Assembly (NCBI GenBank): GCA_026417895.1 | Contig: JAOACJ010000016.1 | Span: 20,015 to 84,014 of the forward strand | DNA length: 64,000 nucleotides | From: Patescibacteria group bacterium | GTDB lineage: Bacteria; Patescibacteriota; Patescibacteriia; UBA2591; CALHIP01 | Direction of reading: 5' to 3' | Notes under the pieces: generated by a model | The model's database searches: none | What the model saw: only the letters and a program-made list of their open reading frames with translations | What the model was told of the DNA's origin: nothing | Shown here: piece by piece, positions 1 to 64,000 of the stretch | How the letters are laid out: each line of letters begins with the position of its first letter | How positions within the stretch are numbered: position 1 is the stretch's first letter | Position numbers and translations under genes: made by a program

Positions 1-941
1 GCTTGATTTGCCTCAACTACCTTAATCGAAGTAGAAGCAGTAACCGTTTCATATGTTTTCTTAGAATAAATATAAACCTCAACCTTATACTCGCCAAGAA
101 AATAAAATGGATCGTTATTGTTTTTTGTTTTTATAAATTTTTCAGTACTAAGTTTAATACATCTCATACTGGTGGCGGTAGCGTCAGGCGGAGTAGGAGA
201 TCCTGACGATTCTTGAATAGGTTTACAATCAGCATTTTCATCTGTTGAAACTGTAAAATTAGAAGACCATGCTGTATTAGGTAAAGGAGGGGTAATTTTA
301 ACCCACTGGTTACCGTCAACGTTGGGATCAGCATCTCCTAATACCCAACTTATTTCCTCTAAATGCACCCCTGCTTTTGGCACAATCTCCACAATTAAAG
401 AACCTTGACTATCATGACCTTGAATAAATATGTTTTGTTCTGAACCCCTCCCACCGAATACTTTCACGTTAACACCAAAACCTTTCATCTCGCTTCTGAT
501 AATCGTTGGTATTTTAAATGTACTCAAATTAACCAAGGCCGGATTAATTAAGTTTAGTAGAGAAATAGCTAAAAGGATTAAAACTAAACCAATTATGGCT
601 GACATCATCTGTTCGCGTGCTTTTTGAATGGCTGGAGGATTACCAGCCGCTAAAATCCATTGAATTCCAGAAATCATAATCATCACCACTGCCATAATGG
701 CAATGGCAATAACTGACCACTGATAAAAATTCCGAATATATTTGGCTAAAAGAGAAACCTTTTCCTCTTTTTCGCCTAAAGGATACTCTTTACCTGCCTT
801 AAACTCTGGTGGAATGCCAATTTGTGATCGAAATTTAACTGCTTGAGCAAGGACGGGTAAATTAGAAAATAGAAAATAGAAAGTAGAAAGTAGAAGAATA
901 ATCAGAAAAATGTTTTTTTTGTTTTGGAAAAAGTTTTTCAT
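1..941 (-). CDS. VirB2/TrbC-like T4SS pilin-family protein with long C-terminal extension; partial, runs off window edge
   Basis: Hand translation of the minus strand from ATG at 941..939 shows no stop down to position 1 (more than 310 aa). The ORF is absent from the ORF track, presumably because it is partial. N-terminal signal peptide ends ...NLPVLAQA. The two-helix core YQWSVIAIAIMAVVMIMISGIQWILAAGNPPAIQKAREQMMSAIIGLVLILLAISLL shares the W-[IM]-[TL]-[SA]-[AG]-G-N...K/R-A/G-K...G-L motif with the five paralogs at 55431-58063. It lies 9 nt downstream of the preceding operon gene. Confidence 0.55.
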   Translation of the reverse strand, partial: MKNFFQNKKNIFLIILLLSTFYFLFSNLPVLAQAVKFRSQIGIPPEFKAGKEYPLGEKEEKVSLLAKYIRNFYQWSVIAIAIMAVVMIMISGIQWILAAGNPPAIQKAREQMMSAIIGLVLILLAISLLNLINPALVNLSTFKIPTIIRSEMKGFGVNVKVFGGRGSEQNIFIQGHDSQGSLIVEIVPKAGVHLEEISWVLGDADPNVDGNQWVKITPPLPNTAWSSNFTVSTDENADCKPIQESSGSPTPPDATATSMRCIKLSTEKFIKTKNNNDPFYFLGEYKVEVYIYSKKTYETVTASTSIKVVEANQ

Positions 942-950
942 ATCTTGCGT

Positions 951-1499
951 CTATTCCGCCTCAAGACCAGGCAAACCTGCTCCCGCTTTAATATCTGCTT
1001 CAGTGCCTGGTCTAGGCGTTAATCTTGATTTTTCTCCAGCTATATCTTTAGCTGTTTTTTGTTGAGCAGCTGGTGGTTTCCAGCCACAAATAACTTCCAA
1101 ATCTTGACCTCCCTCATCATATTGTTTCTTAATTTCTTGAAAGGCGGATGGATCTTGCTCTTTCAATTGAGCAAGTTCAGGGCAAACTTCTTCGCCGCCG
1201 CCCGAAAGAATTATTAAGATAGCGACGCTGATTAAAATACCTAAGACAATCGGTCCCCAAATAGGAAAGGTTTTAATCAAAACTGCCCCGACAGCTTTAC
1301 CAACGACTAAAAAAACCTTTTTCGCCGCCGTGACAGCGGCTTTTTTCACTGCTTTTTTAGCTGGCTCAACAACAGCCTTTTTCAAGGCTTCTTTGGCTTT
1401 TTCTTCAGCTAACTCTCTTGCCAAATCTTTTTCCTCTTCTTGTTCTTCTTGTTGTTCTTCTCCGCTAGGCATAAAAATAATTGAAAAATTAAATCTCAA
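951..1499 (-). CDS. hypothetical single-pass membrane protein, Lys/Ala/Glu-rich; T4SS-cluster member
   Basis: 182-aa ORF in the operon. Acidic and then basic low-complexity N-terminal region, one hydrophobic helix (FPIWGPIVLGILISVAILIIL), C-terminal soluble tail. The true start is possibly the internal Met of MPSGEE. Confidence 0.4.
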   Translation of the reverse strand: MRFNFSIIFMPSGEEQQEEQEEEKDLARELAEEKAKEALKKAVVEPAKKAVKKAAVTAAKKVFLVVGKAVGAVLIKTFPIWGPIVLGILISVAILIILSGGGEEVCPELAQLKEQDPSAFQEIKKQYDEGGQDLEVICGWKPPAAQQKTAKDIAGEKSRLTPRPGTEADIKAGAGLPGLEAE

Positions 1500-1591
1500 A
1501 GGGCAAAAAGAGAATGTTGGGCGTAAGGTTAAATTTAATTTTGAATTTTGGATTAGATTTTGAGGTCTTCATTTTGGATTTTAAATTTTAG

Positions 1592-2161
1592 CTACTGCCA
1601 AACAACTCTGTCGACTTTCCACTCTTCTCCTTCTTTAATTATTTTTAATTCTAGGGTCTGATAAAAGACCCTGGCTGGCTGGTTGTCTTTGACTTCTTCT
1701 CTCTGTGTCGAAATGAGATATTCGGCTTGATTTTCAGAAAAACTTTTTTCCTCAACATTTAAAACTTTTGTTGTAATTCCATAAAACTCTTTAATTGTTT
1801 CTCTCTCTTTCTGACGAATGTAATTTTCTGTTTCTTGCCAGAGACGCACTGACATTTCATTTTTTAAATCTTTTAAGTTTTGGAAATTGACATCGGTAGA
1901 AAAAGAACCATATCTTTCAACAAAATTCCGCGCCTTCAATTTTAGTTCATTTTTCAATAAAGTTAATTTTTCCTCTTCGGTTAATTCTCTGGACGGTGTA
2001 ATTTCTTGATTAAGTATTAATTCTTGATTCGTGACAGGAGGCGCTTGATTAAAAGCTGGTTGTTGAATGTTTGTCGCTGGACTTTGACGCTGACTCGAAA
2101 GAAAAAACAAGATTCCACCCAGAGCAATCAAGATAACGATAATGATAATAACTTTCTTCAT
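1592..2161 (-). CDS. hypothetical N-terminally anchored protein; possible VirB8-like bitopic component
   Basis: 189 aa. N-terminal TM (VIIIIVILIALGGILFFL) followed by a roughly 150-aa soluble domain. Its position immediately downstream of VirB4 matches the bitopic VirB8/TcpC-like architecture. No diagnostic motif was seen. Confidence 0.35.
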   Translation of the reverse strand: MKKVIIIIVILIALGGILFFLSSQRQSPATNIQQPAFNQAPPVTNQELILNQEITPSRELTEEEKLTLLKNELKLKARNFVERYGSFSTDVNFQNLKDLKNEMSVRLWQETENYIRQKERETIKEFYGITTKVLNVEEKSFSENQAEYLISTQREEVKDNQPARVFYQTLELKIIKEGEEWKVDRVVWQ

Positions 2162-2335
2162 AATATTTTAAAGATTTCAGGTTTAAGATTAAACTGAAAA
2201 TTTTGTATTTACTCAAGAAATATTTTTTAATTTTGCTTCTGTTAAATACTTTTTGGCATGAGCTATTTTAAAATGATATACCTTTTCTCTAATTTCCCTT
2301 TGTACCCTTTTAATCTGCAACCTTCAATCTTTAAC

Positions 2336-4249
2336 TTAAGGCTCTGTCTCTAAACCTTCCGCATATTCTCTTTTTGCTTGCTCAATTTCTAAAAGTTGAC
2401 GTGGGTCAGAAGTAATAAGCTGGTCTTCAGTATAAGAAGCAACAACCTGCATAGCCGCATGTCTAGCCCCGGCAAAGAAAATTCCCTCACCCACTCCACA
2501 TTCTAAAAGTAAATATTTTTCTCCCTCTGTTAACATAAAAGTTTTTGCAACAATATCAATAGCCGCCGGTGTTTGTTTGAAAAGAATTCTTAAGGCTGAA
2601 TTGGTGACAATGGCTCGGCCGTAGTCAGAAACAAGAAAATCATTAACATCTTGCGTAATAGTCGTCACTCCTAGATAATATTTTCGACATCTTTTGACTA
2701 AAGAAAAGATAAAGCGGGCCGAATCTTCATGTTGCATTAACCACCAAGCCTCATCAATAACCAAAATCCTTTTTTTTAGTTCTGAGCGGACAACGTTCCA
2801 AATATAATTAACAATGGTATAAATAGCCATTGGCCTTAATTCGTCTTCCAAATCACGAACAGAGAAAACGACCAATTGATTATCAAGCTCAACATTGGTT
2901 TGATGATTCAAAAGGCCAGCAAAGGTGCCCTCGGTATATTTTTTTAATCGTTGTGCTAGATTTTCGCCACCAGCCATTCCTTCCAAAATCTCTTGAAGGT
3001 CAGAAAGGGTTGGCATTTCCACTTTATTTAAATCGCAGCCCGGAACAATATCTTTTTTGGCATAAGTCTCTAATAAAGCCCGGTCAAGTAAAGAATCTTC
3101 CTCAGGGGTGAAAATTTTTTGTCCCTTCTCTCCGGGTACGCCGATCATAATTTTCAATAAACCTTTTAAAACAACAACGGCCGAGCGAATAATATCAGCG
3201 ACTTTTAACTCTACACCTCTTTTTGGTCGAGGTAAATCAAAGGGATTAATTTTGCTCTCTGAAGCCAAGGAAACATCAATGTAGGTACCACCTACCGCTT
3301 CAGATAGATGTTTATATTCTCTTTCCGGATCAATAATAATAACATCAATACCCATCATCATTGAACGCAAAACCTCTAATTTAACACAATAACTTTTCCC
3401 TGCCCCTGAAGTGGCAAAAATGACTGAATTATAATTTTCTAAGGAAAAACGATCAAAAAGAATTAAACTATTATTATGACGATTAATGCCGTAAAGAATA
3501 CCACGATCAGAGGTAACATCAGCGGAAATAAAAGGAAAAGAAGAGGCACAGGGCGAAGAGTGCATATTAAAAGCAATCATTAACTCGTCATTACCTAATG
3601 GGAGGGTCGAGTTGAATCCTTGTTCGGCTTGGTAAAAAACTCTTTTACTATAAACCAGTTTTGAACCGAAAATGCCCTCGATTTTTTCCGTTAGTAAATC
3701 CAAGTCCTTTAAAGAATCGGCATAAAGAGTGACGTATAAAGCAAATTGAAAGAAATGTTCCACTCCTTGAGTTAAATCGTCTCGCAATTTCTCAATATCC
3801 CTTAGAGCTGTTTCTTTAATCGGATCGCGCGGTAAGCCTTTTTCTCTTTCCATTTCAATTTCAGCATAGAGAATGCCGACTCTTTTTTGTAATTGTTTTA
3901 AAATAATCGAGGCGTGTACCGGGTAAAAAAACATAGCAATATCCATCGGCGCGTTAAAATTGATAATTGGAGCAAACCAACCAATGGCAATATATCGGGG
4001 ATAGGCAGTGACAAAAAGGGTGCGAACATATTTGTTACCTAAAATCAAATGATCAGGGGTCACTTGCATAGCCGCCGGAGCGATTAAATCGCGAACAGAA
4101 ACTAGGCCCTCCTGTAAAGCCCTTTCCATTTCAATCATTTCCTTGTCCTTCATTTCTTCTTCCGTTTCTTTTCTTTTTTTCTCTTCCGGCGAAAGTCTTT
4201 CTTTTTTTAGTATTTCTGCTTTTTCAATTTTCGATGGCTCAAAGATCAT
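2336..4249 (-). CDS. virB4: VirB4/TrbE/TraC-family conjugal-transfer ATPase, central plus C-terminal ATPase part
   Basis: 637 aa. Walker A FATSGAGKSY, Walker B ILVIDEAWWLM, and the conserved N-proximal block NKYVRTLFVTAYPRYIAIGWF that is typical of VirB4 mid-region. Confidence 0.85.
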   Translation of the reverse strand: MIFEPSKIEKAEILKKERLSPEEKKRKETEEEMKDKEMIEMERALQEGLVSVRDLIAPAAMQVTPDHLILGNKYVRTLFVTAYPRYIAIGWFAPIINFNAPMDIAMFFYPVHASIILKQLQKRVGILYAEIEMEREKGLPRDPIKETALRDIEKLRDDLTQGVEHFFQFALYVTLYADSLKDLDLLTEKIEGIFGSKLVYSKRVFYQAEQGFNSTLPLGNDELMIAFNMHSSPCASSFPFISADVTSDRGILYGINRHNNSLILFDRFSLENYNSVIFATSGAGKSYCVKLEVLRSMMMGIDVIIIDPEREYKHLSEAVGGTYIDVSLASESKINPFDLPRPKRGVELKVADIIRSAVVVLKGLLKIMIGVPGEKGQKIFTPEEDSLLDRALLETYAKKDIVPGCDLNKVEMPTLSDLQEILEGMAGGENLAQRLKKYTEGTFAGLLNHQTNVELDNQLVVFSVRDLEDELRPMAIYTIVNYIWNVVRSELKKRILVIDEAWWLMQHEDSARFIFSLVKRCRKYYLGVTTITQDVNDFLVSDYGRAIVTNSALRILFKQTPAAIDIVAKTFMLTEGEKYLLLECGVGEGIFFAGARHAAMQVVASYTEDQLITSDPRQLLEIEQAKREYAEGLETEP

Positions 4250-4254
4250 AAATT

Positions 4255-4932
4255 TTATAGCTCAACTTTTAATTCTTCAATTTTACTCATTTTTTGATTA
4301 ATTGACTCGGTTGGATTATAGATATTATAAAACAATTCAATTAAACTTTGTGTGTCTAAAGGCACGGCATTAATACCCATGCTCGAAAGACCGGAAATAA
4401 CAAAATCAACCTTTTTAAAAAGCTCAGCTCGATATCTCTCAAATTTCTCTCTTTTCATTCTAATCAAAGAGGGCATTCTAAAAACATCCATCAAACGATC
4501 AGTAAATTTTCTTGATTTGTCGCCGGCCGGATTATAAGCAACGACGATAAAAAATTTCCTCGTCATAATGTCGCCCAACTGAACCAGCTCTTGGACATAA
4601 CTAATGTAATCTCTCATTTGGATTTTTAGTAATTCATTGGTTTGTTCCTTTTCTCTTTGTTTTAATTCTTCAAGATATGGTGCGATATTTAGTTTTCTTG
4701 ATTGAACAACAATTTGAATTGGCCAATCCAAAGAATTTAGAAAATTAACATAAGCAGAAATAACGGCTTTTTGCTCCTCTTCGGATTTAAGAGCAAAATT
4801 AACCGAGGAACAAAGTAAGACCGCTCTTAAAGTACCGTCTCGTAAAATAACGCAATCGTTTCTAATGCCAGAAATATCTAAATATTTCTGAGTTGAAACA
4901 GTGATTTTTTGTCTGGCTATTTTAGATCTCAT
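4255..4932 (-). CDS. VirB4 N-terminal-domain-like protein (separate ORF immediately upstream of the virB4 ATPase ORF)
   Basis: 225 aa. The pattern ITVSTQKYLDISGIRNDCVILRDGTLRAVLLCSSVNFALKSEEEQKAVISAYVNFLNSLDWPIQIVVQSRKLNI resembles the VirB4 N-terminal region (..tkdG.l.avl.v.g.d..l.s.ee......nfl..l...iqi..). Its stop TAA lies 5 nt before the ATG of the next ORF, in a different frame. Confidence 0.5.
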   Translation of the reverse strand: MRSKIARQKITVSTQKYLDISGIRNDCVILRDGTLRAVLLCSSVNFALKSEEEQKAVISAYVNFLNSLDWPIQIVVQSRKLNIAPYLEELKQREKEQTNELLKIQMRDYISYVQELVQLGDIMTRKFFIVVAYNPAGDKSRKFTDRLMDVFRMPSLIRMKREKFERYRAELFKKVDFVISGLSSMGINAVPLDTQSLIELFYNIYNPTESINQKMSKIEELKVEL

Positions 4933-5068
4933 AGATCTTTAATACAAAAATTAAATCTCAAAAGTCAAAATGTAATTTAAAATGTAAAATTATTTTTTTG
5001 ATTAATTTTGAACTTTTGGTTGTCATTTTATATTTTAAGGTTGGATTTGAAATTTTCAAAATATAAAT

Positions 5069-5500
5069 TTACTCTTCCCTGGCTAAGCCACCGGTATCAA
5101 CTAAAATTGATAGATCAGAAAGCCGACCCCGCGGTAAAGTTTTCTTAATTTCTGGCGGCGCTTCTTCTTTTTCTTTTTTAAGAACGATTTCTTTTTCGGG
5201 AATGATCTCTTTTCTCCAAACCCGAACTTTTGGCCTTTGAAAAAATTGTATAAGATTTAATAAAAAATAGTGAAAGGGGCGACCATTAATTTTGACAAAA
5301 GTAAAAGAACCAAAAAATGGACAAATAACAAAAAGAAAAACAACGACAAAAATCCAAAAATCTAAGAGCTTAAAACAAAGAAAGGTTATACCTCCAGCAA
5401 AAATCAAAAGAATAAACTGACGTGGCGTGATCGGTCCAATAATTTTTGGCTCAATATCAATAAATTGTGGAACAACAAACTGCATATTCGCTTTGCTCAA
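5069..5500 (-). CDS. PrgI/VirB3-like small membrane protein
   Basis: 143 aa. The motif GPITPRQFILLIFAGGITFLCF followed by a second TM helix fits the PrgI-family two-helix proteins (gpLTlrQ motif) that precede VirB4 in Gram-positive T4SS. Confidence 0.5.
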   Translation of the reverse strand: MSKANMQFVVPQFIDIEPKIIGPITPRQFILLIFAGGITFLCFKLLDFWIFVVVFLFVICPFFGSFTFVKINGRPFHYFLLNLIQFFQRPKVRVWRKEIIPEKEIVLKKEKEEAPPEIKKTLPRGRLSDLSILVDTGGLAREE

Positions 5501-5626
5501 ATTAAAGGTTAAAAATGAAAAACTAAAAACGACAACTAAAAAGTGAAAATTATCCTTTACCCTTACGATAAACTCTTCTTTTAAGTTCAGTTTTAAATTT
5601 TTTCTTGTCGTTTTTCATTTTTAGTT

Positions 5627-6865
5627 TTATTGCCAACTCTTTAAATATCTCTCTTGTTCTTTTGTTAATTGATCAATCGTCACCCCTAAACTTTTAAGTT
5701 TTAGTTTGGCAATTTTTTGATCTAACTCTTCTGGTAGAGAATAAAGTTTTCTTTCTAAACTTTTAGCATTTTTGACTAAAAATTCTTGCGCCAAGGCCTG
5801 GCCAGCAAAACTTAAATCCATAACTTCGGCTGGGTGACCTTCAGCGGCAACTAAATTTAAAAGTCTGCCTTGAGCTAAAAGGTAAATTTTCTTCTTATTT
5901 GTCAAAGTATATTCTTCAATGAAGGGTCTAATTTCTTTTTTTGTTTGAGTAATTTTTTCTAAATCTTTTAAATTAATTTCGACGTTAAAATGGCCAGCGT
6001 TGGCTAAAATAACTCCATCTTTCATTTTAAAAAAATGTTCTTTTCGAATGACATTAAGGTTGCCGGTTACGGTCAAAAAAATATCACCAATTTCTGCCGC
6101 TTGATTTAAACTCAAAACTTCAAAACCATCCATTTTAGCCTCTAAAGCTTTTAAAGGATTAACTTCACAGACAATGACTTCAGCACCTAGACCTTTAGCT
6201 CTTTGACTTAATCCTTTGCCACACCAGCCATAGCCGCAAACGACAACTTTTTTTCCAGCTAAAAGAAGATTGGTTGCCCGCAAAAGTCCATCAATTGTTG
6301 ACTGACCCGTCCCATAACGATTGTCAAAGAGATACTTCGTTTGCGCTTGATTGACGGCAATAACTGGGAAAGAAAGTTTTTTTTCTTTAGCCAAATTTTT
6401 AATTCTTATCACACCAGTGGTTGTCTCTTCAGAAGCGCCAATTATACCTTTAATTTTTTTCTTAATGGCGGTAGTAATCAAATCCGCCCCATCGTCAATT
6501 AATAAATTTGGTTTAAAAGATAAAACTTGATTGATAAAATTAAAATAATTTTTTTTATCTTCGCCAAAAAAAGCAAAAACTGGTATTTTAAAATATTTAA
6601 CTAAAGCGGCAGCCACTTCATCTTTGGTTGATAGAGGATTAGAGGCGCAAAGAAAAATTTGAGCCCCAGCGGCTTTTAAGACCCGAATTAAATTAGCTGT
6701 TTCACTAGTAACATGGAGACAGGCGCCAATTTTATAATTTTTCAATGGCCTTCTCTGGGTTAAATCTTTAACTAAAATTCGTAAAACCGGCATCCGTTGA
6801 AAAGCCCAATCAATCAGTTTTAAACCAAAAGAAGCTAGCTTTAAATTTTTGATTTTATAAGTCAT
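5627..6865 (-). CDS. ahcY: adenosylhomocysteinase (S-adenosyl-L-homocysteine hydrolase)
   Basis: HVTSETANLIRVLKAAGAQIFLCASNPLSTKDEVAAAL substrate-domain block; NAD-binding GKKVVVCGYGWCGKG; length 412 aa, matching the short archaeal-type AhcY. Confidence 0.85.
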   Translation of the reverse strand: MTYKIKNLKLASFGLKLIDWAFQRMPVLRILVKDLTQRRPLKNYKIGACLHVTSETANLIRVLKAAGAQIFLCASNPLSTKDEVAAALVKYFKIPVFAFFGEDKKNYFNFINQVLSFKPNLLIDDGADLITTAIKKKIKGIIGASEETTTGVIRIKNLAKEKKLSFPVIAVNQAQTKYLFDNRYGTGQSTIDGLLRATNLLLAGKKVVVCGYGWCGKGLSQRAKGLGAEVIVCEVNPLKALEAKMDGFEVLSLNQAAEIGDIFLTVTGNLNVIRKEHFFKMKDGVILANAGHFNVEINLKDLEKITQTKKEIRPFIEEYTLTNKKKIYLLAQGRLLNLVAAEGHPAEVMDLSFAGQALAQEFLVKNAKSLERKLYSLPEELDQKIAKLKLKSLGVTIDQLTKEQERYLKSWQ

Positions 6866-6928
6866 GGAAAGTTTTTTAATTTTTTCTTAATTTTAAAAAT
6901 TACAAAAGCAAAAAATTATAAATTCTGG

Positions 6929-8371
6929 CTAAAATCTCAATTTCCTATTTAATTCGGCAATCCTTTCAAAATCTGCTAAACTCATTGTCTCTCTCCCTTG
7001 AGCAAGTCTTTCTTCAATCACTTCTTCTACTGACTTTTTCTTTGATAAGGCTTCTTCGCCAATTTCTAAATATAAATGATAAAGGGGGCTTTTTTGCCAT
7101 GCCTGAATTGCTTCGGCTTTTTTGGTTAAAGATTCTTCGGCTAATAAATTAATTTTATTAAGAATAATCTGGCAAGTCTGCTGACCGCCCCATCTTTTTA
7201 AATCCATTAAAGTCATTTCTTTTATCTCTTCAACTGGTCCTAAGGCTTTCGGATAACTGCTTACGTCTTCTACTATCTTTTCTTCGCTCAGCGGTCGCTT
7301 AATTTGAATAGGCACTTCTTCGACGGTTTCAGTTAAAGGCATTTCTTCAAACTTTTCTTTTTTTATTTCTGACTCCTCTCTTGTGGCAACAGGTTGGATT
7401 GGTGTTTCTAATTCTGGAAAACTCGGGACAATCGTGCCGCCATTAAATTTCTGTTTCAATTTTTCGTCAATTTTTGTTTCTTGATCTGGCTCTGGCGTGT
7501 CCATTAATTTAGCAATAGATGGAGGAATCAGTTCTTTCACTTTCTCACTTTCTGGTTTTGGTTCTTCAAGAGGTATTTCTTCAACGATTGACCCCTTAAT
7601 AATTTCTGCTGGCGTTAGAAATCCTTCTGCCAGACCTGGCTTCTTTTCCATAGTTTGAGCAAGAGAAGTTGCTTCTCTTGGCCCATAAAATTTAACTTTA
7701 AACTCTTTTAGTAGGTTCATTATTTCCTTGGCTTTTTCTGGAACTAAACCTAAGCCACCAATTTTTTCTGGCCGAGTTAAAATTTCTTCGGTCTCAAAAT
7801 CTTTTCTTATTTCTTTTAAAAAATTAAGACAAATATTGGTAAATCTTTTCTCTAAAATTTCCTCCATAAAACTCAAGCCGGTTTTTTCTTTGACTTCTTT
7901 AATTATCTCGTCGGGGTTTAACCCATAGCCCTTAATCTCTAGTTCCGGCTTTGGCACTGTTTTGACCTCTTCAACCGCCTTGGCCAATTCTAGCTCATCT
8001 TTGCCAATTTCCATTTCCTCTTCTCTTTCTGGTTGCTTTTCACTTTTTACTTCTGATTCTTTAGTTAGATAGTCTATTACTTCATTGAAAATTTTTTCCG
8101 CTAAATCTTTTTTTAATTCAGCTGCTTTTTCCGGGCTTAGACCAAAATTTTCTTGACAAAATTTTTCACTCTCTGACCAGGCAATATCTTTAATCATCAA
8201 TCTCACAACCAACTTGGCTAATGGCAAATTGTATTTTTTCTCAATTTCCTCTAATAATTTAACCTTTTCTTCAGAAGAAACCGCTTCTTGAAGTTCGTAA
8301 GGTAATTTTTTAAATTGTTCTAAATAATTATCCATTTTAAAACTGACCCAATTATTCCAGTCAACATCCAA
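6929..8371 (-). CDS. hypothetical acidic (Glu/Lys-rich) protein, no TM
   Basis: 480-aa ORF with uniform codon usage inside the operon. No recognisable motif. Confidence 0.5.
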   Translation of the reverse strand: MDVDWNNWVSFKMDNYLEQFKKLPYELQEAVSSEEKVKLLEEIEKKYNLPLAKLVVRLMIKDIAWSESEKFCQENFGLSPEKAAELKKDLAEKIFNEVIDYLTKESEVKSEKQPEREEEMEIGKDELELAKAVEEVKTVPKPELEIKGYGLNPDEIIKEVKEKTGLSFMEEILEKRFTNICLNFLKEIRKDFETEEILTRPEKIGGLGLVPEKAKEIMNLLKEFKVKFYGPREATSLAQTMEKKPGLAEGFLTPAEIIKGSIVEEIPLEEPKPESEKVKELIPPSIAKLMDTPEPDQETKIDEKLKQKFNGGTIVPSFPELETPIQPVATREESEIKKEKFEEMPLTETVEEVPIQIKRPLSEEKIVEDVSSYPKALGPVEEIKEMTLMDLKRWGGQQTCQIILNKINLLAEESLTKKAEAIQAWQKSPLYHLYLEIGEEALSKKKSVEEVIEERLAQGRETMSLADFERIAELNRKLRF

Positions 8372-8416
8372 TTATTAAATCCCAAAACTCAGGCATTGGT
8401 CATTGAAGGTTAAATT

Positions 8417-9340
8417 TTAAAGATTATTTGAAGTTTGTGATTTGGTGTTTGGATTCTGAGAAAATGTTTCACTTTTTTCCTCTTCAAGGTATTTTTTTTC
8501 GAGAGGGTTCGGTTTCATTGAACGTTCTTCGGGCCCTGTTCGATCTTCTTGTTCTGTCTCTTCATTTTTTTCAATTAAAGTGGGCTTGCTCCAAGGCGGA
8601 ACTTCTTCAATGGGCGGCAAAGAGACAATGGTCTCGCCTTGCGAAATAACAAATATTGTCTTTTCTGGCCAATAAACGATAAGGTCTTGAGAATAGGCAC
8701 TAGGAAAAAGAGAGCAGGTGTTAACATAATCATAAATTTTAATCAATTCTTCAATTTTCTCTTTTTCTTGAGGGGAAAGTGAATTGATGTTTGGACTATT
8801 AGTTAAATACTCTGTTCTAGCTAAAGCTCGGTCCGGTTTTTTTTCCAATCTTGTCTCGTAATCAATAAGCCAATTTTTAATAGTCGGGGGGAATGTTCCT
8901 CCTTTTTCTAAAACAATTGGCCGCTTAGTGATAACATTTTCATTTTCTTTCAAAGCCTTGCTTATCTCCATTCTTAAAAGTTCATGTTCGATAAAAGGAA
9001 GTTGGCTAAATTTATAACGAATCAGATCAAATGGTCGAAGGGAATCAAAGGGGAAATTAAGTAGAACCTTAAAATGTTCTTTAATCAGTCTTACTATTTC
9101 TTCTCTATTCAAAAAACCAATAGCGATAAATTCGAGTTGAGGAATAATTTCCTTATAAACTTCTCTTAAAGAAGGATCTTCAGCTGTCTTTTCTTTAATT
9201 TTTTGAGAAAGTAAAAAGGCATCCCTTGAATTGAAACGTCTGATCATTTCGTTAATCTCTTTTTTTAATTCTTCAATAAAAGAAGGGGTTTTCAATTGGA
9301 GAGAGGAAATTGTTGTTAAATCTAACATAGAAATAGACAA
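8417..9340 (-). CDS. hypothetical protein
   Basis: 307-aa ORF in the operon, soluble, no motif recognised. Confidence 0.5.
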   Translation of the reverse strand: MSISMLDLTTISSLQLKTPSFIEELKKEINEMIRRFNSRDAFLLSQKIKEKTAEDPSLREVYKEIIPQLEFIAIGFLNREEIVRLIKEHFKVLLNFPFDSLRPFDLIRYKFSQLPFIEHELLRMEISKALKENENVITKRPIVLEKGGTFPPTIKNWLIDYETRLEKKPDRALARTEYLTNSPNINSLSPQEKEKIEELIKIYDYVNTCSLFPSAYSQDLIVYWPEKTIFVISQGETIVSLPPIEEVPPWSKPTLIEKNEETEQEDRTGPEERSMKPNPLEKKYLEEEKSETFSQNPNTKSQTSNNL

Positions 9341-9361
9341 AATTTAATATTACACTCATCT

Positions 9362-12300
9362 CTAGGTAACAAAGCGAGCTGCTTTTAATCTAGCCATATA
9401 TGCTTTCATGGCCTCAACTTGTTTTAAGACATCCTGAATAGTAGGCAAATAAGGGCTGATAAATTTATATGGTTGAGCCATCATTTGAGCGATTAAATTA
9501 TTAAAATCTTTTTGAAACTCTAAAGAAGCAGTAAGTTTAGAAATAACATCATCTCTCATTTCATTTGGACGTTCAAAAAATGACTTTTCGGCATTAACCA
9601 AGAAAGCAATATTCAAAGGATTAAGACCCCTCATATTGCCATACATATCTTCTGTAGCAAAAAGCCCAGGATGGGCCCGTTGATACATCATCCGCTGAGA
9701 CATATTTTTGACTTTACCTACTATCTCATTAATTGTTTCCTGGCTAAGAGTGATGTCGAAATTTCCTTTCTGATCAATGTACATTCTGAAAGGAGAAAAT
9801 TCTAATTTTCCTCTCACTGGATTAAGTCTTGAAATAGCATAACCCATATGAGGGGCTCCATGTTCTAAACTGATCATCCCAATCATATTAGCAATTTTCG
9901 CTGCCACACCCTCATCTTTAGCTGCCATTAAAGAGATATTTTTCACCATTTCTCGTATAAAAACAGGGTTCACCTCTCCTTTAGTTTTAGCTGTTCTGAT
10001 TAACTCTTCAATTTTTTCAGGCGTTATGGTGACTGGTTCAGTTTTCCCTGTTTTTTCATTAAAAACTTCGACTGTTTTCCCTAAATAATCTTGAGCCAAA
10101 AATTTCTTTAAATAAGGGGTAAATTTTTCTACCCAATCTCCTTTGAAAAGCTCATTTAAGTCATTGTTTTCCGCTAAAATCATAAGAGCAGCATTGGCTC
10201 GCGGCATATCGTTTCCTTTTAAAGCTGATTCAAGTTCATTTAAAGTAGCGTGGGTTTCTCCTAAAGTTTTGTTCTGTAATTCTTCTTTCTCTTCTAAAAC
10301 TCTTCTCATTATTTCATTACCTTTAAAATCGGTTTGGTCTTTTCCCCAAGAAACCCACAAATTCATCAAGTCATGCAATTTACCCAATCGATCTGCTTCT
10401 CTTTTTCTGGTTCGACGAGCATTAAAATTCTGGATATCTTTTAGAAGAGCATCAAGGTCAAAAATAGGAATGTCAGGTGTTGCTTCTAAAGTAGCCGCAA
10501 CATAACTTAATGGCAAGGTTATTTTTTCTGCTGCCCATTTGAATGCATCTTTACCAATCTGTTTTAAGACCTCTTCAGTTGTCATAGCTTTGGGTGGAAT
10601 CAATTCAATTTGAGTTAAAAGTTTTGTCTTAAGACTTGCCCCTTCTTGCTCACTGAGTTTATTTTCTTTCATTAATTGTTCAAGAATGCTTCCTATTTGT
10701 TCTTTGACCTTTCGTCTATCCGTTAAAGAAATCTGACCAACTTTTAAATGAGGATCGATAATATTTTCAATTTGTTCAAAACTCTGACTTATTGCAGTTA
10801 AATTTGGATCTGCCTGATGAGCTTTTTTGATCTGATCAAGTTCATATTTAACTCCACCTCTTACGCCCCCACTAAAACGCGCGAGTTCTGCTTTAGAAAG
10901 AGGAGTAAAAATGGGAATATGTTTGGATAGTAAAATTTCTATTTGTTCTTTTTCTTGATCGGTAAACGATTTCTTCTGAGGAAGTTTCTCGGCGCCCGGC
11001 AATCTTCGTTGCGACATTTTACCTAAAAACTGATCAATAAGATCTTGAACTTCTTTTTGCGGTGCCCCACCTGCCCTCATAATTTCTTCTATTCTCCTTT
11101 TTATACCACTCTGATTAAATGCCCCTAGTTGGGCGTTGATTTCTTTTTCACTTAATCCTTTTCTAGTAAGCATACTTCTCAAAGCGCCAACTATCTCATT
11201 TATTTTTTCGACTACTTGTTCATTTTTCAAACCTTCGATGGTTTTGATATCTTTATCTATATTATCCTTTAATTTTTCTTTTTGTGTCGTCTCTAAATTA
11301 CTGCTCTCAACAATCTTTTTTATCTGATTTTTTTCATCTGTCGTCCATCCGCCGTTTGTTCCTAATCTACTCTTTAAATTTTCTATCGATTGCCAGTCTT
11401 GCTCAGAAACCGCTCCTTTTAATAAATCCATTCCTTCGGTAACGGTCAAATCCTTTTCACCTTTCAGCTTAGCAAACTTAGCGGCCGTTTTTTTAACAAA
11501 AGCTGGAATTGGAGTTACCGACGCTTTCTCTGCCCATCCTTTCCATACATCAGCCACCCCTTTTCCTCCTTTTGTCAATAATGCTAAGGGGGTTTTAACA
11601 ATAGCAGCGGCTAAATCAGTTGTAACTGGTCTAAAGGCTCTCATCGTTCTATCTTTTAACCCTTCTAACCTCCTGGCTGTCCATTTTGCTGCTTTTGTCG
11701 CACTTTTCTGTAAAAAGCTAATTCCTTTACCGGCTAAACTGGCCCCGGCCACACCGAGCTGTTGGGCGGCAACAAGGGCACCAATTAGCATGCCAATACC
11801 TAAAGCAAAACTGGCTAAAACATTAGATTGTCCAGAAACAGTTGGGCCAACATTGACTTTTCCTGGCTGTAAACCCATTCCTGTCGTGGGGTTTAAATTG
11901 CCTTGTTGCACAGCATAAAAGGCAAACCACAAAAAGAAAGCGAGAACCGGACCGACAATGACCTGATTAAAAAATTTATCCTGCCATTGTTTAGCGTATT
12001 TTTGACCACCAGGAATAACAAAACAAATAAAAGCTAAAGGAGAAAGAACAATCATAATCCAGAGGGCTATGATTCTCATAATTAAAAGAGCTAGAATAAT
12101 AAAGGTGACAACGAGAGCAACAAACATCATAATACAAGCTAAAATCCATGCCCAAACTTTGTTCCAATCGTTAACTGTTACCGTAATCTCTTCACCTAAA
12201 TCACCGAAAGTTTTCAGACCAAGAATTTCAGATAGGTTTCCGGACGCTATATCTTTAAAAGCATTAACAAAAGAAAGCATGATCACCTGGGCAAAATCAA

Positions 12301-12703
12301 TAACCAAACCGCAAATCATTTTGGAAAAATTGACTAAAACGGCCATGAGCAAAACCGGAGCGAGAAGGGTTTTATAAGAATACTTTTCAATTTTCAAAAC
12401 CGTAGCAAAGGCAATAACTAAGAGCATCAAGATAAAAAACATATTGGCCAAATCACGAAGAATCTCCCAGCCTTTATTAACGGCACTTGTTCTAAGAAAA
12501 TTATTGTATTGGGCAATGCCGGTAATCCAATCAATAGTCCAGGTAACAAAAATACCCAAAAATCTAGCAATTGTCTCAAAAATTTTTGAAATGGCATCTT
12601 CAATAAAGCCAGCGAAGGTCGGTTGAACAATTAAAAAAATCCCTGTCAAAACAAAAATCAGACAGCCAAAAGTCAGCCAATTTTTTTTCTTTTTTAAATT
12701 CAT
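9362..12703 (-). CDS. VirB6/TrbL-like polytopic membrane protein with large C-terminal soluble, coiled-coil-rich domain
   Basis: 1113 aa. At least six hydrophobic helices in the first 330 aa or so, with Trp/Phe-rich loops as in TrbL/VirB6 pore proteins. A long Lys/Glu-rich helical C-terminal region follows. Located downstream of the giant protein and upstream of VirB4. Confidence 0.55.
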   Translation of the reverse strand: MNLKKKKNWLTFGCLIFVLTGIFLIVQPTFAGFIEDAISKIFETIARFLGIFVTWTIDWITGIAQYNNFLRTSAVNKGWEILRDLANMFFILMLLVIAFATVLKIEKYSYKTLLAPVLLMAVLVNFSKMICGLVIDFAQVIMLSFVNAFKDIASGNLSEILGLKTFGDLGEEITVTVNDWNKVWAWILACIMMFVALVVTFIILALLIMRIIALWIMIVLSPLAFICFVIPGGQKYAKQWQDKFFNQVIVGPVLAFFLWFAFYAVQQGNLNPTTGMGLQPGKVNVGPTVSGQSNVLASFALGIGMLIGALVAAQQLGVAGASLAGKGISFLQKSATKAAKWTARRLEGLKDRTMRAFRPVTTDLAAAIVKTPLALLTKGGKGVADVWKGWAEKASVTPIPAFVKKTAAKFAKLKGEKDLTVTEGMDLLKGAVSEQDWQSIENLKSRLGTNGGWTTDEKNQIKKIVESSNLETTQKEKLKDNIDKDIKTIEGLKNEQVVEKINEIVGALRSMLTRKGLSEKEINAQLGAFNQSGIKRRIEEIMRAGGAPQKEVQDLIDQFLGKMSQRRLPGAEKLPQKKSFTDQEKEQIEILLSKHIPIFTPLSKAELARFSGGVRGGVKYELDQIKKAHQADPNLTAISQSFEQIENIIDPHLKVGQISLTDRRKVKEQIGSILEQLMKENKLSEQEGASLKTKLLTQIELIPPKAMTTEEVLKQIGKDAFKWAAEKITLPLSYVAATLEATPDIPIFDLDALLKDIQNFNARRTRKREADRLGKLHDLMNLWVSWGKDQTDFKGNEIMRRVLEEKEELQNKTLGETHATLNELESALKGNDMPRANAALMILAENNDLNELFKGDWVEKFTPYLKKFLAQDYLGKTVEVFNEKTGKTEPVTITPEKIEELIRTAKTKGEVNPVFIREMVKNISLMAAKDEGVAAKIANMIGMISLEHGAPHMGYAISRLNPVRGKLEFSPFRMYIDQKGNFDITLSQETINEIVGKVKNMSQRMMYQRAHPGLFATEDMYGNMRGLNPLNIAFLVNAEKSFFERPNEMRDDVISKLTASLEFQKDFNNLIAQMMAQPYKFISPYLPTIQDVLKQVEAMKAYMARLKAARFVT

Positions 12704-12740
12704 TTGTTTTTTATCTATTTTTTTATCTTTTATCTATGTT

Positions 12741-15700
12741 TTATGGATTAAGAATAATCTGCCCGTCGTAGGGAACGCCGAAATTCGCTGGCGTAGACGT
12801 CCCTGGATTGCCGTCTGGATCAAGACAAGAGAAATCACCAGCATATGGTGTTGTTGGTGTTGAAGCTGAATGGGCACACCAACCCCAATTATCCTTAACA
12901 TAGACCTTAGGTTGATAGGAACAACCATTCGGATTAGTACAGAGATAGGTATGAACAAATTCCCAATATTGATTTAAACAAGCATCTGGATCATCACCAA
13001 AAGAAAGAGGTAATCCATCTGTACCTTTTTTGCAAACTGGTTTTCTGTTTTTAGTAATCATATTTGAAGAACCGCTTCGAAAACCATCGCCCCAGTCAAC
13101 GACAACTTCGCGTACCGGCATATAAGCTCCGTCTGCCCAGGCATAAAATCTTAAAGTGGCGGTATAAGTTTTACCGGAAATTAAGATGTTGCCACTCTCT
13201 TGATTACCAATAGTAATTTTGCCAACAGTTCCGCCGGCCGGGACGCCGGTACTAAAATTAACTGATTGGATTTGTGGCGACCTATCAGTAGGATGGAGGG
13301 AAGTATCGCTTCTTGAATCCCAATTATTCGCTATATTACCCGGAAGATAACTCAAGGTATTAACATCAAGATAAGACCAGGCATATGATTTAGGGAACAG
13401 TTTTTTTATGACAGCATCAGAGTCGTAAATCCCACCACTATAAAGATGACAAACTTCACCTTTGGAATCAATAATGTATTTTTTAGGCATTGTCCCTTGA
13501 AAACCGGTGGCGCCCCTCGGCAGACATTCATAACTGTAATCTAAAATGTCAGTCAGATTTCCATAAGGCACGTCTGTCCCTGGTTTCAGTTTGACTAAGT
13601 TGGTATTAACAACCGTTGGTAAATAAGGTTTATCATTAATTTTAACTAATTTGTTCGCCGCTTCTTTTAAAATAATTCTTATGCCGGTCAAGGCAGCAGC
13701 CCCATGACCAGCATCATCATCATTAAATTCAACTTTAAAACCTTTTAATTCCCCTTCTTTCTGATCAAAAATGGTTTGGACAAATAATCTTGCTTCACCA
13801 TTTCCTTTGCCGGTAACTTCTTTTTCATATTTCTTTTCTTTAGTCGCCGGATCTTCATAAGGAAGGATAATTGTCCCTTGGTAGTCTGCACCAAACTTAC
13901 AATCCCCAGGATTACTTTTATCTATCTTCCAATCAATTTCTATCCGATCAATCATATATTCATAAATTTTGCGATCTAAATAATAAAAATTATTTCCACT
14001 TTTGGCAAAATAAGAGGAGGAATAAAGATAAATAGCTTGAGATGGGCTACCTTTCCGTTGATCACCGCGGAAACAAGAAGCCATTTCTTTATCTGTTCCA
14101 TCACATGCCCATTGTCTGGTAACACTTCCGTCCCTTTTTAATTCCTCACTGGAAAAGCCTAAATAATCTTGACAACAACCCCGACTATTATTATTTGAAT
14201 CTTTTCTCCAACAAGACGCTCCTTCTGCCACATTAATCTCAGAGGCCGGTGCGAGATAAGCCTTAATTGGCAAATTAGCCCCACTTTTTAAGTGTAAATT
14301 AATTGTATAAATAATTGCCCCCCCCCACCCAGAGCCGTCTTCGTTAAATTCAAGATGAAAATTTCTTAAATAATTTTCCTGATCAAATTCAGCCTGAATA
14401 AAAAGACAGGATTTATTTTTATCCGGACATTCGTCGGCAAGACATGCCCCCCCCACTGGACAGGTTCCATTACTCTTGCAAACATAACCACTAGAATTTT
14501 GATGCGTAGCGTGTAAATAAGCTGCTCTTTTAAAATTATTTGGCCCAAGTTCTAAATCAAACGGTCCACAGCATTTATTACTACTACTGCAATCCACTGT
14601 GTTTAAATCCGAACAGGTAGTATTTTCCCAGCGAAACTTAGCCTTGACAATAATTTTTTGAATCTCTTCTCTTTTAATTTTTCTTTCTAAATAAGGAATG
14701 TACTTAGCTTGAAGAATGGTTCCTTCTCCGCCCTCCGCCAAAAAACAATAACCTAGATCTGTTTCTCCATAATTGGTGTACTCGGAACATTTATTACCAT
14801 AATCACCCCCTAAATATAAAGGTTGAATCAAACGATCAGCAAAACAGCCCCAATTTCCACCCAATCTTTGACCCGGAAAACTAGAAGTCAGATTAAAACC
14901 GAGAGGGAAAAAAGTTGGTGCAAAACCGGAAATCTCAGCCGGACGGGTATATCTTTCATAGCCATACCATCTTCGATCCGAAGATGGAAAATAACCAGCA
15001 CTGCGGACTTGGTTATAAGAATCTAAACCAGTTTCGACTTCACCGGGAAACCAGGTTAAACAAGCCTGTATTTCTTTTGGTTTTTCTAAATCCGGCTCTA
15101 AGCAATAGCCAGCTAAACCAATGTAATCAGTAATTTTTTTCATTGGCTCACATTTACCCTGATTATTTTTTCTTCCCTCATCAGTCCGTGTACAATCCTC
15201 ACGAAAAGCAACGGCCATCCCATTCGGACAAGGAGGTGAACAACATTTACCTAAATCTTGAGGATTTTCCGCCTGGGTACAAACTTTAATTGATTCAACG
15301 TCCGTTTCTAAATTAAAATAATAGGTTGGCTCGCCTAAAACTGATTCTGCTTTTCGGTACGAACAAAGACAATTATTTCCCCCTCTTTCGGTACATAAAT
15401 TTAGACCGCGATAAGTTCCTTCTACTTCGCGAGAAAAAGGAGAGGTATTTTCTGGATAAAGTTTGCAGGTTGGGGAGACAACACATTTACTCTGATAACA
15501 AACTTGTCCTTTTGGACAATCTTCATTCCGAGTACAAGTTCTATTACCAACGCCGTAATCAGTGGTTCCGCTCAGATAACTTAAAGCATAACCATTCGGA
15601 TAATTTTTGGGTCTTAACATCTCCACCGGATAAAAATTGTAAAGAGAATAGCCGGAATAATCCATACCCGTCCAACCGAAATCGCGATTTTTGTATTTTT

Positions 15701-18700
15701 GTTCAGTCAAAACTTCTGGTGTCTCTGTCGAAACTAAGGTACATTGAGCACCGCTACCTTCACCAGTTTGTTTTTGACATCTTAAGAAATAGTCACAAAT
15801 TTCTAAAAATCGTTGTTGATTCTCCTGCCAAACATATCTTTTTCCTGCACAATAAAGCCATTCACCGCAAACACGATCGCGACGGACTTTAAGAATTAAA
15901 TTAGTGTCATTAGTATTTTGGCCTAAAGCATAACAGTAACGGCAATAATCGGTATTGGCAAAATTAGAATTTGTACAATTATCATCAGAATTAACAGGAT
16001 TTCCTTGTCCATCTACTGGCCAAGGTTTTTTCGTACAATCAATTGGCGAAACAAGTCGGTGCTGATTAGCCTCACTTTTAGCATAAGTGGCAATAGAATT
16101 ATAAATGGCACTTGGATCATTTTGGGCTTTAAATAAAACACAGCCTTCTTTTAAAGAAACCTGGCCACGACAAGAAGCTTTATCTAATTGATTGTTGTCT
16201 AAATAGTAATAAGGATCTAAAGGTTTAAATTCAATATCATCAAAATAAACTTCGCCAAAAGCCTCACAACATCTCCAAGGACAATTGGGACAATTTTGGA
16301 TGGTGGTACAATCGCCAGCGTTTGTCTTAGAACAGCCACCATGCCAATAAGCCGGAGCTAGAAGGGGAATAATTTTAATTTCTTCAATGGCTAAATTTTT
16401 CGGATTTAAAGGACCTCCCGCCACGACTCTTAAAGACCTTTTTTGCCAACTAGTAATGGTCGTTGAAGCATCAATGCTAGCCCCGATTTCATAACCATGT
16501 TCATAATTCCAAGGCCAATGGTTTAGATTGTCACCCCAGGGGTTTCCGCCATTTTTAATCAAAAAAGCAATACATTCTTTAAGATTGCCACGGTTAAATT
16601 TACATTTGGGCTGACCGGAAATATTACATTGATTATTACTCCAATTTCCGCCAACCCAACTACAGCACGATTGAGAAGAACCACAATGATTTTTATATTC
16701 TTGCCAATCTTGACACTCTTCGGTTTGACAACCATTTAATTGAGTTACACCTCGCCAGCCTTCGTATTTTAAATTCACATGCCCAGATGGATAAGAAAGG
16801 TGAGAGGTAGAAACAACCTTGACTTTAAAATTCAAAACAAAACTTTTTTGATTTTTATGAGGTATTTCAACAATCTGAGAGGCGGCGTATATTTTTCGCG
16901 TGTCTGCACCCACAGTATGTGGCGTATCGTTAGCTATTTTAAGTGATTTACTGGCGCCGTCCCAACTCACAGTAGATGAATTGCCGCTGTAGCCGTAAGA
17001 CCAATTTGGGGCTGGCCCCTGACCACTACTTCCACTACCAATTTCAAAATCACCATTCTGGACATAATTAGTCACGCCGGCCGTTCTTAGTGGTTCAATA
17101 TATTCTGTACAACCAGCAAATCTTTCTTCACATTCACCAACCAAGCCTTGATAGCCGCTTTCCTCGGAAAATTTAATGCCATAAGTCACCCCATCCGGTA
17201 AATAATTCGTATAGCAAGGCTGATCAGTGCCTTTCTTAAACCAGCCGGTTCTGTATTCACTGCCAATCGGCACTTTTTCTCGCCAAACACAAATTTTTTC
17301 ACCAGGATCTTTGAAATAAACTTTGCCCGCCGCGGCTTGTTCAAACTCTTCACAGTTTTGCTGATGATAACGACAGAGAATTGGTCGACGGGTATATAAA
17401 TCAGGGTTATTTTTTAAATAAAAATCTGTCCAGGAAATTGGCTCACCTTGAGAAAGGTTGGGTAAACCAAATTTCTGACAACCTTTATCGCCAGCCGGAC
17501 AGGCTTTGGTCTGATCAACAACTAAATAGGTTAATTGATCAGCTGGGACTAAAACATTATCTTTTGGCTCGTCGGGATCAGTCAAGTTAAATGTTTCTGA
17601 AAATGGTGAGGTGGAGTTTTTTGTCTCAATTAAAGCTTCGCAGCCAATTTTGATTTCCGGACAGAGTTTAGAAAATGATCTAAAGAAATGAGATTGATTG
17701 GCTCGGTCTCTGTATTCAGCACAACCTAAATGATAGCCAGGCGCAGAAGCGCCAGTTAAATCCTGATCACAAACAGTTGGTGTTTGCCAAGAATTTTTAA
17801 TAGCAAAGATATTTTGTCGGACTTCTTTTAAGGTGATGTTGTCGAGATAGAAGGGAGAAGAAGATAATATTACTAATCTTTCATCATTAGCAACCTCTCG
17901 CTGGAAATAAACTGGTCCGACAGTGAATGAATACCACTCACCAGTAGTCAAAGCAGGCAGAGAAGGGAAGTCTATGTTATTGTCATTGCCTCTAAATCGT
18001 ATGGTAAGAGTGGTGGAATTATTACTGGCTCTTTTTACCCAGAAGGAAAGTAAATACGACCTTCCTTTTTGGACTAAATCCTGAACTGGCCTAGAGACAG
18101 AATTATTATTGTTGGCAACTCTCATTGACCGACCGCCAAAATAGATTGATTCCGAAGAAAGTTCACCGTCGATCCAGGGTTCAACGGTTAAACTTTCAAA
18201 ATCATCTTCAAAAAGAATTCTTAGATTATTAGCCGCATTGCCTTGATACTCACGACAACCAACATTTACCGAAGAACATCTTTCTCCTTCTGCTGGAATA
18301 GCCATATAGGTACAGATTCCATTATTAAATTCAACTCCGTTTAAAGCAAGACCACCTTGAGTGCTCGTCGGGCAATAACCGCTGATCACGGTTGTCGTCT
18401 TTCTTAGGGGCACACAAGTCTCGGAACAGGTAATAGTATTTTTATAGAGTTTATAAGAAACATGGCCATTAGCATCATAAAATTCTTTACAATGAGGATT
18501 GGTCCGAGCATCTTGAGAATTTTGACACCTGCCCCAAAGGGCTTGAGCATTGTTAGAAGACAACATTTCGTCTGGCTCAAAACCATTAGTTGTTGTCTTG
18601 GCTAAAAGATAATATCTTTTTAATTGATAACCTGTCGTCTCTGAACCAATCCAGGTATAGAAGTATTGACACTCAGCTCTTGGTTTTTGACAGGGTCTGA

Positions 18701-21700
18701 GATAAGAATAGTATTCTCTTCCTTCACCACCGCGATTGACGACATCTAAATTTGTAAATTCTTCACAACCAACTTCGGAGGCCGGACAGATTCGAACCGT
18801 CCGTGGAATAAAATAAGCATCTTCTTCACTATAAAAATGCGTTGGTTTTTGTTTAAAGACTTCATAGCCAACACACTCTCTTGGACAACGATCAGTATCT
18901 CTCGCCACGGCTGGCAGATAGGGCCCACCTAAAACTGGTGTATATTTTTCACAACCAACTTCATCTTGTTGACAAGCTAAAGCATAATCAGCACAGGCAT
19001 GATCATCGTCATTGGTAATTAAATTTCCATTGTTATCGCGGTTGTAACATTTCATCCAATCTGGCGCCTTTTTTAAATAAATTTTATTCGTGCTGGCATA
19101 AGATTTATAAGATGAGAGTGAGCCAACTTCTAATTGTAAATCATCAAGATAAATGCCTGTTCCATTAACAGCAATTTCTAAATCAATAATTTTTTTATTA
19201 TTTGGAGCGATAAAATCTGTTGAAACCCTTTGCCAAGGTGTATTTTTAGAAATAGGAATAATTTTTGTAACGCTATTGTTAATCTTGACTTGAATTTCTC
19301 GATCATTACTTTGATCTTTATTTTTCACCCAGAAAGAAAGGGTATATTTTGTCCCTGGTAAAAGAGAAATATCAACGTTGTCAGTGGAAGCCAACTCTAC
19401 TTTACCGCTACCAGTAAATTTAGCCGAAACTTTACCGGATTTAGCTTCGGCTTCATCAACAAGAAATTGACCACTGGTTATTTGCCAACCCTTCACTAAA
19501 ATAGTCGGGGTCGTAGTCGTACTTGTTTCAGAATAATCTTCAAAGCTCGAATTGGGTAATAAATTGGTGCCTAAATTTTCTTTGGTCCGGATAAATTCGG
19601 AACAACCCTCAGAAGTAGCCGGGCAGGTTTCAACAAATTTATTAAAGAAGATGGTGTTAAAGGGATCAGACACAGAACGGGGACTACCAACTGATCCGTT
19701 TGGCTGGATATTTAAAGATTGGTTCGGTTCAGTACAAATCCAACCACCTGCCCCTTCGGCAAAGTCTTTATTCCATCTCTGACAATACCACTGACAACCA
19801 ACCGAGTTCGCATCGCAGTCACCAAAATCTAAAGTATTTTTTAACCAGGCAAATCTTTGATTATCTTTAGTTCGGGTATAAAGTTGACAAGTATTATAAT
19901 AAGCCGGACATTGAGTGCCGGCCAAGCGCCAAATATTTTTTTCGCGGGTACAATAGCCGTAAGTATGACAGGTGCCATCTTCATTTTCGCCAACACAATC
20001 CTTCATCTCTATACAAGTCTCTTGGCGTTCATTAGAAGCAGGCAAGGGAATAGCCGAATAAGCCATTAAATTACATTGCATTGAGGGTAATTTCAAAACC
20101 CAATTCGGATCAACTAAATGACAGAAAGGTGAAGCCGAAACAAGACATTGTCCATCTTTTTTACAACAGTTAGCACTTGAGTCCCAACTACCTATACTTC
20201 CTTCACATTTTTTTTCTGTCGTATTTGACTTCGGGTCCCCTTGGACATAAATTGTACAATCGCCATCAGAACTAACTTTGTCAAAACCTTCAACAATTTG
20301 AGCCAAAGTAAACTTGGCATCGCCAAAATCACCCCGGCTAATTTTCTCAGCAGCAATTTCTAAGCCTAAAGGAATAACTCGTGCCCGACGAAGTTTTTTT
20401 AGGTTGGTTAAAGAATAACGAGAGGAAAAATCACGCGCCCCATCAGTCAGACCATAACTACCGACATACCAGTTACCATGTAAATAATTTTTCTCAATTG
20501 CTTCTTTAATAGTTAAATTTTCTTCAATAGCCCGGGCAAAACCGCCGTCAATGACGCAATTATAAGGCAAAGCATATTTTGTTTCCGTTGGACAAGCTGC
20601 AAATTCCTCTAAAAGATTTATCTCACCAGATGGTTTTTTAAAGCTTACAGTTTTTAAATCAGCATAAATGGCCTCAATTTTTTCTTGGGTAGGAGAAGCC
20701 GGAATCCCACCCTCCCAACTTGTTCGACCACTTGGACTAGCTTCAGGATTAAGACCTTCTTTTTGAAATAACCTTTCAAGAAATTTAGAAAAAAATGTCT
20801 GAATAAATGTATTTGCCACATCAGCAACCAAAACACCAGTGTAAACTTTAAGTGACGCTTTCCCTTCAGCAATCATCTGTCGAGCTCTTTCTTCGGTTAA
20901 ACCAGCTGGTAAAAGCGCTTTACCAGAAATTTTAGAGGTAACTGACTGAAATTGGCCCTGAAGAGATTGGAAAAATTTATCCGCACCAACTTTTTCAGCC
21001 GCCTTACTTAAAATACCTGATTTGAGACTCATGGCCACGCCAAGATCACTTCCTTCCGGCGTGAAGGTTTTTTGAATATCTTCTAAAATGTTCAAGTCTG
21101 GTGAGGGAGTTCCTTTTTCCACTGCTTCTCTTGCCTCATCAACCATTTTTTCTAAAGTGGTTGCCCATTCAGAGAGTTGAGAGGCATAATTTTGTGCCCT
21201 TTTAATTGCTTCAAAACAATAGCTATAATTATTTTGACATTGAGTAGCATTATTAATACCTGGACAAGCACCGTTATAGCAATTAGGGTTTTGACAAAAT
21301 TCTTCTTGTGATTTATTAAGACAACGAACCGGTGCCTCAATTGGTCTGTATCCATCACTGGTCCATTTTCTTCCCAACCACCAGTTGAGACTTGTCTGAA
21401 AAGTTGGTGGTCCTTGAGTAATGGCTTTCAACCTTTCTTTTATAGTGGAGAGACTATTAAGTACACCGGAAATATTCGGCGGACCTATCTTTTTTGATTC
21501 TTGTAGATACTTATCCCACTCAGTTAAAAAGAGCTGCTGATGTCCAGAAAGTTGATCCGCAATATTGATTAAATTACTTTTGTTAACATCGTAAAGTTTC
21601 GTATCAATCCTAATCGCATTTTTAATCTTAACCTGAACTTGGGGCGGCTGACCTGGAACATATTCGACATTCACATAACCTTTCAATCCTTCTTTATACT

Positions 21701-22256
21701 GAGCAATGAGTTTTTCTTTCGCCTCTCTTATCCTTTCTTTCATCTTCGAAATAGGGCAACGTGCCTCATATTCAAAAGGAATTTTTGGCGGCTTTACAAA
21801 TAAGAGAATATTCAGTTTTATTGTCGGATCAATCGGATCACAAAGGCTTTGGAGACCAAAACCTTTAGTCGCCACTTCATCTAAAAGATCACCGACAACA
21901 GAATCAGCCATTTTGTTCCAGTATTCTTTGTCGGTAAAAAACATTGGTTTGCCAGCTTTACCGCCAGTGGCCAGCCAAGTAGCTGATTCGGTGACAAATT
22001 TTTGGGCAAAACCTTCAAGAAAGCTTTTATAAAGAATGGCTATTACCTGATATTTTACCTTGTCATAAATCCTAATAGCTTGACTTTTTATCCATTCTAA
22101 AACCCGGGGAATATCACCGACGGTTGTGGAAGCTCCTTGAGCATATGCTGGTTTCGGCCAAAATAAAAGAGGAGTAAGTAGGGAGAAAATCATTACTCCG
22201 AGTAAAAAACTGATGATAATTTTTCGAAGATGTTTTTTCATTTTCCCTTTTTTCAA
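12741..22256 (-). CDS. giant secreted cysteine-rich surface protein with three CBM_4_9-like carbohydrate-binding modules
   Basis: 3171-aa uninterrupted ORF. N-terminal signal peptide (…LLTPLLFWPKPAYAQG), very many Cys in CxxC / CC / C-x-n-C arrangements, no TM after the signal. Three modules carry the CBM_4_9 signature (N..FE…W…G..Y.LSFWVK…YLDD): around LLPGTKYTLSFWVKNKDQ…IYLDDLQLEV, QKGRSYLLSFWVKRASNN…FYLDNITLKEV and NGDFEIGSG…VYFDDIEFKP. Confidence 0.8.
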   Translation of the reverse strand: MKKGKMKKHLRKIIISFLLGVMIFSLLTPLLFWPKPAYAQGASTTVGDIPRVLEWIKSQAIRIYDKVKYQVIAILYKSFLEGFAQKFVTESATWLATGGKAGKPMFFTDKEYWNKMADSVVGDLLDEVATKGFGLQSLCDPIDPTIKLNILLFVKPPKIPFEYEARCPISKMKERIREAKEKLIAQYKEGLKGYVNVEYVPGQPPQVQVKIKNAIRIDTKLYDVNKSNLINIADQLSGHQQLFLTEWDKYLQESKKIGPPNISGVLNSLSTIKERLKAITQGPPTFQTSLNWWLGRKWTSDGYRPIEAPVRCLNKSQEEFCQNPNCYNGACPGINNATQCQNNYSYCFEAIKRAQNYASQLSEWATTLEKMVDEAREAVEKGTPSPDLNILEDIQKTFTPEGSDLGVAMSLKSGILSKAAEKVGADKFFQSLQGQFQSVTSKISGKALLPAGLTEERARQMIAEGKASLKVYTGVLVADVANTFIQTFFSKFLERLFQKEGLNPEASPSGRTSWEGGIPASPTQEKIEAIYADLKTVSFKKPSGEINLLEEFAACPTETKYALPYNCVIDGGFARAIEENLTIKEAIEKNYLHGNWYVGSYGLTDGARDFSSRYSLTNLKKLRRARVIPLGLEIAAEKISRGDFGDAKFTLAQIVEGFDKVSSDGDCTIYVQGDPKSNTTEKKCEGSIGSWDSSANCCKKDGQCLVSASPFCHLVDPNWVLKLPSMQCNLMAYSAIPLPASNERQETCIEMKDCVGENEDGTCHTYGYCTREKNIWRLAGTQCPAYYNTCQLYTRTKDNQRFAWLKNTLDFGDCDANSVGCQWYCQRWNKDFAEGAGGWICTEPNQSLNIQPNGSVGSPRSVSDPFNTIFFNKFVETCPATSEGCSEFIRTKENLGTNLLPNSSFEDYSETSTTTTPTILVKGWQITSGQFLVDEAEAKSGKVSAKFTGSGKVELASTDNVDISLLPGTKYTLSFWVKNKDQSNDREIQVKINNSVTKIIPISKNTPWQRVSTDFIAPNNKKIIDLEIAVNGTGIYLDDLQLEVGSLSSYKSYASTNKIYLKKAPDWMKCYNRDNNGNLITNDDDHACADYALACQQDEVGCEKYTPVLGGPYLPAVARDTDRCPRECVGYEVFKQKPTHFYSEEDAYFIPRTVRICPASEVGCEEFTNLDVVNRGGEGREYYSYLRPCQKPRAECQYFYTWIGSETTGYQLKRYYLLAKTTTNGFEPDEMLSSNNAQALWGRCQNSQDARTNPHCKEFYDANGHVSYKLYKNTITCSETCVPLRKTTTVISGYCPTSTQGGLALNGVEFNNGICTYMAIPAEGERCSSVNVGCREYQGNAANNLRILFEDDFESLTVEPWIDGELSSESIYFGGRSMRVANNNNSVSRPVQDLVQKGRSYLLSFWVKRASNNSTTLTIRFRGNDNNIDFPSLPALTTGEWYSFTVGPVYFQREVANDERLVILSSSPFYLDNITLKEVRQNIFAIKNSWQTPTVCDQDLTGASAPGYHLGCAEYRDRANQSHFFRSFSKLCPEIKIGCEALIETKNSTSPFSETFNLTDPDEPKDNVLVPADQLTYLVVDQTKACPAGDKGCQKFGLPNLSQGEPISWTDFYLKNNPDLYTRRPILCRYHQQNCEEFEQAAAGKVYFKDPGEKICVWREKVPIGSEYRTGWFKKGTDQPCYTNYLPDGVTYGIKFSEESGYQGLVGECEERFAGCTEYIEPLRTAGVTNYVQNGDFEIGSGSSGQGPAPNWSYGYSGNSSTVSWDGASKSLKIANDTPHTVGADTRKIYAASQIVEIPHKNQKSFVLNFKVKVVSTSHLSYPSGHVNLKYEGWRGVTQLNGCQTEECQDWQEYKNHCGSSQSCCSWVGGNWSNNQCNISGQPKCKFNRGNLKECIAFLIKNGGNPWGDNLNHWPWNYEHGYEIGASIDASTTITSWQKRSLRVVAGGPLNPKNLAIEEIKIIPLLAPAYWHGGCSKTNAGDCTTIQNCPNCPWRCCEAFGEVYFDDIEFKPLDPYYYLDNNQLDKASCRGQVSLKEGCVLFKAQNDPSAIYNSIATYAKSEANQHRLVSPIDCTKKPWPVDGQGNPVNSDDNCTNSNFANTDYCRYCYALGQNTNDTNLILKVRRDRVCGEWLYCAGKRYVWQENQQRFLEICDYFLRCQKQTGEGSGAQCTLVSTETPEVLTEQKYKNRDFGWTGMDYSGYSLYNFYPVEMLRPKNYPNGYALSYLSGTTDYGVGNRTCTRNEDCPKGQVCYQSKCVVSPTCKLYPENTSPFSREVEGTYRGLNLCTERGGNNCLCSYRKAESVLGEPTYYFNLETDVESIKVCTQAENPQDLGKCCSPPCPNGMAVAFREDCTRTDEGRKNNQGKCEPMKKITDYIGLAGYCLEPDLEKPKEIQACLTWFPGEVETGLDSYNQVRSAGYFPSSDRRWYGYERYTRPAEISGFAPTFFPLGFNLTSSFPGQRLGGNWGCFADRLIQPLYLGGDYGNKCSEYTNYGETDLGYCFLAEGGEGTILQAKYIPYLERKIKREEIQKIIVKAKFRWENTTCSDLNTVDCSSSNKCCGPFDLELGPNNFKRAAYLHATHQNSSGYVCKSNGTCPVGGACLADECPDKNKSCLFIQAEFDQENYLRNFHLEFNEDGSGWGGAIIYTINLHLKSGANLPIKAYLAPASEINVAEGASCWRKDSNNNSRGCCQDYLGFSSEELKRDGSVTRQWACDGTDKEMASCFRGDQRKGSPSQAIYLYSSSYFAKSGNNFYYLDRKIYEYMIDRIEIDWKIDKSNPGDCKFGADYQGTIILPYEDPATKEKKYEKEVTGKGNGEARLFVQTIFDQKEGELKGFKVEFNDDDAGHGAAALTGIRIILKEAANKLVKINDKPYLPTVVNTNLVKLKPGTDVPYGNLTDILDYSYECLPRGATGFQGTMPKKYIIDSKGEVCHLYSGGIYDSDAVIKKLFPKSYAWSYLDVNTLSYLPGNIANNWDSRSDTSLHPTDRSPQIQSVNFSTGVPAGGTVGKITIGNQESGNILISGKTYTATLRFYAWADGAYMPVREVVVDWGDGFRSGSSNMITKNRKPVCKKGTDGLPLSFGDDPDACLNQYWEFVHTYLCTNPNGCSYQPKVYVKDNWGWCAHSASTPTTPYAGDFSCLDPDGNPGTSTPANFGVPYDGQIILNP

Positions 22257-22262
22257 TTTTAC

Positions 22263-23021
22263 TTATTTTTGTGCTTCTTTTACGGCTTGTAAAAACAGGT
22301 TTTTTAAGGTGGCATCATCAATTTGATCGAGAGTAGTTTTGTCCGCTCCGACCGAAAGCATCAACTGCCGAATAGTCGCTGGATCCAAATTTTCAAAACC
22401 AGTTAAATTTTCAGCAAAGGGTTGGTTAGTGGGAGGTGTATTAGTTATTGATAAATTGATCAATTTTTGCTGTTCAGCGATAATTTTAGAAAAATCTAAT
22501 TTGCCTAATCCGCTTGATAATTGTTTTTTTAACTCCTCAGGATCAATGCCTGTCTCTTGGATAGTTTCATTATACAACTTTTTTAGAGTTTCGTCATCAA
22601 CCTTGTCTAGGGTTTCTTTAGGTAGACCAGCTTGAATTAATATCTCTTTAATTTCCTCAACTGTTAGTTCTTTCTTTTCTTCTATTTTGGACCCCTCGGC
22701 AACTTTTTTCAAGGGGGTTGATTTGGGATTTAGAGGGTCAGAACCAGCCTCAATTTCTTCTTTGTCGGGATAATTATCAGAATCTGAATCGGATAGGTAA
22801 ATTGAGGTTTTATATTTAAAAACCTCATCAACATCAGAAAGACCATCTTTATCCGTGTCCCTCTGGGCTAATAAAGACTGAATTTCTTCATTAGTTAATT
22901 TATTTTCGTATTTTGGCACTCGAAACGGTCCTTGAATTGACTCTTTAATTCTAAAAAAGCCAAAAAAAAGGGTAAAAATAGCTAAAAGAGCTAAGCCAAT
23001 TAAAGGACCATGATTTTTCAT
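22263..23021 (-). CDS. membrane-anchored protein with Ca-binding-like Asp-rich loops and an internal duplicated helical motif
   Basis: 252 aa. N-terminal TM LIGLALLAIFTLFFGFF. DTDKDGLSDVDE and DSDSDNYPDKEE resemble thrombospondin-type-3 / dockerin-like calcium loops. There are two copies of ..AG..K.TLD..DD.TLK.L... The start overlaps the ksgA stop by 2 nt. Confidence 0.5.
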   Translation of the reverse strand: MKNHGPLIGLALLAIFTLFFGFFRIKESIQGPFRVPKYENKLTNEEIQSLLAQRDTDKDGLSDVDEVFKYKTSIYLSDSDSDNYPDKEEIEAGSDPLNPKSTPLKKVAEGSKIEEKKELTVEEIKEILIQAGLPKETLDKVDDETLKKLYNETIQETGIDPEELKKQLSSGLGKLDFSKIIAEQQKLINLSITNTPPTNQPFAENLTGFENLDPATIRQLMLSVGADKTTLDQIDDATLKNLFLQAVKEAQK

Positions 23022-23022
23022 A

Positions 23023-23841
23023 TTAAAAATCTTTTACAAAAACCCCAATGTTTTGATAAAGTTTTAGCCAGTCTTCTAAATCGAGGTTTTCTGCCCTCAC
23101 TTCTTGTGACCAACCGATTGCCTGAAAAAGTTCTTTTAACTTTTCCTTTTCTATGATTCTGGTTAAGTTGTTAACTAATTTTTTTCTGGGATGAGCAAAG
23201 CCAGTTTTAATTATTTTGAAAAATAAATTTCTTCTAATTTTGGAAAAACGAGGTTTGAGGTTGGTAATTTTCAAAATGGCGGAGTCAACTTTTGGTTTTG
23301 GCCAAAAATTATTTTTCGAAACAATTTGAACAATTTCTGGCTGACCATAAAAATTAACCATCAAAGAAATGATACTCTTTTTTTTATTTTTAGCAAGAAT
23401 CCTTTCGGCCACTTCTTTCTGAACCATTAAAACCATTAGTTTTGGCCTTGGTTCTTTAGTTAAAAATTTTCGTAAAACGACACCGGTAAGATAATAGGGT
23501 AAATTAGCGACAATTTTATAAGGATTTTTTAATTTTAAATTTTTAATTTTTAAGATATCGCCTTGAATAATTTCTAAATTTTTAACCTTTTTAAACTTCT
23601 CTTTTAAGAAATTAACTAATTTTTTATCAATTTCTATGGCTAATACTTTCTTAACTTTTTTGACTAATTCTTGAGTTAAAATGCCTAAACCTGGGCCAAT
23701 TTCTAAGACAAAATCGCCTTTTTTAAGCTCGGCCGCCTGAATTATTGTTTTTAAAATACTGGGATTAGTTAGGAAATTTTGCCCTCTTTTTTTTAGAGGC
23801 CGGAAATCTAAGGTTCGACAGATTTCTTTTACCTTCTTCAT
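23023..23841 (-). CDS. rsmA: 16S rRNA (adenine1518/1519-N6)-dimethyltransferase
   Basis: KKRGQNFLTNPSIL…GDFVLEIGPGLGILT (SAM-binding GxGxG) …NLEIIQGDILK; length 272 aa. Confidence 0.85.
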   Translation of the reverse strand: MKKVKEICRTLDFRPLKKRGQNFLTNPSILKTIIQAAELKKGDFVLEIGPGLGILTQELVKKVKKVLAIEIDKKLVNFLKEKFKKVKNLEIIQGDILKIKNLKLKNPYKIVANLPYYLTGVVLRKFLTKEPRPKLMVLMVQKEVAERILAKNKKKSIISLMVNFYGQPEIVQIVSKNNFWPKPKVDSAILKITNLKPRFSKIRRNLFFKIIKTGFAHPRKKLVNNLTRIIEKEKLKELFQAIGWSQEVRAENLDLEDWLKLYQNIGVFVKDF

Positions 23842-23855
23842 CTTTATTCCCCTAC

Positions 23856-23895
23856 CGTCTTATTTTTTATAACGATCGTTATAAATTTTAAGACG
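23856..23895. repeat. 40-nt imperfect palindromic element, copy 1 (between the wHTH gene stop and the ksgA start)
   Basis: CGTCTTAttttTTATAACGaTCGTTATAAAtttTAAGACG; the arms are reverse complements apart from a 3-nt internal T/T mismatch. Confidence 0.6.
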
Positions 23896-23906
23896 ATGGT
23901 TGCTTA

Positions 23907-24467
23907 TTATTTTTTATTATTAATTTGAACCTCTTCAATTAAGAGAAGACGGGTGTAGGGTTTAAGAAAATATTTTTTAATTAAATTTTCCGTTTTGGCT
24001 AAAACGTCATAAGGAGAGACCCAAATACTTTTTTGGAGCATTTGGAAGCCTAACCCCTGGAGTCCGGCACGGAGGAAATTTCTTTTTATTCTAATTTTTT
24101 CTGGAATATCAAAAATAATCATCAACCACTTACCATCTTTTCTCTTTTTAACTTCTTTCAAATTTTCTTTTACTTCTAAAATTTTTCTTTTCCCCTCTTC
24201 GCTCAGAAGCCAGCCTCTTGTTTTGTCTTTTTGAAAGCTTTTAATTAGACCTTTCTTTTTTAAATAATAAATTAAATTACGAAAAGCTCGTCGGCCAGTT
24301 TTTTTCTGGTAGATTTGTCGAAGTCTTTTATATTCAGGATAAAGAACGTCTTGCCAACTTCTCGGTGGCCAATTTAAAAAATCACCAAATTTCTCATAAA
24401 TTTTATATAAATCCCAAAGAAATTTTTCTGTCCAAGAAACCCTTTTTGAGATAATAAATTTTGACAT
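23907..24467 (-). CDS. winged-helix DNA-binding protein (PaaX-like N-terminus) with a C-terminal Cas2/VapD-like motif pattern
   Basis: 186 aa. N-terminal AFRNLIYYLKKKGLIKSFQKDKTRGWLLSEEG resembles a wHTH recognition helix plus wing. C-terminal WLMIIFDIPEKIRIKRNFLRAGLQGLGFQMLQKSIWVSPYD matches the beta1 (hhhhYD[IV]) - alpha1 (R..L...L...G.R.Q.SV) arrangement of Cas2-fold proteins. Confidence 0.5.
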   Translation of the reverse strand: MSKFIISKRVSWTEKFLWDLYKIYEKFGDFLNWPPRSWQDVLYPEYKRLRQIYQKKTGRRAFRNLIYYLKKKGLIKSFQKDKTRGWLLSEEGKRKILEVKENLKEVKKRKDGKWLMIIFDIPEKIRIKRNFLRAGLQGLGFQMLQKSIWVSPYDVLAKTENLIKKYFLKPYTRLLLIEEVQINNKK

Positions 24468-24494
24468 AAAATATCGTTAAATTCTCATTTATTG

Positions 24495-24533
24495 CGTCTT
24501 ATTTTTTAATGCGGTCGTAATAAATTATAAGAC
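24495..24533. repeat. 40-nt imperfect palindromic element, copy 2 (between the leuS stop and the wHTH gene start)
   Basis: CGTCTTATTTTTTAATGCGGTCGTAATAAATTATAAGAC shares gTCTTATTTTTTAwwnCGnTCGTwATAAATTwTAAGAC with copy 1. Confidence 0.55.
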
Positions 24534-24574
24534 AAATCAAAGGGCAAAGCAAGGAGTGAAATTAATCAATGAAA

Positions 24575-27088
24575 TTAATCAATAACGAAATTAATTAATT
24601 TGGAAGGGATAAAAATAACCTTTTTAATCTCTTGGCCAATTAGATATTTTTTGACTTTTTCTCGGTTTTTAGCTAAATTCTCAGCCTCTTCTTTTGAAAT
24701 AGTAATAGGAACTTCAATCTTCTCCCTAATTCTTCCATTAATCTGGATAATTAACTCAACTTTTTCTTCTTGAAGCAAACTGTCATCTGCCCTAGGCCAT
24801 TTTTCTAAAAAAATACTTTTCTTTTGGCCAATTTTTTGCCAAAGCTCTTCAGCTAAATGAGGAGCAAAAGGAGAAAGAATTTTCAAAAACAACCCACTTT
24901 CTTCTAGAGAAAGTTTTTCGTTCGGTTGAGACCAAAAATTAATCAATTCCATCAAAGAAGCAATGGCGGTATTAAATTTCATCATTTCAATATCTTGAGA
25001 AACCTTTTTGATCGTTTGATGAAGTTTTATTTTCATTTTTTTTGATGACGGACCAAATTTTTCTTTTTCCTGAAAAATTTCCCAAATTCGATTTAAAAAT
25101 CTGAAACAACCAATCATACTTTTAGTCTGCCACGCAATAGTCTCATCAAAGGGTCCCATAAACATTTCATAAACTCGTAATGTATCAGCACCATATTTTT
25201 TCACTATCTCGTCGGGATTAATAACATTGCCGAAACTTTTGCTCATCTTTCGCCCATCTTCACCCAAAACAATACCTTGAGAGGTTCTCTTTTGATATGG
25301 CTCAACGGTCGGGACAATACCAAGATCAAATAAAAATTTATAAATAAAACGAGAGTATAAAAGATGGAGGGTCGTATGCTCCATGCCGCCGTTATACCAA
25401 TCAACTGGTAGCCAATATTTTAGTAATTTTGAATTTTTCAGTTTGAATTTTGAATTTTTTTTCACTAGATAAGCAAGGTAGTACCAATTTGAACCAGCCC
25501 AATTCGGCATTGTATCAGTTTCTCTTTTGGCTAAACTACCGCATTTTGGACATTTTGTCTTAACCCATTTTTTAATTTTTGCTAATGGTGATTCGCCAGT
25601 ACCGGATGGTTGATACTTTTCTAAATAAGGTAGTTTAACGGGTAAATCTTTCTCAGCTACCGCCACCCAACCAGGATTTAAAATTTCCCCTTTACTAAAA
25701 TTTTGAATTTTGAATTTTGAATTTTGAATTTGTTGGGTGTTTGAAAATTGGGTATTGAAATTTTCTACTAATTTTTTGCAGTTTTTACAAAAAATTAGAG
25801 GGATCGGTTCACCCCAGTAGTGTTGACGAGAAAAAATCCAATCACGAAGTTTATATTGAACACTTTTCTGTCCTAAACCCTTTTGCTCTAACCAGTGAGT
25901 AATTTTTTCAATTGCTTCTTGAGACGATAAACCGCTAAACTGGTCGGAATTAATCAATCGACCATAACCAGTATAAGCTTTCTGACTAATATCGCCGCCC
26001 GCCACTACTTCTTTGATCGGTAAATTATATTTTTTGGCAAACTCAAAATCCCTCTCGTCATGAGCCGGCACAACCATTACCGCCCCACCACCATAAGTAG
26101 CAATAACATAATCACCAACCCAAACAGGGACCCTCTCTTGACTAACTGGATTAATGGCAAAAATACCCTTTAAAGGTACTCCTGTCTTCTCTTTTTCTAA
26201 TTTTGTCCTCTCAAACTCAGATTTTCTTTTTGATTTTTCAATGTATTTTTTAACCTCTTCTAAATTCTCTATCCTAGACTCCAAGTTCTTAATAATTTTA
26301 TGCTCAGGAGCAACAACTAAAGCCGTGACACCAAAAATCGTATCAATTCGTGTTGTAAAGACTTCGATTTGAAATTTGGCATTTGAAATTTGGAATTTAA
26401 CTGTTGTTCCCTCTGACCGACCAATCCAATTAATCTGTTGAGTTTTAATTTTCTCTAAATAATCAACATATTTTAAATCATCAATCAAACGATCGGCATA
26501 TTGAGTAATTCTCAATAACCACTGTTTAATCATTCTCTGCTCGGTAACGGTTCCACACCTTTCACACTTGCCTCCAATCACCTCCTCGTTGGCCAAACCA
26601 ATCTTACAGGATGGGCACCAATTAATTGGCATCTCAGCTTGATAAGCTAGGCCATGTTCAAAAAGTTTCAAAAAGATCCACTGCGTCCATTTATAATATT
26701 CTGAATCCGTTGTATTAATTTCACGCGACCAATCAAAAGAAAGGCCTAAAGATTTCAGCTGTTTTTTAAAAACTTTAATATTCTTTTTGGTAATTTCAAT
26801 CGGATGAAGGCCGGTTCTGATAGCATAATTCTCTGTTGGTAAACCAAAAGCATCCCAACCAATAGGAAATAAAACATTATAACCTTCCATCCTTCTTTTA
26901 CGAGCCAAAACATCAAGGCCAGTATAAGACCGAACATGACCAACATGAAGTCCATCGCCAGAAGGATAAGGAAATTCAACTAAAAGATATTGTTTTGGTT
27001 TAGAAGAAAGGTCTTTGGCTTGGAACAACTTCAATCTTTGCCAGATTTTCTGCCATTTTTTTTCAATTTTTTTTGGTTGATAGATCAT
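24575..27088 (-). CDS. leuS: leucine--tRNA ligase
   Basis: Class I HIGH motif (PYPSGDGLHVGHVRSY), KMSKS motif (RKMSKSFGNVINP), zinc-binding CxxC pairs, 837 aa. Confidence 0.95.
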   Translation of the reverse strand: MIYQPKKIEKKWQKIWQRLKLFQAKDLSSKPKQYLLVEFPYPSGDGLHVGHVRSYTGLDVLARKRRMEGYNVLFPIGWDAFGLPTENYAIRTGLHPIEITKKNIKVFKKQLKSLGLSFDWSREINTTDSEYYKWTQWIFLKLFEHGLAYQAEMPINWCPSCKIGLANEEVIGGKCERCGTVTEQRMIKQWLLRITQYADRLIDDLKYVDYLEKIKTQQINWIGRSEGTTVKFQISNAKFQIEVFTTRIDTIFGVTALVVAPEHKIIKNLESRIENLEEVKKYIEKSKRKSEFERTKLEKEKTGVPLKGIFAINPVSQERVPVWVGDYVIATYGGGAVMVVPAHDERDFEFAKKYNLPIKEVVAGGDISQKAYTGYGRLINSDQFSGLSSQEAIEKITHWLEQKGLGQKSVQYKLRDWIFSRQHYWGEPIPLIFCKNCKKLVENFNTQFSNTQQIQNSKFKIQNFSKGEILNPGWVAVAEKDLPVKLPYLEKYQPSGTGESPLAKIKKWVKTKCPKCGSLAKRETDTMPNWAGSNWYYLAYLVKKNSKFKLKNSKLLKYWLPVDWYNGGMEHTTLHLLYSRFIYKFLFDLGIVPTVEPYQKRTSQGIVLGEDGRKMSKSFGNVINPDEIVKKYGADTLRVYEMFMGPFDETIAWQTKSMIGCFRFLNRIWEIFQEKEKFGPSSKKMKIKLHQTIKKVSQDIEMMKFNTAIASLMELINFWSQPNEKLSLEESGLFLKILSPFAPHLAEELWQKIGQKKSIFLEKWPRADDSLLQEEKVELIIQINGRIREKIEVPITISKEEAENLAKNREKVKKYLIGQEIKKVIFIPSKLINFVID
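25434..25470. repeat. intragenic TTTGAATTTT-type microsatellite in leuS (site 1)
   Basis: attttgaatttttcagtttgaattttgaatttttttt; encodes KNSKFKLKNSK in LeuRS. Confidence 0.6.
25697..25731. repeat. intragenic (TTTTGAA)x4.5 perfect tandem repeat in leuS (site 2)
   Basis: Four perfect 7-nt units at 25700-25727; encodes QIQNSKFKIQNFS. Confidence 0.7.
26367..26398. repeat. intragenic ATTTGAAATTTGG x2 tandem repeat in leuS (site 3)
   Basis: atttgaaatttggcatttgaaatttgg; encodes VKFQISNAKFQIE. Confidence 0.6.
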
Positions 27089-27089
27089 C

Positions 27090-27118
27090 TTGACTAAATT
27101 TTAATCTTTTCTTATAAT
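27090..27118 (+). promoter_or_regulatory. sigma70-like promoter, TTGACT-17nt-TATAAT
   Basis: Perfect -10 TATAAT at 27113-27118 and -35 TTGACT at 27090-27095 with a 17-nt spacer, about 50 nt upstream of the LysM-CHAP gene start. Confidence 0.5.
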
Positions 27119-27166
27119 AATAGCAAGTCAATGAAAGCTTAAAAAGCTATTTTTTATGCAAAAATA

Positions 27167-28357
27167 ATGAGATCTGAACTATTTCTTAAAATTAAAATCA
27201 ATTTTATCCTTCGACTGGTTAATCTTTTTAAAAAGATCGGCTTTTTCATCTTTTGGTTTTTAGAAAAAACCCTTCAGGGCTTTACAAATTTTCTTTTCTT
27301 TTTGGCAAAAATTATTTTGTCTCTTTTCTTTTCCTTATATTTAAAAACAAAGAAATTAATTAAAGAGGTCTCTTTGAATTTCCACTACCAGGATAAGCTA
27401 TTTTCGTTTGTCTCTCACTTTCAGTCAAAAATAATTTTAATTTTTTTGATTTTTGTTTTTGTTTTTATTATCTCTGAACAGAAAATAATACCCGAAAAAA
27501 TGTTGTCTGTTCAGGCTTCTGTTTCTTTCGCCAAAGAAACAGAAGAGAATGAGGCTACTTCGCCTGATTTTAAAATCGCAACAGTTGAAGATGAGGAATC
27601 GGTTTTAATACCAAATTTTACCTTTGAACGAGACTTTGTGCCAACGCGAACAGAAATAGAAAAATATATTGTCCAACCTGGCGACACAATTTCTTCTATT
27701 GCCGAAGATTTTGAGGTTAGTGTTAATACAATTTTATGGGAAAATAAATTAACCCCTCGTTCAATTATTAGGCCAGGCCAGATCTTGAAAATTTTACCTA
27801 TTTCTGGTGTCTCTCATCAAGTCAAAAGAGGAGAAACAATTGAAAAAATTGCTCGTTATTATAAAGCAAATCAAGAAGATATTATTAGCTTTAATGATTT
27901 AGAAGAAAAACCATTAGTTGCTGGCGAAATCATTATTATTCCTGAAGGTAAAATTCCACCACCAGTTATACCAAGAACAGTGACAAGGTCTGTTCGAGAC
28001 AAATTATGGCCCGGTCAATTAGGTCAAAGAACAAGAGAGGGAACTAATTGTCGAGATTTTTATCCTGGACAATGTACCTGGTATGTGGCACAAAAGTACT
28101 GTATTCCCTGGTCTGGTCATGCCAAAAGTTGGTTAGCTAATGCAAAAAAATTTGGCTTTTCTACTGGCCTTGAACCAGTCAAGGGTGCCATTGTTTCACT
28201 CCGTGAAACTTGGTATGGCCATGTCGGTATTGTTGAAGAAGTGGGCGAAGATTCAATTATTATTTCGGAAATGAATCATTTGGGTCCTTGGAAGGTTAAT
28301 AAAAGAGAAATAAAAAAAGATGATTGGCGAATCAATGGTTATATCTATTTAAAATAA
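27167..28357 (+). CDS. LysM-LysM-CHAP peptidoglycan hydrolase with N-terminal membrane anchor
   Basis: Two LysM repeats (VQPGDTISSIAEDFEVSVNTILWENKL; HQVKRGETIEKIARYYKANQEDIISFNDL). C-terminal CHAP domain with catalytic Cys context GQCTWYVAQ and His GHVGIVEEV. Confidence 0.8.
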   Translation: MRSELFLKIKINFILRLVNLFKKIGFFIFWFLEKTLQGFTNFLFFLAKIILSLFFSLYLKTKKLIKEVSLNFHYQDKLFSFVSHFQSKIILIFLIFVFVFIISEQKIIPEKMLSVQASVSFAKETEENEATSPDFKIATVEDEESVLIPNFTFERDFVPTRTEIEKYIVQPGDTISSIAEDFEVSVNTILWENKLTPRSIIRPGQILKILPISGVSHQVKRGETIEKIARYYKANQEDIISFNDLEEKPLVAGEIIIIPEGKIPPPVIPRTVTRSVRDKLWPGQLGQRTREGTNCRDFYPGQCTWYVAQKYCIPWSGHAKSWLANAKKFGFSTGLEPVKGAIVSLRETWYGHVGIVEEVGEDSIIISEMNHLGPWKVNKREIKKDDWRINGYIYLK

Positions 28358-28358
28358 A

Positions 28359-29891
28359 TCAAATAACTTCTCTTTCTGATCTAACGCGATATTGAATTGC
28401 TTCGGCTATGTGAGATGGGGCAATTTTTTCTTTTTGGGCTAAATCAGCAATTGTCCGAGCGACCTTAAGAATGCGGTAATAAGCTCGAGCTGAGAGAAAA
28501 AATTTTTCAACCGCCTCTTTAAGTAATGTTTCCCCTTCTTGGTCAATTTGACAAAATTTTTTGATTTCTCTTACTCCCATTTCAGCATTGGTTAGAAAAT
28601 CTGTTTTTTTAAATCTTTCTCTCTGAATATTTCTAGCCATTTCTACTCTTTTCCTTATTTCTTGAGAACTTTCTGCAACCTTTTCTTCGAATAACTTTTC
28701 TAGACCTAAACGAGGCACTTCTAAGTGTAAATCAATTCTGTCTAGAAGTGGGCCAGAAATTTTTTTATGATATTTAATAATTTGTGCCGGCGAACAGAGA
28801 CAGGGTTTATTTGGGTCGCCATAATAACCACAAGGACAAGGATTTTCTGAGGCAATAAAAATAAAATTAGCCGGAAAAGTTAATGAACCTTTGACGCGAG
28901 AAATTGTGACAACCCCATCTTCTAAGGGCTGACGAAGGCTTTCTAAAACATGGCGAGAAAATTCTGGTAATTCGTCAAGAAACAAAACGCCGCGATGAGC
29001 TAAACTGATTTCACCGGGCCGAGGTGTCGAGCCGCCGCCAATTAAAGCAGTTTCGGAAACGGTATGATGGGGCGAACGAAATGGTCGAGTAGTAATAAAT
29101 GGCTTCTCTTCTGAAAGTAAACCAGCAATCGAATAAATTTTACTCACTTCTAAAATCTCCTCTCTTGTCATCTTTGGCAAAATTGAGGGTATGGTTTTGG
29201 CTAAAAGAGTTTTACCGGCCCCAGGCGGACCGGACATGAGAAGATTGTGACCACCAGCGGCAACAATTTCCAGCGCTCTCTTAACTTGCTCTTGACCTTT
29301 AATATAAGCCATATCAACCTCATATTTCTCCTCTTTAATATCTATTCCTTGACCAATGATTGGTTTTAAAGGAGAAGCGCCGGAAAGATGGGCTAAAAAT
29401 TCTTTTAATGAACGAAGGGGGAAGATTCTAACACCTTCAACCAAATTTGCTTCTTGTAAATTAGCCCGTGGCAAAAAGATGCCTTCTAATCCTTTTTCTT
29501 TAACTAAAAGAGCAAGAGGTAAAACCCCTTTACTATGTTTTAAGTCACCGTTTAAAGAAAGTTCACCTAAAAAGAGATAGTTCTGAGGAAATAAATTAAA
29601 AGGAATTTGTTGAGAAGCAATGAGAATCCCCAAGGCAATTGGTAAATCATAAATTGGCCCTTCTTTTTTCAAATCGGCTGGAGCTAAGTTAATCACTAGT
29701 CTTTTTTGATGGGGAAATTTAAGACCAGAGTTTTTAATAGCTAATTTTACTCTTTCTTTTGCTTCTTCAATTGCCTTATCTGCTAAACCAATAATTTCTA
29801 AACCAGGAAAGCCAGTGGAAAGATCAACCTCAACTTCAACAATTTTGGAGGAAAGACCAATAGTAACGCCAGAAAGAATTTTAACTAACAT
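28359..29891 (-). CDS. yifB: YifB/ComM-family Mg-chelatase-like AAA+ ATPase
   Basis: LLMSGPPGAGKTLLAKTIPSILP Walker A; GEISLAHRGVLFLDELPEF Walker B / sensor; 510 aa. Confidence 0.85.
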   Translation of the reverse strand: MLVKILSGVTIGLSSKIVEVEVDLSTGFPGLEIIGLADKAIEEAKERVKLAIKNSGLKFPHQKRLVINLAPADLKKEGPIYDLPIALGILIASQQIPFNLFPQNYLFLGELSLNGDLKHSKGVLPLALLVKEKGLEGIFLPRANLQEANLVEGVRIFPLRSLKEFLAHLSGASPLKPIIGQGIDIKEEKYEVDMAYIKGQEQVKRALEIVAAGGHNLLMSGPPGAGKTLLAKTIPSILPKMTREEILEVSKIYSIAGLLSEEKPFITTRPFRSPHHTVSETALIGGGSTPRPGEISLAHRGVLFLDELPEFSRHVLESLRQPLEDGVVTISRVKGSLTFPANFIFIASENPCPCGYYGDPNKPCLCSPAQIIKYHKKISGPLLDRIDLHLEVPRLGLEKLFEEKVAESSQEIRKRVEMARNIQRERFKKTDFLTNAEMGVREIKKFCQIDQEGETLLKEAVEKFFLSARAYYRILKVARTIADLAQKEKIAPSHIAEAIQYRVRSEREVI

Positions 29892-29905
29892 AGAGATAGA
29901 GTATG

Positions 29906-30334
29906 CTAAGGGTCAAGGTTGTTTATCTTGTCTGGTTTAAATGATTTTATAATGAATAAAATTGTGCCCAGTAGAATCATTATATCAGAAAAATTGAAAC
30001 TAAAAACAGAGAAAAAGTTAAAGTAATCAATGACAAAACCGTAGAGAAGGCGATCCAAGAAATTACTCAAACCACCAATAAAAACAGAAGAAAGAAAATA
30101 AGAAAGATGGTATTTTTTATTTTTGAAACTTTTGATAAGCAAAAAAATGAGAAGAAAAAAAATCATCAAAACAAGAAAATAAAAAATATCTCCCTTGAAA
30201 AAAAAGAGAAAGTAAGGATTAGGGATTAATTTAAAAAATAAATATTCTTTTTTTATTAAAAGAATATTTTTAATCAAGCGTTCTAAAATAAAAAAAAGAA
30301 GAAAGAAAATAAGAAAATATTTTTCCTTTTTCAT
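29906..30334 (-). CDS. lspA: lipoprotein signal peptidase II
   Basis: GGLSNFLDRLLYGFVIDYF and FNFSDIMILLG match the LspA conserved boxes; four hydrophobic helices. Confidence 0.7.
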   Translation of the reverse strand: MKKEKYFLIFFLLFFILERLIKNILLIKKEYLFFKLIPNPYFLFFFKGDIFYFLVLMIFFLLIFLLIKSFKNKKYHLSYFLSSVFIGGLSNFLDRLLYGFVIDYFNFFSVFSFNFSDIMILLGTILFIIKSFKPDKINNLDP

Positions 30335-30335
30335 T

Positions 30336-30689
30336 TTATTTTTTACAGGTTAAACAATATTTCGCTGTCGGCAACGCTCTTAATCTCTTTTCATCAATTT
30401 TTTGACCACATTTTTCACAAATTCCATAGGTTCCTTTTTTAATTTTCTCTAGGGCAAGATTAACCTCTTCTAAACTTTTCTCTAGACTACTTCCCAAAGA
30501 AAGCCGATCACCGAAAGCAGAAACCTCGTCGGCCATCTCATCTTCTTTATCACCAAAATCAGGAAAGTCCACTTCAAAGCCATTACCAAATCTTTTACTT
30601 CTTTCACCCAATTTCTCTAGCTGAGCTTCTAATTCTGTTTTTTGTTTTTTTAATCTCTCCTCAATTTCTTTTAAGAAATTTTTAAACAT
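30336..30689 (-). CDS. DksA/TraR-family C4 zinc-finger protein
   Basis: Coiled-coil N-terminal region plus C-terminal CEKCGQKIDEKRLRALPTAKYCLTCK C4 zinc finger. Confidence 0.7.
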   Translation of the reverse strand: MFKNFLKEIEERLKKQKTELEAQLEKLGERSKRFGNGFEVDFPDFGDKEDEMADEVSAFGDRLSLGSSLEKSLEEVNLALEKIKKGTYGICEKCGQKIDEKRLRALPTAKYCLTCKK

Positions 30690-30722
30690 AAAGAATCTTT
30701 AAAAGGTCTTAATAAACACAAA

Positions 30723-30764
30723 AACCACGCAAAATTATTAAAAAATAATAAAAAAACCGTGGTT
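30723..30764 (-). terminator. possible rho-independent terminator after rnpA (weak; large loop)
   Basis: AACCACG…CGTGGTT 7-bp inverted repeat. On the minus-strand transcript it is followed by UUUUGUG. The roughly 28-nt loop makes it weak. Confidence 0.25.
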
Positions 30765-30857
30765 CTAAATATTTAAGATAGAAGAAAGATAACACTTTAT
30801 AAATAAGAGGTCAAGAAAAGTTATCCACAGGTAAGACTATACTATTTAGATTAGAGT

Positions 30858-31223
30858 CTATACATTATTTGAGGTGTTATTTCTTTCTAAAAGTTTTGCC
30901 CTTTTTAGCAATTTCTCTAATCTTTCTTTCATTGACCAAAAATCAAGGTTTTTGATTTCTGGTTTGGTTAAAATTATAATATCAAAACCTTTTTTTATTT
31001 TATTTAAATCTTGATAAATAATTTCACGCAACCTCCTTTTAATTTTATTCCTAACAGTTGATCTTTTGTCAATTTTATTGGCCACCACTAGGCCAAAACG
31101 AGAAAATTTAAAATTGTTTTTCAAATATTTTAATCCTAATTCTTTAGTAAAAAAAGGTTGACCTTGTTTAGCTAAAATTTTAAAATCCTTTTCTTTGACC
31201 AGTCGATATTTTTTTGGCAACAT
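30858..31223 (-). CDS. rnpA: ribonuclease P protein component
   Basis: LPKKYRLVKEKDF…RFGLVVANKIDKRSTVRNKIKRRLREI; 121 aa, basic, immediately downstream of rpmH. Confidence 0.8.
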   Translation of the reverse strand: MLPKKYRLVKEKDFKILAKQGQPFFTKELGLKYLKNNFKFSRFGLVVANKIDKRSTVRNKIKRRLREIIYQDLNKIKKGFDIIILTKPEIKNLDFWSMKERLEKLLKRAKLLERNNTSNNV

Positions 31224-31263
31224 AAAAATTGAATTGACTAACTATTCAGATCAATCAGATTTT

Positions 31264-31404
31264 TCAAACAGTTAACCTTTTCCTCTTTTTCATTCTTCTT
31301 CTTTTTAGAACATTCCGTCCCGCTTTTGTTCTCATTCTTTTTAAGAAACCGTGAACTCTTTTTCTTCTTCTTACTTTTGGTTGATAAGTCCGTTGAGGAG
31401 ACAT
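31264..31404 (-). CDS. rpmH: 50S ribosomal protein L34 (not in the supplied ORF track; below its length cut-off)
   Basis: Hand translation gives [46 protein letters not shown], 46 aa, matching the L34 consensus MKRTYQPS..KR.RTHGFR.RM.T.NGR.VL..RR.KGRK.L. Confidence 0.8.
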
Positions 31405-31434
31405 AAATTTTTAATTTATTTTCTTTTATTTTTT

Positions 31435-31683
31435 TTATTTAACCGGATCCCAACCTCCTTTTGAAAAAGGATGACATCTTAAAATTCTGATAATGGTTTT
31501 AAATAAACCTTTCAAAAAGCCATGTTTTTCTATGGCTTGAGCGGCATATTCTGAACAAGTTGGTCTAAATTTACAGATGCCAGGAAATGGATGCAGAAGA
31601 GAAAAATAACCTCTCTCAGGAGAAAAGTATTGCTGATAAATTTTAATCAAATATAGAACAAAATAACGAAAAGAGATTTTCAT
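31435..31683 (-). CDS. yidD: membrane protein insertion efficiency factor YidD
   Basis: [43 protein letters not shown] matches the YidD signature. It overlaps the pnp stop by 4 nt. Confidence 0.85.
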
Positions 31684-33839
31684 AAAAAACCTTTTTTTCG
31701 ATAAAAAGATTTATCAGCTATTCGCTTCAAAGAAAAACTCAATCGGCCCATTTCATCAATTTTAATCAATTTAACCGGAATAATCTCCCCTACTTCTAAA
31801 ATATCATTTATATTTTTGACACGGAAGGGGGCAATTTCTGAAATATGAATCAATCCTGATTCGCCGGAAAAGAGTTCAACAAAAGCACCAAAATCGACAA
31901 TTCGTGTAATTTTTGCCCGAAAAATTTCACCAACCTTTATCTCTTTGGTTAAATCATTAATCCAATCACGGGCTTTAATCAAAGCCTCTTGAGAAGGAGA
32001 GGTGACGATTACCAGCCCGTCATTTTCAATGTCAATAGTAACGCCGGTTTGAGCGACAATCTCGTTAATAACCTTACCTTTCGGACCAATAATATTACGA
32101 ATCTTCTCTGGTTCAATGCGAAAAGCAATAATCTTAGGCGCAAAAGGAGAAAGTTCTTGCCGAGGCGAGGTTAAAATTGAATTCATAAAATCAAGAATTT
32201 TATTTCGACCAATTTTTGCTTTTTCTAAAGCCTCTTTAGTAATTTCAAAAGAAAGTCCTTTTGTTTTAGTATCCATCTGAATGGCGGTAATACCCTCTCT
32301 TGTGCCAATCACTTTAAAATCCATCCCACCTGGCCCATCTTCTAAATCCTGAAGGTCAATAAAGGTTTTAAATCTTTTAAAATTTCCATTCTCTTCTTCT
32401 GAACTTAAACCAACAGCAATACCAGCTACTGGTCTTTTGATTGGTACACCAGCATCCATTAAAGCTAAACAAGAAGCACAAGCTGAAGCCATAGAGGTCG
32501 AACCATTAGAAGACAAAACTTCTGAGACAACGCGAATGGTATAAGGAAAAGTTTCTTGATCGGGCATTACGGCCAAAAGACCTTTTTCAACTAACATACT
32601 ATGACCGGTTTCTCTTCGACCAGTTGTTCGTAAAGGAGCTACTTCGCCAGCCGAAAAGGGTGGAAAATTGTAATGATGCATAAAACGTTTCCGGCCTGAT
32701 TCTTCCATGGTATCTAAATACTGTTCCATGCCCGGCGCCCCCAAGGTCACCGTGGCAAGAACTTGAGTTTCACCGCGCTGAAAAAGAGCTGAGCCGTGAA
32801 CACGGGGCAAAACTCCTACTTTGGCAAAAAGAGGACGAATTTCATCCAATCCTCGTCCATCAATTCTTTTTTCTTTATCGAGAATTGATTGACTAATCGC
32901 CGTGTAAATTGATTTGTTAACTTGTTCAATCGCTTTTTCTCTTTTTTCTTTGCCAATATTTTTTTTAATCAAAATTTCATCTAACTCGCGACGAATTTTT
33001 TCGACAGCAGCAATTCTTTCTTCTTTGCTTGCTAATTTTTTTTGAAATAAATATTTTGGTATCTCTTTTTGGGAAAAGTCACGAACAATTTTTTCAATTT
33101 TCTCTTGCTCTTTCTTTTCTTCGGCGGTTAATTCTTTTAACCAAGAATAGTTTTTAGGCTTTCCTACTTTTTCCTGAATTTCTTGAAAAAACTTAATTAG
33201 ACGTCGACTATGTTTAAGACTAAATTGAGTAGCTTTAAGAACCACCTCTTCTGAAACTTCTAGGGCACTGGCCTCAATCATAATGATTTTTTGGTCTAAA
33301 CTACAAACCACTAAATCGAGATTACTTTTGGCTCGAGCTTGATAGGTAGGGTTTAAAACTAATTCTTGATTAATTTGACCAACACGAACACCAGCCACTG
33401 GCCCCGACCAAGGAATATCAGAGATGGCCAAAGCCAAAGAAGCAGCATAAAGAGCAACAAGGTCAGGATCATTTTCTTGATCAACAGAAAGAACGGTAGT
33501 GATAATTTGAACTTCACGACGCAAATCCTGATTAAACAAGGGTCTTAAAGAACGATCGATCAGCCGACCGGCTAAAATAGCTTCGTCGGGCGGCCGTGTC
33601 TCTCTTTTAATAAAACGGGAACCTTTAATTTTACCGGCAGCATAAAATCTCTCTTCGTAGTCAACGGTTAAAGGAAAATAATCCAACTCACCCCGCTCTT
33701 CGCCCATAACAGCCGTAGCTAAGACCGTTGTTTCGCCGTATTGAACAATAACCGAACCATTGGCTTGGTTAGCTAATGCTCCAGTTTTAACGATTAATTT
33801 TCTTCCACCGATTTCTGTGGTAAAAATTTTTTCTTCCAT
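31680..33839 (-). CDS. pnp: polyribonucleotide nucleotidyltransferase (PNPase)
   Basis: N-terminal [25 protein letters not shown], two RNase PH domains, KH and S1 at the C-terminus, 719 aa. Confidence 0.95.
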
Positions 33840-33847
33840 AGAAGTTT

Positions 33848-34360
33848 CTATTCATATTTTCTAATTAGAAATTTTCTTTTTTGTTGAGATAAATCAATAA
33901 ATTCGTCAGCCATTTCAATTAGTTTGGCTGAAGTCGTTTCTTTAAAAGCCATCACTTCTACCCGACAACCTTTGTTTTCTTTTAAATAATTAACCAGGGG
34001 AACAAAATCACCATCACCGGTGACTAAAACTACGACATCAATTTTTTCGGCCAATTTCACCGCATCAATGGCAATACCAACGTCCCAATCGGCTTTTTTT
34101 GCCCCACCATAAAATATCTGTAAATCTTTCAGCTTTATTTCAAAACCTTGTTTGGCTAAAGCCTCAAAAAAACTTTCTTCTTCAAAAGACTTTGAACGAA
34201 TAACATAGGCAATTGCCCTGATTAGTTGTCTACCCCTACTACCTTCTTCTAAAATTTTCCGAAAATTGACTCTCGCTCCATATAAATTTTTCGCCGAATG
34301 ATAAATATTTTGTGTATCAATAAAAAGACCGACTCTTTGAAATTTATAATTAAGAATCAT
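33848..34360 (-). CDS. NYN-domain (LabA/DUF88-like) protein
   Basis: VGLFIDTQNIYHS…VVLVTGDGDFVPLV Asp-rich PIN-like NYN motifs; 170 aa; sits between rpsO and pnp. Confidence 0.75.
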   Translation of the reverse strand: MILNYKFQRVGLFIDTQNIYHSAKNLYGARVNFRKILEEGSRGRQLIRAIAYVIRSKSFEEESFFEALAKQGFEIKLKDLQIFYGGAKKADWDVGIAIDAVKLAEKIDVVVLVTGDGDFVPLVNYLKENKGCRVEVMAFKETTSAKLIEMADEFIDLSQQKRKFLIRKYE

Positions 34361-34374
34361 ATGGAAATTAAATT

Positions 34375-34641
34375 TTATTTGCCTCTTATTTTTTTAATAA
34401 TTTTTTCATAACTTTCTGGGTCGGTTTTTTCTAAATAACGCAAGAGTTTTCGGCGTTGAGCTACCTTTCGCAATAAACCTCTTTTTGAGGAAAAGTCATG
34501 TTTATGAGTTGTTAAATGGCGGACTAATTCTTTAATTTCTTGAGTTAAAAGACCAACCTGAACTTCAATTGAGCCGGTATCTTTTTCATGTAGGGCATAA
34601 TCCTTTTTAATTTTTTTCTTAGTTTCTTTTTTAAGCGACAT
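34375..34641 (-). CDS. rpsO: 30S ribosomal protein S15
   Basis: DTGSIEVQVGLLTQEIKELVRHLTTHKHDFSSKRGLLRKVAQRRKLLRYL matches the S15 consensus. Confidence 0.9.
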   Translation of the reverse strand: MSLKKETKKKIKKDYALHEKDTGSIEVQVGLLTQEIKELVRHLTTHKHDFSSKRGLLRKVAQRRKLLRYLEKTDPESYEKIIKKIRGK

Positions 34642-34704
34642 AATTTGAGATTATAACAAAGACTAAATTTTTGTCAAAAAGAAAAATATGATAGAATAAA
34701 AAAT

Positions 34705-35865
34705 ATGCGAATTGGCTTTTTTAGCGACACTTATTTACCAATTACTTTTGGCACTGAAATCTCTATGGAAACTTTTAAAAAGGAGCTAGAAAAATTTGGT
34801 CATGAAGTTTTTGTTTTTTGCCCAAAATATCCAGACCGAGAAGGGCTAGAAAAAAATGTTTTTCGTTTCCCTTCTCTCCGTTTAATGAAAAGTCCAGAAA
34901 ATCGGTTGATGTTTTTTGGACCAGCGGCGGTGAAAAAAATTGTTAATTTAAAATTAGACGTCGCTCACGCCCACACGCCCTTTTCGGCCGGTATTTTAGC
35001 CAAGCTGGTAGCTAAGAAACTAAAAATTCCTCTTTTCTATACCTCACACATGCTTTATCCTGAATATGCTAAACACTGGTTGATTAGAGAAAATAAAATT
35101 TTGCCGATTTTAATGAAATTCTATTTAAAAATCTATGGCAATAGTTGTACCGCTTTAATTGCTCCTTCAGAAAAAATGAAAAAATTACTTGAGGAATATG
35201 GTGTGGAAAAGCCAATTTTTGTTTTACCAACTGGTCTTGATTTTACACGATTAGAAAAAGTTCAAGAAAAAGATTCGGAAACAAAAAGGAAATTTAATAT
35301 TCCTTTAGACCACAAAATCTTACTCTACGTTGGCCGCTTGACTCAAGAAAAAAATGTTGGCTTTCTTCTGGAGGCTTTTTCTGAAATTCGAAAAAAGAAA
35401 CAAGATGTTTGTTTAGTCTTGGTTGGTGAAGGATACTTAGAAAGAGAATTGAAAGAAAGAACAAAAAAATTAGGTTTAGAAAAAAAAGTCATTTTTACCG
35501 GTCGAATTTTATGGGAAGAGGTGGTCAAACTTTATCGCGACGCCTATCTTTTTCTCTTTGCTTCTTTAACTGATACGCAGGGCTTGATTATTGTTGAAGC
35601 AAGTTATTTTGGCCTACCGATTGTTGCTTTGAAAGATGAGTCTTATCAAGGAATGTTGATTGATGGAAAAAATGGCTTTACGGTTTATCCCTACGACCCT
35701 GTTCTTTTCGCTAAAAAAGTCTTAGAAATTTTAAATGACGAAAAACTCTATCAAGAATTTTCAAAAAATGGTCGGGAGTTAGCCAAAAAATTTTCCGCTG
35801 AAAATCAGGCAAGAAAATTGGTTGAGATTTACGAGAAAATGCGATCCATGCCGATAGGCAAATAA
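34705..35865 (+). CDS. GT4-family glycosyltransferase
   Basis: Glyco_transf_4 N-terminal region and the C-terminal GT1/GT4 EX7E-like region LYVGRLTQEKNV…FLFASLTDTQGLIIVEASYFGLPIVA. Confidence 0.8.
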   Translation: MRIGFFSDTYLPITFGTEISMETFKKELEKFGHEVFVFCPKYPDREGLEKNVFRFPSLRLMKSPENRLMFFGPAAVKKIVNLKLDVAHAHTPFSAGILAKLVAKKLKIPLFYTSHMLYPEYAKHWLIRENKILPILMKFYLKIYGNSCTALIAPSEKMKKLLEEYGVEKPIFVLPTGLDFTRLEKVQEKDSETKRKFNIPLDHKILLYVGRLTQEKNVGFLLEAFSEIRKKKQDVCLVLVGEGYLERELKERTKKLGLEKKVIFTGRILWEEVVKLYRDAYLFLFASLTDTQGLIIVEASYFGLPIVALKDESYQGMLIDGKNGFTVYPYDPVLFAKKVLEILNDEKLYQEFSKNGRELAKKFSAENQARKLVEIYEKMRSMPIGK

Positions 35866-35894
35866 TTGACAAAAATAAATTTTTAGGTTAAAAT
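35866..35894 (+). promoter_or_regulatory. sigma70-like promoter, TTGACA-17nt-TAAAAT, upstream of tRNA-Arg
   Basis: TTGACA at 35866-71, 17-nt spacer, TAAAAT at 35889-94; the tRNA starts about 44 nt downstream. Confidence 0.45.
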
Positions 35895-35937
35895 TTTATT
35901 AAAATAAAATTAAAGTTTTTATTTTTTAATTTTTAAT

Positions 35938-36009
35938 GCCCCCATAGCTCAATGGATAGAGCATCAGCCTTCTAAGCTGAGGATGCGTGTTCGATTCACG
36001 CTGGGGGTA
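35938..36009 (+). tRNA. tRNA-Arg (anticodon TCT)
   Basis: Cloverleaf folded by hand: acceptor GCCCCCA/TGGGGGT (one G-U pair), D arm GCTC-AATGGAT-AGAGC, anticodon stem TCAGC/GCTGA with loop CTTCTAA (U33, anticodon TCT, A37), T arm GCGTG-TTCGATT-CACGC, discriminator A; CCA not encoded. Confidence 0.8.
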
Positions 36010-36043
36010 TGACAATAAAATCAAAAAAAATAGAAAAATAAAA

Positions 36044-36070
36044 AAGACGAAAAACAATCGTCTTTTTATT
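36044..36070. terminator. bidirectional rho-independent terminator (tRNA-Arg / recA convergence)
   Basis: AAGACGA-aaaacaa-TCGTCTT hairpin with a T-tract on the plus strand (TTTATT) and on the minus strand (run of A on plus = UUUUUU). Confidence 0.5.
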
Positions 36071-36158
36071 AACTATTATTTAATTATAGACTTCCTAAAT
36101 TCTATTATCTAAAATTTGGGTAATTTTATCTCTTTTTTTACGGTTCAAGTCTCAAAAA

Positions 36159-37163
36159 TTATTCTTTCACCTTTGCTAAAATAGCTTGACGAATTTCTGT
36201 AATTAATTTTGGATTGGTTTTTAAAAATTCTCTCGCTCCTTCCCGGCCAACACCAAGTTTTGTTTCGCCAAAAGAAAAAGTGTTGCCAGATTTTTTTATA
36301 AGACCATAATTCAAACCTAAATCAATTAAATCACCGCTCAGAGAAATGCCTTCATTATAAATAATATCAAATTCACATCCTTTAAAAGGTGGGGCAACTT
36401 TATTCTTGACGACTTTCGCTTTGACTCGATTACCAATTACTTGTTCTCCTTTTTTAATCTGTCCAACTTTTTTTAATTCAATCCGCACCGATGAATAAAA
36501 TTTCAAAGCAGTGCCGCCAGTCGTTGTTGTAGGAGAACCCCACATAATGCCGATTTTTTGCCGTGTTTGGTTAAGAAAAATTACAATTGTTTTACTCTTA
36601 GCAACAATACCGGCTAACTTACGTAAGGCTTGACTCATTAGCCTGGCTTGAAGACCGACAAACTGATCGCCCATTTCGCCTTCAATTTCAGCTTTAGGTG
36701 TTAAAGCCGCTACTGAGTCAATAACAATAGCGTCAACGGCATTTGAACGAACAAGTGTTTCGACAATTTCTAAAGCTTGCTCGCCAGTGTCAGGTTGAGA
36801 AATTAATAAATCTTCAACTTTGACACCAATTTTTTTTGCATATTCTGGATCTAAAGCATGCTCGGCATCAACAAAGGCTGCCACTCCTTTTTGTTTTTGT
36901 AATTCCGCTAAAATATGAAGAGCAAGTGTCGTCTTGCCTGAGGCTTCGTCGCCGAAAATTTCAATGATCCGACCGCGTGGTACACCACCGACTCCCAAAG
37001 CCAGGTCCAAGGAGAGACAGCCGGTGGAAACCGTTTCCACCTCCATTCTTTTAGCTTCTCCTAATCTCATAATTGAGCCTTCGCCAAATCTTTCTTTGAT
37101 CTGTTTAATTGCTTCTTCGGCGGCTTTAATTTTTTCGTCTTTTAATTCTTTTTCTTTGGCCAT
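36159..37163 (-). CDS. recA: recombinase RecA
   Basis: [37 protein letters not shown] Walker A; L1/L2 loops conserved; 334 aa. Confidence 0.95.
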
Positions 37164-37181
37164 AAATTTAAAAATTATTTT

Positions 37182-37988
37182 TTAATCTATTTTTATCTCT
37201 TGGTCAACCCTTTGAATAGAGGAGGCTTTTTTTGTCTTTGGATCAATGGCAAGAAATACAGCATTAATAATAGCTTCTCCTTTTTCCGGAATTTCAAAAT
37301 TCTGAGGGATCTGGCTCAAAAAGGCAGTTAAGACATTTTTTTTCTCAACACCGATGACGGAATTTTTTGCTCCAACCATCCCAATGTCTGATAAAAAAGC
37401 GGTGCCAGAAGATAAAATTTGAGCATCAATAGTGCCAATATGAGTATGAGTACCCAAAACAGCACTTGCCCGGCCATCAAGATAGTGTCCTAAAGCAACT
37501 TTTTCTGAGGTTGCTTCAGCGTGAAAGTCTACAATAATAGCATTTAAATTCTTGTTAGAAAATCGAGCCAAGATCTCGTCAGCCTTGCGAAAAGGACAGT
37601 CGGCTTCTATTTCCAAAAAAACTCTACCTAACAAGTTTATCACTAAAATAAAATTTTGACCAATTTTAATAATTTTTTCACCTGAACCGGGCGTCTCAGG
37701 TGGATAATTAGCTGGCCGAATAATTTTATCTTTCAAATCTTTGTCTTTAAAAATTTCAAAGATCTCTTTCTTTGACCAAATATGATTGCCGGAAGTAAAA
37801 AAATCAACACCGGCATTCTTTATTTCTTGTAAAGTCTTTCTAGTGACACCCAAACCATGGGCTAGATTTTCTACGTTTGCCAAAATTAAGTCCGGTTTAA
37901 ATTTTCTTTTCAATTTGGGCAAGATTCTAATCAGGGCTCGTCGACCAATTTTTCCAACAACATCACCAAAGAAAAGTACCTTAATCAT
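37182..37988 (-). CDS. ymdB: YmdB-family metallophosphoesterase (2',3'-cyclic-nucleotide phosphodiesterase-like)
   Basis: MIKVLFFGDVVGKIGRRAL…LILANVENLAHGLGVT…TSGNHIW metallophosphatase motifs; conserved rny-ymdB neighbourhood. Confidence 0.8.
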   Translation of the reverse strand: MIKVLFFGDVVGKIGRRALIRILPKLKRKFKPDLILANVENLAHGLGVTRKTLQEIKNAGVDFFTSGNHIWSKKEIFEIFKDKDLKDKIIRPANYPPETPGSGEKIIKIGQNFILVINLLGRVFLEIEADCPFRKADEILARFSNKNLNAIIVDFHAEATSEKVALGHYLDGRASAVLGTHTHIGTIDAQILSSGTAFLSDIGMVGAKNSVIGVEKKNVLTAFLSQIPQNFEIPEKGEAIINAVFLAIDPKTKKASSIQRVDQEIKID

Positions 37989-38061
37989 ATTAATATTTTA
38001 TCATTACAATATCACAAAATCAAACATTTTTGGATTCTATTTCTAGATTCTTCTTTCTAAT

Positions 38062-39591
38062 TTATCGGGCATATTCAGTAATTCTTGTCTCACGAATGAC
38101 GGTGACTTTAATTTCGCCGGGGTATTTAAGATCAGCTTCAATTTTTTTGGCTATTTCTTTGGCTAACCTTCCTGCTTCTAAATCATCAATTTTTTGAGCA
38201 TTGACAAAAATTCTTATTTCTCGACCAGCTTGAAGACAATAGGCTTTTTCTACGTTTGGAAAAGAAAGAGCAGTTTTTTCTAAATCTTCCAATCTTTTGA
38301 GATATTCTTCGTAAGAATCAGCCCGCGCTCCGGGCCTCGCCCCAGAAATAGCATCAGCCACTTTAACAATAATTGCTTCTAGGGTTGGTGGCGAATCTTC
38401 ATGATGGGTGGCAATGGGAATAATGACCTCTTCTGGCAAACCAAATTTCTCGCCTAATTTTTTACCAATTTCCGGATGGGTCCCGGTTGTTTCTTGATCT
38501 AAGGCTTTACCAATATCATGGAGTAATCCGGCCTTTTTTACAACTGATTCATCAAGACCAAGTTCAGAAGCAATTAAGACGCTAAGGTTAGCTACTTCAA
38601 CAGAATGTTGAAGAACGTTCTGACCATAACTCGTTCGGTATTTTAAGCGTCCTAAAATTTGCAGTAATTTCGGATCAAGACCAACCACGCCAACTTTAAA
38701 AGCTGTTTCTTCGCCAATCTCTTTTATTTCTTCAGCTAATTCTTTTTTAACTTCTTCAACAATCCTTTCAATTCTGGCTGGTTGAATGCGACCATCTAAA
38801 ATTAAACGTTCCAACGTTCTCTTGGCCAACTCTCTTCTCAAGGGTGAGAAACAGGAAATAGTAATAACTTCCGGTGTATCATCAATAATTATTTCCACTC
38901 CGGTCAATTGTTCTAAAGTTTTAATATTTCTCCCCTCTCGGCCAATAATTCGACCTTTCATTTCTTCGGAAGGTAGTCCAATAGTTGAAGTGGTTCTTTC
39001 TTGGGCGACGCTTGAAGCGTATCTTTCCATAGCTAGAACCAATAGCTCTTGACTTTTTTTCTCAATTTCTTTGGCCCCCTCTTTTTCCATTTTTCGGATT
39101 CGATTTAAAATTTCTTCCTGGAATTCTTTTTCTATCTGTGCAAAAAGCATTTCTTTCGCTTCTTTTTTCGAAAGCCCAGAAATTTTTTCTAGACGAAGAT
39201 TTGCCTCATCGTTTAAAGCCTGAACACGCTCCTTAATTTCTTCCACTTTTTTTACCTTTTCCGCTAATTTTATTTTCTCTTCCTCAAATTCAAGAAGCTT
39301 TTGATCAAATAGGGCCCTTCTTTTTTCTAGTTTTTCTTCAAGAATTTTAAGATCTTTTTTTCTTAATTGTTCTTCTTTTTTTACCCTTTCAATCATCGCT
39401 AGTTGCTCCTCTTTCGCCTCAAGAATAATTTCTTGGGCCCTTCTTCTGGCTTTCTCCTCAATCTCTCTGGCTTTTGTTTCTAGACTATCAAAAAGTCGAC
39501 TAACAACTGATTTCCTAAAATAGTAACCAATAACAGCTCCGATCAAAATGCTTGCCAAAACAATGATTGATGTAAAATTTTGACTCATCAT
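38062..39591 (-). CDS. rny: ribonuclease Y
   Basis: N-terminal TM, coiled coil, KH domain (RIIGREGRNIKTLEQLTGVEIIID), HD domain (LLHDIGKALDQETTGTHPEIG); 509 aa. Confidence 0.9.
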   Translation of the reverse strand: MMSQNFTSIIVLASILIGAVIGYYFRKSVVSRLFDSLETKAREIEEKARRRAQEIILEAKEEQLAMIERVKKEEQLRKKDLKILEEKLEKRRALFDQKLLEFEEEKIKLAEKVKKVEEIKERVQALNDEANLRLEKISGLSKKEAKEMLFAQIEKEFQEEILNRIRKMEKEGAKEIEKKSQELLVLAMERYASSVAQERTTSTIGLPSEEMKGRIIGREGRNIKTLEQLTGVEIIIDDTPEVITISCFSPLRRELAKRTLERLILDGRIQPARIERIVEEVKKELAEEIKEIGEETAFKVGVVGLDPKLLQILGRLKYRTSYGQNVLQHSVEVANLSVLIASELGLDESVVKKAGLLHDIGKALDQETTGTHPEIGKKLGEKFGLPEEVIIPIATHHEDSPPTLEAIIVKVADAISGARPGARADSYEEYLKRLEDLEKTALSFPNVEKAYCLQAGREIRIFVNAQKIDDLEAGRLAKEIAKKIEADLKYPGEIKVTVIRETRITEYAR

Positions 39592-39610
39592 ATTGATTGA
39601 GAATGATTAA

Positions 39611-39635
39611 AATTAAAAACCGAGATCTTTCTCGG
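39611..39635 (-). terminator. rho-independent terminator downstream of clpP
   Basis: CCGAGA-tctt-TCTCGG hairpin. On the minus-strand transcript it is followed by UUUUUAAUU. Confidence 0.5.
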
Positions 39636-39674
39636 CTTTTGAAAGAAAAAATATAAAATAAAGATGAATTTTCT

Positions 39675-40250
39675 TTATTTAATTATCTGGTCAATTAAAC
39701 CATATTTTTTTGCTTCCTCTGCATCCATAAAAAATTCTCGATCGGTGTCTTTCTCTATCTTCTCTAGGGGTTGACCGGTGTGAAAGGAGAGAATTTTATT
39801 AATTCTTTCCCTAATCTTTAAAATATGTTCAGCTCTTATTTTTATATCAAGAGCCGGCCCCTCAGCTCCACCCATCACCTGGTGAAGCATCACTTCTGAG
39901 TTTGGTAAAGCAAACCTTTTTCCTTTAGCGCCAGCTGCTAGCAAGACAGCAGCCATACTCCCAGCTAAACCAACACAAATAGTTGCCACGTCTGGTTTAA
40001 CATAGCGCATCGTATCATAAATAGCCATTCCGGCTGTAACACTGCCACCCGGACTGTTAATATAAAGTTTAATTTCTTTGTTTTTGTCTTCGCTTTCTAA
40101 AAATAAGAGTTGGGCAATAATAGTATTAGCCACATTATCGTCGATTACGTCGCCAAGAAAAATAATTCTTTCTTTTAAAAGCCGAGAATAAATATCATAG
40201 GCCCTTTCCCCGAATTGAGATTTCTCGATGACTGTTGGGACGAGGTACAT
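39675..40250 (-). CDS. clpP: ATP-dependent Clp protease proteolytic subunit
   Basis: [18 protein letters not shown] (catalytic Ser), …MLHQVMGG (His); 191 aa. Confidence 0.95.
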
Positions 40251-40367
40251 ATGATAATAAGTTAAAAGTTAAAAATGAAAAACGAAAAATTTATTTAATA
40301 ATGATGACGATTATCCGGTTATATTATTTCTAATTATATCATCAAAGATTAAATTATTCAACCCTCT

Positions 40368-40649
40368 TCAACTAAGGAGGAGTTTTATTTTTGGTAAAGA
40401 ATGAAAGGAAAGTCTTTGAGCCAATTCTTTTTGAAAAAGACCGGTTTTCAATTGAAGTAGTTCAAAAATTTTTCTTTCTTTTTCAGTTGGGAAAATTTTC
40501 AAATAAATTTTTGTTTCCTGAAGATTTTTCAATGTCTCAACTTTATCAACTGTTACTAGACAGCCATTTGGAGTTTCAAAATTTTCTAAAATAATCTGGC
40601 CAAAAATTCTTTTGATCAATTCGTCAACACTTTCCATTTTTCTGGTCAT
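40368..40649 (-). CDS. rbfA: possible ribosome-binding factor A
   Basis: Pattern R...V.ELIKR…GCLVTVDKVETLKNLQETKIYLKIFP…LAQRLSFHSLPKI resembles RbfA (VTi..V.vS.DL..A.VY…lR..P.l.F); 93 aa. Confidence 0.45.
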   Translation of the reverse strand: MTRKMESVDELIKRIFGQIILENFETPNGCLVTVDKVETLKNLQETKIYLKIFPTEKERKIFELLQLKTGLFQKELAQRLSFHSLPKIKLLLS

Positions 40650-40682
40650 ATATAGAGATATAGAGAAGGGTTTAAGTGATCC

Positions 40683-41813
40683 CTAAGCTTTAATCGGCAT
40701 AATCAGATAAAGAAAGTTTTCTTCAGGAAATGGTTTAATGACACTTGGTGAACTGTCGTCAATTATTTCAAAAGAAAATTCTGGCGTTGTGAAACTGGTT
40801 AGACCGTCTAAAAGATAGTGATAGTTAAAGGCCAAACTGTTTTTTTCACCAGAAACTTCACCTTTGACCTCAACCCTACTTTCTCCAACTTGATTGTTTA
40901 AAGAAGAGAGGATAATTGCTGATTTATTAGGAAGAAATTCAAAAGAAATATCATTGATACCGGTTTTGGAAAAGGGAGCAATCCCTTTGATAGTTTTAAT
41001 TAATAATTCTCTTTCTAGAATTGCTTTTGTTCTAAAATTTCTAGGAATAATTTCTTGATAGTTAGGAAATTCGGCTTGAATAATTCGAGAAATAAGTTTA
41101 GTTTCTTGAAAATAAAACAGAATTTGATTTTCAGAAAGAAAAATTTCTACTTCGTTTTCTTTCTTTTCAGCCGACGAATTAAAAATTCTTAAAAATTCTT
41201 GAAGGGTTTTGAGTGGAACAATGATTTTTTTAGACCTTTGGCTGGTTGTTGATTTTCCTAGAGTTATCTTTTTTTCTGCTAATCGATAACTGTCAGTTCC
41301 AACAATGGTTAAGGTTTGTGATTCAGGAGAAAAAGAAAATAAGAGGCCACTAATTTCTGGTCTGGTTTCTGACGGATTGCAAGAAGAGATGGTTTGCTGA
41401 ATTGATTTTTTTAAATCTTGCCCGGAAAGGAGGTATTTTTCTTCTTTTTCTATTTTAGGCAAAATTGGAAAATCTTCACTTGATAGTCCTTTTATTTTTG
41501 TTTCACCGTTTTTATATTTTAAAAAAAGTTCATCTTTAGTTACTTCAATTGTTACCGGCTCGTTAGGTAAAAAATTTACATGGGAAAAAAGCAAAGAAGC
41601 TGGAACAGTGAAAGAACCTTCTTTTTCTATTTTTCCACCAATAAAAGTTTCAATAGCTATTTCTAAATCTGTTGAAACAAGATAAAGTAACCCTTTTTCT
41701 ATTTTTAAAAGGACGTTGCCTAAAATTGGTAAAGACGATTTACTTATACTAGCTAGGTGAAAAACCTTTTCTAACCCTTTAATTAAATTTTTTTGTAAGA
41801 AAGTTCCTTTCAT
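40683..41813 (-). CDS. dnaN: DNA polymerase III beta sliding clamp
   Basis: N-terminal LPILGNVLLKIEKGLLYLVSTDLEIAIE pattern typical of DnaN domain 1; three-domain length 376 aa. Confidence 0.85.
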   Translation of the reverse strand: MKGTFLQKNLIKGLEKVFHLASISKSSLPILGNVLLKIEKGLLYLVSTDLEIAIETFIGGKIEKEGSFTVPASLLFSHVNFLPNEPVTIEVTKDELFLKYKNGETKIKGLSSEDFPILPKIEKEEKYLLSGQDLKKSIQQTISSCNPSETRPEISGLLFSFSPESQTLTIVGTDSYRLAEKKITLGKSTTSQRSKKIIVPLKTLQEFLRIFNSSAEKKENEVEIFLSENQILFYFQETKLISRIIQAEFPNYQEIIPRNFRTKAILERELLIKTIKGIAPFSKTGINDISFEFLPNKSAIILSSLNNQVGESRVEVKGEVSGEKNSLAFNYHYLLDGLTSFTTPEFSFEIIDDSSPSVIKPFPEENFLYLIMPIKA

Positions 41814-41947
41814 AATTTATTATTTTATTAGTTATTTATAATAGTATTAAACTTGGGGATTTTGTTGATAAATTGATATCTTCTTATTTATTCTAACATT
41901 TTTAAAAGATAAAAGAAAGAAAAAAAAGAGGAAAGAATGTGGATTTC

Positions 41948-42868
41948 TTATTTTCCTGTTTTCTTGTTTTCTTTGTCAACACTTTCTTCACCTTCCTTAC
42001 CTCTTTCTAAAAAAAGAAAAACCCAACAACTTGTTTGATAAACATTTAAGAAACCAAGGGTAGTTATTTGGAAAACAAGAATTAAAAAAGCGAAAAAAAA
42101 CCAACTAAACCAGAATCCCGGCCAGCCCAAAAATTTTATTAAAAAAATACTCCCAAGTTTTAGAGGAAAAAAAAGAGCGCCCGAATCAAAGACTAACCAC
42201 CAAAGAAGACCGAAGCCGAACATAAACAAAAAGAGAATTATCATCAAAGATAATACTTTCAGCCAACTATTTTTTAGAAATAAAAAGAAAGAATAAAAAG
42301 CTTGTCGAAGAGAGTTTCTTTTAACAACAAAATAGAAAATAATATAAAAAATCAAAAGAGCTGAAACAAGACTAATAAGGAAAAAGAAAAAAATAATTAA
42401 GAAGAAAACCCACACTTGGACCGACAAAATTAAAAAATGAATACCAAACAAAAACAAAATAAACATCAAAAAACCGACCAAACAAACAATTGAGGTTGGC
42501 AAAAAGTTATTTTTTGCTCGTTGCCATGATTTTTTAAAATTAAACTTCTCTCCCTTTCCTATTTTACTAAGAGAAAAGATTAAAAAAATTTCTGAAAAAA
42601 TACATAAGGCTAAAAGAAAAATAAATATCGCTAATATTAAGATGGTCAGGGGGGTGTTTAAATTAAAAGCGGTGAGTGGTTTCTTAAAGACTACCTGAGG
42701 GTTGGTTGAAGAAAGAAAAACATCACCAATTAAAACCTCGGTTAAAAAAAACAAGAGAAAAAGAGGGTTGGTTAAAAAGAAGAAAAGAGAAGTCAGAAAC
42801 CCTAAAAACCAAAGCCCAAAGTTTTGCCAACTTATAGTTAAAGATTTTTTAAGAATTTCACCAATCAT
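41948..42868 (-). CDS. hypothetical polytopic membrane protein (Phe/Leu-rich)
   Basis: 306 aa, at least 7 hydrophobic helices, no motif recognised. Confidence 0.45.
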   Translation of the reverse strand: MIGEILKKSLTISWQNFGLWFLGFLTSLFFFLTNPLFLLFFLTEVLIGDVFLSSTNPQVVFKKPLTAFNLNTPLTILILAIFIFLLALCIFSEIFLIFSLSKIGKGEKFNFKKSWQRAKNNFLPTSIVCLVGFLMFILFLFGIHFLILSVQVWVFFLIIFFFFLISLVSALLIFYIIFYFVVKRNSLRQAFYSFFLFLKNSWLKVLSLMIILFLFMFGFGLLWWLVFDSGALFFPLKLGSIFLIKFLGWPGFWFSWFFFAFLILVFQITTLGFLNVYQTSCWVFLFLERGKEGEESVDKENKKTGK

Positions 42869-42918
42869 ATATTTTATAAACTTCCTGCCGACATAAATTA
42901 ATAAAAACTGGCGCTTGC

Positions 42919-44733
42919 TTAATTAAAAATTTTTAAAAACTCTTCTTTCTCTAAAGTTTCCTTTTCTAAAAGTTTTTTAGCAATTTTTTCCAAAAACTCT
43001 CTCTTTGTTTTAACCACCTCTTTGGCCTTGGTATAACACTGATTGATAAATCTTGAAACTTCCTCATCAATAATTTGAGCTGATTTTTCCGAATAATCTT
43101 TCTGTTCAGCAATCTCGCGACCTAAAAAAATCAACTCATGTCTTTCACCAAAGGTTCGGGGGCCCAAAATTTCGCTCATTCCAAACTCAGTCACTAATTT
43201 TTTTGCCAATTCAGTTGCTTGTTTTAAGTCATTAGCTGCTCCGGTTGTTACCTCGCCAAAAATTTCTTCTTCAGCCACATAGCCACCCAAAAGAGCCGAA
43301 AGATTATCTAGAAATTCAGACTTAAATTTTAAATATCTTTCTTTTTCTGGCATTTTTAACGTATAACCAGCCGCTTGACCGCGGGCAATAATTGAGACTT
43401 TTTGGACTGGATCACAATGAGGCAAGGAATGGGCAACTAAAGCATGACCAGCTTCATGATAAGCGACAACTTTTCTTTCTTTTTCTGAAAGAAGATGAGA
43501 TTTTCTTTCCGGACCCAAAAGAACTTTTTCGATTGACTCTAAAACCTCTTTCTCATAAATTTTATCTTTTTCTCTTCGGGCAGCTAAAATTGCTGCTTCG
43601 TTCATTAAATTAGCTAAATCGGCCCCAGAAAAGCCTGGCGTTCTTTCCGCAATTTTTTTTAGAGAAACGTTTTTCGCCAAAGGTTTCCCTCGGGCATGAA
43701 TTTTTAGAATTTCTTCCCGATCTTTAACATCTGGCATATCAAGAACAATTCTGCGATCAAAACGGCCTGGTCGAAGTAGGGCTGGATCTAAGACATCAGG
43801 ACGATTAGTGGCGGAAATAACAATCAGTCCAATATTCGGCTCAAAACCATCCATTTCAACTAAAATTTGATTTAAAGTCTGTTCCCTTTCATCGTGGGAT
43901 CCCCCTAACCCAGCCCCTCTTTGTCGACCAACAGCATCAAGTTCGTCAATAAAGACAATACAAGGCAAATTCTTTTTTGCCTTTTGAAATAAAGAACGAA
44001 CACGGGAAGCGCCAACGCCGACAAACATTTCAACGAATTCCGAGCCAGAAATATGAAAAAACGGCACCTGAGCTTCGCCAGCCACTGCTCTTGCCAAAAG
44101 AGTTTTTCCACAACCTGGTGGCCCCATTAAAAGCACGCCCTTAGGGATTTTCGCTCCTAAGGCGGTAAATTTTTTTGGTTTTTTTAAAAAATCAACAATC
44201 TCTTTTAGTTCTTCTTTTGCTTCTTTGACACCAGCCACATCTTTAAAGGTCACCTTCGTTCTTTCTCCTGGCCTTATTTCTCTGGCTTGACTTTCACCAA
44301 AACGAAAAGCTTCTTGTGCCCCACCCCTGATTTGACGAGAGAAAAAATAAAGAATACCAATAAGTAAAATTAGCGGCAGGAGGGAGGGTAAAATACTTTG
44401 CAAAAAAACATTTTTTCCAGCCGGTGGTTTAATGGTTTGTGAAACATCTCTTAATATCTCTGGTGAAACCTGATAATAATTCAAAATAGAAGTTAAAGTT
44501 TCTTTTTCTTCTTTATAGAAAAACATTTTTTTGTTGTCCTGGCTGATTAAATTAACCTTGTTTTCCTCGACAACAATAGCTTTTATTTTTCCTTCTTTTA
44601 ATTGTCTAATAAAATTATCGATTGTTATTTCTTCCGTTTTCTCAAAAGGATTAGTTAAAAGACTAAAGAAACCACTAATAATTAAAAAGAAAATTAGAAT
44701 AATCAGAAAGTTAATAATCAATTTTTTATTCAT
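42919..44733 (-). CDS. ftsH: ATP-dependent zinc metalloprotease FtsH
   Basis: [18 protein letters not shown] Walker [14 protein letters not shown] zinc site; two N-terminal TM helices; 604 aa. Confidence 0.95.
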
Positions 44734-44739
44734 AAATCT

Positions 44740-45825
44740 TTATTTTTGAGTAACTTCTTTGAGGCTTAAACCTAAACGATGATCTTCTGACTCTAAAGAA
44801 ATGATTTTAAAGGAGAAAATCTGGCCAACCTTAATCTTTTCTTTCATTATCTCTTCAGGAATTTCAGAAATATGAGCTAGGCCATAAATATCTTTTTCAA
44901 CCTCAACCAAAAATCCATAAGGTCTGATTTTAGAAATTTTTCCTTGAACAAGATCACCAACTTTATATTTTTTTTCAATCATTTTCCAAGGATTTTCTTG
45001 GGTTCTTTTTAGTGAAAGAGAAATTTTTGAATCATCAACAGAAAGAACTACGGCTTTAACTCGATCACCAACTTTGACTACCTCTTCTATTTTTTCTATT
45101 TTTTGCCAAGCAATTTCTGAAATATGGACCAAGCCTTTAATTTGATCATCTAACTCGACAAAAACACCAAAAGGAGAGATACCAACAACCCTTCCTTCAA
45201 CGATGTCACCAACTTTATATTTTTTAAACAAAGACGATTTTTTTTCTAATTCAACCTCTTTTTCCGAAAAAATAACTTTTTTATTCGTTTCATCACTACT
45301 AATTATTTTTACTTCTAAAGACTGACCGACGATTTCTTTTAATTTTTCTAAAATTTTATTTTTATCCCCATCAACGACTTGAGGAAAGTGTTGGCTAGAA
45401 AGTTGTGAAGAAGGGATAAAACCAGAGATTTTTTTATATTGAACAATTAATCCACCTCGATTGGCGTCGATTACCTTTACAGAAATAGTCCTTCCTTCTT
45501 CTTGGATTTTTTTAATCATTTCAGAAGTTTTTAATTTAGCCCCAGCCCGAAAAGAAAGTTCAACTTCTCCTCTTTCATTTTCTTCGTCAATAACTAAAGC
45601 TGTTGCCTCATCACCAACCTTTAAATTTAAATAGTCTCCCAATTCATCTTGAAGTTCAGCCCCTCGGACAACACCAGTAGCCAGACCTCCTAGATCAAGC
45701 CAGACCTCATTTTTTCCAATTTTCAAGACACGACCAGTCACCATTTGGCCAACTTCAAATTTTTTTATTTTCTTTAATAAGTTTTTCATAACCTTTAATT
45801 TATAAATAATAACATATTTTGACAA
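44740..45825 (-). CDS. rpsA: 30S ribosomal protein S1 (four S1 domains)
   Basis: Repeated G..V.G.V..I...G.FV.L…G..H.SEI S1-domain blocks; 361 aa. Confidence 0.8.
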   Translation of the reverse strand: MSKYVIIYKLKVMKNLLKKIKKFEVGQMVTGRVLKIGKNEVWLDLGGLATGVVRGAELQDELGDYLNLKVGDEATALVIDEENERGEVELSFRAGAKLKTSEMIKKIQEEGRTISVKVIDANRGGLIVQYKKISGFIPSSQLSSQHFPQVVDGDKNKILEKLKEIVGQSLEVKIISSDETNKKVIFSEKEVELEKKSSLFKKYKVGDIVEGRVVGISPFGVFVELDDQIKGLVHISEIAWQKIEKIEEVVKVGDRVKAVVLSVDDSKISLSLKRTQENPWKMIEKKYKVGDLVQGKISKIRPYGFLVEVEKDIYGLAHISEIPEEIMKEKIKVGQIFSFKIISLESEDHRLGLSLKEVTQK

Positions 45826-45847
45826 ATAAGTAAAGAAATGTTAAAAT
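45819..45847 (+). promoter_or_regulatory. sigma70-like promoter, TTGACA-17nt-TAAAAT, heading the long plus-strand gene block
   Basis: TTGACA at 45819-24, 17-nt spacer, TAAAAT at 45842-47; about 70 nt upstream of the 45920 start. Confidence 0.45.
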
Positions 45848-45868
45848 AATTTTTGGTTTCGATTTTCT

Positions 45869-45887
45869 GGTTCCTAATTTTGGAACC
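45869..45887. promoter_or_regulatory. perfect inverted repeat GGTTCC-n7-GGAACC downstream of the promoter (operator or 5'-UTR hairpin candidate)
   Basis: GGTTCCtaattttGGAACC seen directly, roughly +15 to +35 relative to the predicted TSS. Confidence 0.35.
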
Positions 45888-45919
45888 AATAACTAAAGAC
45901 TATTAACTATAAATTTATT

Positions 45920-46540
45920 ATGCAAATCATTTGGTACGGTGAAAGTTGTTTTAAAATTATAACTAACGAATTAAGTATTTTAACTGACCCCTTTTCGCCA
46001 GCTGCCCAGGGGTTGAAAAATCCTAGACTGACTTCAGAGATTGTTGTCTTCTCTAACCCTGCGACTTTAAAAAAGAAAGAGGAAGAAAAAAACAATTTTT
46101 TTCTCATTTCTATGCCTGGCGAATATGAAATAAAAAACATTTTTATTTTCAGCTTGCCCCACCAGGAAAATAATCTTTTAAAATTAATTTATAAAATAGA
46201 AACAGAGGAAATAAAAATTTGTTTTTGGGGAGAAATTTCGAAAGAGCCAGCCAGTGAAGAATTAGAAAAATTAGGAGAAGTGGATGTTCTTCTCATTTCC
46301 TTTGCCCCCTCGCTGTCTTTAAAAGAAATTGTCAAAACTATAAAAGAAATCCAACCAAAAATTGTTATTCCCCATTCTTTAAAGATTAAAGAAAATAAAA
46401 TAGATCTAAAAATCATTGAAAAATTTACTCAAGAAATGGGTTGGCGAAAATTTGAAAAGACTGCCAAACTGAAGATAAGAAAAAAAGACCTTTCCCTTGG
46501 AAAAACCGGCTTAATTATTCTTGAACCAGTGGTTAATTAA
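45920..46540 (+). CDS. MBL-fold metal-dependent hydrolase (UPF0173-like)
   Basis: N-terminal MQIIWYGESCFKIITNELSILTDPF and C-terminal …VVIPHS resemble the small metallo-beta-lactamase-fold hydrolases; 206 aa. Confidence 0.5.
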   Translation: MQIIWYGESCFKIITNELSILTDPFSPAAQGLKNPRLTSEIVVFSNPATLKKKEEEKNNFFLISMPGEYEIKNIFIFSLPHQENNLLKLIYKIETEEIKICFWGEISKEPASEELEKLGEVDVLLISFAPSLSLKEIVKTIKEIQPKIVIPHSLKIKENKIDLKIIEKFTQEMGWRKFEKTAKLKIRKKDLSLGKTGLIILEPVVN

Positions 46541-46878
46541 TGACTATGAATGATAAAATGAAAAAGAAAAACTTTCCTTGGCCCTTAGTTATTTTTGTTT
46601 TTATTATCATTGTTATTTTTTGGCAATTTTTCCTGAAAATTTTCCCTCAGTCAAAAAAAGAAGAAGATGATTTTATCAAAGACTTAGTTAATCAAGGAGT
46701 TTTCATCAAAGATAATTTTGACAAGCTATTATCTAATTTAAAAGAAATTAAATTTACCAATTCTTTATTAGAAAGAGAAGAAAATAAATTAACCAACAAA
46801 GAGATTGAGAGACTTAAAGAAAAAGTTTTACAATATACCAATCAAAAACTAATGACGAATAATCAACCCTTGGAATAA
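46540..46878 (+). CDS. hypothetical small membrane-anchored protein
   Basis: 112 aa, one N-terminal TM, coiled-coil tail. Confidence 0.35.
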
Positions 46879-46895
46879 TAAATCGAAATTTATTT

Positions 46896-49343
46896 ATGGA
46901 AAGGATAGAAAAAAAACCTTTAGAAGAAGAATTGAAGGAAAGTTATTTAGACTATGCCATGAGCGTTATTGTTTCTCGGGCTCTACCCGATCTGCGCGAT
47001 GGCTTAAAACCAGTTCACCGTCGAATTTTATATGCGATGTACGAAGATGGCCTAACCCATCAGGCTAAATTTAGAAAGTCAGCTACTGTTGTTGGCGCCT
47101 GTCTAGGTCGTTATCACCCTCATGGCGACCAAGCTGTTTACGATGCGGCCATTCGTTTAGCCCAAAATTTTTCCTTGCGTTATCCCCTCATTGAAGGGCA
47201 GGGAAACCTTGGGTCAGTTGATAACCCATCTGAGTATGCGGCAATGAGATATACCGAAATGAGACTTTCAAAACTTGGTGAAGAAATGTTAAGAGACATT
47301 GAAAAAGAAACTGTTAATTTTGTCGCTAATTACGACGGAACAAGAAAAGAGCCAACTGTTTTACCCTCGCCACTGCCGCAATTACTTTTAAATGGCAGTG
47401 CTGGTATTGCTGTTGGTGTGGCAACTAATATTCCACCCCACAATCTTTCAGAAGTTTGTGAAGCTCTGATTTATTTGATTGATCATCCGAACGCGGAGAT
47501 AAATGATTTTTTAAAAATTATTAAAGGTCCAGACTTCCCGAGTGGTGGCATTGTTTTTGGTGGCAAAAACTTAGAAGAAATTTATACCTTTGGACGGGGC
47601 TCAATTTTAATTCGAGCAAGAACAGAAATTTTAACTAACGAAAAGGGAGAAAAAGAGATAGTTATTAAAGAAATCCCTTATCAAGTTAGCAAAAGTTCAC
47701 TTTTAGAAAAAATTGCTCATCTGGTCAAAGAGAAAAAAATTGAAGAAATAAGAGAGATTAAAGATCTTTCAGACAAAGAAGGAATAAGAATTGTCATTAA
47801 AGTAAAAAAACAAGCCCTTGCCCAAAAAGTCTTGAACCGTCTTTTTGCCCTTACACCCCTTGAAACCCCATTTTATTTTAATTGTTTAGCCCTTACTTCT
47901 GATTTGGAGGTGAAAAAACTTTCTTTAAAAGAACTTCTCTTGGGTTATTTAAAACATCGCGAAGAAGTAGTTAGACGTCGCACTCAATTTGAACTGATAA
48001 AGACAGAAGAAAGAATTCATATTTTAGAAGGATTTAAAATTACCCTTCACCATCTTAATCAGGTTATTGCCTTAATTAAAAAATCAAAAGACCGCGAAGA
48101 AGCAAAGAAAAATTTAGAAAAAGAATTTCATTTTGATGAAAAACAGGCTCAGGCTATTTTAGAAATGAGGCTTTATCAATTGGCTCATCTCGAAAGAGGA
48201 AAGATTGAAAATGAGCTTAAAGAAAAGAAAGAGAAAAGAAAAGAATTAAAAGAAATCCTTTCTTCTCCTCAAAAAATTTATGAAGTGATTAAAAAAGAAA
48301 TTAGCGAACTTAAAGAAAAATACGGCGATCAACGAAGAACGGAAATCATCTCCTCTTTACCTGAAGAGTTTAAAGAAGAAGACTTAATTTCTGATGAATT
48401 GACGATAGTTATGTTAACTCGCGCCGGTTATATTAAAAGAGTTTCACCAGAAAATTTCCGTGCCCAAGAAAGAGGGGGAAAGGGAATTAAAGGATTAGAG
48501 GCAAAGGAAAATGATGTTTTAGAAGACCTTGTTTTAACCTCAACAACAACCAATCTTTTTCTTTTTTCCAATAAGGGGAAAGTTTTTTTTCTTAAAACCT
48601 ACAAAATTCCAGAATTAGGTCGAACAGCAACCGGCGAAGCGATTGCTAATTTTTTAAATCTTTCCACTGACGAAAAAATTTCTTTTATTTTACCCCTCAA
48701 AGGATTTGATAAGACAAAAAATATTATTCTGGTTACTAGAACAGGTATCATTAAAAAAGTTAAAATTGATGATTTTCATTCAATCAGAAAAAGTGGCCTA
48801 TTCGTTATCAATTTAGAAAAAAATGATGCCCTTAAATCAGCAAAACTCTCTCTGGCAGGAGAAGAAATTCTCTTGTTCACTGCCTTAGGACAAGTTATTA
48901 GATTTAAAGAGCAAGAATTAAAAATTTATTCCCGAGGTGCAAAAGGAATAAGGGGAATAAAATTGAGAAAAGATGATGAAGTTATCGATTTAGAAGTTGT
49001 TGATCCCCGTCGTATTAAAAACTTGAAAGTTTTAACCTTTAGTGAATTAGGTTTTGGTAAAAAAACCTTTCTTTCAGTTTATCGATTACAAAAACGCGGT
49101 GGTTTCGGCCTGAAGGCGGCTAAAGTTTCCGCCAAAACCGGCCGTCTTATTAAAAGTTTAGTTATTGATGAAAAAAATTTACCGTCAGGTATAAAAGGTG
49201 ATTTGATACTTATCTCTCGCCTTGGACAGGTTTTAAGAATTCCTTCTCAAAGCGTTCCACTTCTTGGTCGAGTTTCACAAGGGGTGAGACTAATGAAATT
49301 TAAAGATAAAAATGATCGCCTAGCAGCTGTCACTTTAGTCTGA
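46896..49343 (+). CDS. gyrA: DNA gyrase subunit A
   Basis: [16 protein letters not shown], active-site [10 protein letters not shown] (Tyr), C-terminal beta-pinwheel repeats; 815 aa. Confidence 0.9.
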
Positions 49344-49355
49344 TAATGAAACTTA

Positions 49356-50096
49356 TTGAAATTAATTTTTATGATTCAACTCTTTAATTTAATTCTTTAT
49401 CAACCGCTCTTAAATCTTTTGGTTTTTTTCTATAACACCATTGCCTTCCGGGATTTAGGGTTGGCCATTATTTTTTTAACCATTTTTTTAAAAATTATTT
49501 TATATCCCACCTCTCTGGCACAAATTAAAAATCAGAAATTACTTATTGAGCTTCAGCCAAAATTAAATGAAATTAAAAAAAAATTTAGTCATGACAGAAC
49601 AAAGATGGCTCAAGCAACAATAGAACTTTATCGCCACCACAAAATTAATCCCTTTTCCTCCTGTCTATCTTTAATGGTTCAATTGCCAATTTTAATTGCC
49701 GTCTACCAAGTTTTTCGAACCGGTATTTTATCTCAAGAACTTAATCTTTATCCATTTATTCATAATCCCGGACAACTTAATCCAATTGCTTTTGGTTTTA
49801 TTAATTTTGCTGAGAAAAATTTCCCCCTTGCTCTTTTAACCGGTATGGTTCAATTTTGGCAGAGCAAAATGCTTTCAAGAAAAAAACCACCGCCGGAGGT
49901 AAAAAAAGAAAAAGAAGCAAAAGATGAAAGTATGATGGCGATGATGAATAGACAGATGATGGTGATGATGCCTCTTTTTACCGTGATTATTGGTATGACC
50001 TTACCGAGTGGTTTAATTTTCTATTGGTTAATTAATTTAATTTTGACCATTGGCCAACAATTTTTCTTTTTTAAAAAACAAAAAATACTGATCTAA
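49356..50096 (+). CDS. yidC: membrane protein insertase YidC (short form)
   Basis: LGLAIIFLTIFLKIILYPTSLAQIKNQKLLIELQPKLNEIKKKF…MAQATIELYRHHKINPFSSCLSLMVQLPILIAVY matches the YidC/Oxa1 core; 246 aa. Confidence 0.8.
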   Translation: MKLIFMIQLFNLILYQPLLNLLVFFYNTIAFRDLGLAIIFLTIFLKIILYPTSLAQIKNQKLLIELQPKLNEIKKKFSHDRTKMAQATIELYRHHKINPFSSCLSLMVQLPILIAVYQVFRTGILSQELNLYPFIHNPGQLNPIAFGFINFAEKNFPLALLTGMVQFWQSKMLSRKKPPPEVKKEKEAKDESMMAMMNRQMMVMMPLFTVIIGMTLPSGLIFYWLINLILTIGQQFFFFKKQKILI

Positions 50097-50105
50097 TCTA
50101 AAAAT

Positions 50106-50498
50106 ATGAACCATCTTGTTTTTTTTAGAGTCTTGATTCTCGAACCCCTCTTTACTCTTTTTTATTTTCCTGTTTGGTGGTATTCTCAGGGCTTCGTGCT
50201 TGTTGTTAATTTTCTTAAAAAAAAGATTCAGATCACATGTCAAAATTTAGCCCTAAAAACTTTATTCTCTTTTCTTTTTAAACCGATGTACGGTGATTAT
50301 TCTCGGGAGGGTCGGTTGATTAGCTTTTTTATGAGACTTATTCACCTTTCTTTTCGTCTTTTTCAGCTGACTTTGTTGATTATCTTTTCTTTAATTTTTA
50401 TAATTTTTTATCTTTTTTTACCTCTCTTTACTGTTTATCAGGTGGTCTGTCATTTTGGCCATTTTTGTTATTATTTTCTTTGGCCGGAAATTATTTAG
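50106..50498 (+). CDS. hypothetical membrane protein
   Basis: 130 aa, 3-4 hydrophobic helices. Confidence 0.35.
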   Translation: MNHLVFFRVLILEPLFTLFYFPVWWYSQGFVLVVNFLKKKIQITCQNLALKTLFSFLFKPMYGDYSREGRLISFFMRLIHLSFRLFQLTLLIIFSLIFIIFYLFLPLFTVYQVVCHFGHFCYYFLWPEII

Positions 50499-50501
50499 TT
50501 T

Positions 50502-53168
50502 ATGATGGACGAATCACTTTTTTACCTTTGTCCCAGTTGCCAAGGCCAAGGCTATCAAGGGAAGAAAAAATGCCAAACTTGTTTTGGCCTTGGTGTTTGG
50601 CAGGTTTATTCAGATAAGAAATTGTTTTTTGACTGGGACCTTTCTTCTTCGGTTTTTATTGCCAAAAAAATAAAAAAGTTTTTTGGTATTTTAATCTATC
50701 TTTTTCTATTTTCCTTTGGCTTGATAGGATTTCTTTCGCTTCTCCAAGCGATTTTTTCTTTTAAAATTCCGTCTAATTTTTTACCTCTCTTTCAAAGAGA
50801 AAAATTCTTTCTCATGAAAATTTTTTGGCTTTCGCTTTTAACCGATCTTTTTTTAGTCTATTCTAAAATTCAAAGAAAACCATCTTTTCTTAGAATCTTT
50901 AAAGAAAAAAAGGAAAAAATTAATGTCGCCCATTATCTTTCAGCTGCTAGTGAAAGAGTCTTAACCGAGGCGATTATTTTGAGTCGAAAACTGTTCCATC
51001 AGCAAATCAATCCTGTTCATCTTTTTATTGGTCTTCTTCAAAGTGAGGTTGGTTTTACTGTTTTAGGCCGCCTTGGTTTAAACTGGACTAAATTAAAAGA
51101 AGCGATAGCAAAAATTTTAAGAGAGATTCCCCCTAATTACGAAAGAAGACCATCTTTATTGAATCCAGAAACTAAAAAAATAATTCTTCAAGCCTCGGTT
51201 TTAACTTTACAAAAAAGAAAGGATTTAATTTCTCCTTTAGCAATAATGCGAGCAATTACCGTCTTTGAAGGACCAATTAAAAAAATACTTGACGAAGATT
51301 TTGAGATTAGACCTCGGGAAATAGAAAATGTCTGTCTTTGGTTTGAAATTTATGAAGAAATTAAAAAGGATTGGCAGAGACTTAGTGAGGGAGCACGAAG
51401 ACGACCAAAGGGGCCAATGAATGTGGCTATGACAGCCGTCGCCACTCCCTTTTTAGATGCTTTTTCTTCCGACCTCACAGCTCTAGCTCGTCTCGGTTAT
51501 TTAGGTCCTTTTATGGATCGAGAAAAAGAAATAGAAGAGATTTTCCGTGTTTTAGAAACAGGTCAAGGTAATTTAGTTTTAGTTGGTCCGCCTGGGGTTG
51601 GCAAAACCGCCATCATTGAAGGTTTGGCTCGAAAAATGATTCAGAATGAAGTGCCAAAAATTCTCCAGGATAAAAGATTAGTTAGTCTTTCTTTAGGTCG
51701 ATTAGTGGCTGGCGCTTCAAGGCCAGGCGAAATTGAGGAAAGAATGCAAATCATTATCCAAGAAATTATAAGAGCGGGTAATATTATCCTTTTTATTAAA
51801 GATATTCATAATTTAATTGGCGTTAAGACAACCGAGGGAGAATTAGATGTTGCAGAAATCTTGGCTGAAGCTTTAGAAAAGAAATATTTTTTACTTTTAG
51901 CTACTTCGACTTTAGGAATCTATGAGCATTGCTTAGAATCGTCGACTTTGGGTCAGGTTTTGACCAAGATTAACATCCAAGAACCGGATAAAAATAGCGC
52001 CATTCTTATTTGTGAGGCAAAAGTCGCTGCCATTGAAGCAAAAAATAAAGTTTTTTTCTCTTATGGTGCTTTAGAGAAAGCCGTTGAATTAGCCGAACGT
52101 TATCTTTATGAAAAATTTTTACCCCAAAAAGCGATTGAACTTCTTGAAGAGGTAGCGGTTTTTGTCAGGCAAAGAAAAGGAGCAAGGGCCATTGTCTTAA
52201 AGGAAGATGTGGCAGAAATTGTCGCTCAAAAAACTGGTATTCCTTCAGAAAAAATTAGTCAAGAAGAAAAAGAAAAATTATTAATTCTAGAAGAAAAAAT
52301 TCATGAGAGAATTGTTAATCAAGAGGAAGCGGTTCATTTAGTCGCTTCAGCCATTCGTCGAGCGAGAACAGAATTAAGAGATCCGAAAAAGCCGATTGTT
52401 AACCTCTTATTTTTAGGACCAACCGGGGTTGGTAAAACCGAATTAGCCAAAACAGTGGCTGAGGTTTACTTCGGTAAAGAAGAAAAAATGATTCGTTTAG
52501 ATATGAGTGAATTTCAGACTAAAGAGTCTTTAGGTCGACTTATTGGCTGCCCAAGTGAACCAAGGGGAGTTTTAACCGAAGCTGTCCGTAGAGCACCCTT
52601 TTCTCTCTTACTTCTTGATGAAATTGAAAAAGCTCACCCTGATATTCTTAACCTTTTTTTACAAGTCATGGACGATGGTCGACTAACTGATTGGCAAGGG
52701 AAAACAATTAATTTTACTAATTTAATGATTATTGGAACCTCAAATGCCGGCACTGAATTTATTCAGGAAGCACTTCTGGCTGGTAAAACAATCGAAGAGA
52801 TTAAAGAAATCTTACTTAAAGAAAAACTTTCACCTTATTTTCGGCCAGAATTTCTAAACCGTTTTGATGCTGTTGTCATTTTTAAGCCATTAGGGAAAAA
52901 AGAACTTTTCGCTATTACTCAACTGATTCTTAAAAAGCTTAGCTCTCAGATTGAAAAAAAAGGTATTACTTTCCAAGCGACAGAAGAAGCAATCAACGAA
53001 TTAGTGGAGAAAGGCTTTGACCCAATTTTCGGTGCCCGTGCTCTAAAACGAACCATTCAAGAAGAAGTTAACAATGCTTTGGCTAATTTTCTTTTGACCG
53101 GCAAAATCTCCCGTGGCGATCTGGTAATTTTAGAAAAAGGTGGTAAAATAAAAATAGAGAGAAAGTAA
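50502..53168 (+). CDS. ClpC/ClpB-like two-ring AAA+ chaperone with N-terminal zinc-ribbon and transmembrane extension
   Basis: D1 Walker A GPPGVGKTAIIEGLARKM; D2 Walker A GPTGVGKTELAKTVA and Walker B LLLLDEIEKAHPD; Clp_N repeat region. The N-terminal CPSCQGQG…CQTCFG zinc ribbon is followed by two hydrophobic helices. Confidence 0.85.
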   Translation: MMDESLFYLCPSCQGQGYQGKKKCQTCFGLGVWQVYSDKKLFFDWDLSSSVFIAKKIKKFFGILIYLFLFSFGLIGFLSLLQAIFSFKIPSNFLPLFQREKFFLMKIFWLSLLTDLFLVYSKIQRKPSFLRIFKEKKEKINVAHYLSAASERVLTEAIILSRKLFHQQINPVHLFIGLLQSEVGFTVLGRLGLNWTKLKEAIAKILREIPPNYERRPSLLNPETKKIILQASVLTLQKRKDLISPLAIMRAITVFEGPIKKILDEDFEIRPREIENVCLWFEIYEEIKKDWQRLSEGARRRPKGPMNVAMTAVATPFLDAFSSDLTALARLGYLGPFMDREKEIEEIFRVLETGQGNLVLVGPPGVGKTAIIEGLARKMIQNEVPKILQDKRLVSLSLGRLVAGASRPGEIEERMQIIIQEIIRAGNIILFIKDIHNLIGVKTTEGELDVAEILAEALEKKYFLLLATSTLGIYEHCLESSTLGQVLTKINIQEPDKNSAILICEAKVAAIEAKNKVFFSYGALEKAVELAERYLYEKFLPQKAIELLEEVAVFVRQRKGARAIVLKEDVAEIVAQKTGIPSEKISQEEKEKLLILEEKIHERIVNQEEAVHLVASAIRRARTELRDPKKPIVNLLFLGPTGVGKTELAKTVAEVYFGKEEKMIRLDMSEFQTKESLGRLIGCPSEPRGVLTEAVRRAPFSLLLLDEIEKAHPDILNLFLQVMDDGRLTDWQGKTINFTNLMIIGTSNAGTEFIQEALLAGKTIEEIKEILLKEKLSPYFRPEFLNRFDAVVIFKPLGKKELFAITQLILKKLSSQIEKKGITFQATEEAINELVEKGFDPIFGARALKRTIQEEVNNALANFLLTGKISRGDLVILEKGGKIKIERK

Positions 53169-53174
53169 AAATTT

Positions 53175-54047
53175 ATGAAAACAGTCAAAAAAGTAGTTAT
53201 TTTAGCCGCTGGCCTCGGCACAAGATTTTTGCCTATTACTAAATCTTATCCCAAAGAAATGTTACCCTTGATTGATAAGCCGATACTTCAATATTTGGTT
53301 GAAGAGGTTGTTGATTCTTGTCTTAAAGATATTGTTTTGGTTCTTTCCCCAGAGAAAAGAAATATTAGAAACTATTTTCAAAAAAATAGAAAGCTAGAAT
53401 ACTTTTTAAAAAAAAGAAGACAAAAAAATTTTTTATTAAAGGAGGTGGAAAAAACCAATCGTTTGGTCAATTTGCGTTATTGCTATCAGAAAAAGCCTTT
53501 AGGTATTGGTCAGGCACTTCTTTGTGCCGAAAAAGAGATTAAAAATGAACCGTTTGCCTTATTCTTTGCTGACGATGTTATTGCCAGCAAAACACCTTGT
53601 TTAAAACAAATGTTGAAAATTTATCAAAAATACCAAGCCACCATTCTCGCTGTTGCACAGGTTCCTTGGAAAGAAGTTTGTCATTACGGCATTGTGAAAA
53701 TAAAGAAATTTCAGAAAAGAGTTTCTCAGGTTTTAGATTTGGTTGAAAAGCCAACGTTAAAAGAAGCTCCTTCCAACCTTGCCATTGTTGGCCGTTATAT
53801 TTTAGAACCAGAAATTTTAAAAATTTTAAAAGATATGAAACAACCAAAAGAAGACGAAGAGCTTTATTTAACTGATGCTCTCAAAATTTTATTAAAGAAA
53901 AAACCAGTTTATGCTTATAAATATGAAGGTCAATGGCTTTCTTGTGGCCATAAATTCGATTGGTTAAAAGCTAACATTGAGTTAGGTTTAAAACATCCAG
54001 AAACAAAAGTTGACTTAAGGAAATACCTTCGAAGTCAAAATAATTAA
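53175..54047 (+). CDS. galU: UTP--glucose-1-phosphate uridylyltransferase
   Basis: KKVVILAAGLGTRFLPITKSYPKEMLPLIDKPILQYLVEE nucleotidyltransferase signature; 290 aa. Confidence 0.8.
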   Translation: MKTVKKVVILAAGLGTRFLPITKSYPKEMLPLIDKPILQYLVEEVVDSCLKDIVLVLSPEKRNIRNYFQKNRKLEYFLKKRRQKNFLLKEVEKTNRLVNLRYCYQKKPLGIGQALLCAEKEIKNEPFALFFADDVIASKTPCLKQMLKIYQKYQATILAVAQVPWKEVCHYGIVKIKKFQKRVSQVLDLVEKPTLKEAPSNLAIVGRYILEPEILKILKDMKQPKEDEELYLTDALKILLKKKPVYAYKYEGQWLSCGHKFDWLKANIELGLKHPETKVDLRKYLRSQNN

Positions 54048-54048
54048 C

Positions 54049-55434
54049 TTGGTTTTAAATTTTATGAAAATAGTTCGTATTCTAATTCTTGTTTTCATTA
54101 TTTTCTCTTTTCTTTTTGGTTGGGAATTAGGAGCTCAAATACCCGGTCAACCTCAACCTAGAAAGCCAATCTTGCCACCCGTTAATCTTTCTTGGTGGGT
54201 GGTCTGGGAACAACCGAGTGATTTTACTGACTTAATTAATACTTTCCGCACTCTCTATCCCTATGTTAATATTGAAGTCAAAAAATTTCGTTACGAAGAA
54301 TATCGTGAGGCTTTAATTGAGGCTTGGGCCCGGGACGTCGGACCAGATATTTTTTCTCTCCCCAATACCTGGCTTAGAGAATATCAGGAGTGGATTGTTC
54401 CGATGCCAGCCAAAGTTGCTTTAAAAAAAGAAATTCAAAGTGGTCCTTCTTGTGCTCGAAAAACAAAAATCATTACCGAAGAAAAACCCTTACTTACTCT
54501 TAAAGATTTAAAAGAAAAATTTGTGGGTCAGGTAGAAAAAGATGTTTTAATTCAGGGTCGAATTGCTGGTCTACCTCTTTCTTTTGATACCCTAGTTCTT
54601 TATTACAATCGTGATCTTTTAGATGCAGCTGGTATTCCTGAACCCCCAAAAACCTGGGAAGAGTTTATGGAGGCAGTGATTAAGACAACGTTGATAGATA
54701 AACAAAAAAATATTTTTCAAGCGGGTGCAGCTTTAGGGACAGCCAATAATATCGAAAGAGCAGTTGACCTTCTTTCTCTTTTGATGATGCAAAGTGGCAT
54801 CAATATGACCAATCCTCAGGGTTTGGTTACCTTTAATCAAGCCTGGCCAGACGATCCATCTTATTTTCCAGCCGAAGAAGCTTTGAGATTTTACACTGAT
54901 TTTGCTGATAAAAATAAAGAAGTTTATACTTGGCATAAAGAGATGCCCTCGAATTTAGAAATGTTTATCCAAGGGAAATTGGTTTTCTTTTTTGGTTATG
55001 CCTATCACTTACCTTTAATTAAAGCACAGGCCCCGAACCTGAATTTTGGCTTAACCAAAATGCCCCAGAGAAGTGGAACGCTTAAAGAAATAAACTTTGC
55101 TCATTATCCAGTTCAAGTCGTCTCCCGAAAAAGCAAAAATATAGAAATGGCATGGTTTTTTCTGAATTGGGCAAGCCAGAACCCAACTCCTTATTTAAAT
55201 CGCGCCAAAAAGCCAACCGCCCTACGAAGTTTGATTGCCATCCAATTGCAGGATCCAGATTTAGAAGTTTTTGCTTCACAGGCTTTAACAGCTTCCTCTT
55301 GGTATCAAGGGAAAAACCCACTTTTGGTGGAAGAAGCTTTTAAGGAAATGATTGATGATATCAACGAAGGCAGAAAGTCTTATCTAGAGGCAATCAATTT
55401 CGCTGTCCAAAAAATTAATCAACAAATAAAATGA
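54049..55434 (+). CDS. extracellular solute-binding protein (ABC-type, family 1-like), orphan
   Basis: Signal/anchor N-terminus, about 460 aa, with blocks resembling sugar-binding SBPs (…TWEEFMEAV…). No permease or ATPase genes are adjacent. Confidence 0.5.
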   Translation: MVLNFMKIVRILILVFIIFSFLFGWELGAQIPGQPQPRKPILPPVNLSWWVVWEQPSDFTDLINTFRTLYPYVNIEVKKFRYEEYREALIEAWARDVGPDIFSLPNTWLREYQEWIVPMPAKVALKKEIQSGPSCARKTKIITEEKPLLTLKDLKEKFVGQVEKDVLIQGRIAGLPLSFDTLVLYYNRDLLDAAGIPEPPKTWEEFMEAVIKTTLIDKQKNIFQAGAALGTANNIERAVDLLSLLMMQSGINMTNPQGLVTFNQAWPDDPSYFPAEEALRFYTDFADKNKEVYTWHKEMPSNLEMFIQGKLVFFFGYAYHLPLIKAQAPNLNFGLTKMPQRSGTLKEINFAHYPVQVVSRKSKNIEMAWFFLNWASQNPTPYLNRAKKPTALRSLIAIQLQDPDLEVFASQALTASSWYQGKNPLLVEEAFKEMIDDINEGRKSYLEAINFAVQKINQQIK

Positions 55435-56297
55435 AATTTTTTAATTTTCACATTCACCAAAATAGCCAAAGTTTCATTTTCAAAATCTTTTTTCTCTTTT
55501 CTCTTCTTTCTCTTTTCCTGTCTATTTTTTCGCCGGTTTTGGCAGAAAACACCACCTCCTCAACTTCAATGGTCACTGTTTATACGTGTGATACAAGCGG
55601 TTGTCGTCCTGGAGGATTGATGAAGGCCGTCTCTCTAAAATGTGCTTGTTGTGGCGATTGTGATTTAAACGATATTCTTAAAATCGTTGTGGGAATCTCT
55701 CGTCTGATTCTTCGTTGGGTTGGTGTTTTGGCTCTTATCTTTTTTATTATTGGTGGTATAATCTGGTTGACCTCCAGTGGTAATCCAGAACAGGTAAAAA
55801 GAGGGAAACAAATCTTGGTTGGTACTCTTATCGGTCTTTGTATTGTTTTTTTTGCCTGGCAAATTGTTAATATCATTATTTGCGGACTCTCTCAAGGTAA
55901 ACTTGAAGAATCTTGCACCCTCTTTAATCGGAAATGGTATGTCTTTCCGGGCGAAAAAGAAAAAAAATGTCAGATGGAAGAAAGACCAAATGCAGCTTGT
56001 TTTACCAACTGGCCTGAATGTCCATCTTTTGCGGCGATGGGTCCCAATCCCATTTGGAATTCAGATTGTAAGAAAGAGGAGGTAAAGACCATCCAGCAAA
56101 AATTAGCTCAACTTTGTTGTTACGGTACAGGTGTAGCAACTATTGATGGTTGTTTTGGCCCGGAAACAAGAAATGCAGTCAAATTATTCTGTCAAAAGAA
56201 TAGTGGTTGTGGGACTGGTAATGATCAAGGTTATGTTGATCAAACGACCTATAATTTAATTACCACCGGCACTGACCTTCAACTATGTCAAGAATAA
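55431..56297 (+). CDS. VirB2/TrbC-like pilin-family protein fused to a Cys-rich region and a C-terminal peptidoglycan-binding (PG_binding_1-like) domain
   Basis: Signal peptide …SPVLAENTT. Pilin core ILKIVVGISRLILRWVGVLALIFFIIGGIIWLTSSGNPEQVKRGKQILVGTLIGLCIVFFAWQIV. C-terminal VKTIQQKLAQLCCYGTGVATIDGCFGPETRNAVKLFCQ matches the PG_binding_1 pattern. Confidence 0.6.
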   Translation: MKFFNFHIHQNSQSFIFKIFFLFSLLSLFLSIFSPVLAENTTSSTSMVTVYTCDTSGCRPGGLMKAVSLKCACCGDCDLNDILKIVVGISRLILRWVGVLALIFFIIGGIIWLTSSGNPEQVKRGKQILVGTLIGLCIVFFAWQIVNIIICGLSQGKLEESCTLFNRKWYVFPGEKEKKCQMEERPNAACFTNWPECPSFAAMGPNPIWNSDCKKEEVKTIQQKLAQLCCYGTGVATIDGCFGPETRNAVKLFCQKNSGCGTGNDQGYVDQTTYNLITTGTDLQLCQE

Positions 56298-56301
56298 ATA
56301 T

Positions 56302-56658
56302 ATGTCATTCTTTTATAAAAATTTTCTTCTTCTTGCTACTTTCTACTTTCTATTTTCTAGTTTTATTTTGCCGGTTTTAGCTGAAGAAACAACCGAACTC
56401 CCTAATCCCCTTGGCACCGGCATGACCACGGAAAAAATTGTTGCCAATGTCATTAAACTGATTTTAGGTTTAGTTGGTGTGTTGGCTTTGATTATGTTTA
56501 TTTACGGTGGTATTACTTGGATGACTTCGGGTGGCAATGTTGAAGCGGTTAAAAGAGGAAAAAATACTTTAGTTTGGGCGGTTTTAGGTTTAGCTGTTGT
56601 TTTCTTTGCCTACAGTTTGGTCAATTTTATTTTAACCAAAGTGCTTGGCGTAAGGTAA
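56302..56658 (+). CDS. VirB2/TrbC-like pilin-family protein (paralog 2)
   Basis: Signal peptide …LPVLAEETT; core VIKLILGLVGVLALIMFIYGGITWMTSGGNVEAVKRGKNTLVWAVLGLAVVFFAYSLV; 118 aa. Confidence 0.6.
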   Translation: MSFFYKNFLLLATFYFLFSSFILPVLAEETTELPNPLGTGMTTEKIVANVIKLILGLVGVLALIMFIYGGITWMTSGGNVEAVKRGKNTLVWAVLGLAVVFFAYSLVNFILTKVLGVR

Positions 56659-56693
56659 AAACTTTTTAAAATAGACTGTGGATAAATCTTTCT

Positions 56694-56720
56694 TGACTTT
56701 TTCGTTTTTGGAAGTAAAAT
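56694..56720 (+). promoter_or_regulatory. possible promoter inside the pilin array (TTGACT-15nt-TAAAAT; spacer short)
   Basis: TTGACT at 56694-99 and TAAAAT at 56715-20; strong RBS GGAGGG before the paralog-3 start. Confidence 0.3.
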
Positions 56721-56755
56721 AAAACCATCACCATTCTTTTAAAGGTCGTCATTAA

Positions 56756-56778
56756 CTAGACACAAACCTTGTGTTTAG
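56756..56778. promoter_or_regulatory. imperfect inverted repeat CTAGACACAA-acc-TTGTGTTTAG between candidate promoter and RBS of pilin paralog 3
   Basis: Seen directly; 10-nt arms with 1 mismatch. Confidence 0.3.
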
Positions 56779-56806
56779 TTCGGAGGGAAAATAAAATTGG
56801 AAAAAT

Positions 56807-57172
56807 ATGAGAAAAATTCTTTTCACTTTATCAACCTTAACTTTACTGGCTTTACCGGGCGTCACCTTTGCTCAAGTCAATGAATGGTTGAATAACATGG
56901 CTTTACAGAACATTCTGCCGACCAATGTTGATCTACCAGGTCTTGTTTTCAGCATTATTCGCTACATTCTTGGTTTCTTAGGGGTGGTGGCCGTTGTTGT
57001 CATTATTATTGGTGGTTTTATGTGGATGACAGCGGCTGGTAATGAAGAAAAGGTGGCTAAAGCCAAAAAGGTTTTAGTTCAAGGTTTGATTGGTTTAGTC
57101 ATTGTTATGTTAGCCTTTGCCATCGCCACCTTTGTCATGAGTATGATTCGAACCAGCACAGCTGGGGCCTAA
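56807..57172 (+). CDS. VirB2/TrbC-like pilin-family protein (paralog 3)
   Basis: Signal peptide …VTFAQVNE; core IIRYILGFLGVVAVVVIIIGGFMWMTAAGNEEKVAKAKKVLVQGLIGLVIVMLAFAIA; 121 aa. Confidence 0.6.
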   Translation: MRKILFTLSTLTLLALPGVTFAQVNEWLNNMALQNILPTNVDLPGLVFSIIRYILGFLGVVAVVVIIIGGFMWMTAAGNEEKVAKAKKVLVQGLIGLVIVMLAFAIATFVMSMIRTSTAGA

Positions 57173-57216
57173 TCTAATTTTTTTAGGGAAGAGAAATTAT
57201 TTTTTAAATTTCTTTT

Positions 57217-57612
57217 ATGAAAAAAGGAAATTTCTTTTGCCCTTCCTTTATTTTTCTTTTTCTCTTATTTCTTTTCCTTTCATTTCAATTTTCTCTTGCC
57301 CAAGTTGACCCTCAAGTTTTGGAGGGTGAAAATTATTTAGATGAATTAGGCCAAGGAACAGATGTTTTAGAAAAAAGAGATTTAATTCTCCTTATTTTCT
57401 CGATTGTGCGCTATCTACTTGGTCTGATTGGTGTCGCGGCTGTCATAGTTATTATTTCGGCTGGTTATTCTTGGATGACAGCGGCTGGTAACGAGGAAAA
57501 AGTGAAAAAAGCCAAAGCTGTTTTACAAAATGGTATCATTGGTTTGGTCGTTATTATGATTGCCTATGCCTTGACGATTTTTGTTTTTAAACTCATTCGC
57601 GGCGAATTATAA
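57217..57612 (+). CDS. VirB2/TrbC-like pilin-family protein (paralog 4)
   Basis: Signal peptide …FSLAQVDPQ; core IVRYLLGLIGVAAVIVIISAGYSWMTAAGNEEKVKKAKAVLQNGIIGLVVIMIAYALT; 131 aa. Confidence 0.6.
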   Translation: MKKGNFFCPSFIFLFLLFLFLSFQFSLAQVDPQVLEGENYLDELGQGTDVLEKRDLILLIFSIVRYLLGLIGVAAVIVIISAGYSWMTAAGNEEKVKKAKAVLQNGIIGLVVIMIAYALTIFVFKLIRGEL

Positions 57613-57616
57613 TTTT

Positions 57617-58063
57617 ATGAAAATAAAGAAACAAAAAAAAGAGAGAATGTTTAAAAAAATTTTTTGCTGGTTAATTTTTTTATTTTTACTTTTTTCAGCT
57701 ATCAAACCAGCTTTAAGTCAAGTCAGACCCGAAACTTTAAATCTTTTAGAGAATGTAGCTGGTCAGGCTGGTTATAAAGCGCCCCAAGATCCAGTCAGAA
57801 TAGTTATTCGAGTCATTAATTTTCTTCTTAATTTAGTCGGTGTCTTTTTTATTTTAATGATTATTTACGGCGGTTTAATGTGGATGACCGGTGGAGCAAC
57901 TGATTTTTTGTGGTTGGGCGGTGCAGGGCAAGAAGAAAAGATAAAAAAGGCCAGAACACTTATTCGAGATGCCATTATTGGCCTAGCCATTATTATTTTA
58001 TCTAAGGTTATTTATTATTTTATTGTAGAAAGATTTAAAGAGGCGGGAGAAGAAGTGGAATGA
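57617..58063 (+). CDS. VirB2/TrbC-like pilin-family protein (paralog 5, divergent loop)
   Basis: Start moved to the Met at 57617 (MKIKKQKKERMF…) to avoid a 32-nt overlap. Signal peptide …KPALSQVRPE; core VINFLLNLVGVFFILMIIYGGLMWMTGGATDFLWLGGAGQEEKIKKARTLIRDAIIGLAIIIL. Confidence 0.55.
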   Translation: MKIKKQKKERMFKKIFCWLIFLFLLFSAIKPALSQVRPETLNLLENVAGQAGYKAPQDPVRIVIRVINFLLNLVGVFFILMIIYGGLMWMTGGATDFLWLGGAGQEEKIKKARTLIRDAIIGLAIIILSKVIYYFIVERFKEAGEEVE

Positions 58064-58410
58064 GAATTGATAAAGTTTTATTTGACTAAATAATATTAAC
58101 AAAGACAGAGACGAGAGGGATATAAAATCCGGGTTGTTGTGAGATTGTTGGCTGAGTCGGTTGTGGTTCTGTTTGGTGTTGAGATTCTTCGATTTTTTAC
58201 CTTTCATTTCTACCTCCTGGACATTTTAGAAAAACGTCCATTAAGTTTCTGGCTACCGGAGGGATTTGTACCTTCCAAAAAACTGCCCTATTAGGTAGCT
58301 AATTTTTATTTTTCTATTAAAATTCTAGCAAATTTTCAAAATTTTGTCAAAAGCAAATTTCCACTTATTTAAGCGGAAATTTTATGTTTAATGATATAGA
58401 AACTTTAAAA

Positions 58411-59136
58411 TTAAAAATTTTTAAGTCTTTGTTTTAGTTCAATCATTCCCTGGATATCTTCCCAAGCCGTGGCTAAGACTTTGACGGTGCTTTTTCTCTG
58501 AACTGTTCTTCTTTCCATCCATTCAACAGGAATTTCTTTGATTTTAAAACCTGATTTTTCAGCCAAAATTAACAATTCGCTATCAAAAAACCAGTTATTA
58601 TTTTTTATTTTTGGCAGAATTTCTTGACTAACTTTTTGAGAGATAGCCTTAAAACCGCACTGAGCGTCTTGAAAGCTTGGCTGGAAGAAAATTTTCAATA
58701 GTAAATTATAAATCCGACTCATTAATTCTCTTTGAAAAGATCTTTGAGTTTGACTTTCTTTTTTTAATCGTGAGCCGATGGCTAAGTCGTAATTTTCCTC
58801 AGCAATGGCCTTGATTAATAAAGGAAAGTATTTTAAATCAGTGGCTAAATCAATGTCCATATAAGTATAAATGTCCGCTGAATATTCTGACCAAGCCTTT
58901 TTTAAAGCATAGCCTCTCCCCTTTTCAAGAATATGAAAAAATGAAATTTCTTTATATTTTTTTGATAATTTTTCAGCAATTTCTGACGTCGCATCACTTG
59001 AACCATTATCAGCAATTAAAATTTGCCAATTAAAATTTTTGAGATTTTTTTGACAGAAATCAAAAACTTTCAAAGTATTTTCTTTAACAACCCTTTCTTC
59101 GTTGTAAGTTGGCAAGACAAGAAGAATTTTTTTCAT
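58411..59136 (-). CDS. GT2-family polyprenol-phosphate glycosyltransferase (DPM1/GtrB-like)
   Basis: KILLVLPTYNEERVV…IADNGSSDATSEIA and the DxD region MDIDLATD; 241 aa. Confidence 0.8.
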   Translation of the reverse strand: MKKILLVLPTYNEERVVKENTLKVFDFCQKNLKNFNWQILIADNGSSDATSEIAEKLSKKYKEISFFHILEKGRGYALKKAWSEYSADIYTYMDIDLATDLKYFPLLIKAIAEENYDLAIGSRLKKESQTQRSFQRELMSRIYNLLLKIFFQPSFQDAQCGFKAISQKVSQEILPKIKNNNWFFDSELLILAEKSGFKIKEIPVEWMERRTVQRKSTVKVLATAWEDIQGMIELKQRLKNF

Positions 59137-60334
59137 AAAGAAAATAAATTAAAAAATAGAAAAAAACAGCTAAATGAATTAAGGAAATGAGAATGGAAAA
59201 TTCACCAGCCAAATTTCTAATTTTATTTTGCCAATCTAAATTTAAAAAAGTCAAGGGTAAAGAATAGATGAGATTTAGGAAAGCGGTTAAAGAAACGATC
59301 AAAAAAATTCTTTTTAATTCTTTTCGAAAAGGTAAAATTAGACAAAAAATAGTAAAGAAGGGAAAAATATATCTTTCATGCATAGCGGTAGGGAGAAAAT
59401 AAAAAATGAAGGCGATAAAAAGATTGCCAAAAAGAAAACAATTAAATTCACCTTTATTTTTTCTTAACCATAGAAGAACCAAAAAATAACTTAAACCAAA
59501 AAGAATGAAACCAATACAACCATAGCTAAAAGGACCAACAAAGACCGTATCATCTTTAATAAAATTTCTACCTAAACCAATCATTACCTGAGGAATCCAC
59601 CAAAGATTAAAAGCATTCATTGAAAGGGCCGGGCTCATTCTGGCCGAGGCTAACCAAGTTTTTTCAAAAAGCGAAATTAAAGAAAGGCCGTTGATCAAAA
59701 GAGGAGAAACAAGGACAAAAAACAAACTCACTGCTACTAGTAGAGAAAAAGATAAAATTTTTAGACCATAATTTTGCCAAATAAAAAAAAGAAAAAGAGG
59801 AAAAAAGATGACAGCTTGAAGTTTGGTTAAAAAAGAAATGGTCAAAAAAATAAGAGAGAGAAGTGGTTGTTTTTTATCTAAAAAAATTAAAGCAATGATC
59901 AAAAATAAAACAAAAAGAGAGTCCCACTGCCCCCAAATTGATGAATTATAAAGAATAAAAGGATGTAAAAAATAAATGAAACCAAACCAGAAAGCTTTTT
60001 CTTGGCCAACTTTTCTTTTTAAAAAATAAAAAATCAAATAAGCAGTCCAAAAATCAGCCAAAACCGCTGGGATTTTAAGGGTCCAAGCGGTCAAAGACGA
60101 ACGAAAGATTAAGTAAAAGAAAAGAGTAAAAAAACCCAACCAATAAACCCAAAGCGGTGGTAAATTTGGTGATTGGGGGTTTTGATAGAGAGAAAATGGT
60201 CCGTATTTTAAGACATTTTCACTCCATTTTTGATGCACTCTTAAATCCCAACTAATACCTGGTAAAAAAATTAAAACAAAGCGGAACAAAATAACTAAGA
60301 CAATCAGAAGCCAAAAAATTTTTTTATTTTCCAT
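59084..60334 (-). CDS. polytopic GT-C-type membrane glycosyltransferase-like protein
   Basis: 416 aa, about 11 hydrophobic helices. Paired with the GT2 genes as in GtrB/GtrC or ArnC/ArnT systems. Confidence 0.5.
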   Translation of the reverse strand: MENKKIFWLLIVLVILFRFVLIFLPGISWDLRVHQKWSENVLKYGPFSLYQNPQSPNLPPLWVYWLGFFTLFFYLIFRSSLTAWTLKIPAVLADFWTAYLIFYFLKRKVGQEKAFWFGFIYFLHPFILYNSSIWGQWDSLFVLFLIIALIFLDKKQPLLSLIFLTISFLTKLQAVIFFPLFLFFIWQNYGLKILSFSLLVAVSLFFVLVSPLLINGLSLISLFEKTWLASARMSPALSMNAFNLWWIPQVMIGLGRNFIKDDTVFVGPFSYGCIGFILFGLSYFLVLLWLRKNKGEFNCFLFGNLFIAFIFYFLPTAMHERYIFPFFTIFCLILPFRKELKRIFLIVSLTAFLNLIYSLPLTFLNLDWQNKIRNLAGEFSILISLIHLAVFFYFLIYFLYEKNSSCLANLQRRKGC

Positions 60335-60999
60335 AAAAAGAGTTTTAAGAGATGAAGGATAAATTTGCCAATTACTAACCAGCTTAATTTACTTGCACCC
60401 TTTTTTCGATCGATGAAAAGATAGGGTATTTCTCTAAAATTTTTGTATTTTCCTTTGACAAAAATTTCTAAACCAATTTTATAACCAAGCGGTGAAAATT
60501 CCATACCTTCAACAACTTCTTTTCTAAAAAAGAAAAAACCAGAAAGAGGATCAGAAATTTTAGGTACTAAAATTTTAGCCAAGAAAGTGGCTAGGCCAGA
60601 AAAAACCTTTCTTTTTAAAGGCCAATTTTTAATTCTACTCCCCTTGACTCTTCGACTGGCTATCACTAAGTCAACCTCCTTTAATGCTTCTATCATTGGT
60701 AGAATTAATTCTGGTGGATGCGAAAGGTCGGCATCCATGACACCCCAAATTTTACCCTGGGCGTTTTTAAAACCCTCAAGAACAGCCAAAGAAAGATCTC
60801 TTTGTCCCTTTCTTCTAATTAATTTTATTTCTAAAGGATAATTCTTTTTTACCACCTCTACTTTGTCAGCTGTGCCATCAGGCGAATTGTCATCGACAAT
60901 AATTACTTCTAGATTTTTGATTTTTAATTCAGAAAGAGTAGAAAATAATTTCTCAATATTTTCTCTCTCATTATAAGTAGGGATGATTAAAGAAATCAT
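60304..60999 (-). CDS. GT2-family polyprenol-phosphate glycosyltransferase (DPM1-like)
   Basis: MISLIIPTYNERENI…EVIIVDDNSPDGTADKV…GVMDADLSHPPE. Start placed at the internal Met (the ORF track gives 61086). Confidence 0.8.
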   Translation of the reverse strand: MISLIIPTYNERENIEKLFSTLSELKIKNLEVIIVDDNSPDGTADKVEVVKKNYPLEIKLIRRKGQRDLSLAVLEGFKNAQGKIWGVMDADLSHPPELILPMIEALKEVDLVIASRRVKGSRIKNWPLKRKVFSGLATFLAKILVPKISDPLSGFFFFRKEVVEGMEFSPLGYKIGLEIFVKGKYKNFREIPYLFIDRKKGASKLSWLVIGKFILHLLKLFLWKIKKFFGF

Positions 61000-62254
61000 A
61001 TTGATGATTGTTTTTGTTTTTAGTTGAATTTTGATAGAAAAGATAGAAGAATAAGTAAAGAAAGCAAAAAATATTAATAAAGACAAAAACCCAAGAGGAA
61101 AAATTAGAGAGATTAAAGAGATAAAAGGATTGCCGGAAAGGCGCGATAGCAGCTAAGTTAGCAAAAAAGGACAGAGAAAGCAAAAGATAAATTAAAAACA
61201 AATTTTTATCTTTATTTAAAGTCAAAATCATTAAAGGAAAAAGAGGATAGAGATATCGTTCGTGCATTCTGGTTAATAACATAAAGAAAGAGAAGGTTAA
61301 AAAAGCGCTTGTTAAATAAATTATTTTTGGCGAAGAGTTTTTTAATAGATTTTTGACAGCCCAAAAATAAGTAGTAAAGAAAAAAATAAAGCCAACTAAA
61401 AAATAAGGAAACAAACCTAAAAATTTTGCTAGATCAGAAGTAAGATATGGATAATAAAGCCACCAGAAATTAAAAGCATAGACTGAAAGATAAGAATATT
61501 GACCAGCAAGAAGAAAAGGAATTTTAATCACAGAGAAAATTTTGCCTGATAAGATAAAAGGTAAACAAATAATCAAGGCGGTGAGGATAGCTAGGCCGAT
61601 ATTTTTAAAAAGATGAAGAAAACCTTTCTTTTGCCAGTTAAGACAAAAAATTAAAGGAAAGAAGATAATACTCTGCATTTTAAAAAGAAAAGCAATGGTT
61701 AAAAAAATCCAAGAAAAAGAAAATTTATTTTTGGTGACAAAAAATAAGGCAAGTAAGATAAAAAAAGTATGGATTGAATCAACCTGGCCCCAATAAGCGG
61801 AGTCATAAATTAAGCCTGGATTGAAAAGGTAAAGAGCGAGAATGAAAAAGGCCAGCCAAAATTTTAGTTGAAATTGTTTTCGGAGTAGAAAAAAAATAAA
61901 AAGGCCAGTTAATAAATCAAAAACAATGGCTGGTAATTTGAGAAGAAAATAAAGCGGATAGGTATTTAATTCAAAATTCGGTGAAAAAAACTTTTGATAG
62001 ATTTTTCCGATAAGAGCCAAAACATAAAGATAGGGCGGAAAATAATTAGGCAACATTACTTCTGGATTGACTCGTTGTTCATAAGCATTAAGTACACCAA
62101 ATTTCGTGATTGATTTCGCCCATTCCTGCCAAAAATTTAAATCTGGCCGATAACCAGCATAGGGAATAAGCCAAAAACGAATCAAAAAGGCAAGAATGAA
62201 AAGAGAACAAAGAAATAAAAAACATATTTTTTTATTGGTAAAAAAAATCTTCAT
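60971..62254 (-). CDS. polytopic GT-C-type membrane glycosyltransferase-like protein
   Basis: 427 aa, many hydrophobic helices, DUF2029/GT-C-like organisation. Confidence 0.5.
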   Translation of the reverse strand: MKIFFTNKKICFLFLCSLFILAFLIRFWLIPYAGYRPDLNFWQEWAKSITKFGVLNAYEQRVNPEVMLPNYFPPYLYVLALIGKIYQKFFSPNFELNTYPLYFLLKLPAIVFDLLTGLFIFFLLRKQFQLKFWLAFFILALYLFNPGLIYDSAYWGQVDSIHTFFILLALFFVTKNKFSFSWIFLTIAFLFKMQSIIFFPLIFCLNWQKKGFLHLFKNIGLAILTALIICLPFILSGKIFSVIKIPFLLAGQYSYLSVYAFNFWWLYYPYLTSDLAKFLGLFPYFLVGFIFFFTTYFWAVKNLLKNSSPKIIYLTSAFLTFSFFMLLTRMHERYLYPLFPLMILTLNKDKNLFLIYLLLSLSFFANLAAIAPFRQSFYLFNLSNFSSWVFVFINIFCFLYLFFYLFYQNSTKNKNNHQYDFFNHPYL

Positions 62255-62257
62255 CTT

Positions 62258-63778
62258 TTAATCATTAGTAATAATTCTAAAAACTGAACCATCTAAATTA
62301 TAAAACATTTTTTTCTCTTTGATATGTGGAATTTCCTCGGCTCGGGCGACATATAAGTAATTTTTATGAGGGTCATAACATTGATTAATATCACAGAATT
62401 CATATTTATCAAAAGAAACTACTTCTTGCCAATTATCTGGCCGATAGACTCTTTTCACTTCAATTGATTGAAATTTTTTAGGATCGTATTTAAGATAAAA
62501 TAGAAAATAGATATAAGGTTGATTAGCTTTATTAGTAAAAACTATTTTTGTATATTTATCTTGATTTTCTTTAATATAATTAATAACCTCTTTAAAACCA
62601 AATTGGTAAAGCGTTCTTTCATAATTATATGGATAGCCAATTTTAAAAAGAAAATCAGCGTTTAGTATTAATGATAGAAACAAAATAGATGATAAAGAAA
62701 ATATTATTTTTCGAGGATTAATTTGCAACCTTTCTTTCAATAAAAAATAAATTTTATAACACCCATATGCGGCAATAATTTCTAAAAATGGTAACATTGG
62801 AACAGATCTTAAACTGCCGGGGTTAGGAAATGTTAAGGCCGCAGGTAATAGAGAAATAATCAAAATCCAAAATAATAATCGATGCTTTGCCAACCCCCTT
62901 TTTTGCCATAAGAAATAAATACCCATCAATGCAGCTATTAAAATTGGTAGCAAATAATGAGTAAAAAGGAATTTTGGACTTAAATAAACCAAATAATTTA
63001 TAAAAAATAAAATTGGCCAAAAAGAAAAATTAAAAACTGAAACCTGATAAAAACGACCTTGGATTTTTTGCCAGTTAGTTAATTGGGTATACAAAAAGGG
63101 TGAAGCAATAGCCAAAAAAACAAAAATGGATAAAATAATATATTTTTTCCATTGCCAAACCCTTTTCCTATAAATTATTAAAGACCCTATTAATAAAAGA
63201 GGATTATAGACTTTTGTTATTGCATACGTATAGAAATTTAAAGCCAGAGGAACAGCGCTTAAAACAATGAACTTCGGTTTTTTTAAACCCTTTAAAAAAA
63301 ATAGGATAGTTAAAGAAATAAAAAATGGAACAGTAATTGCTTCAAAACTTGCTCGACTTAAAAAAATATGCCAAGGAGAAATAGTCAAAAAGAAAGTAGC
63401 TAACAAGGCAATAGATCTTTTTTTAAATAGTTCTTTAGTTAAAAAATAAGTTAATAAAACAGTTAAAAATCCGAAAATTACTGACGGAAGTCTGGTCGAA
63501 AATTCATTTAAACCAAGGAAGGCAATGAATGGAATAGTAATATAAGGGTAAAAAATATGATTTCTTACATCAACCCGATCACTAAAAGCTTCAAAATATA
63601 ATGGTAAAAAATTTCCTCGATGGTCGCGTCCTGTTTTTAAAAGTGAATAGGCTTCATAACCGTTAAGCACCTCGTCTTGGTTAAAAGTTATAGGAAAGAT
63701 ATTGAGACAAATAATTCGTAAAAGAAGGGCAGCTATAAAAATTAAAAGAAGAAAAAGTTTCTCAAAATTTCTTTTCAT
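62258..63778 (-). CDS. GT-C membrane glycosyltransferase, PMT/ArnT-like (GT39/GT83-like)
   Basis: N-terminal loop DEVLNGYEAYSLLKTGRDHRGNFLPLYFEAF carries the Asp-Glu motif characteristic of the PMT/ArnT family, followed by many TM helices; 506 aa. Confidence 0.6.
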   Translation of the reverse strand: MKRNFEKLFLLLIFIAALLLRIICLNIFPITFNQDEVLNGYEAYSLLKTGRDHRGNFLPLYFEAFSDRVDVRNHIFYPYITIPFIAFLGLNEFSTRLPSVIFGFLTVLLTYFLTKELFKKRSIALLATFFLTISPWHIFLSRASFEAITVPFFISLTILFFLKGLKKPKFIVLSAVPLALNFYTYAITKVYNPLLLIGSLIIYRKRVWQWKKYIILSIFVFLAIASPFLYTQLTNWQKIQGRFYQVSVFNFSFWPILFFINYLVYLSPKFLFTHYLLPILIAALMGIYFLWQKRGLAKHRLLFWILIISLLPAALTFPNPGSLRSVPMLPFLEIIAAYGCYKIYFLLKERLQINPRKIIFSLSSILFLSLILNADFLFKIGYPYNYERTLYQFGFKEVINYIKENQDKYTKIVFTNKANQPYIYFLFYLKYDPKKFQSIEVKRVYRPDNWQEVVSFDKYEFCDINQCYDPHKNYLYVARAEEIPHIKEKKMFYNLDGSVFRIITND

Positions 63779-64000
63779 AAAGGCTTTTGTTGTAGGATGG
63801 GGATATTTTTCTTGACATTAAGGTCAAATAATAAAATATTGGGTATAAGTTCAGTAAAAGAATAATTCAGAAATAAATCATTTTTTAATTCTTTTTCTAC
63901 AATATTTTGGTTAAAATTAAGAAACAAAAAGTACTTTCTTTTTTTATCTTTTTCCAAAATTTCTAAAAAACTTGACCTTTTATCAATTTGCCAATAAAAC

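Follow-up and report, generated by a model that had tools for sequence, protein, structure and literature searches.

The gene cluster at one end of the analyzed window, a 64-kb stretch of a 112,470-bp Patescibacteria contig, is a chromosomal type IV secretion system (T4SS) with pilins, located near the replication origin and typical of the ultrasmall Patescibacteria (CPR). It is very probable that this system is vertically inherited, derives from monoderm (MPF-FATA) conjugation machinery without an adjacent relaxase or coupling protein (T4CP), and serves as a conduit at the host interface. The kind of system is already known: since Patescibacterial T4SSs were described in 2023–2025, the locus is another member and not a new machine. 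A preliminary description of the window had proposed a monoderm-type T4SS cluster, and this proposal held, as VirB4, PrgI/VirB3, an extended VirB6-like protein and a VirB2-like pilin are all encoded (Table 1).

Components of the cluster and their conservation

We compared the cluster with 80 related loci, taken from a collection with one genome per species, many of which are labelled Falkowbacteria or Uhrbacteria, with Parcubacteria labels also occurring. The gene order in these relatives is VirB6-like, 307-aa, 480-aa, PrgI, TrsD, VirB4, VirB8-like, (small transmembrane protein) and pilin. VirB4 was present in all 80 loci and was 67–78% identical across them, indicating a core function under purifying selection and not a mobile element.

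Table 1 Features of the T4SS cluster and of its surroundings in the window
Feature	Position	Strand	Characteristics
Long-form VirB2-like T4SS pilin	1-941	-	PF18895 T4SS_pilin E=4.5e-11; C-terminus cut by the window edge
Small membrane protein, 182 aa	951-1499	-	Acidic/charged N-terminus, hydrophobic hairpin 62-107
VirB8-like subunit, 189 aa	1592-2161	-	N-terminal membrane helix, disordered linker, NTF2-like domain aa 60-189
VirB4 ATPase, 637 aa	2336-4249	-	P-loop_TraG 4.5e-26, AAA_10 1.4e-13, DUF87 (Pfam)
Putative TrsD-like protein, 225 aa	4255-4932	-	Sub-threshold TraC_F_IV E=5.5e-5; own gene 5 nt upstream of virB4
PrgI/VirB3-like membrane protein, 143 aa	5069-5500	-	PF12666 PrgI E=1.2e-8 (Pfam)
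S-adenosyl-L-homocysteine hydrolase (AhcY), 412 aa	5627-6865	-	AdoHcyase 6.8e-61, AdoHcyase_NAD 5.3e-54
480-aa conserved protein	6929-8371	-	No membrane segments; three small all-helical domains and disordered linkers
307-aa conserved protein	8417-9340	-	No membrane segments; no Pfam match
Extended VirB6-like protein, 1113 aa	9362-12703	-	Polytopic N-terminal domain of ~340 aa, variable hydrophilic C-terminal region of ~770 aa
Giant secreted/surface protein, 3171 aa	12741-22256	-	4.0% Cys, signal peptide or N-terminal anchor, CBM_4_9 2.8e-13
252-aa protein	22263-23021	-	TM segment 4-26; sub-threshold TSP3_bac E=3.8e-5 (TSP3-type calcium-binding repeat)
ksgA	23023-23841	-	
LysM and CHAP cell-wall hydrolase	27167-28357	+	LysM 5.7e-20, CHAP 1.2e-14
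ComM/YifB-like gene	28359-29891		
rnpA	30858-31223		
RecA	36159-37163		
dnaN	40683-41813		
Array of five VirB2-like pilin genes	55431-58063	+	288 aa with PG_binding_1, then 118, 121, 131 and 160 aa; T4SS_pilin E=2.2e-10, 7.2e-12 (with TrbC 3.1e-9), 1.2e-9, 2.7e-8 and 2.4e-3 (last weak)

The VirB4 and PrgI/VirB3 assignments of the preliminary description were both confirmed by Pfam matches, and the 637-aa protein has the two motifs that it reported, FATSGAGKSY (Walker A) and VIDEAWW (Walker B). Among PDB sequences, VirB4 matched the C-terminal domain of Thermoanaerobacter VirB4 (4AG5) at E=1e-40, and TrwK at just 7.6e-4. There were more than 8000 VirB4 homologues, the best 120 of which are 69–91% identical, 612–671 aa long and labelled Patescibacteria or Parcubacteria wherever the source gives a name. 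PrgI was found in 76 of the 80 loci.

The 225-aa ORF does not appear in the preliminary description. From its sub-threshold Pfam match and its position, it is assigned as the TrsD-like partner of VirB4; in PMC12102498, TrsD is the commonest VirB4-associated component. A TrsD-like gene adjoins virB4 in 78 of the 80 loci, as is characteristic of the Patescibacteria-type T4SS, and the homologue in one compact locus, L081, carries PF26593 (TraC-like). The TrsD family showed no similarity to the N-terminal 30–250 aa of the cluster's VirB4 (hhalign probability 0.1%), and the TrsD-like protein had no matches among PDB sequences. We also considered whether the 225- and 637-aa ORFs are a single VirB4 broken by a stop codon or a sequencing error, and rejected this because the frames differ, a 5-nt spacer separates them, the split is kept in those 78 loci and a VirB4 of ~630 aa is normal.

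The prediction that the unassigned ORFs include a VirB8-like subunit was borne out by the 189-aa protein (100% identical to NCBI N2259_02935), which is bitopic, whose NTF2-like fold at the C-terminus most resembles the structures of VirB8, and which likewise corresponds to the VirB8-like NTF2 proteins (PrgL, TraH, TraM) of conjugative MPF-FATA T4SSs. Its gene occurs in 77 of the 80 loci, and the family has ~2000 representatives at 50% identity. The adjacent 182-aa protein had neither a Pfam match nor a phmmer match in the related loci. Relatives with a downstream pilin encode a protein of 132–350 aa with like architecture in this slot, suggesting that the position is kept and the sequence is not, a likeness that is positional and architectural.

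The long-form pilin gene, which the preliminary description had correctly identified as VirB2-type, is at the 3' end of the cluster. Between its signal peptide and a C-terminal extension of at least 180 aa, the protein has a pilin domain of two helices (aa 65-132), and its hydrophobic segments are at 10-32, 71-101 and 108-140. Pilin homologues lie downstream of virB4 in 25 loci. The five-gene pilin array, absent from the preliminary description, lies across the putative origin, 32 kb from the cluster, and resembles both the "VirB2 arrays" of PMC12102498 and SEML1_0014-0019 of Southlakia epibionticum. The window thus contains six PF18895 pilin genes, including an array, as in the Patescibacteria-type T4SS; MPF-FATA systems, by contrast, have a PrgB-type adhesin and no VirB2 pilins.

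The VirB6/TrbL assignment of the 1113-aa protein received weaker support, at the family level and for the N-terminal ~340 aa. With the full-length protein as the query, Pfam gave no TrbL match, whereas the N-terminal 345 aa alone matched TrbL/VirB6 (PF04610) at E=9.3e-4, under the Pfam threshold, and 14 of 36 homologues matched PF04610, with a best E of 5.2e-7. The protein has ~6–7 hydrophobic segments inside aa 7-321, its conservation across 45 loci is limited to aa 1-340, and a profile of the N-terminal domain had no match among PDB sequences. PrgI/VirB3 and VirB6 near virB4 are features of the Patescibacteria-type T4SS.

The 480-aa protein (100% identical to NCBI N2259_02960; 468 aa, 6929-8335, with the NCBI start) has a homologue in 72 of the 80 loci. 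By BLAST, the 307-aa protein has a homologue in 21–23 loci, flanked by the VirB6-like gene on one side and the 480-aa homologue on the other. One locus (L062:1569-3467) encodes the two homologues as a fusion, and in another (L044:6370-7410) their domains are recombined; the 307-aa protein is a modular partner of the 480-aa protein. These two helical proteins matched no known fold.

Upstream of the VirB6-like gene, the 3171-aa protein is probably an adhesin or host-contact protein linked to the T4SS, judging from its position only. The flank was sufficient in 40 loci, and in 24 of these a long ORF on the same strand lies just upstream of the VirB6-like gene and runs off the locus edge; most of these ORFs have 2–5% Cys. 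The C-terminal 270 aa of the giant protein are conserved in up to 6 loci, and the protein had no match among PDB sequences. Whether the 252-aa protein belongs to the T4SS is uncertain; no homologue was seen in the related loci, whose flanks seldom reach that far. The LysM-CHAP hydrolase is a tentative candidate for a VirB1 analogue, its link to the T4SS being positional only. CHAP domains occur in monoderm VirB1 analogues. In S. epibionticum, hydrolases flank virB4.

Chromosomal context and the operon question

As the preliminary description stated, thirteen consecutive minus-strand genes run from ksgA to the window edge; the gaps, however, are 1–174 nt and not 2–174 nt, and the interval 1-23021, to which the thirteen had been assigned, contains twelve genes. 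The ORF sizes it gave (182, 189, 307, 480, 1113 and 3171 aa) were correct. Its thirteen-gene operon was not established, as AhcY and KsgA are housekeeping genes, the former a passenger and the latter a neighbor, neither being part of the machine, and a shared strand is a property of the whole replichore. The minus-strand run extends upstream of ksgA as far as LeuRS (27088). To the left of ~45.9 kb, 30 of 32 genes are on the minus strand, whereas all genes between 45.9 and 58 kb are on the plus strand, and the minimum of the cumulative GC skew (~46 kb) lies near this strand switch. Therefore, the co-orientation reflects replichore bias and is not evidence for an operon. DnaA boxes were not enriched in the window (14 found, 15 expected, no cluster). 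The dnaN and rnpA genes, together with ksgA, which adjoins the cluster, provide the origin-proximal chromosomal context of the Patescibacteria-type T4SS.

It is improbable that all thirteen genes form one operon, in which AhcY, KsgA, the 252-aa protein and the giant protein would be co-regulated within one functional unit. Every gap is at most 174 nt and some are 1–6 nt; terminator-like sites, at ~2x expectation, did not occur within the minus-strand intergenic gaps. The co-orientation, however, reaches as far as the putative origin, taking in those 30 of 32 genes, and AhcY is missing or placed differently in relatives. AhcY was within the flanks of just 9 of the 80 loci; in the three of these nine that also show the 307-aa homologue it lies between this and the 480-aa homologue, a different slot from that in the window; and both AhcY and the giant gene are missing from the compact cluster of L081. 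In addition, four gaps of 92–174 nt between cluster genes could house promoters. Promoter-like matches were located in the PrgI–TrsD gap (5059-5032) and at 1614-1585, which covers the last part of the 189-aa gene and part of the gap separating it from the 182-aa gene, although such sites were overall as frequent as expected by chance (36 found, 36.0 expected), so the scan is uninformative.

The preliminary description had noted the absence of VirD4/T4CP, relaxase, VirB11 and secretin, and we likewise found none of them among the ORFs of at least 90 aa in the 64-kb window. No window ORF matched a Pfam family of VirB7, VirB9, VirB10 or VirB11, unlike the diderm MPF-T systems; relaxase and T4CP families, expected in a conjugative MPF-FATA system, were detected neither in the window nor in the related flanks, and a PrgB-like family was not detected in the window. 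Within 10 kb downstream of virB4, the related genomes encode pilins, a PD40 propeller, a DsbA-like protein, RadA and RecG, with a second pilin fused to a peptidase, and neither a T4CP nor a relaxase; this lack near virB4 is characteristic of the Patescibacteria-type T4SS. The absence of a T4CP applies to the 64 kb covered, and a distant T4CP is possible; according to PMC12102498, VirD4 homologues lie far from virB4 in many Patescibacteria.

We considered an origin as an integrative conjugative element (ICE) or plasmid and rejected it. In this scenario, an ordinary conjugative element would have its coupling protein, relaxase and oriT outside the window. The VirB4 protein is indeed nearest to a monoderm conjugative-type VirB4 (4AG5), the window stops inside a pilin gene so that the 3' flank is unseen, and relaxases are present in a minority of Patescibacteria. 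Nevertheless, such an origin is highly unlikely: the gene order belongs to the core chromosome and is shared by the 80 related loci at the VirB4 identity given above, the downstream 10 kb of the relatives has neither T4CP nor relaxase, housekeeping genes are interleaved with the cluster, there is no integrase and no flanking tRNA (the sole tRNA in the window is at 35937), and the GC content of the cluster (0.32–0.40) is inside the overall range of the window (0.28–0.40).

Possible roles of the machine

The most likely job of the system is that of a host-interface conduit for epibiotic growth, not conjugation. In such a conduit, VirB4, TrsD and PrgI would drive the machine, the VirB6-like and VirB8-like proteins would make the cytoplasmic-membrane channel, and the short pilins may polymerize into a tube or pilus that passes through the wall to the host cell. 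Passage through the wall and contact with the host could fall to the giant Cys-rich protein and to long-form pilins that carry wall-binding or wall-hydrolase domains. The 307- and 480-aa proteins, which have no membrane segments, would act on the cytoplasmic face and may handle substrates instead of a T4CP. Tubular structures, possibly T4SS pili, have been reported at a patescibacterium–host interface (bioRxiv 10.64898/2026.06.21.733656).

As to what passes through the conduit, we lean slightly toward the uptake of host macromolecules over the export of effectors, with nucleic acids as the preferred cargo because of the ComF, RadA and RecG neighbors. The conclusion of the preliminary description that this is not a DNA-transfer machine was overstated: conjugative export is unlikely, but nucleic-acid uptake is possible, with ComF, RadA and RecG flanking the clusters of relatives. 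A ComB-like machine that takes up host or environmental DNA or RNA and passes it to ComF, RadA, RecG, ComM and RecA, or uses it as a nucleotide source, is a tentative possibility; uptake is proposed in PMC12102498 and PMC11665869. In 33 loci ComF comes after the VirB8-like gene, and a ComF also lies close to the S. epibionticum locus. The clusters of relatives have RadA and RecG at their flanks, the window contains ComM/YifB-like and RecA genes, and a T4CP and relaxase are missing, as in H. pylori ComB. However, this is guilt by association, such DNA-repair genes also being common origin-proximal housekeeping genes, and VirB7, VirB9 and VirB10 of the ComB systems are missing here. Moreover, the T4SS of S. 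epibionticum is essential while its ComEC-dependent transformation is dispensable, so classical transformation is not its function.

A machine for exporting proteins or effectors, or a contact-dependent injector, that would manipulate or damage the host cell, with the giant Cys-rich protein or other proteins as substrates, is rather doubtful. Wang et al. 2023 (PMC10633639) proposed that the S. epibionticum system "may instead export proteins", protein-secreting T4SSs without a T4CP are known (Ptl, Brucella VirB), and the giant secreted protein gene lies directly upstream in the 24 of 40 loci mentioned above. Yet the giant protein carries its own N-terminal signal or anchor, so its export does not require a T4SS; neither effector-like genes nor secretion signals were identified, and no T4CP receptor is present. 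Returning to nucleic-acid import, a specific version, quite improbable as it stands, has a modular, non-ATPase platform in the cytoplasm, made of the 307- and 480-aa proteins that some genomes encode as a fusion, replacing the coupling ATPase, with pilus-tipped transport run in reverse to import host nucleic acids, and ComF, RadA and RecG receiving the cargo. Here the giant Cys-rich protein and the long pilins fused to peptidase or PG-binding domains would mediate host recognition and wall penetration.

Comparison with known systems

The Helicobacter pylori ComB system shares with the cluster the lack of a coupling protein and relaxase, a non-conjugative use and an association with ComF-type competence. 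It is, however, a diderm system with VirB7, VirB9 and VirB10 homologues, whereas the cluster is related in sequence to monoderm systems. With the monoderm MPF-FATA systems (pCF10 Prg/Pcf, pIP501 Tra and pGO1 Trs), it has in common PrgI, a VirB4 near 4AG5, a pGO1-type TrsD, a VirB8-like bitopic NTF2 protein (PrgL, TraH, TraM), a VirB6-like polytopic protein and the lack of VirB7, VirB9 and VirB10. Unlike these, the cluster has no detected relaxase, T4CP or PrgB-type adhesin, with oriT apparently absent too; and in contrast to the Gram-positive systems, which are without VirB2-like pilins, it has pilins and is chromosomal and origin-proximal, not on a mobile element.

S. epibionticum cannot grow epibiotically without its T4SS genes (Wang et al. 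2023, PMC10633639), and both its T4SS and its pilin genes are essential (PMC10633639; PMC12857230). The S. epibionticum ML1 locus (SEML1_0006-0019) shares VirB4, a TrsD-like gene, PrgI, a large helical protein adjoining PrgI, an NTF2-like (TraM/VirB8-type) protein, an extended VirB6 (SEML1_0013, >1085 aa), pilins (six in S. epibionticum), the lack of a coupling protein and relaxase, proximity to dnaA/dnaN and a nearby ComF. The order differs. The NTF2-like gene of S. epibionticum has VirB6 on one side and the helical protein on the other, and after virB4 come two wall hydrolases. In the cluster, by contrast, virB4 is followed by the VirB8-like gene, the pilin array is encoded at another locus, and a 3171-aa protein lies ahead of VirB6. 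S. epibionticum, from which the genetics come, belongs to a different Patescibacteria class.

Few machines are known to be indispensable to the epibiotic life of these ultrasmall bacteria, and the Patescibacteria T4SS is among them. The locus contributes no new kind of system; it sharpens the parts list for one large lineage. The VirB8-like subunit beside virB4 is nearly universal, far commoner than profile searches had reported, and the list gains two helical proteins without a fold match, a PD40 propeller, long pilins fused to wall domains and a recurrent giant Cys-rich neighbor, all of which are targets for structural and genetic work on host contact and exploitation.

Another close comparison is with the survey of Quiñonero-Coronel et al. 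2025 (PMC12102498). The preliminary description had attributed such clusters to a few CPR lineages, which understates their range, as the system spans most Patescibacteria classes in that survey of 2,474 virB4 genes. The systems in the survey have TrsD, PrgI, VirB6 and VirB2 arrays, are without a relaxase and lie close to oriC, ksgA, rnpA and dnaN. Shared with the cluster are VirB4, an adjacent TrsD, PrgI/VirB3, VirB6, PF18895 pilins including an array, the lack of a relaxase and T4CP near virB4 and the origin-near location with ksgA, rnpA and dnaN. The comF, radA and recG genes adjoin the related loci analyzed here; the survey gives such neighbors for class ABY1. Its available part does not discuss the 307- and 480-aa helical proteins, the PD40 propeller or the giant Cys-rich neighbor. 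For VirB8, it counts ~50 homologues by profile, versus 77 of 80 loci here, and its Table S3 calls VirB8 at the gene beside virB4 in some genomes. There is no essential difference between its systems and the cluster described here.

Components of the T4SS-like cluster

The preliminary description had recognized a T4SS-like cluster in this window, an identification that is essentially right. All of the protein sizes it quoted (182, 189, 307, 480, 1113 and 3171 aa) are present in the ORF map, as are the Walker A and Walker B strings in the 637-aa VirB4. In line with its claim, none of the window's ORFs matched a Pfam family of VirD4/T4CP, relaxases, VirB11 or secretins. The 182-, 189-, 307-, 480- and full-length 1113-aa proteins matched no significant Pfam family.

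Features of the window and their occurrence in 80 related loci
Feature	Position	Strand	Pfam match	Related loci
T4SS_pilin (edge ORF)	1-941	-	PF18895, E=4.5e-11	
189-aa ORF				77/80
VirB4	2336-4249	-	P-loop_TraG 4.5e-26, AAA_10, DUF87	80/80
225-aa ORF (TrsD-like)	4255-4932	-	TraC_F_IV 5.5e-5, weak	78/80
PrgI	5069-5500	-	1.2e-8	76/80
S-adenosylhomocysteine hydrolase (AhcY)	5627-6865	-	6.8e-61	9/80
480-aa ORF				72/80
307-aa ORF				21/80
1113-aa ORF (VirB6-like)				45/80 (count limited by 10-kb flank)
Giant protein (3171 aa)	12741-22256	-	CBM_4_9 (sole Pfam domain)	
KsgA	23023-23841	-	Pfam	
186-aa PaaX/Cas2-like protein	23907-24467	-	PaaX central Cas2-like domain, E=3.3e-20	
LysM + CHAP hydrolase	27167-28357	+		
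ComM/YifB-like AAA+ protein	28359-29891	-		
RecA	36159-37163	-		
Five consecutive VirB2-like pilin genes	55431-58063	+	PF18895 (all)	

Homologues of VirB4 number more than 8000; the 120 best matches share 69-91% identity with it, are 612-671 aa long and, wherever the source gives a name, are labelled Patescibacteria or Parcubacteria. Among solved structures, the nearest is the monoderm-type Thermoanaerobacter VirB4 (4AG5, E=1e-40), and TrwK matched only at 7.6e-4. The 225-aa ORF lies 5 nt upstream of virB4 in another frame, its homologue adjoins virB4 in 78 of the 80 related loci, and the homologue in L081, a closer relative, carries PF26593 (TraC-like). Judged from these matches, it is the predicted counterpart of TrsD, which a recent survey (PMC12102498) found associated with VirB4 in Patescibacteria more often than any other component. 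Aligned by hhalign, the TrsD family showed no similarity to the N-terminal region of the VirB4 of this cluster.

A VirB8-like subunit had been anticipated among the unassigned ORFs, and this was borne out by the 189-aa ORF, which scored highest against VirB8 proteins (Rickettsia VirB8-like, 13.3; Agrobacterium VirB8, 13.3; Bartonella VirB8, 13.2), followed by IcmL-like (13.0), TraE (12.8), R64 TraM (12.7) and TrwG (12.5). Lower scores were obtained for CagV (11.5), PrgL (11.1), TrwG in the R388 complex (10.9), TcpC (10.7), and TraH, pIP501 TraM and OrfG (~10.4), with generic NTF2 proteins at ≤10.7. The 189-aa ORF is thus VirB8-like. Such a subunit beside virB4 has precedents: for some genomes, Table S3 of PMC12102498 calls VirB8 at the virB4-adjacent gene, and SEML1_0012 of the Southlakia epibionticum T4SS locus is listed as NTF2-like, matching pIP501 TraM (Wang 2023, PMC10633639). 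Clustered at 50% identity, the proteins found with the family profile gave 2043 representatives, of which 1745 have E≤1e-10 and almost all measure 180-230 aa, indicating that the VirB8-like subunit is much more general than the ~50 VirB8 hits of that survey suggest.

In the 1113-aa protein, conservation is limited to the N-terminal 340 aa, which form a domain containing ~6-7 hydrophobic segments. This domain alone matched TrbL/VirB6 (E=9.3e-4), as did 14 of its 36 homologues (best, 5.2e-7), and its profile found no match among PDB sequences. The protein is a predicted "extended VirB6".

Gene order in related loci

The comparison set comprised 80 related loci whose VirB4 shares 67-78% identity with that of the window. 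They come from a collection in which a single genome represents each species, and many bear the label Falkowbacteria, Uhrbacteria or Parcubacteria. Gene order was derived by BLASTP of the window proteins against the ORFs of these loci. The kept order is (giant ORF) - VirB6-like - 307 - 480 - PrgI - TrsD - VirB4 - 189 - (small TM protein or ComF) - pilin. Many contigs, including L002 and L004-L012, are MAG contigs titled "uncultured Gammaproteobacteria bacterium" despite their patescibacterial VirB4 and gene order; these titles probably reflect placeholder or mistaken taxonomy in a bulk submission.

Three loci show AhcY together with a homologue of the 307-aa protein; there, AhcY is encoded between this homologue and that of the 480-aa protein, whereas here it lies between 480 and PrgI. 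AhcY is also missing from the compact cluster of L081, indicating that it is a passenger. The 307- and 480-aa homologues form a single 633-aa ORF in L062 (1569-3467), and an ORF of L044 (6370-7410) combines the 480-aa family's N-terminal domain with the 307-aa family's core. The two families appear modular, and the fusion and the recombined domains argue that the proteins act together; they may form a cytoplasmic platform.

The giant protein has an N-terminal signal or anchor and 4.0% Cys besides its CBM_4_9 domain. In 24 of the 40 loci with enough upstream sequence, the VirB6-like gene is immediately preceded by a long co-directional ORF that extends past the edge of the locus; most of these ORFs have 2-5% Cys. 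The giant gene is absent in L081. It is a frequent but optional neighbour of the cluster, plausibly an adhesin.

Clustering and Pfam searches of the genes downstream (3') of the 189-aa homologue in relatives revealed either ComF or a small protein that has a charged N-terminus and carries TM segments in its C-terminal part. Further downstream come a pilin and, in some loci, a second one that is fused to a peptidoglycan peptidase (VanY/M15 or Peptidase_M23), as in L001:8637-9920 and L081:13718-15073, together with a TM + PD40 β-propeller protein (~425 aa, encoded between the two pilins), a DsbA-like protein (e.g. L006, L009, L011), RadA and RecG. Long pilins in L001 are Cys-rich. No T4CP or relaxase was found among these downstream genes, which are the best available proxy for the content beyond position 1.

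Strand bias and a putative origin

From ksgA to position 1, the ORF map shows thirteen minus-strand genes in series with gaps of 1-174 nt, the last being the pilin gene cut by the window edge. The minus strand carries 30 of the 32 genes left of ~45.9 kb, and all genes at 45.9-58 kb are on the plus strand. Since the bias spans this whole region, co-orientation is not special to the cluster; the proposed "thirteen-gene operon", which includes housekeeping genes, is not established. The cumulative GC-skew minimum (~46 kb; ~45.8-46.0 kb) coincides with the strand switch, and this is probably the replication origin, from which the genes diverge. DnaA boxes were not enriched in the window (14 found vs 15 expected), nor was a dnaA gene found there. 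dnaN, gyrA, yidC and rnpA lie near the switch.

The remainder of the window is housekeeping by Pfam, including LeuRS, LysM-CHAP hydrolase, ComM/YifB-like, LspA, DksA, RnpA, PNPase, RecA, RNase Y, ClpP, RbfA, DnaN, FtsH, S1, GyrA, YidC and ClpB. The left 46 kb has only two plus-strand genes; one of them encodes the LysM + CHAP cell-wall hydrolase, which could be a VirB1-type wall-opening enzyme of the T4SS. The PaaX/Cas2-like protein, encoded between ksgA and leuS, has homologues near the T4SS in L052 and L060.

Across the switch, 32 kb from the main cluster, the pilin array encodes a 288-aa protein with PG_binding_1, then proteins of 118, 121, 131 and 160 aa; the three of 118-131 aa are of canonical pilin size, and the 118-aa pilin also matched TrbC (3.1e-9).

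Proposed machine and known systems

Most likely, the cluster encodes a VirB4/TrsD-powered channel with a host-contacting VirB2-type pilus, serving epibiotic growth. PrgI and the VirB6-like and VirB8-like proteins would form the membrane channel driven by VirB4/TrsD, and the pilus on it would touch the host. Uptake-conduit and effector-delivery hypotheses have both been discussed (2025 review, PMC12857230; 2024 perspective, PMC11665869). We infer direction and cargo, leaning slightly towards macromolecule uptake because of ComF, RadA and RecG, encoded directly beside the cluster in relatives. The ComM/YifB-like and RecA genes are close to the cluster here, and PMC12102498 reports T4SS recurrently paired with transformation and recombination genes in class ABY1.

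The same survey (Quiñonero-Coronel et al. 2025; 2,474 virB4 genes) describes TrsD, PrgI, VirB6 and VirB2 arrays, with relaxases and nearby T4CPs rare, and places the system near oriC with dnaN, rnpA and ksgA. Tubular structures, possibly T4SS pili, are reported at a parasite-host interface (2026 preprint, bioRxiv 10.64898/2026.06.21.733656). In S. epibionticum, the T4SS genes and pilins are essential, and the coupling protein and relaxase were noted as missing (Wang et al. 2023, PMC10633639). Its SEML1_0013 is likewise an extended VirB6, its large helical SEML1_0011 beside PrgI occupies the slot equivalent to the 480-/307-aa proteins, and the five-gene array matches the VirB2 arrays of its locus and of the survey. 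The system is already described in the literature, and this locus is a further member.

Follow-up and report, generated by a model that had tools for sequence, protein, structure and literature searches.

A TrsD-like gene and a separate ATPase gene as a probable two-gene form of VirB4 in a chromosomal T4SS of Patescibacteria

The DNA analysed in this study (64,000 nucleotides from a Patescibacteria group bacterium; hereafter the window) very probably carries a genuine and ancient two-gene form of the T4SS motor VirB4, which belongs to a chromosomal, monoderm-type (MPF_FATA-like) T4SS of Patescibacteria. The two products are translated as separate polypeptides, each from an independent start codon. 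The smaller protein (225 aa) corresponds by homology to the initial portion of the N-terminal domain of VirB4. Exactly this portion is missing from the ATPase encoded by the adjacent ORF (637 aa), which retains the remainder of the domain together with the catalytic domain. The split is therefore located inside the classical N-terminal domain and not between structural domains of VirB4, a position that had been raised as a point to check in a preliminary description of this DNA.

Results

Organization of the locus

The two VirB4 ORFs, designated ORF-N and ORF-C, are located on the minus strand, in the order ORF-N and then ORF-C. The features of the locus are as follows.

5069..5500, minus strand: PrgI-family (VirB3-like) small membrane protein, 143 aa (Pfam PF12666 PrgI, 35.8 bits, cutoff 27)
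4255..4932, minus strand: ORF-N, TrsD-like or "TraC-like" protein, 225 aa, homologous, as a stand-alone protein, to the first portion of the N-terminal domain of VirB4
4250..4254, minus strand: intergenic spacer of 5 nt (minus-strand sequence AATTT) that separates the TAA ending the small gene from the ATG starting the ATPase gene
2336..4249, minus strand: ORF-C, VirB4-type T4SS ATPase, 637 aa (matches to conju_CD1110, Pfam families and PDB 4AG5)
1592..2161, minus strand: conserved gene downstream of the pair, encoding 189 aa with a hydrophobic segment at the N-terminal end (61% identity to a 198-aa gene at the same position in locus L086)

The core of the operon is thus composed of genes for (i) the PrgI/VirB3-like membrane protein, (ii) the TrsD-like protein of 225 aa, (iii) the VirB4 ATPase of 637 aa and (iv) the conserved 189-aa protein. 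The PrgI-family gene is the first of this conserved core. The locus is chromosomal and lies amid the housekeeping genes ahcY, ksgA and leuS.

The TAA stop codon of ORF-N occupies positions 4257-4255 and the ATG of ORF-C positions 4249-4247. The distance from the first base of the stop codon to the first base of the ATG is 8 nt, and the frames of the two ORFs therefore differ. The minus-strand sequence of the junction, GAGCTATAAAATTTATGATC, matches that given previously. The translation of ORF-N (MRSKIARQ...) contains the motifs RDGTLRAVLL, SEEEQ, YVNFLNSL and IQIVVQSR, in this order, while that of ORF-C begins with MIFEPS and includes YVRTLFVTAYP. The ORF lengths, the stop codon, the spacer, the difference in frame and the motifs quoted in the preliminary description were all confirmed, all of them on the minus strand.

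A PrgI homolog is present upstream of the gene pair in 76 of the 80 related loci, and a homolog of the 189-aa downstream gene in 66 of them. A Pfam search of the 189-aa protein gave no match; its product is probably a further T4SS component, a role predicted from synteny only.

ORF-C encodes a VirB4-type ATPase

ORF-C matches the NCBIfam model NF045971 (conju_CD1110) with 344.1 bits (cutoff 325), over profile positions 172-729 of 752. It also matches Pfam P-loop_TraG (91.9 bits, cutoff 25.8), AAA_10 (51.1 bits, cutoff 27.5) and DUF87, and its residues 246-613 match PDB 4AG5, the structure of the VirB4 C-terminal domain, with an E value of 1e-40. Three segments may be distinguished in the protein: (i) a K/E-rich N-terminus (approx. 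residues 1-45), (ii) the distal portion of the N-terminal domain of VirB4 (approx. 50-245) and (iii) the RecA-like catalytic C-terminal domain (approx. 246-613). The Walker A motif, ATSGAGKSY, is located at approx. residues 279-287 (GAGKS at approx. 282-286) and the Walker B motif, ILVIDEAWW, at approx. residues 495-503 (VIDEAWW at approx. 497-503); GAGKS and VIDEAWW are invariant across 24 homologs.

In the alignment of the ORF-C profile (A2) with PrgJ of pCF10, residues 52-595 correspond to PrgJ residues 224-773. ORF-C does not encode a complete N-terminal domain within one polypeptide, as it begins only at position 172 of the 752 of CD1110 and at residue 224 of PrgJ; the upstream gene supplies the segment that is missing. 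An AF2 model of ORF-C (pLDDT 54, pTM 0.34) was too poor for a fold search.

ORF-N encodes the first part of the VirB4 N-terminal domain

Database searches revealed 3,668 homologs of ORF-N. The protein matches VirB4-family profiles at their N-terminal positions, and in a fold comparison TrwK/VirB4 was its single best structural match. On the CD1110 profile ORF-N covers positions 21-120 and ORF-C positions 172-729; on the VirB4_plasma profile the respective positions are 104-285 and 258-892. Judged from these alignments, the predicted products of ORF-N and ORF-C are complementary on the profiles of one-piece VirB4 proteins, and the scores place the family assignments of both ORFs far beyond chance. 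The label "N-domain" applied to ORF-N in the preliminary description is imprecise: the protein represents just the first part of the domain, of which approx. 245 further residues are found at the start of the ATPase ORF.

The profile of ORF-N (A1) did not match any PDB sequence, even at E ≤1, and an hhalign comparison of A1 with the single PrgJ sequence of pCF10 was not significant (E 0.26). The segment aligned in the latter case is short (PrgJ residues 66-95) but lies in the expected region; the homology is visible only with family profiles. Internal duplication, in which the small protein would be a paralog of the N-terminal part of ORF-C, was ruled out (hhalign of A1 against A2, E 0.46).

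The score of ORF-N against the NCBIfam TrsD model NF041427 is 36.1 bits, far below the model cutoff of 200, so the kinship to staphylococcal TrsD is remote. In the hhalign comparison of A1 with TrsD of pSK41 (227 aa), the probability was 89.6% and the E value 1.9e-6 over 177 columns, with ORF-N residues 12-206 aligned to TrsD residues 32-216. The relationship of ORF-N to this prototype, as it appears in the alignment, is remote and spans the whole length of the protein. ORF-N also fits TrsD by size and position, being a protein of approx. 200-230 aa encoded, in the window as in pSK41, between the genes of the VirB3-like protein and the VirB4 ATPase. The Pfam family PF26593 ("TraC-like") is carried, as a precomputed annotation, by a database protein 100% identical to ORF-N (P0001) and by another protein (P0002). 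An exact search for P0001 in an index of contigs gave no match. Many members of the ORF-N family have long, disordered tails rich in Pro, Ala and Gln; 54 of 150 representatives are 261-450 aa in length.

The two genes are separate in all compared genomes

The arrangement was compared with that of other GTDB species-representative loci, with only those species genomes counted that had enough downstream DNA. All 79 of these genomes have two separate genes, and the disruption is consequently not private to the contig of the window. Including the window (80 loci), the intergenic gap ranges from -29 to +502 nt (median 12), with an overlap in five loci and a gap of more than 60 nt, often with further in-frame stops, in 23; the relative frames 0, 1 and 2 occur in 26, 31 and 23 loci, respectively. 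Nearly all of the ATPase genes have their own ATG, and the gene order, in which the N module precedes the ATPase and both follow VirB3, is nearly universal.

The best 120 of the 3,668 ORF-N homologs are all stand-alone proteins of 215-230 aa, and the best 120 homologs of ORF-C are likewise all stand-alone (612-671 aa). No fused close relative was among the best 120 matches of a query that spanned the junction. The two proteins of the window share 59-91% identity with hundreds of Patescibacteria proteins. The closest independent assembly is that of L086, an 88%-identical relative, which has the same synteny and a spacer of 1 nt as opposed to 5 nt; the spacers of the two thus differ by a 4-nt indel, and both ORFs are intact. 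The dN/dS values of ORF-N (0.064) and ORF-C (0.040) indicate strong purifying selection on each gene.

The preliminary description had regarded a genuinely split VirB4 as unusual, a view that is not supported, and had named uniformly unsplit orthologs, together with low coverage of the contig, as an observation against a genuine split. The orthologs are uniformly encoded by two genes: the split, which was to be checked for conservation, is the rule in this lineage, both in the 79 genomes and among the best 120 homologs of each half. It is shared, as trsD/trsE, with Gram-positive systems of the pSK41/pGO1 type and has already been published for Patescibacteria (PMC12102498).

A rare natural fusion

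An exhaustive profile search was the only one in which a fused form surfaced. This protein (P0454; 898 aa) is a natural fusion, in which the N module is followed by a Pro/Ala-rich linker and the ATPase. Its gene follows that of PrgI and was found on 5 contigs, which stem from at least 3 sequencing runs. P0454 constitutes a functional link between the N module and the ATPase module, in the form of a rare fusion.

Comparison with known systems

The same gene order is found in the staphylococcal conjugative plasmids pSK41/pGO1 (MPF_FATA, pGO1 subclass), in which the VirB3-like trsC (135 aa) is followed by trsD (227 aa), a 14-nt gap and trsE (672 aa), encoding a DUF87/VirB4 ATPase. TrsD and TrsE are also named TraD and TraE. 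ORF-C and TrsE of pSK41 (BLASTP E value 5e-42) are colinear from residue 26 of ORF-C and residue 7 of TrsE. Both halves are homologous to and colinear with TrsD/TrsE, and the fission point is therefore the same as in pSK41. The systems differ in that the identity is only approx. 23-24%, and in that the pSK41 system belongs to a conjugative plasmid that also has a relaxase and coupling protein, whereas the locus of the window is chromosomal. In plasmids of Geobacillus and C. perfringens, PrgI is found at the same place upstream of the pair, and Firmicutes megaplasmids and haloarchaeal plasmids have the same order of PrgI/VirB3, small protein and ATPase.

The one-piece VirB4 proteins (TrwK of R388, PrgJ of pCF10 and the CD1110 family, TraC of F) have the same catalytic domain, Walker motifs and summed N-terminal content, and their partner VirB3/PrgI is likewise encoded immediately upstream. 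They carry the N-terminal and catalytic domains in one polypeptide (PrgJ, 796 aa; TrwK, 823 aa), while in the window the first approx. 170-220 residues are the product of a separate gene. The N-terminal domain of TrwK comprises residues 15-400 (PMC9259494).

The organization of the window is the same as that described for the chromosomal T4SS of Patescibacteria (PMC12102498), with no substantive difference. Their VirB4 forms a Patescibacteria-specific clade related to MPF_FATA, and PrgI/VirB3 and a TrsD homolog are encoded beside virB4 (PMC12102498). Quinonero-Coronel et al. 2025 (PMC12102498) describe TrsD as remotely homologous to the N-terminus of VirB4 and as the T4SS component that is most abundant in Patescibacteria. 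Of 2,272 TrsD homologs, 1,664 are associated with virB4; in Gracilibacteria the TrsD homolog is not encoded beside virB4, and in Ca. Southlakia epibionticum TrsD is listed as essential (PMC12102498). The word "TrsD" is absent from the main text of Guglielmini et al. 2014.

Discussion

The preliminary description left three readings of the junction: a genuine split, a frameshift and an assembly error. A sequencing or assembly indel, or a recent pseudogenizing frameshift, in a single VirB4 gene of approx. 860 aa would account for two adjacent ORFs in different frames only 5 nt apart, and in most T4SS classes VirB4 is normally a single protein of 750-900 aa. Against this stand the stop and restart that recur, with varying spacing and frame, in all of the 79 genomes of other species, which come from many independent assemblies, the stand-alone state of the closest homologs of both halves, the ATG of ORF-C and the colinearity of its N-terminus with TrsE of pSK41, and the strong purifying selection on both ORFs. 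The probability of such an error is practically nil; the comparative data refute it, and of the three readings only the genuine split is strongly supported. Programmed recoding, i.e. a ribosomal frameshift or stop bypass yielding a fused, full-length VirB4, is barely more probable. Slippage is conceivable in principle at the short, A/T-rich junction TAAAATTTATG, and at least one lineage has a functional fused protein (P0454), but no conserved slippery motif is visible at the junction, neither the frame relation nor the spacing is conserved, the spacer differs by 4 nt from that of the 88%-identical relative, and nearly all of the ATPase genes start with their own ATG.

It is also conceivable, although distinctly improbable, that the 225-aa protein derives from the VirB4 N-terminus but is now an independent accessory factor (a chaperone, substrate adaptor or T4SS regulator) and not a structural piece of the motor. 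The disordered tails of many family members could serve as interaction platforms for such a factor. However, the ATPase ORF lacks precisely the segment that the small protein supplies, and only by association of the two can the N-terminal domain of VirB4 be complete; the nearly universal gene order, its preservation in the natural fusion P0454 and the structural match to TrwK/VirB4 likewise speak against an accessory role.

In the two-gene VirB4 that we favor, the small protein would bind the ATPase non-covalently and thereby rebuild the complete N-terminal domain. In the R388 structure, VirB4-VirB4 dimerization is mediated by this domain, around which VirB3 is wrapped as the membrane anchor of the motor (PMC9259494); because of these properties of the rebuilt domain, the small protein may be the module by which the motor docks to the membrane and to VirB3. 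Translation of the ATPase may be coupled to termination of the upstream gene. The coupling proposed in the preliminary description is plausible at the 5-nt gap, but appears to be a local detail of the genome of the window: TrsD is not beside virB4 in Gracilibacteria and the gap exceeds 60 nt in 23 of the 80 loci, and tight coupling is therefore not obligatory, nor is it a conserved requirement.

As a dissociable subunit, often with disordered tails in its relatives, the TrsD-like protein could control the timing and stoichiometry of docking of the ATPase hexamer onto the VirB3/membrane channel. It would then be an assembly switch or adaptor for a host-dependent, non-conjugative T4SS essential to the epibiotic lifestyle, and the fission would be functionally exploited. 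We offer this proposal tentatively and consider it rather unlikely. The T4SS of Patescibacteria has been reported to be essential for epibiotic growth (PMC12102498; PMC12857230).

The two-gene VirB4 (a TrsD-like protein and a VirB4 ATPase) is a normal, conserved and already published arrangement of Patescibacteria and some Gram-positive plasmids, and our results are an incremental refinement of this knowledge, not a new phenomenon. They add to the published picture (i) the complementarity of the two products on one-piece profiles, (ii) the position of the split inside the N-terminal domain, (iii) TrwK as the top structural match, (iv) the occurrence on Firmicutes and haloarchaeal plasmids and (v) the rare fused form. 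Such loci should not be annotated as frameshifted or pseudogenized VirB4, and "TrsD-like VirB4 N-terminal module" is a better name for the small gene than "hypothetical" or "TraC". Patescibacteria share the site at which the N-terminal domain is cut with staphylococcal plasmids, Firmicutes megaplasmids and haloarchaeal plasmids, and this natural cut provides a handle for telling which half binds VirB3 and the membrane and which supports oligomerization.

Organization of the gene pair

The T4SS locus of the window is chromosomal, with housekeeping genes around it. The preliminary description reported two adjacent VirB4 ORFs, separated by a TAA codon and a 5-nt spacer and located in different frames. 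Re-reading of the window confirmed this arrangement (the junction sequence is GAGCTATAAAATTTATGATC), and every VirB4 motif quoted at the time was found in the ORFs. The core of the locus consists of:

5500..5069, gene of a PrgI-family, VirB3-like protein (profile match), upstream of ORF-N
4932..4255, minus strand, ORF-N (225 aa), with the TAA stop at 4257-4255
4254-4250, minus strand, spacer between ORF-N and ORF-C (5 nt)
4249..2336, minus strand, ORF-C (637 aa), with the ATG at 4249 and the end at 2336
1592-2161, minus strand, gene directly after ORF-C, for a 189-aa protein whose N-terminal part includes a hydrophobic segment

Identity of the two products and position of the cut

The product of ORF-C is a T4SS ATPase of the VirB4 type. 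Over profile positions 172-729 of 752, it exceeds the cutoff of the NCBIfam CD1110 family (344 bits; cutoff 325). [quoted passage not shown] Among VirB4-family profiles, ORF-N matches N-terminal positions only: 104-285 of 894 in VirB4_plasma, 21-120 of 752 in CD1110 and 16-180 of 375 in Pfam TraC_F_IV. It also matches positions 16-143 of 201 of the TrsD/TraD family of staphylococcal plasmids.

Profile comparisons show that the two products are complementary, not redundant, pieces of VirB4. On one-piece VirB4 profiles, ORF-N and then ORF-C occupy successive positions with essentially no overlap, and the ORF-N and ORF-C profiles have no mutual similarity. The ORF-C profile aligns with PrgJ, the one-piece VirB4 of pCF10 (796 aa), from residue 224 onward only. 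The preliminary description had asked whether the junction falls between structural domains of VirB4; the cut is placed inside the N-terminal domain, which in TrwK, the one-piece VirB4 of R388, comprises residues 15-400 (PMC9259494). Since the catalytic domain starts at approximately residue 246 of ORF-C (the 4AG5 match), the ATPase keeps about 245 residues of what is classically the N-terminal domain.

Conservation of the split

The preliminary description left the choice between a genuine split and a frameshift or assembly error. When one genome per GTDB species was scanned, 595 relatives were confirmed; the best 80 loci, all from Patescibacteria MAGs, were kept, and one of them was too short for the split to be judged. 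In all of the other 79, the small gene ends with a stop and the ATPase gene is an ORF of its own downstream. This excludes an assembly error confined to the present contig. Across the loci, the distance between the two genes has a median of 12 nt and extremes of -29 and +502 nt, and 26, 31 and 23 cases (the window included) have relative reading frames 0, 1 and 2, respectively; thus a conserved frameshift or read-through mechanism at the junction is also ruled out. Many of these loci, including L002, L012, L013, L018 and L019, derive from MAGs (binchicken co-assemblies) titled "uncultured Gammaproteobacteria bacterium", which are presumably mislabelled organism names.

The closest independent assembly (L086, from JGI), an 88%-identical relative, has the same synteny as the window: ahcY, PrgI, a TraC-like protein (225 aa), the ATPase (649 aa), and two genes of 198 aa and 168 aa. 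The spacer measures 1 nt in L086, and the 4-nt indel that distinguishes it from the window shifts the relative frame while both ORFs stay unbroken. The dN/dS values for this pair of loci are 0.064 (short gene) and 0.040 (long gene), both approximate, as dS is near saturation. The best 120 of 3,668 ORF-N homologues are all 215-230 aa long and the best 120 ORF-C homologues all 612-671 aa, and none of the top 120 matches to a junction-spanning query (165 C-terminal residues of ORF-N plus 261 N-terminal residues of ORF-C) covers both halves. The genuine split is thus the correct option: ORF-N and ORF-C are two separate, conserved genes, both under selection.

Natural fusion and variation within the family

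An exhaustive profile search over 1.84 billion cluster representatives yielded 3,580 relatives of ORF-N at E <=1e-3 (528 at <=1e-30). Among the best 150 of the 3,580, 95 are <=260 aa and 54 are 261-450 aa long; the two of these 54 that were inspected (P0328 and P0348) carry long, low-complexity, Pro/Ala/Gln/Thr-rich C-terminal tails. The remaining protein, P0454 (898 aa), is the sole fused form in this set. In P0454, residues 8-223 form the N module, which a Pro/Ala-rich linker of ~90 aa joins to an ATPase part sharing 51% identity with ORF-C. The loci that encode it include:

L087, 3001-5697
L088 and L089, 1431-4127

P0454 looks like a real re-fusion, because five contigs, which come from at least three sequencing runs, encode the identical protein immediately after PrgI; the fusion is probably secondary. 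It links the two modules functionally, with their order unchanged.

P0307 (467 aa), which is related to the N-terminal region of the ATPase, has a precomputed match to an intein-splicing domain (PF14890), and therefore some Patescibacteria VirB4 genes may host inteins.

Split VirB4 on plasmids and in the literature

The staphylococcal plasmid pSK41 carries, in order, trsC (VirB3-like, 135 aa), trsD (227 aa), a 14-nt gap and a DUF87/VirB4 ATPase gene (672 aa). The ORF-N profile aligns with TrsD over nearly its full length (hhalign probability 89.6%, E 1.9e-6) and ORF-C is colinear with TrsE from the N-terminus (E 5e-42); the fission point is therefore common to pSK41 and the window. By tblastn, 92 plasmid records match ORF-N. 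Geobacillus pGspE55-1 and C. perfringens pJFP838A encode, in this order, PrgI, an N-like "hypothetical protein" (312-318 aa) and a DUF87 ATPase (636-641 aa). The split arrangement reaches the Archaea as well: on a plasmid of Halobellus sp. DFY28 (L082, 4275-5921), the gene just before that of a DUF87 ATPase encodes a 549-aa protein with an N-terminal TrsD-like module and DUF7139 (residues 330-458).

Quinonero-Coronel et al. (2025) described 2,272 homologues, 1,664 of them associated with VirB4, with Gracilibacteria as the exception, and listed the homologue of Ca. Southlakia epibionticum as essential (PMC12102498). The two-gene arrangement is therefore already known and typical of the phylum; the initial view that a split VirB4 is unusual does not hold for this lineage, in which all 79 judged loci are split. 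In a 2025 review, too, the T4SS of Patescibacteria is regarded as an established, essential system of the monoderm type (PMC12857230). The present analysis adds modestly to this by making the complementarity of the products explicit, placing the cut within the N-terminal domain, and documenting a structural match to TrwK, plasmids of Firmicutes and haloarchaea that share the arrangement, and the natural fused form.

Proposed mechanism and neighbouring genes

The core order PrgI, TrsD-like protein, VirB4 and 189-aa protein is conserved: of the 80 loci, 76 have a homologue of PrgI and 66 have one of the 189-aa protein. The latter protein has no Pfam match; by size and topology it would fit a candidate VirB8-like (NTF2-fold) T4SS component. 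The TrsD-like protein would bind the ATPase non-covalently, thereby completing the VirB4 N-terminal domain. It is also likely to act as a docking module to VirB3 and the membrane, because in R388 VirB3 wraps around the VirB4 N-terminal domain, through which VirB4 protomers dimerise (PMC9259494). Translational coupling, proposed initially, is possible across the 5-nt gap of the window, but it is not conserved, the gap exceeding 60 nt in 23 of the 80 loci.

Immediately downstream of a 182-aa ORF (951..1499), an open frame of at least 316 codons (1-948, minus strand) continues beyond the left edge of the window; it has no homologue in the 80 related loci. A giant ORF (12741-22256, minus strand; 3,171 aa), in which a CBM_4_9 carbohydrate-binding domain (residues 898-1030) is the one domain that can be recognised, adjoins a 1,113-aa ORF (9362-12703, minus strand), which, like two neighbouring ORFs (480 and 307 aa), has no Pfam matches. 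Lying near the T4SS locus, the giant ORF and its neighbours may encode adhesion or surface proteins. Between leuS and ksgA, a 186-aa protein (23907-24467, minus strand) contains a PaaX central Cas2-like domain (PF20803, E 3e-20).

Follow-up and report, generated by a model that had tools for sequence, protein, structure and literature searches.

A giant cysteine-rich protein encoded in a Patescibacteria type IV secretion gene cluster, a candidate host-recognition component

The window analysed here, a 64,000-nt stretch of a Patescibacteria contig, contains a single gene of about 9.5 kb lying beside genes for a type IV secretion system (T4SS), which raises the question of what so large a product does there and whether it belongs to the secretion apparatus at all. 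Patescibacteria account for a large part of bacterial diversity, and their host relationships are mostly unknown. T4SSs are widespread among them, and in the one cultivated species examined by Tn-seq epibiotic growth depends on the T4SS (PMC10633639, PMC11665869), and their function in this group has been called 'completely unknown' (PMC11665869). A 2025 survey reported that relaxases are missing from most of these clusters and detected no adhesins (PMC12102498), and the family to which the giant belongs goes without mention in the published surveys consulted. The answer that we favour, with moderate confidence, is that the giant would be an extracellular host-recognition component of a chromosomal, conjugation-derived MPF-FATA-like T4SS found in a large clade of the Parcubacteria group.

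The open reading frame runs without interruption on the minus strand (12741..22256, 3,171 codons from a TTG), so that the single unbroken 9.5-kb ORF of the original prediction stands. The length of 3171 aa that was given with it holds from the TTG; the start is most likely the ATG at 22241, because the 3,166-aa version is the same as a protein deposited at NCBI (P0001, 100% identity and coverage). The N-terminus has the layout of a signal peptide, MKKHLRK-hydrophobic-AYA/QG, the hydrophobic segment at residues 8-26 is the only one in the protein, and no LPxTG or NPxTG sortase motif occurs in its sequence. Judged by these features the giant, of about 350 kDa as estimated from its length, is a Sec-exported protein without a membrane anchor, as had been proposed, and without a sortase anchor. 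A chimeric mis-assembly, which had been raised as a possible undoing of the whole idea, is rejected, since relatives are collinear with the giant over residues 2-3166 and the gene contains no DNA repeats. Targeting by a diversity-generating retroelement is rejected as well, as neither template/variable repeat pairs nor tandem repeats were found in or near the gene.

Nor is the giant an idiosyncratic adhesin of one genome. The look-up of orthologs and their lengths that had been suggested showed its N-terminal region to be common to 1,397 cluster representatives at E<=1e-3 (1,122 at E<=1e-30), nearly all of them 2,400-3,600 aa long. The median length of 158 family sequences is 2,716 aa and their median Cys content 3.7%, and 342 giant loci were counted among species-representative genomes. 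Sequence comparison thus places the giant in a large family with conserved length and cysteine content. Many of the related contigs carry titles that imply a gammaproteobacterial origin; we reject this origin, as their LeuRS is 45-62% identical to that of the window, like the LeuRS of contigs labelled Falkowbacteria and similar.

Within the giant, 126 residues are Cys (3.98%, vs 0.79% for the remaining ORFs of 200 aa or more in the window), and this enrichment of about 5-fold makes the earlier wording of an 'extremely' cysteine-rich protein a generous one. The dense pairing described at the same time is borne out: 51 Cys, most of them paired at i/i+6-7, are kept in 80% or more of 123 relatives, and the giant is probably a disulfide-stapled extracellular protein. 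DsbA-like genes adjoin the T4SS genes in two loci (L084 and L085) and are present in 24 of 83 locus flanks; no DsbA-like ORF was found in this window. The parts of the giant and the genes of its cluster are collected in Table 1.

Table 1. Features of the giant gene and its cluster; positions are those of the window.
Feature	Residues	Positions	Strand	Remarks
Giant gene	1-3166	12741..22241	(-)	3,166 aa from ATG; stop codon 12741-12743; alternative TTG start 22256
Sec-type signal peptide, AYA/QG cleavage motif	1-35	22137..22241	(-)	A-x-A motif kept in relatives
Helical N-terminal region (predicted)	36-550	20592..22136	(-)	Conserved ends, motif ATGGKGQKPLF
Hypervariable coiled-coil-like insert of N-terminal region	~150-350		(-)	Low-confidence model
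Small helical domain and insert	551-700	20142..20591	(-)	Small conserved helical domain (551-660), then variable Cys-containing insert
D0	701-892	19566..20141	(-)	Conserved cysteine-rich beta domain; C-terminal end is first C-x5-GC-x-E-F/Y motif
CBM_4_9 module 1	893-1040	19122..19565	(-)	No Cys; hypervariable across family
D1	1041-1337	18231..19121	(-)	Cysteine-rich, beta-rich; related to D0 and D2; most conserved part of giant
CBM_4_9 module 2	1338-1485	17787..18230	(-)	No Cys; moderately conserved family-wide, swapped among close relatives
D2	1486-1723	17073..17786	(-)	Conserved cysteine-rich beta domain; four C-x6-C motifs
M3	1724-2005	16227..17072	(-)	Divergent CBM-like; two Cys-rich insertions; hypervariable; no Pfam match
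D3	2006-2420	14982..16226	(-)	Conserved cysteine-rich region, 27 Cys; unrelated to D0-D2
Main hypervariable region	2421-2960	13362..14981	(-)	Segment differing most between near-identical relatives; Cys-rich
C-terminal domain	2961-3166	12744..13361	(-)	Conserved; PKD-like signature IDWGDG ... H-x-Y ... DNWGWC
TSP3 protein		22263..23021	(-)	252 aa; one N-terminal TM helix, TSP3-type calcium-binding repeats; directly upstream of giant
VirB6-like		9362..12703	(-)	1,113 aa; 6-7 TM helices in first 320 aa, then long hydrophilic tail
Two conserved cluster genes		6929..9340	(-)	307 aa and 480 aa; neither with TM helix or Pfam match
PrgI/VirB3-like		5069-5500	(-)	PF12666, 35.8 bits
TrsD-like VirB4 N-terminal homologue		4255-4932	(-)	NF041427, E 5.5e-9
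VirB4 ATPase		2336-4249	(-)	NF045971, 344 bits (cut-off 325)
Cluster tail		3..2161	(-)	189-aa single-TM protein, 182-aa two-TM protein, >=313-aa protein

The original prediction named three CBM_4_9-like modules, and two of them fared well against Pfam CBM_4_9 (PF02018, gathering threshold 25.9 bits): module 1 scored 36.2 bits (residues 893-1025) and module 2 scored 32.9 bits (residues ~1342-1423, profile positions 3-96 of 136), while the whole giant scored 50.9 bits over two stretches. The same profile is matched by 9 of 11 close relatives, and the NCBIfam GTA_spike_fiber domain also matches module 1. Profile matches thus establish modules 1 and 2 as CBM_4_9 domains, and the structure prediction that had been called for upheld their CBM fold, modelling both as beta jelly rolls. 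Module 3 did not follow them, as it had no Pfam match at E<=10, either native or with both Cys-rich insertions removed, and so failed the test that the original prediction had set for itself; its CBM-like character is suggested by an HMM built within the family (i-E 1.3e-5 for the giant and 2.2e-7 for the relative P0007) and by hhalign (95% probability over 69 columns, N-terminal half only). The residues kept in the CBM modules, N-x-x-F-E and Y-L-D-D/N, look structural, and the CBM_4_9 fold serves other ligands besides sugars; the modules of the giant may bind glycan. They make up about 10% of its length, and the inter-module cysteine-rich domains and the hypervariable region 2421-2960 matter at least as much.

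For about 85% of the giant there is no recognisable domain. Pfam searches with nine sub-segments gave no match beyond modules 1 and 2, phmmer against PDB sequences retrieved nothing, a profile search against PDB sequences retrieved CBMs only, plus a weak coiled-coil match, and PHROGs gave a jelly-roll-level match only. At the C-terminus, the signature WGDG ... H-x-Y ... D-N-W-G is apparent in the family alignment; Pfam PKD and PKD_4 did not match the giant's own segment 2961-3166, and among 15 aligned relatives' C-termini PKD_4 matched two (best E 7e-5) and PKD one (6e-4). The N-terminal region is predicted to be helical, from an AF2 model of residues 36-890 on an 8-sequence alignment that was poor (pLDDT 47) and was read for secondary-structure tendency only. 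No VirB5/TraC-type helical protein was matched in Pfam or NCBIfam at the thresholds used, and one relative gave a faint DUF4141 match. A pore-forming toxin, to which Foldseek matches to CDTb, iota-Ib, Vip and Cry had pointed, is rejected: the TM-scores are 0.08-0.24, and what these toxins have in common with the giant is their receptor-binding jelly roll.

Relatives differ from one another in a mosaic manner. Between close relatives the cysteine-rich scaffold is 96-100% identical and four or five discrete modules are only 22-56% identical; in one pair (P0003 and P0004) the scaffold is at 96-100% and four modules are at 26-54%, and in another (P0010 and P0011) the differences are almost confined to residues 2401-2700. 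The hypervariable region 2421-2960 also holds an internal duplicate, with residues ~2613-2660 resembling 2819-2867. Across 123 relatives, by comparison, residues 1151-1200 of D1 keep 58% identity.

The gene order around the giant is conserved as well: TSP3-repeat protein, giant, VirB6-like, two genes, PrgI, TrsD and VirB4 recur in this order across about 80 species-level genomes at 27-45% protein identity, a link to the T4SS far stronger than was first seen. The TSP3 gene lies upstream of the giant in 73 of 75 loci, with a median gap of 13 nt, the VirB6-like gene lies downstream in 52 of 55, and PrgI/TrsD/VirB4 are within reach in 17 of 22. In the reverse direction, starting from VirB6-like homologues, a gene for a protein of 2,690-2,781 aa was found 2-5 kb upstream in all three loci inspected; these genes are giant-sized and were matched by size, and one of them has a faint CBM_4_9 match. 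By homology the giant's surroundings are a Patescibacteria MPF-FATA-like T4SS cluster, with VirB4, TrsD, PrgI/VirB3 and VirB6 homologues together, and the giant, on the same strand and at a fixed position across distant genomes, is a conserved member of it. The VirB6 identity is transitive: the protein itself has no Pfam match, and TrbL_3 was found in several of 120 listed homologues out of 506. The protein of at least 313 aa in the cluster tail, cut by the window edge, has a VirB2-like T4SS_pilin domain, and a LysM-CHAP hydrolase is encoded near the cluster. No relaxase and no VirD4/TcpA coupling protein was found among the window proteins scanned.

The gaps of 37 nt and 21 nt reported downstream of the giant are correct, and no terminator-like site was found in the 37-nt gap between the giant and the VirB6-like gene; spacing suggests an operon. 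The further claim that the giant is co-operonic with VirB6 and VirB4 survives in part, in that the VirB6-like gene does adjoin it and VirB4 is real, but VirB4 follows six genes later, and an AdoHcyase gene intervenes. We would also like to note that the housekeeping genes LeuRS and KsgA are equally persistent neighbours of the giant, so that some of the synteny may stem from a general collinearity around the replication origin and not from function, and that in many relatives the spacing from the giant to the VirB6-like gene is 0.7-3 kb.

The giant may be physically associated with the apparatus and may act as an adhesin. After Sec export, disulfides formed by the conserved i/i+6-7 Cys pairs would stiffen a long, beta-rich stalk, and the conserved helical N-terminal region could anchor the giant at the apparatus by way of the TSP3 protein (a candidate membrane partner), the VirB6-like protein or VirB2-like pilins; that the N-terminal region does the docking is a guess, because its model is poor. 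The binding of glycans or other host surface structures would fall to the jelly-roll modules and to the hypervariable region 2421-2960; it would set host specificity and bring the secretion channel or the pilus into position on the host envelope. Swapping of modules might then retune specificity, as in phage receptor-binding proteins. The original prediction had left it open whether the giant is displayed or delivered by the apparatus; since it carries a Sec signal peptide, delivery by the T4SS is unlikely, and display beside or on the apparatus fits better. Read in this way, the giant is a concrete candidate for how the Patescibacteria T4SS finds and engages its host, heading the cluster in hundreds of species. 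Its invariant scaffold and replaceable modules would amount to a sequence read-out of host specificity that can be mined from metagenomes, and the modules are small enough for expression and glycan arrays, which makes the question experimentally approachable.

A bolder version, to which we attach a low probability, makes the giant a stalk or stylet, stapled by disulfides, that works with a VirB2-like pilus to dock on the host envelope and breach it, after which a VirB4-driven channel would take up host macromolecules, with the swappable modules encoding host range. If this is true, the giant would be a T4SS component of a new class, without counterpart in the systems of Gram-positive or Gram-negative bacteria.

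Among the alternatives to host recognition, the giant could be first of all a structural part of the machine, an extracellular stalk or a pilus base or tip that stands in for VirB5 or for missing outer components and brings the channel through cell wall and S-layer as far as the host, its jelly rolls being secondary. In favour of this, the giant is single-copy, near-universal and fixed in its cluster position, with a strongly conserved scaffold and a rigid, beta-rich, probably disulfide-rich architecture. VirB2-like pilins are present, no homologue of VirB5, VirB8, VirB9 or VirB10 was recognised among the cluster proteins scanned, and Gram-positive systems, according to a review, need an unidentified signal-relaying component (PMC12857230). 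We nevertheless consider this reading unlikely: the giant shows no similarity to known T4SS structural subunits, neither oligomerisation nor a channel-forming region is indicated, and its discrete hypervariable modules fit recognition better than pure structure.

The doubt cast by LeuRS and KsgA leads to another reading, in which the giant is an independent surface protein, a general adhesin or an envelope- or S-layer-associated glycan binder, and its adjacency to the T4SS is conserved origin-proximal gene order only. Giant surface proteins are a general theme of CPR bacteria (PMC8080830), export via Sec would require no T4SS, and the variable gap to the VirB6-like gene at times holds unrelated genes. 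What makes this reading quite improbable in our view is that the order is kept at levels of protein identity at which collinearity is normally lost unless selection maintains it, that the TSP3 gene stays so tightly adjacent, that giant and VirB6-like gene share a strand with no terminator-like site between them here, and that the reverse look-up met a giant-sized upstream gene every time. S-layer proteins are typically cysteine-poor, which counts against the S-layer form of this reading.

We give little credence to a degradative enzyme, that is, a divergent polysaccharide or cell-wall hydrolase that opens the host's or its own envelope for the T4SS and is targeted to its substrate by the CBMs. 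CBM_4_9, CBM22 and CBM16 are normally appended to glycoside hydrolases, the large conserved regions D1, D2 and D3 are without assigned function, and in a cultivated Saccharibacterium essential peptidase and lysozyme homologues adjoin virB4 (PMC12102498), but searches of Pfam, NCBIfam, PHROGs and PDB sequences matched no catalytic family, and the LysM-CHAP hydrolase near the cluster makes a better analogue of VirB1. That the giant is a polymorphic toxin, or a protein that delivers effectors, with region 2421-2960 as its toxin cassette is barely credible. Between near-identical relatives only a single internal region is replaced, which would suit this reading, but the extreme C-terminus is conserved, PKD-like and not variable, no toxin family matched (Ntox1 only, E 1.4), the next gene is VirB6-like and not immunity-like, and the variable region consists of a Cys-rich domain with an internal duplication.

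A host-recognition protein at a T4SS has one of its closest precedents in the LPxTG adhesins of Gram-positive conjugative T4SSs, of the PrgB (aggregation substance) type from pCF10; PrgB itself has 1,305 aa. Similar to the giant, these are large Sec-exported surface proteins encoded in a monoderm-type MPF-FATA T4SS locus, and they bind the partner's cell-envelope polymer to establish contact (PMC12857230). In contrast, the giant is cysteine-rich, about 2.4 times longer, and shares with PrgB neither the LPxTG motif nor a polymer-adhesin (GbpC-type) domain nor any other domain in Pfam or NCBIfam; it is chromosomal and conserved clade-wide where PrgB is plasmid-borne, and the scanned proteins of its T4SS cluster included neither a relaxase nor a coupling protein. 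Southlakia epibionticum likewise has a Patescibacteria T4SS without relaxase and with VirB2-like pilins (Cell 2023, PMC10633639). Its T4SS is essential, as are surface proteins with lectin-like domains that were proposed to bind host glycans (PMC10633639), but, in a comparison made by description, the genes for those adhesins lie outside the T4SS cluster, and no giant gene is reported from that cluster (PMC10633639).

Extracellular giants implicated in host contact, adjoining a secretion or pilus system, are also described from other ultra-small, host-dependent bacteria, namely from Omnitrophota, where their genes neighbour T2SS/T4P-like secretion genes (bioRxiv 10.1101/2023.11.21.568195), and as surface proteins of the CPR predator Vampirococcus (PMC8080830). 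The likeness is one of description, and the partner machine here is instead a VirB4-type T4SS; neither paper mentions cysteine or the giant family (bioRxiv 10.1101/2023.11.21.568195; PMC8080830). Unlike other modules of the CBM_4_9 clan (CBM22, CBM16, CBM4, CBM61), those of the giant are set between cysteine-rich domains and come without a recognisable glycoside hydrolase. Phage receptor-binding and tail proteins with CBM-cenC domains resemble the giant in joining a long scaffold to jelly-roll modules, and in them the modules recognise host envelope saccharides and specificity is changed by module replacement, an analogy that we extend to the giant, even though it is cellular, chromosomal and placed in a secretion-system cluster. 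Overall TM-scores against phage proteins are only about 0.1, so the likeness covers the modules and not the architecture; the best matches in the viral structure library were tail, host-specificity and CBM-cenC proteins, and the PDB matches include 9euf.

Our results are best explained by the giant cysteine-rich protein (hereafter giant) being a Sec-exported extracellular component dedicated to the neighbouring T4SS. An ATG at 22241, five codons inside the TTG-started ORF, gives a 3,166-aa product that is identical over its full length to the deposited protein 'MAG: carbohydrate binding domain-containing protein [Patescibacteria group bacterium]'. Its N-terminus (MKKHLRK, a hydrophobic core, then AYA/QG) is a textbook Sec signal, so delivery by the T4SS itself, one of two options in the original prediction, is unlikely. 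That stretch is the sole hydrophobic segment, and no LPxTG or similar motif was found in the protein, in agreement with the claimed uninterrupted ORF with a signal peptide and no membrane anchor. The claimed cysteine richness was likewise evident, i.e., 126 cysteines (3.98%) vs 0.79% in the remaining ORFs of 200 aa or more in the window. The mis-assembled or chimeric ORF against which the original prediction had cautioned is unsupported, because the gene contains no tandem or dispersed DNA repeats and relatives align collinearly across residues 2-3166.

Three CBM_4_9-like modules had been proposed, and two of these reach Pfam significance. Pfam CBM_4_9 is matched twice in giant; scanned alone, module 1 (893-1040) and module 2 (1338-1485) score 36.2 and 32.9 bits against a cut-off of 25.9, and module 1 additionally matches a phage/GTA head-spike-fibre domain (NCBIfam). 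Module 3 (1724-2005) has no Pfam match, either native or after splicing out its two cysteine-rich insertions. It is nevertheless detected by an HMM built from the relatives' modules 1 and 2 (i-E 1.3e-5 in giant; 2.2e-7, nearly full length, in the relative P0007), and hhalign pairs it with module 1 at 95% probability over the N-terminal half only, compared with 1.6% for an unrelated control segment. Since module 3 is Pfam-negative yet positive in both of these comparisons, giant reads at the sequence level as two CBM_4_9 modules plus one divergent, insertion-bearing relative of them. A jelly-roll fold is predicted for modules 1 and 2. Outside them, giant has no match in Pfam or among PDB sequences, and PHROGs returned nothing beyond the jelly roll.

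The CBM modules contain no cysteine. The regions between them are beta-rich, confidently modelled by AF2 and mutually related (hhalign: 94% for residues 1041-1337 vs 1486-1723, 88% for 701-892 vs 1041-1337), and they hold eight copies of the motif C-x5-[GN]C-x-E-[FY]. Comparison with 123 relatives shows 51 cysteines conserved at the 80% level or above, most of them paired at i/i+6-7, a spacing that would fit hairpin disulfides. The AF2 model of residues 551-1750, built from 26 sequences, has a pLDDT of 78.2 and a pTM of 0.62; most of residues 780-1710 lie at a pLDDT of 80-94. Residues 36-890 were modelled poorly (eight sequences, pLDDT 47); the model suggests that residues 36 to ~550 are helical, in keeping with a weak coiled-coil match in the variable portion of this region. 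A PKD-like signature is present in the last 200 residues; of 15 aligned relatives, two or three reach Pfam PKD or PKD_4, and giant itself does not. Long, low-TM matches to binary toxins, Vip/Cry, reelin and Elapor1 were rejected as shared architecture, as they reflect common jelly-roll or cysteine-rich modules.

Giant and other features of the window
Feature	Coordinates	Strand	Remarks
TSP3 protein	22263-23021	minus	252 aa, single TM, TSP3 calcium-binding repeats; directly upstream of giant, 21-nt gap
Giant	12741..22256	minus	single ORF, 3,171 codons from TTG
1,113-aa protein		minus	6-7 TM helices, long tail; first downstream of giant, 37-nt gap
Two unknowns		minus	307 and 480 aa; next downstream
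AdoHcyase (S-adenosylhomocysteine hydrolase)	5627-6865	minus	between 480-aa unknown and PrgI, inside T4SS cluster
PrgI/VirB3, then TrsD-like		minus	downstream of AdoHcyase
VirB4		minus	downstream of TrsD-like; NF045971, 344 bits
Two small membrane proteins		minus	downstream of VirB4
VirB2-like pilin-domain protein (Pfam T4SS_pilin)	3-941	minus	at least 313 aa; last of T4SS cluster, cut by window edge
LysM-LysM-CHAP peptidoglycan hydrolase	27167-28357	plus	opposite strand, upstream of LeuRS
Putative beta-clamp (dnaN)	40683-41813		read from N-terminal sequence only
Putative gyrA	46896-49343		read from N-terminal sequence only
VirB2-like pilin array (Pfam T4SS_pilin)	55431-58063	plus	four genes

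Both predicted intergenic gaps (37 and 21 nt) were recovered, and the 37-nt gap between giant and the VirB6-like gene, which encodes the 1,113-aa protein, holds no terminator-like site. The VirB6-like protein itself has no Pfam match, and TrbL_3 is carried by several of 120 listed homologues (506 found). Giant is followed by same-strand T4SS genes as predicted, but VirB4 is separated from the VirB6-like gene by five others. The TSP3 protein, which also has repeated 'D-x-(E/A)-T-L-K-x-L' helical segments, may be giant's membrane anchor. The arrangement of the cluster matches the MPF-FATA-like Patescibacteria T4SS (TrsD, PrgI, VirB6, VirB4 and pilins, relaxase usually absent, near KsgA and the origin; PMC12102498), and the pilin genes match pilin arrays reported for these systems. 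In the four-gene array, the leading gene encodes 288 aa with 19 Cys (6.6%) and, besides the pilin domain, a PG_binding_1 domain.

We traced homologues of every cluster protein in the window across 83 related loci. TSP3 lies directly upstream of giant in 73 of 75 testable loci (median gap 13 nt), the VirB6-like gene follows giant in 52 of 55 whose flank is 5 kb or longer, and PrgI, TrsD or VirB4 is present in 17 of 22 whose flank is 9.5 kb or longer. The median gap to the VirB6-like gene is 706 nt; a small extra gene therefore often sits in between, e.g., one for a 206-aa protein in L003. In L001 (19132-22481), the insertion at this place comprises genes for two Kelch/beta-propeller proteins and one 225-aa protein. 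Reverse look-up from three VirB6-like homologues found a giant-sized gene (2,690-2,781 aa) 2-5 kb upstream in each, a candidate family member; one of the three carries a faint CBM_4_9 match. DsbA/thioredoxin-like oxidoreductase genes adjoin T4SS genes in L084 (19072-19863), L085 (19154-19933) and L003 (4048-4794), where radA and recG follow them. Two of the three reverse-look-up loci have such a gene beside the T4SS genes, and a DsbA-like ORF occurs in 24 of 83 locus flanks and nowhere in the window.

A word-indexed search retrieved ten relatives of 2,539-3,113 aa. When a profile of the N-terminal region was searched exhaustively, 1,397 cluster representatives passed E<=1e-3, and 1,122 passed E<=1e-30; with few exceptions they are 2,400-3,600 aa long (medians in a 158-sequence subset: 2,716 aa, 3.7% cysteine). 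A scan taking one genome per species gave 342 giant loci, with titles including Patescibacteria, Falkowbacteria, Kerfeldbacteria, Komeilibacteria and Parcubacteria. Many ENA third-party-assembly contigs with the locus (L006, L009, L011-L013, L015, L016 and others) are titled 'uncultured Gammaproteobacteria bacterium'. We doubt these titles, since the LeuRS sequences on such contigs share 45-62% identity with that of the window, which is also the range on CPR-named contigs such as Falkowbacteria. In L060 and L079 the tblastn match spans ~13.5 kb (10001 to about 23500), which points either to longer proteins of about 4,400-4,600 aa or to genes that are split.

The conserved stretches in 123 full-length relatives are residues 400-890, 1040-1750, 2000-2400 and 3000-3166 (identity peaks at 58% over 1151-1200); the hypervariable ones are 150-350, 650-700, the interior of module 1, 1750-2000 and 2400-2950. 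Closely related pairs differ in a mosaic fashion. The relatives P0003 and P0004 share a 96-100% identical scaffold and are only 26-54% identical at 201-300, 1301-1500 (module 2), 1801-2000 (module 3) and 2401-2600. P0010 and P0011 are 87-100% identical over most of the protein, 22-56% at 2401-2700 and 41% over the first 100 residues. Phage receptor-binding proteins and variable adhesins are built in the same way, with separate exchangeable modules on a constant scaffold, and giant's best matches in a viral structure library are tail, host-specificity and CBM-cenC proteins. Residues 2421-2960 contain an internal duplicate (alignment score 97 vs 34 +/- 6 for shuffles).

We propose that giant would be a disulfide-stapled protein whose conserved N-terminal part docks at the T4SS apparatus, and whose jelly-roll and hypervariable modules may recognise the host surface through glycan binding and confer host specificity. 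That giant is instead a structural stalk or pilus-associated subunit strikes us as rather unlikely. Somewhat less probable still is an unrelated surface protein kept near the T4SS genes by general collinearity, a reading favoured by LeuRS and KsgA being likewise persistent neighbours. A cryptic degradative enzyme is improbable, and a polymorphic toxin scarcely credible.

As a proposed T4SS component, giant may be likened in function to PrgB, the adhesin of Gram-positive conjugation systems, although PrgB's defining features, LPxTG and the polymer-adhesin domain, are missing. No PrgB-like adhesins were detected in Patescibacteria in a 2025 survey (PMC12102498). In a Cell 2023 study (PMC10633639), a perspective from 2024 and a T4SS review of December 2025, the Patescibacteria T4SS is presented as essential, pilin-bearing and of unknown function, and no such giant protein is mentioned. 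Known precedents are giant surface proteins in CPR (PMC8080830) and, in Omnitrophota, giant genes next to secretion systems (bioRxiv 10.1101/2023.11.21.568195). We therefore count the family as a new form of a known theme: it is unrecognised and very widespread, and would provide a major CPR clade with its T4SS-linked host-recognition protein.

The LysM-LysM-CHAP hydrolase, found in the same position in many related loci, may serve the cluster as a VirB1-type enzyme that opens the wall. The cumulative GC-skew minimum falls at about 44-46 kb; if the dnaN and gyrA readings are right, the window probably includes the replication origin, at a distance of about 25-40 kb from the T4SS cluster, which would fit the origin proximity described in PMC12102498. 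Additionally, AdoHcyase lies inside the T4SS cluster in about ten related loci (L003, L019, L025, L065, L068, L070, L073, L076, L081).
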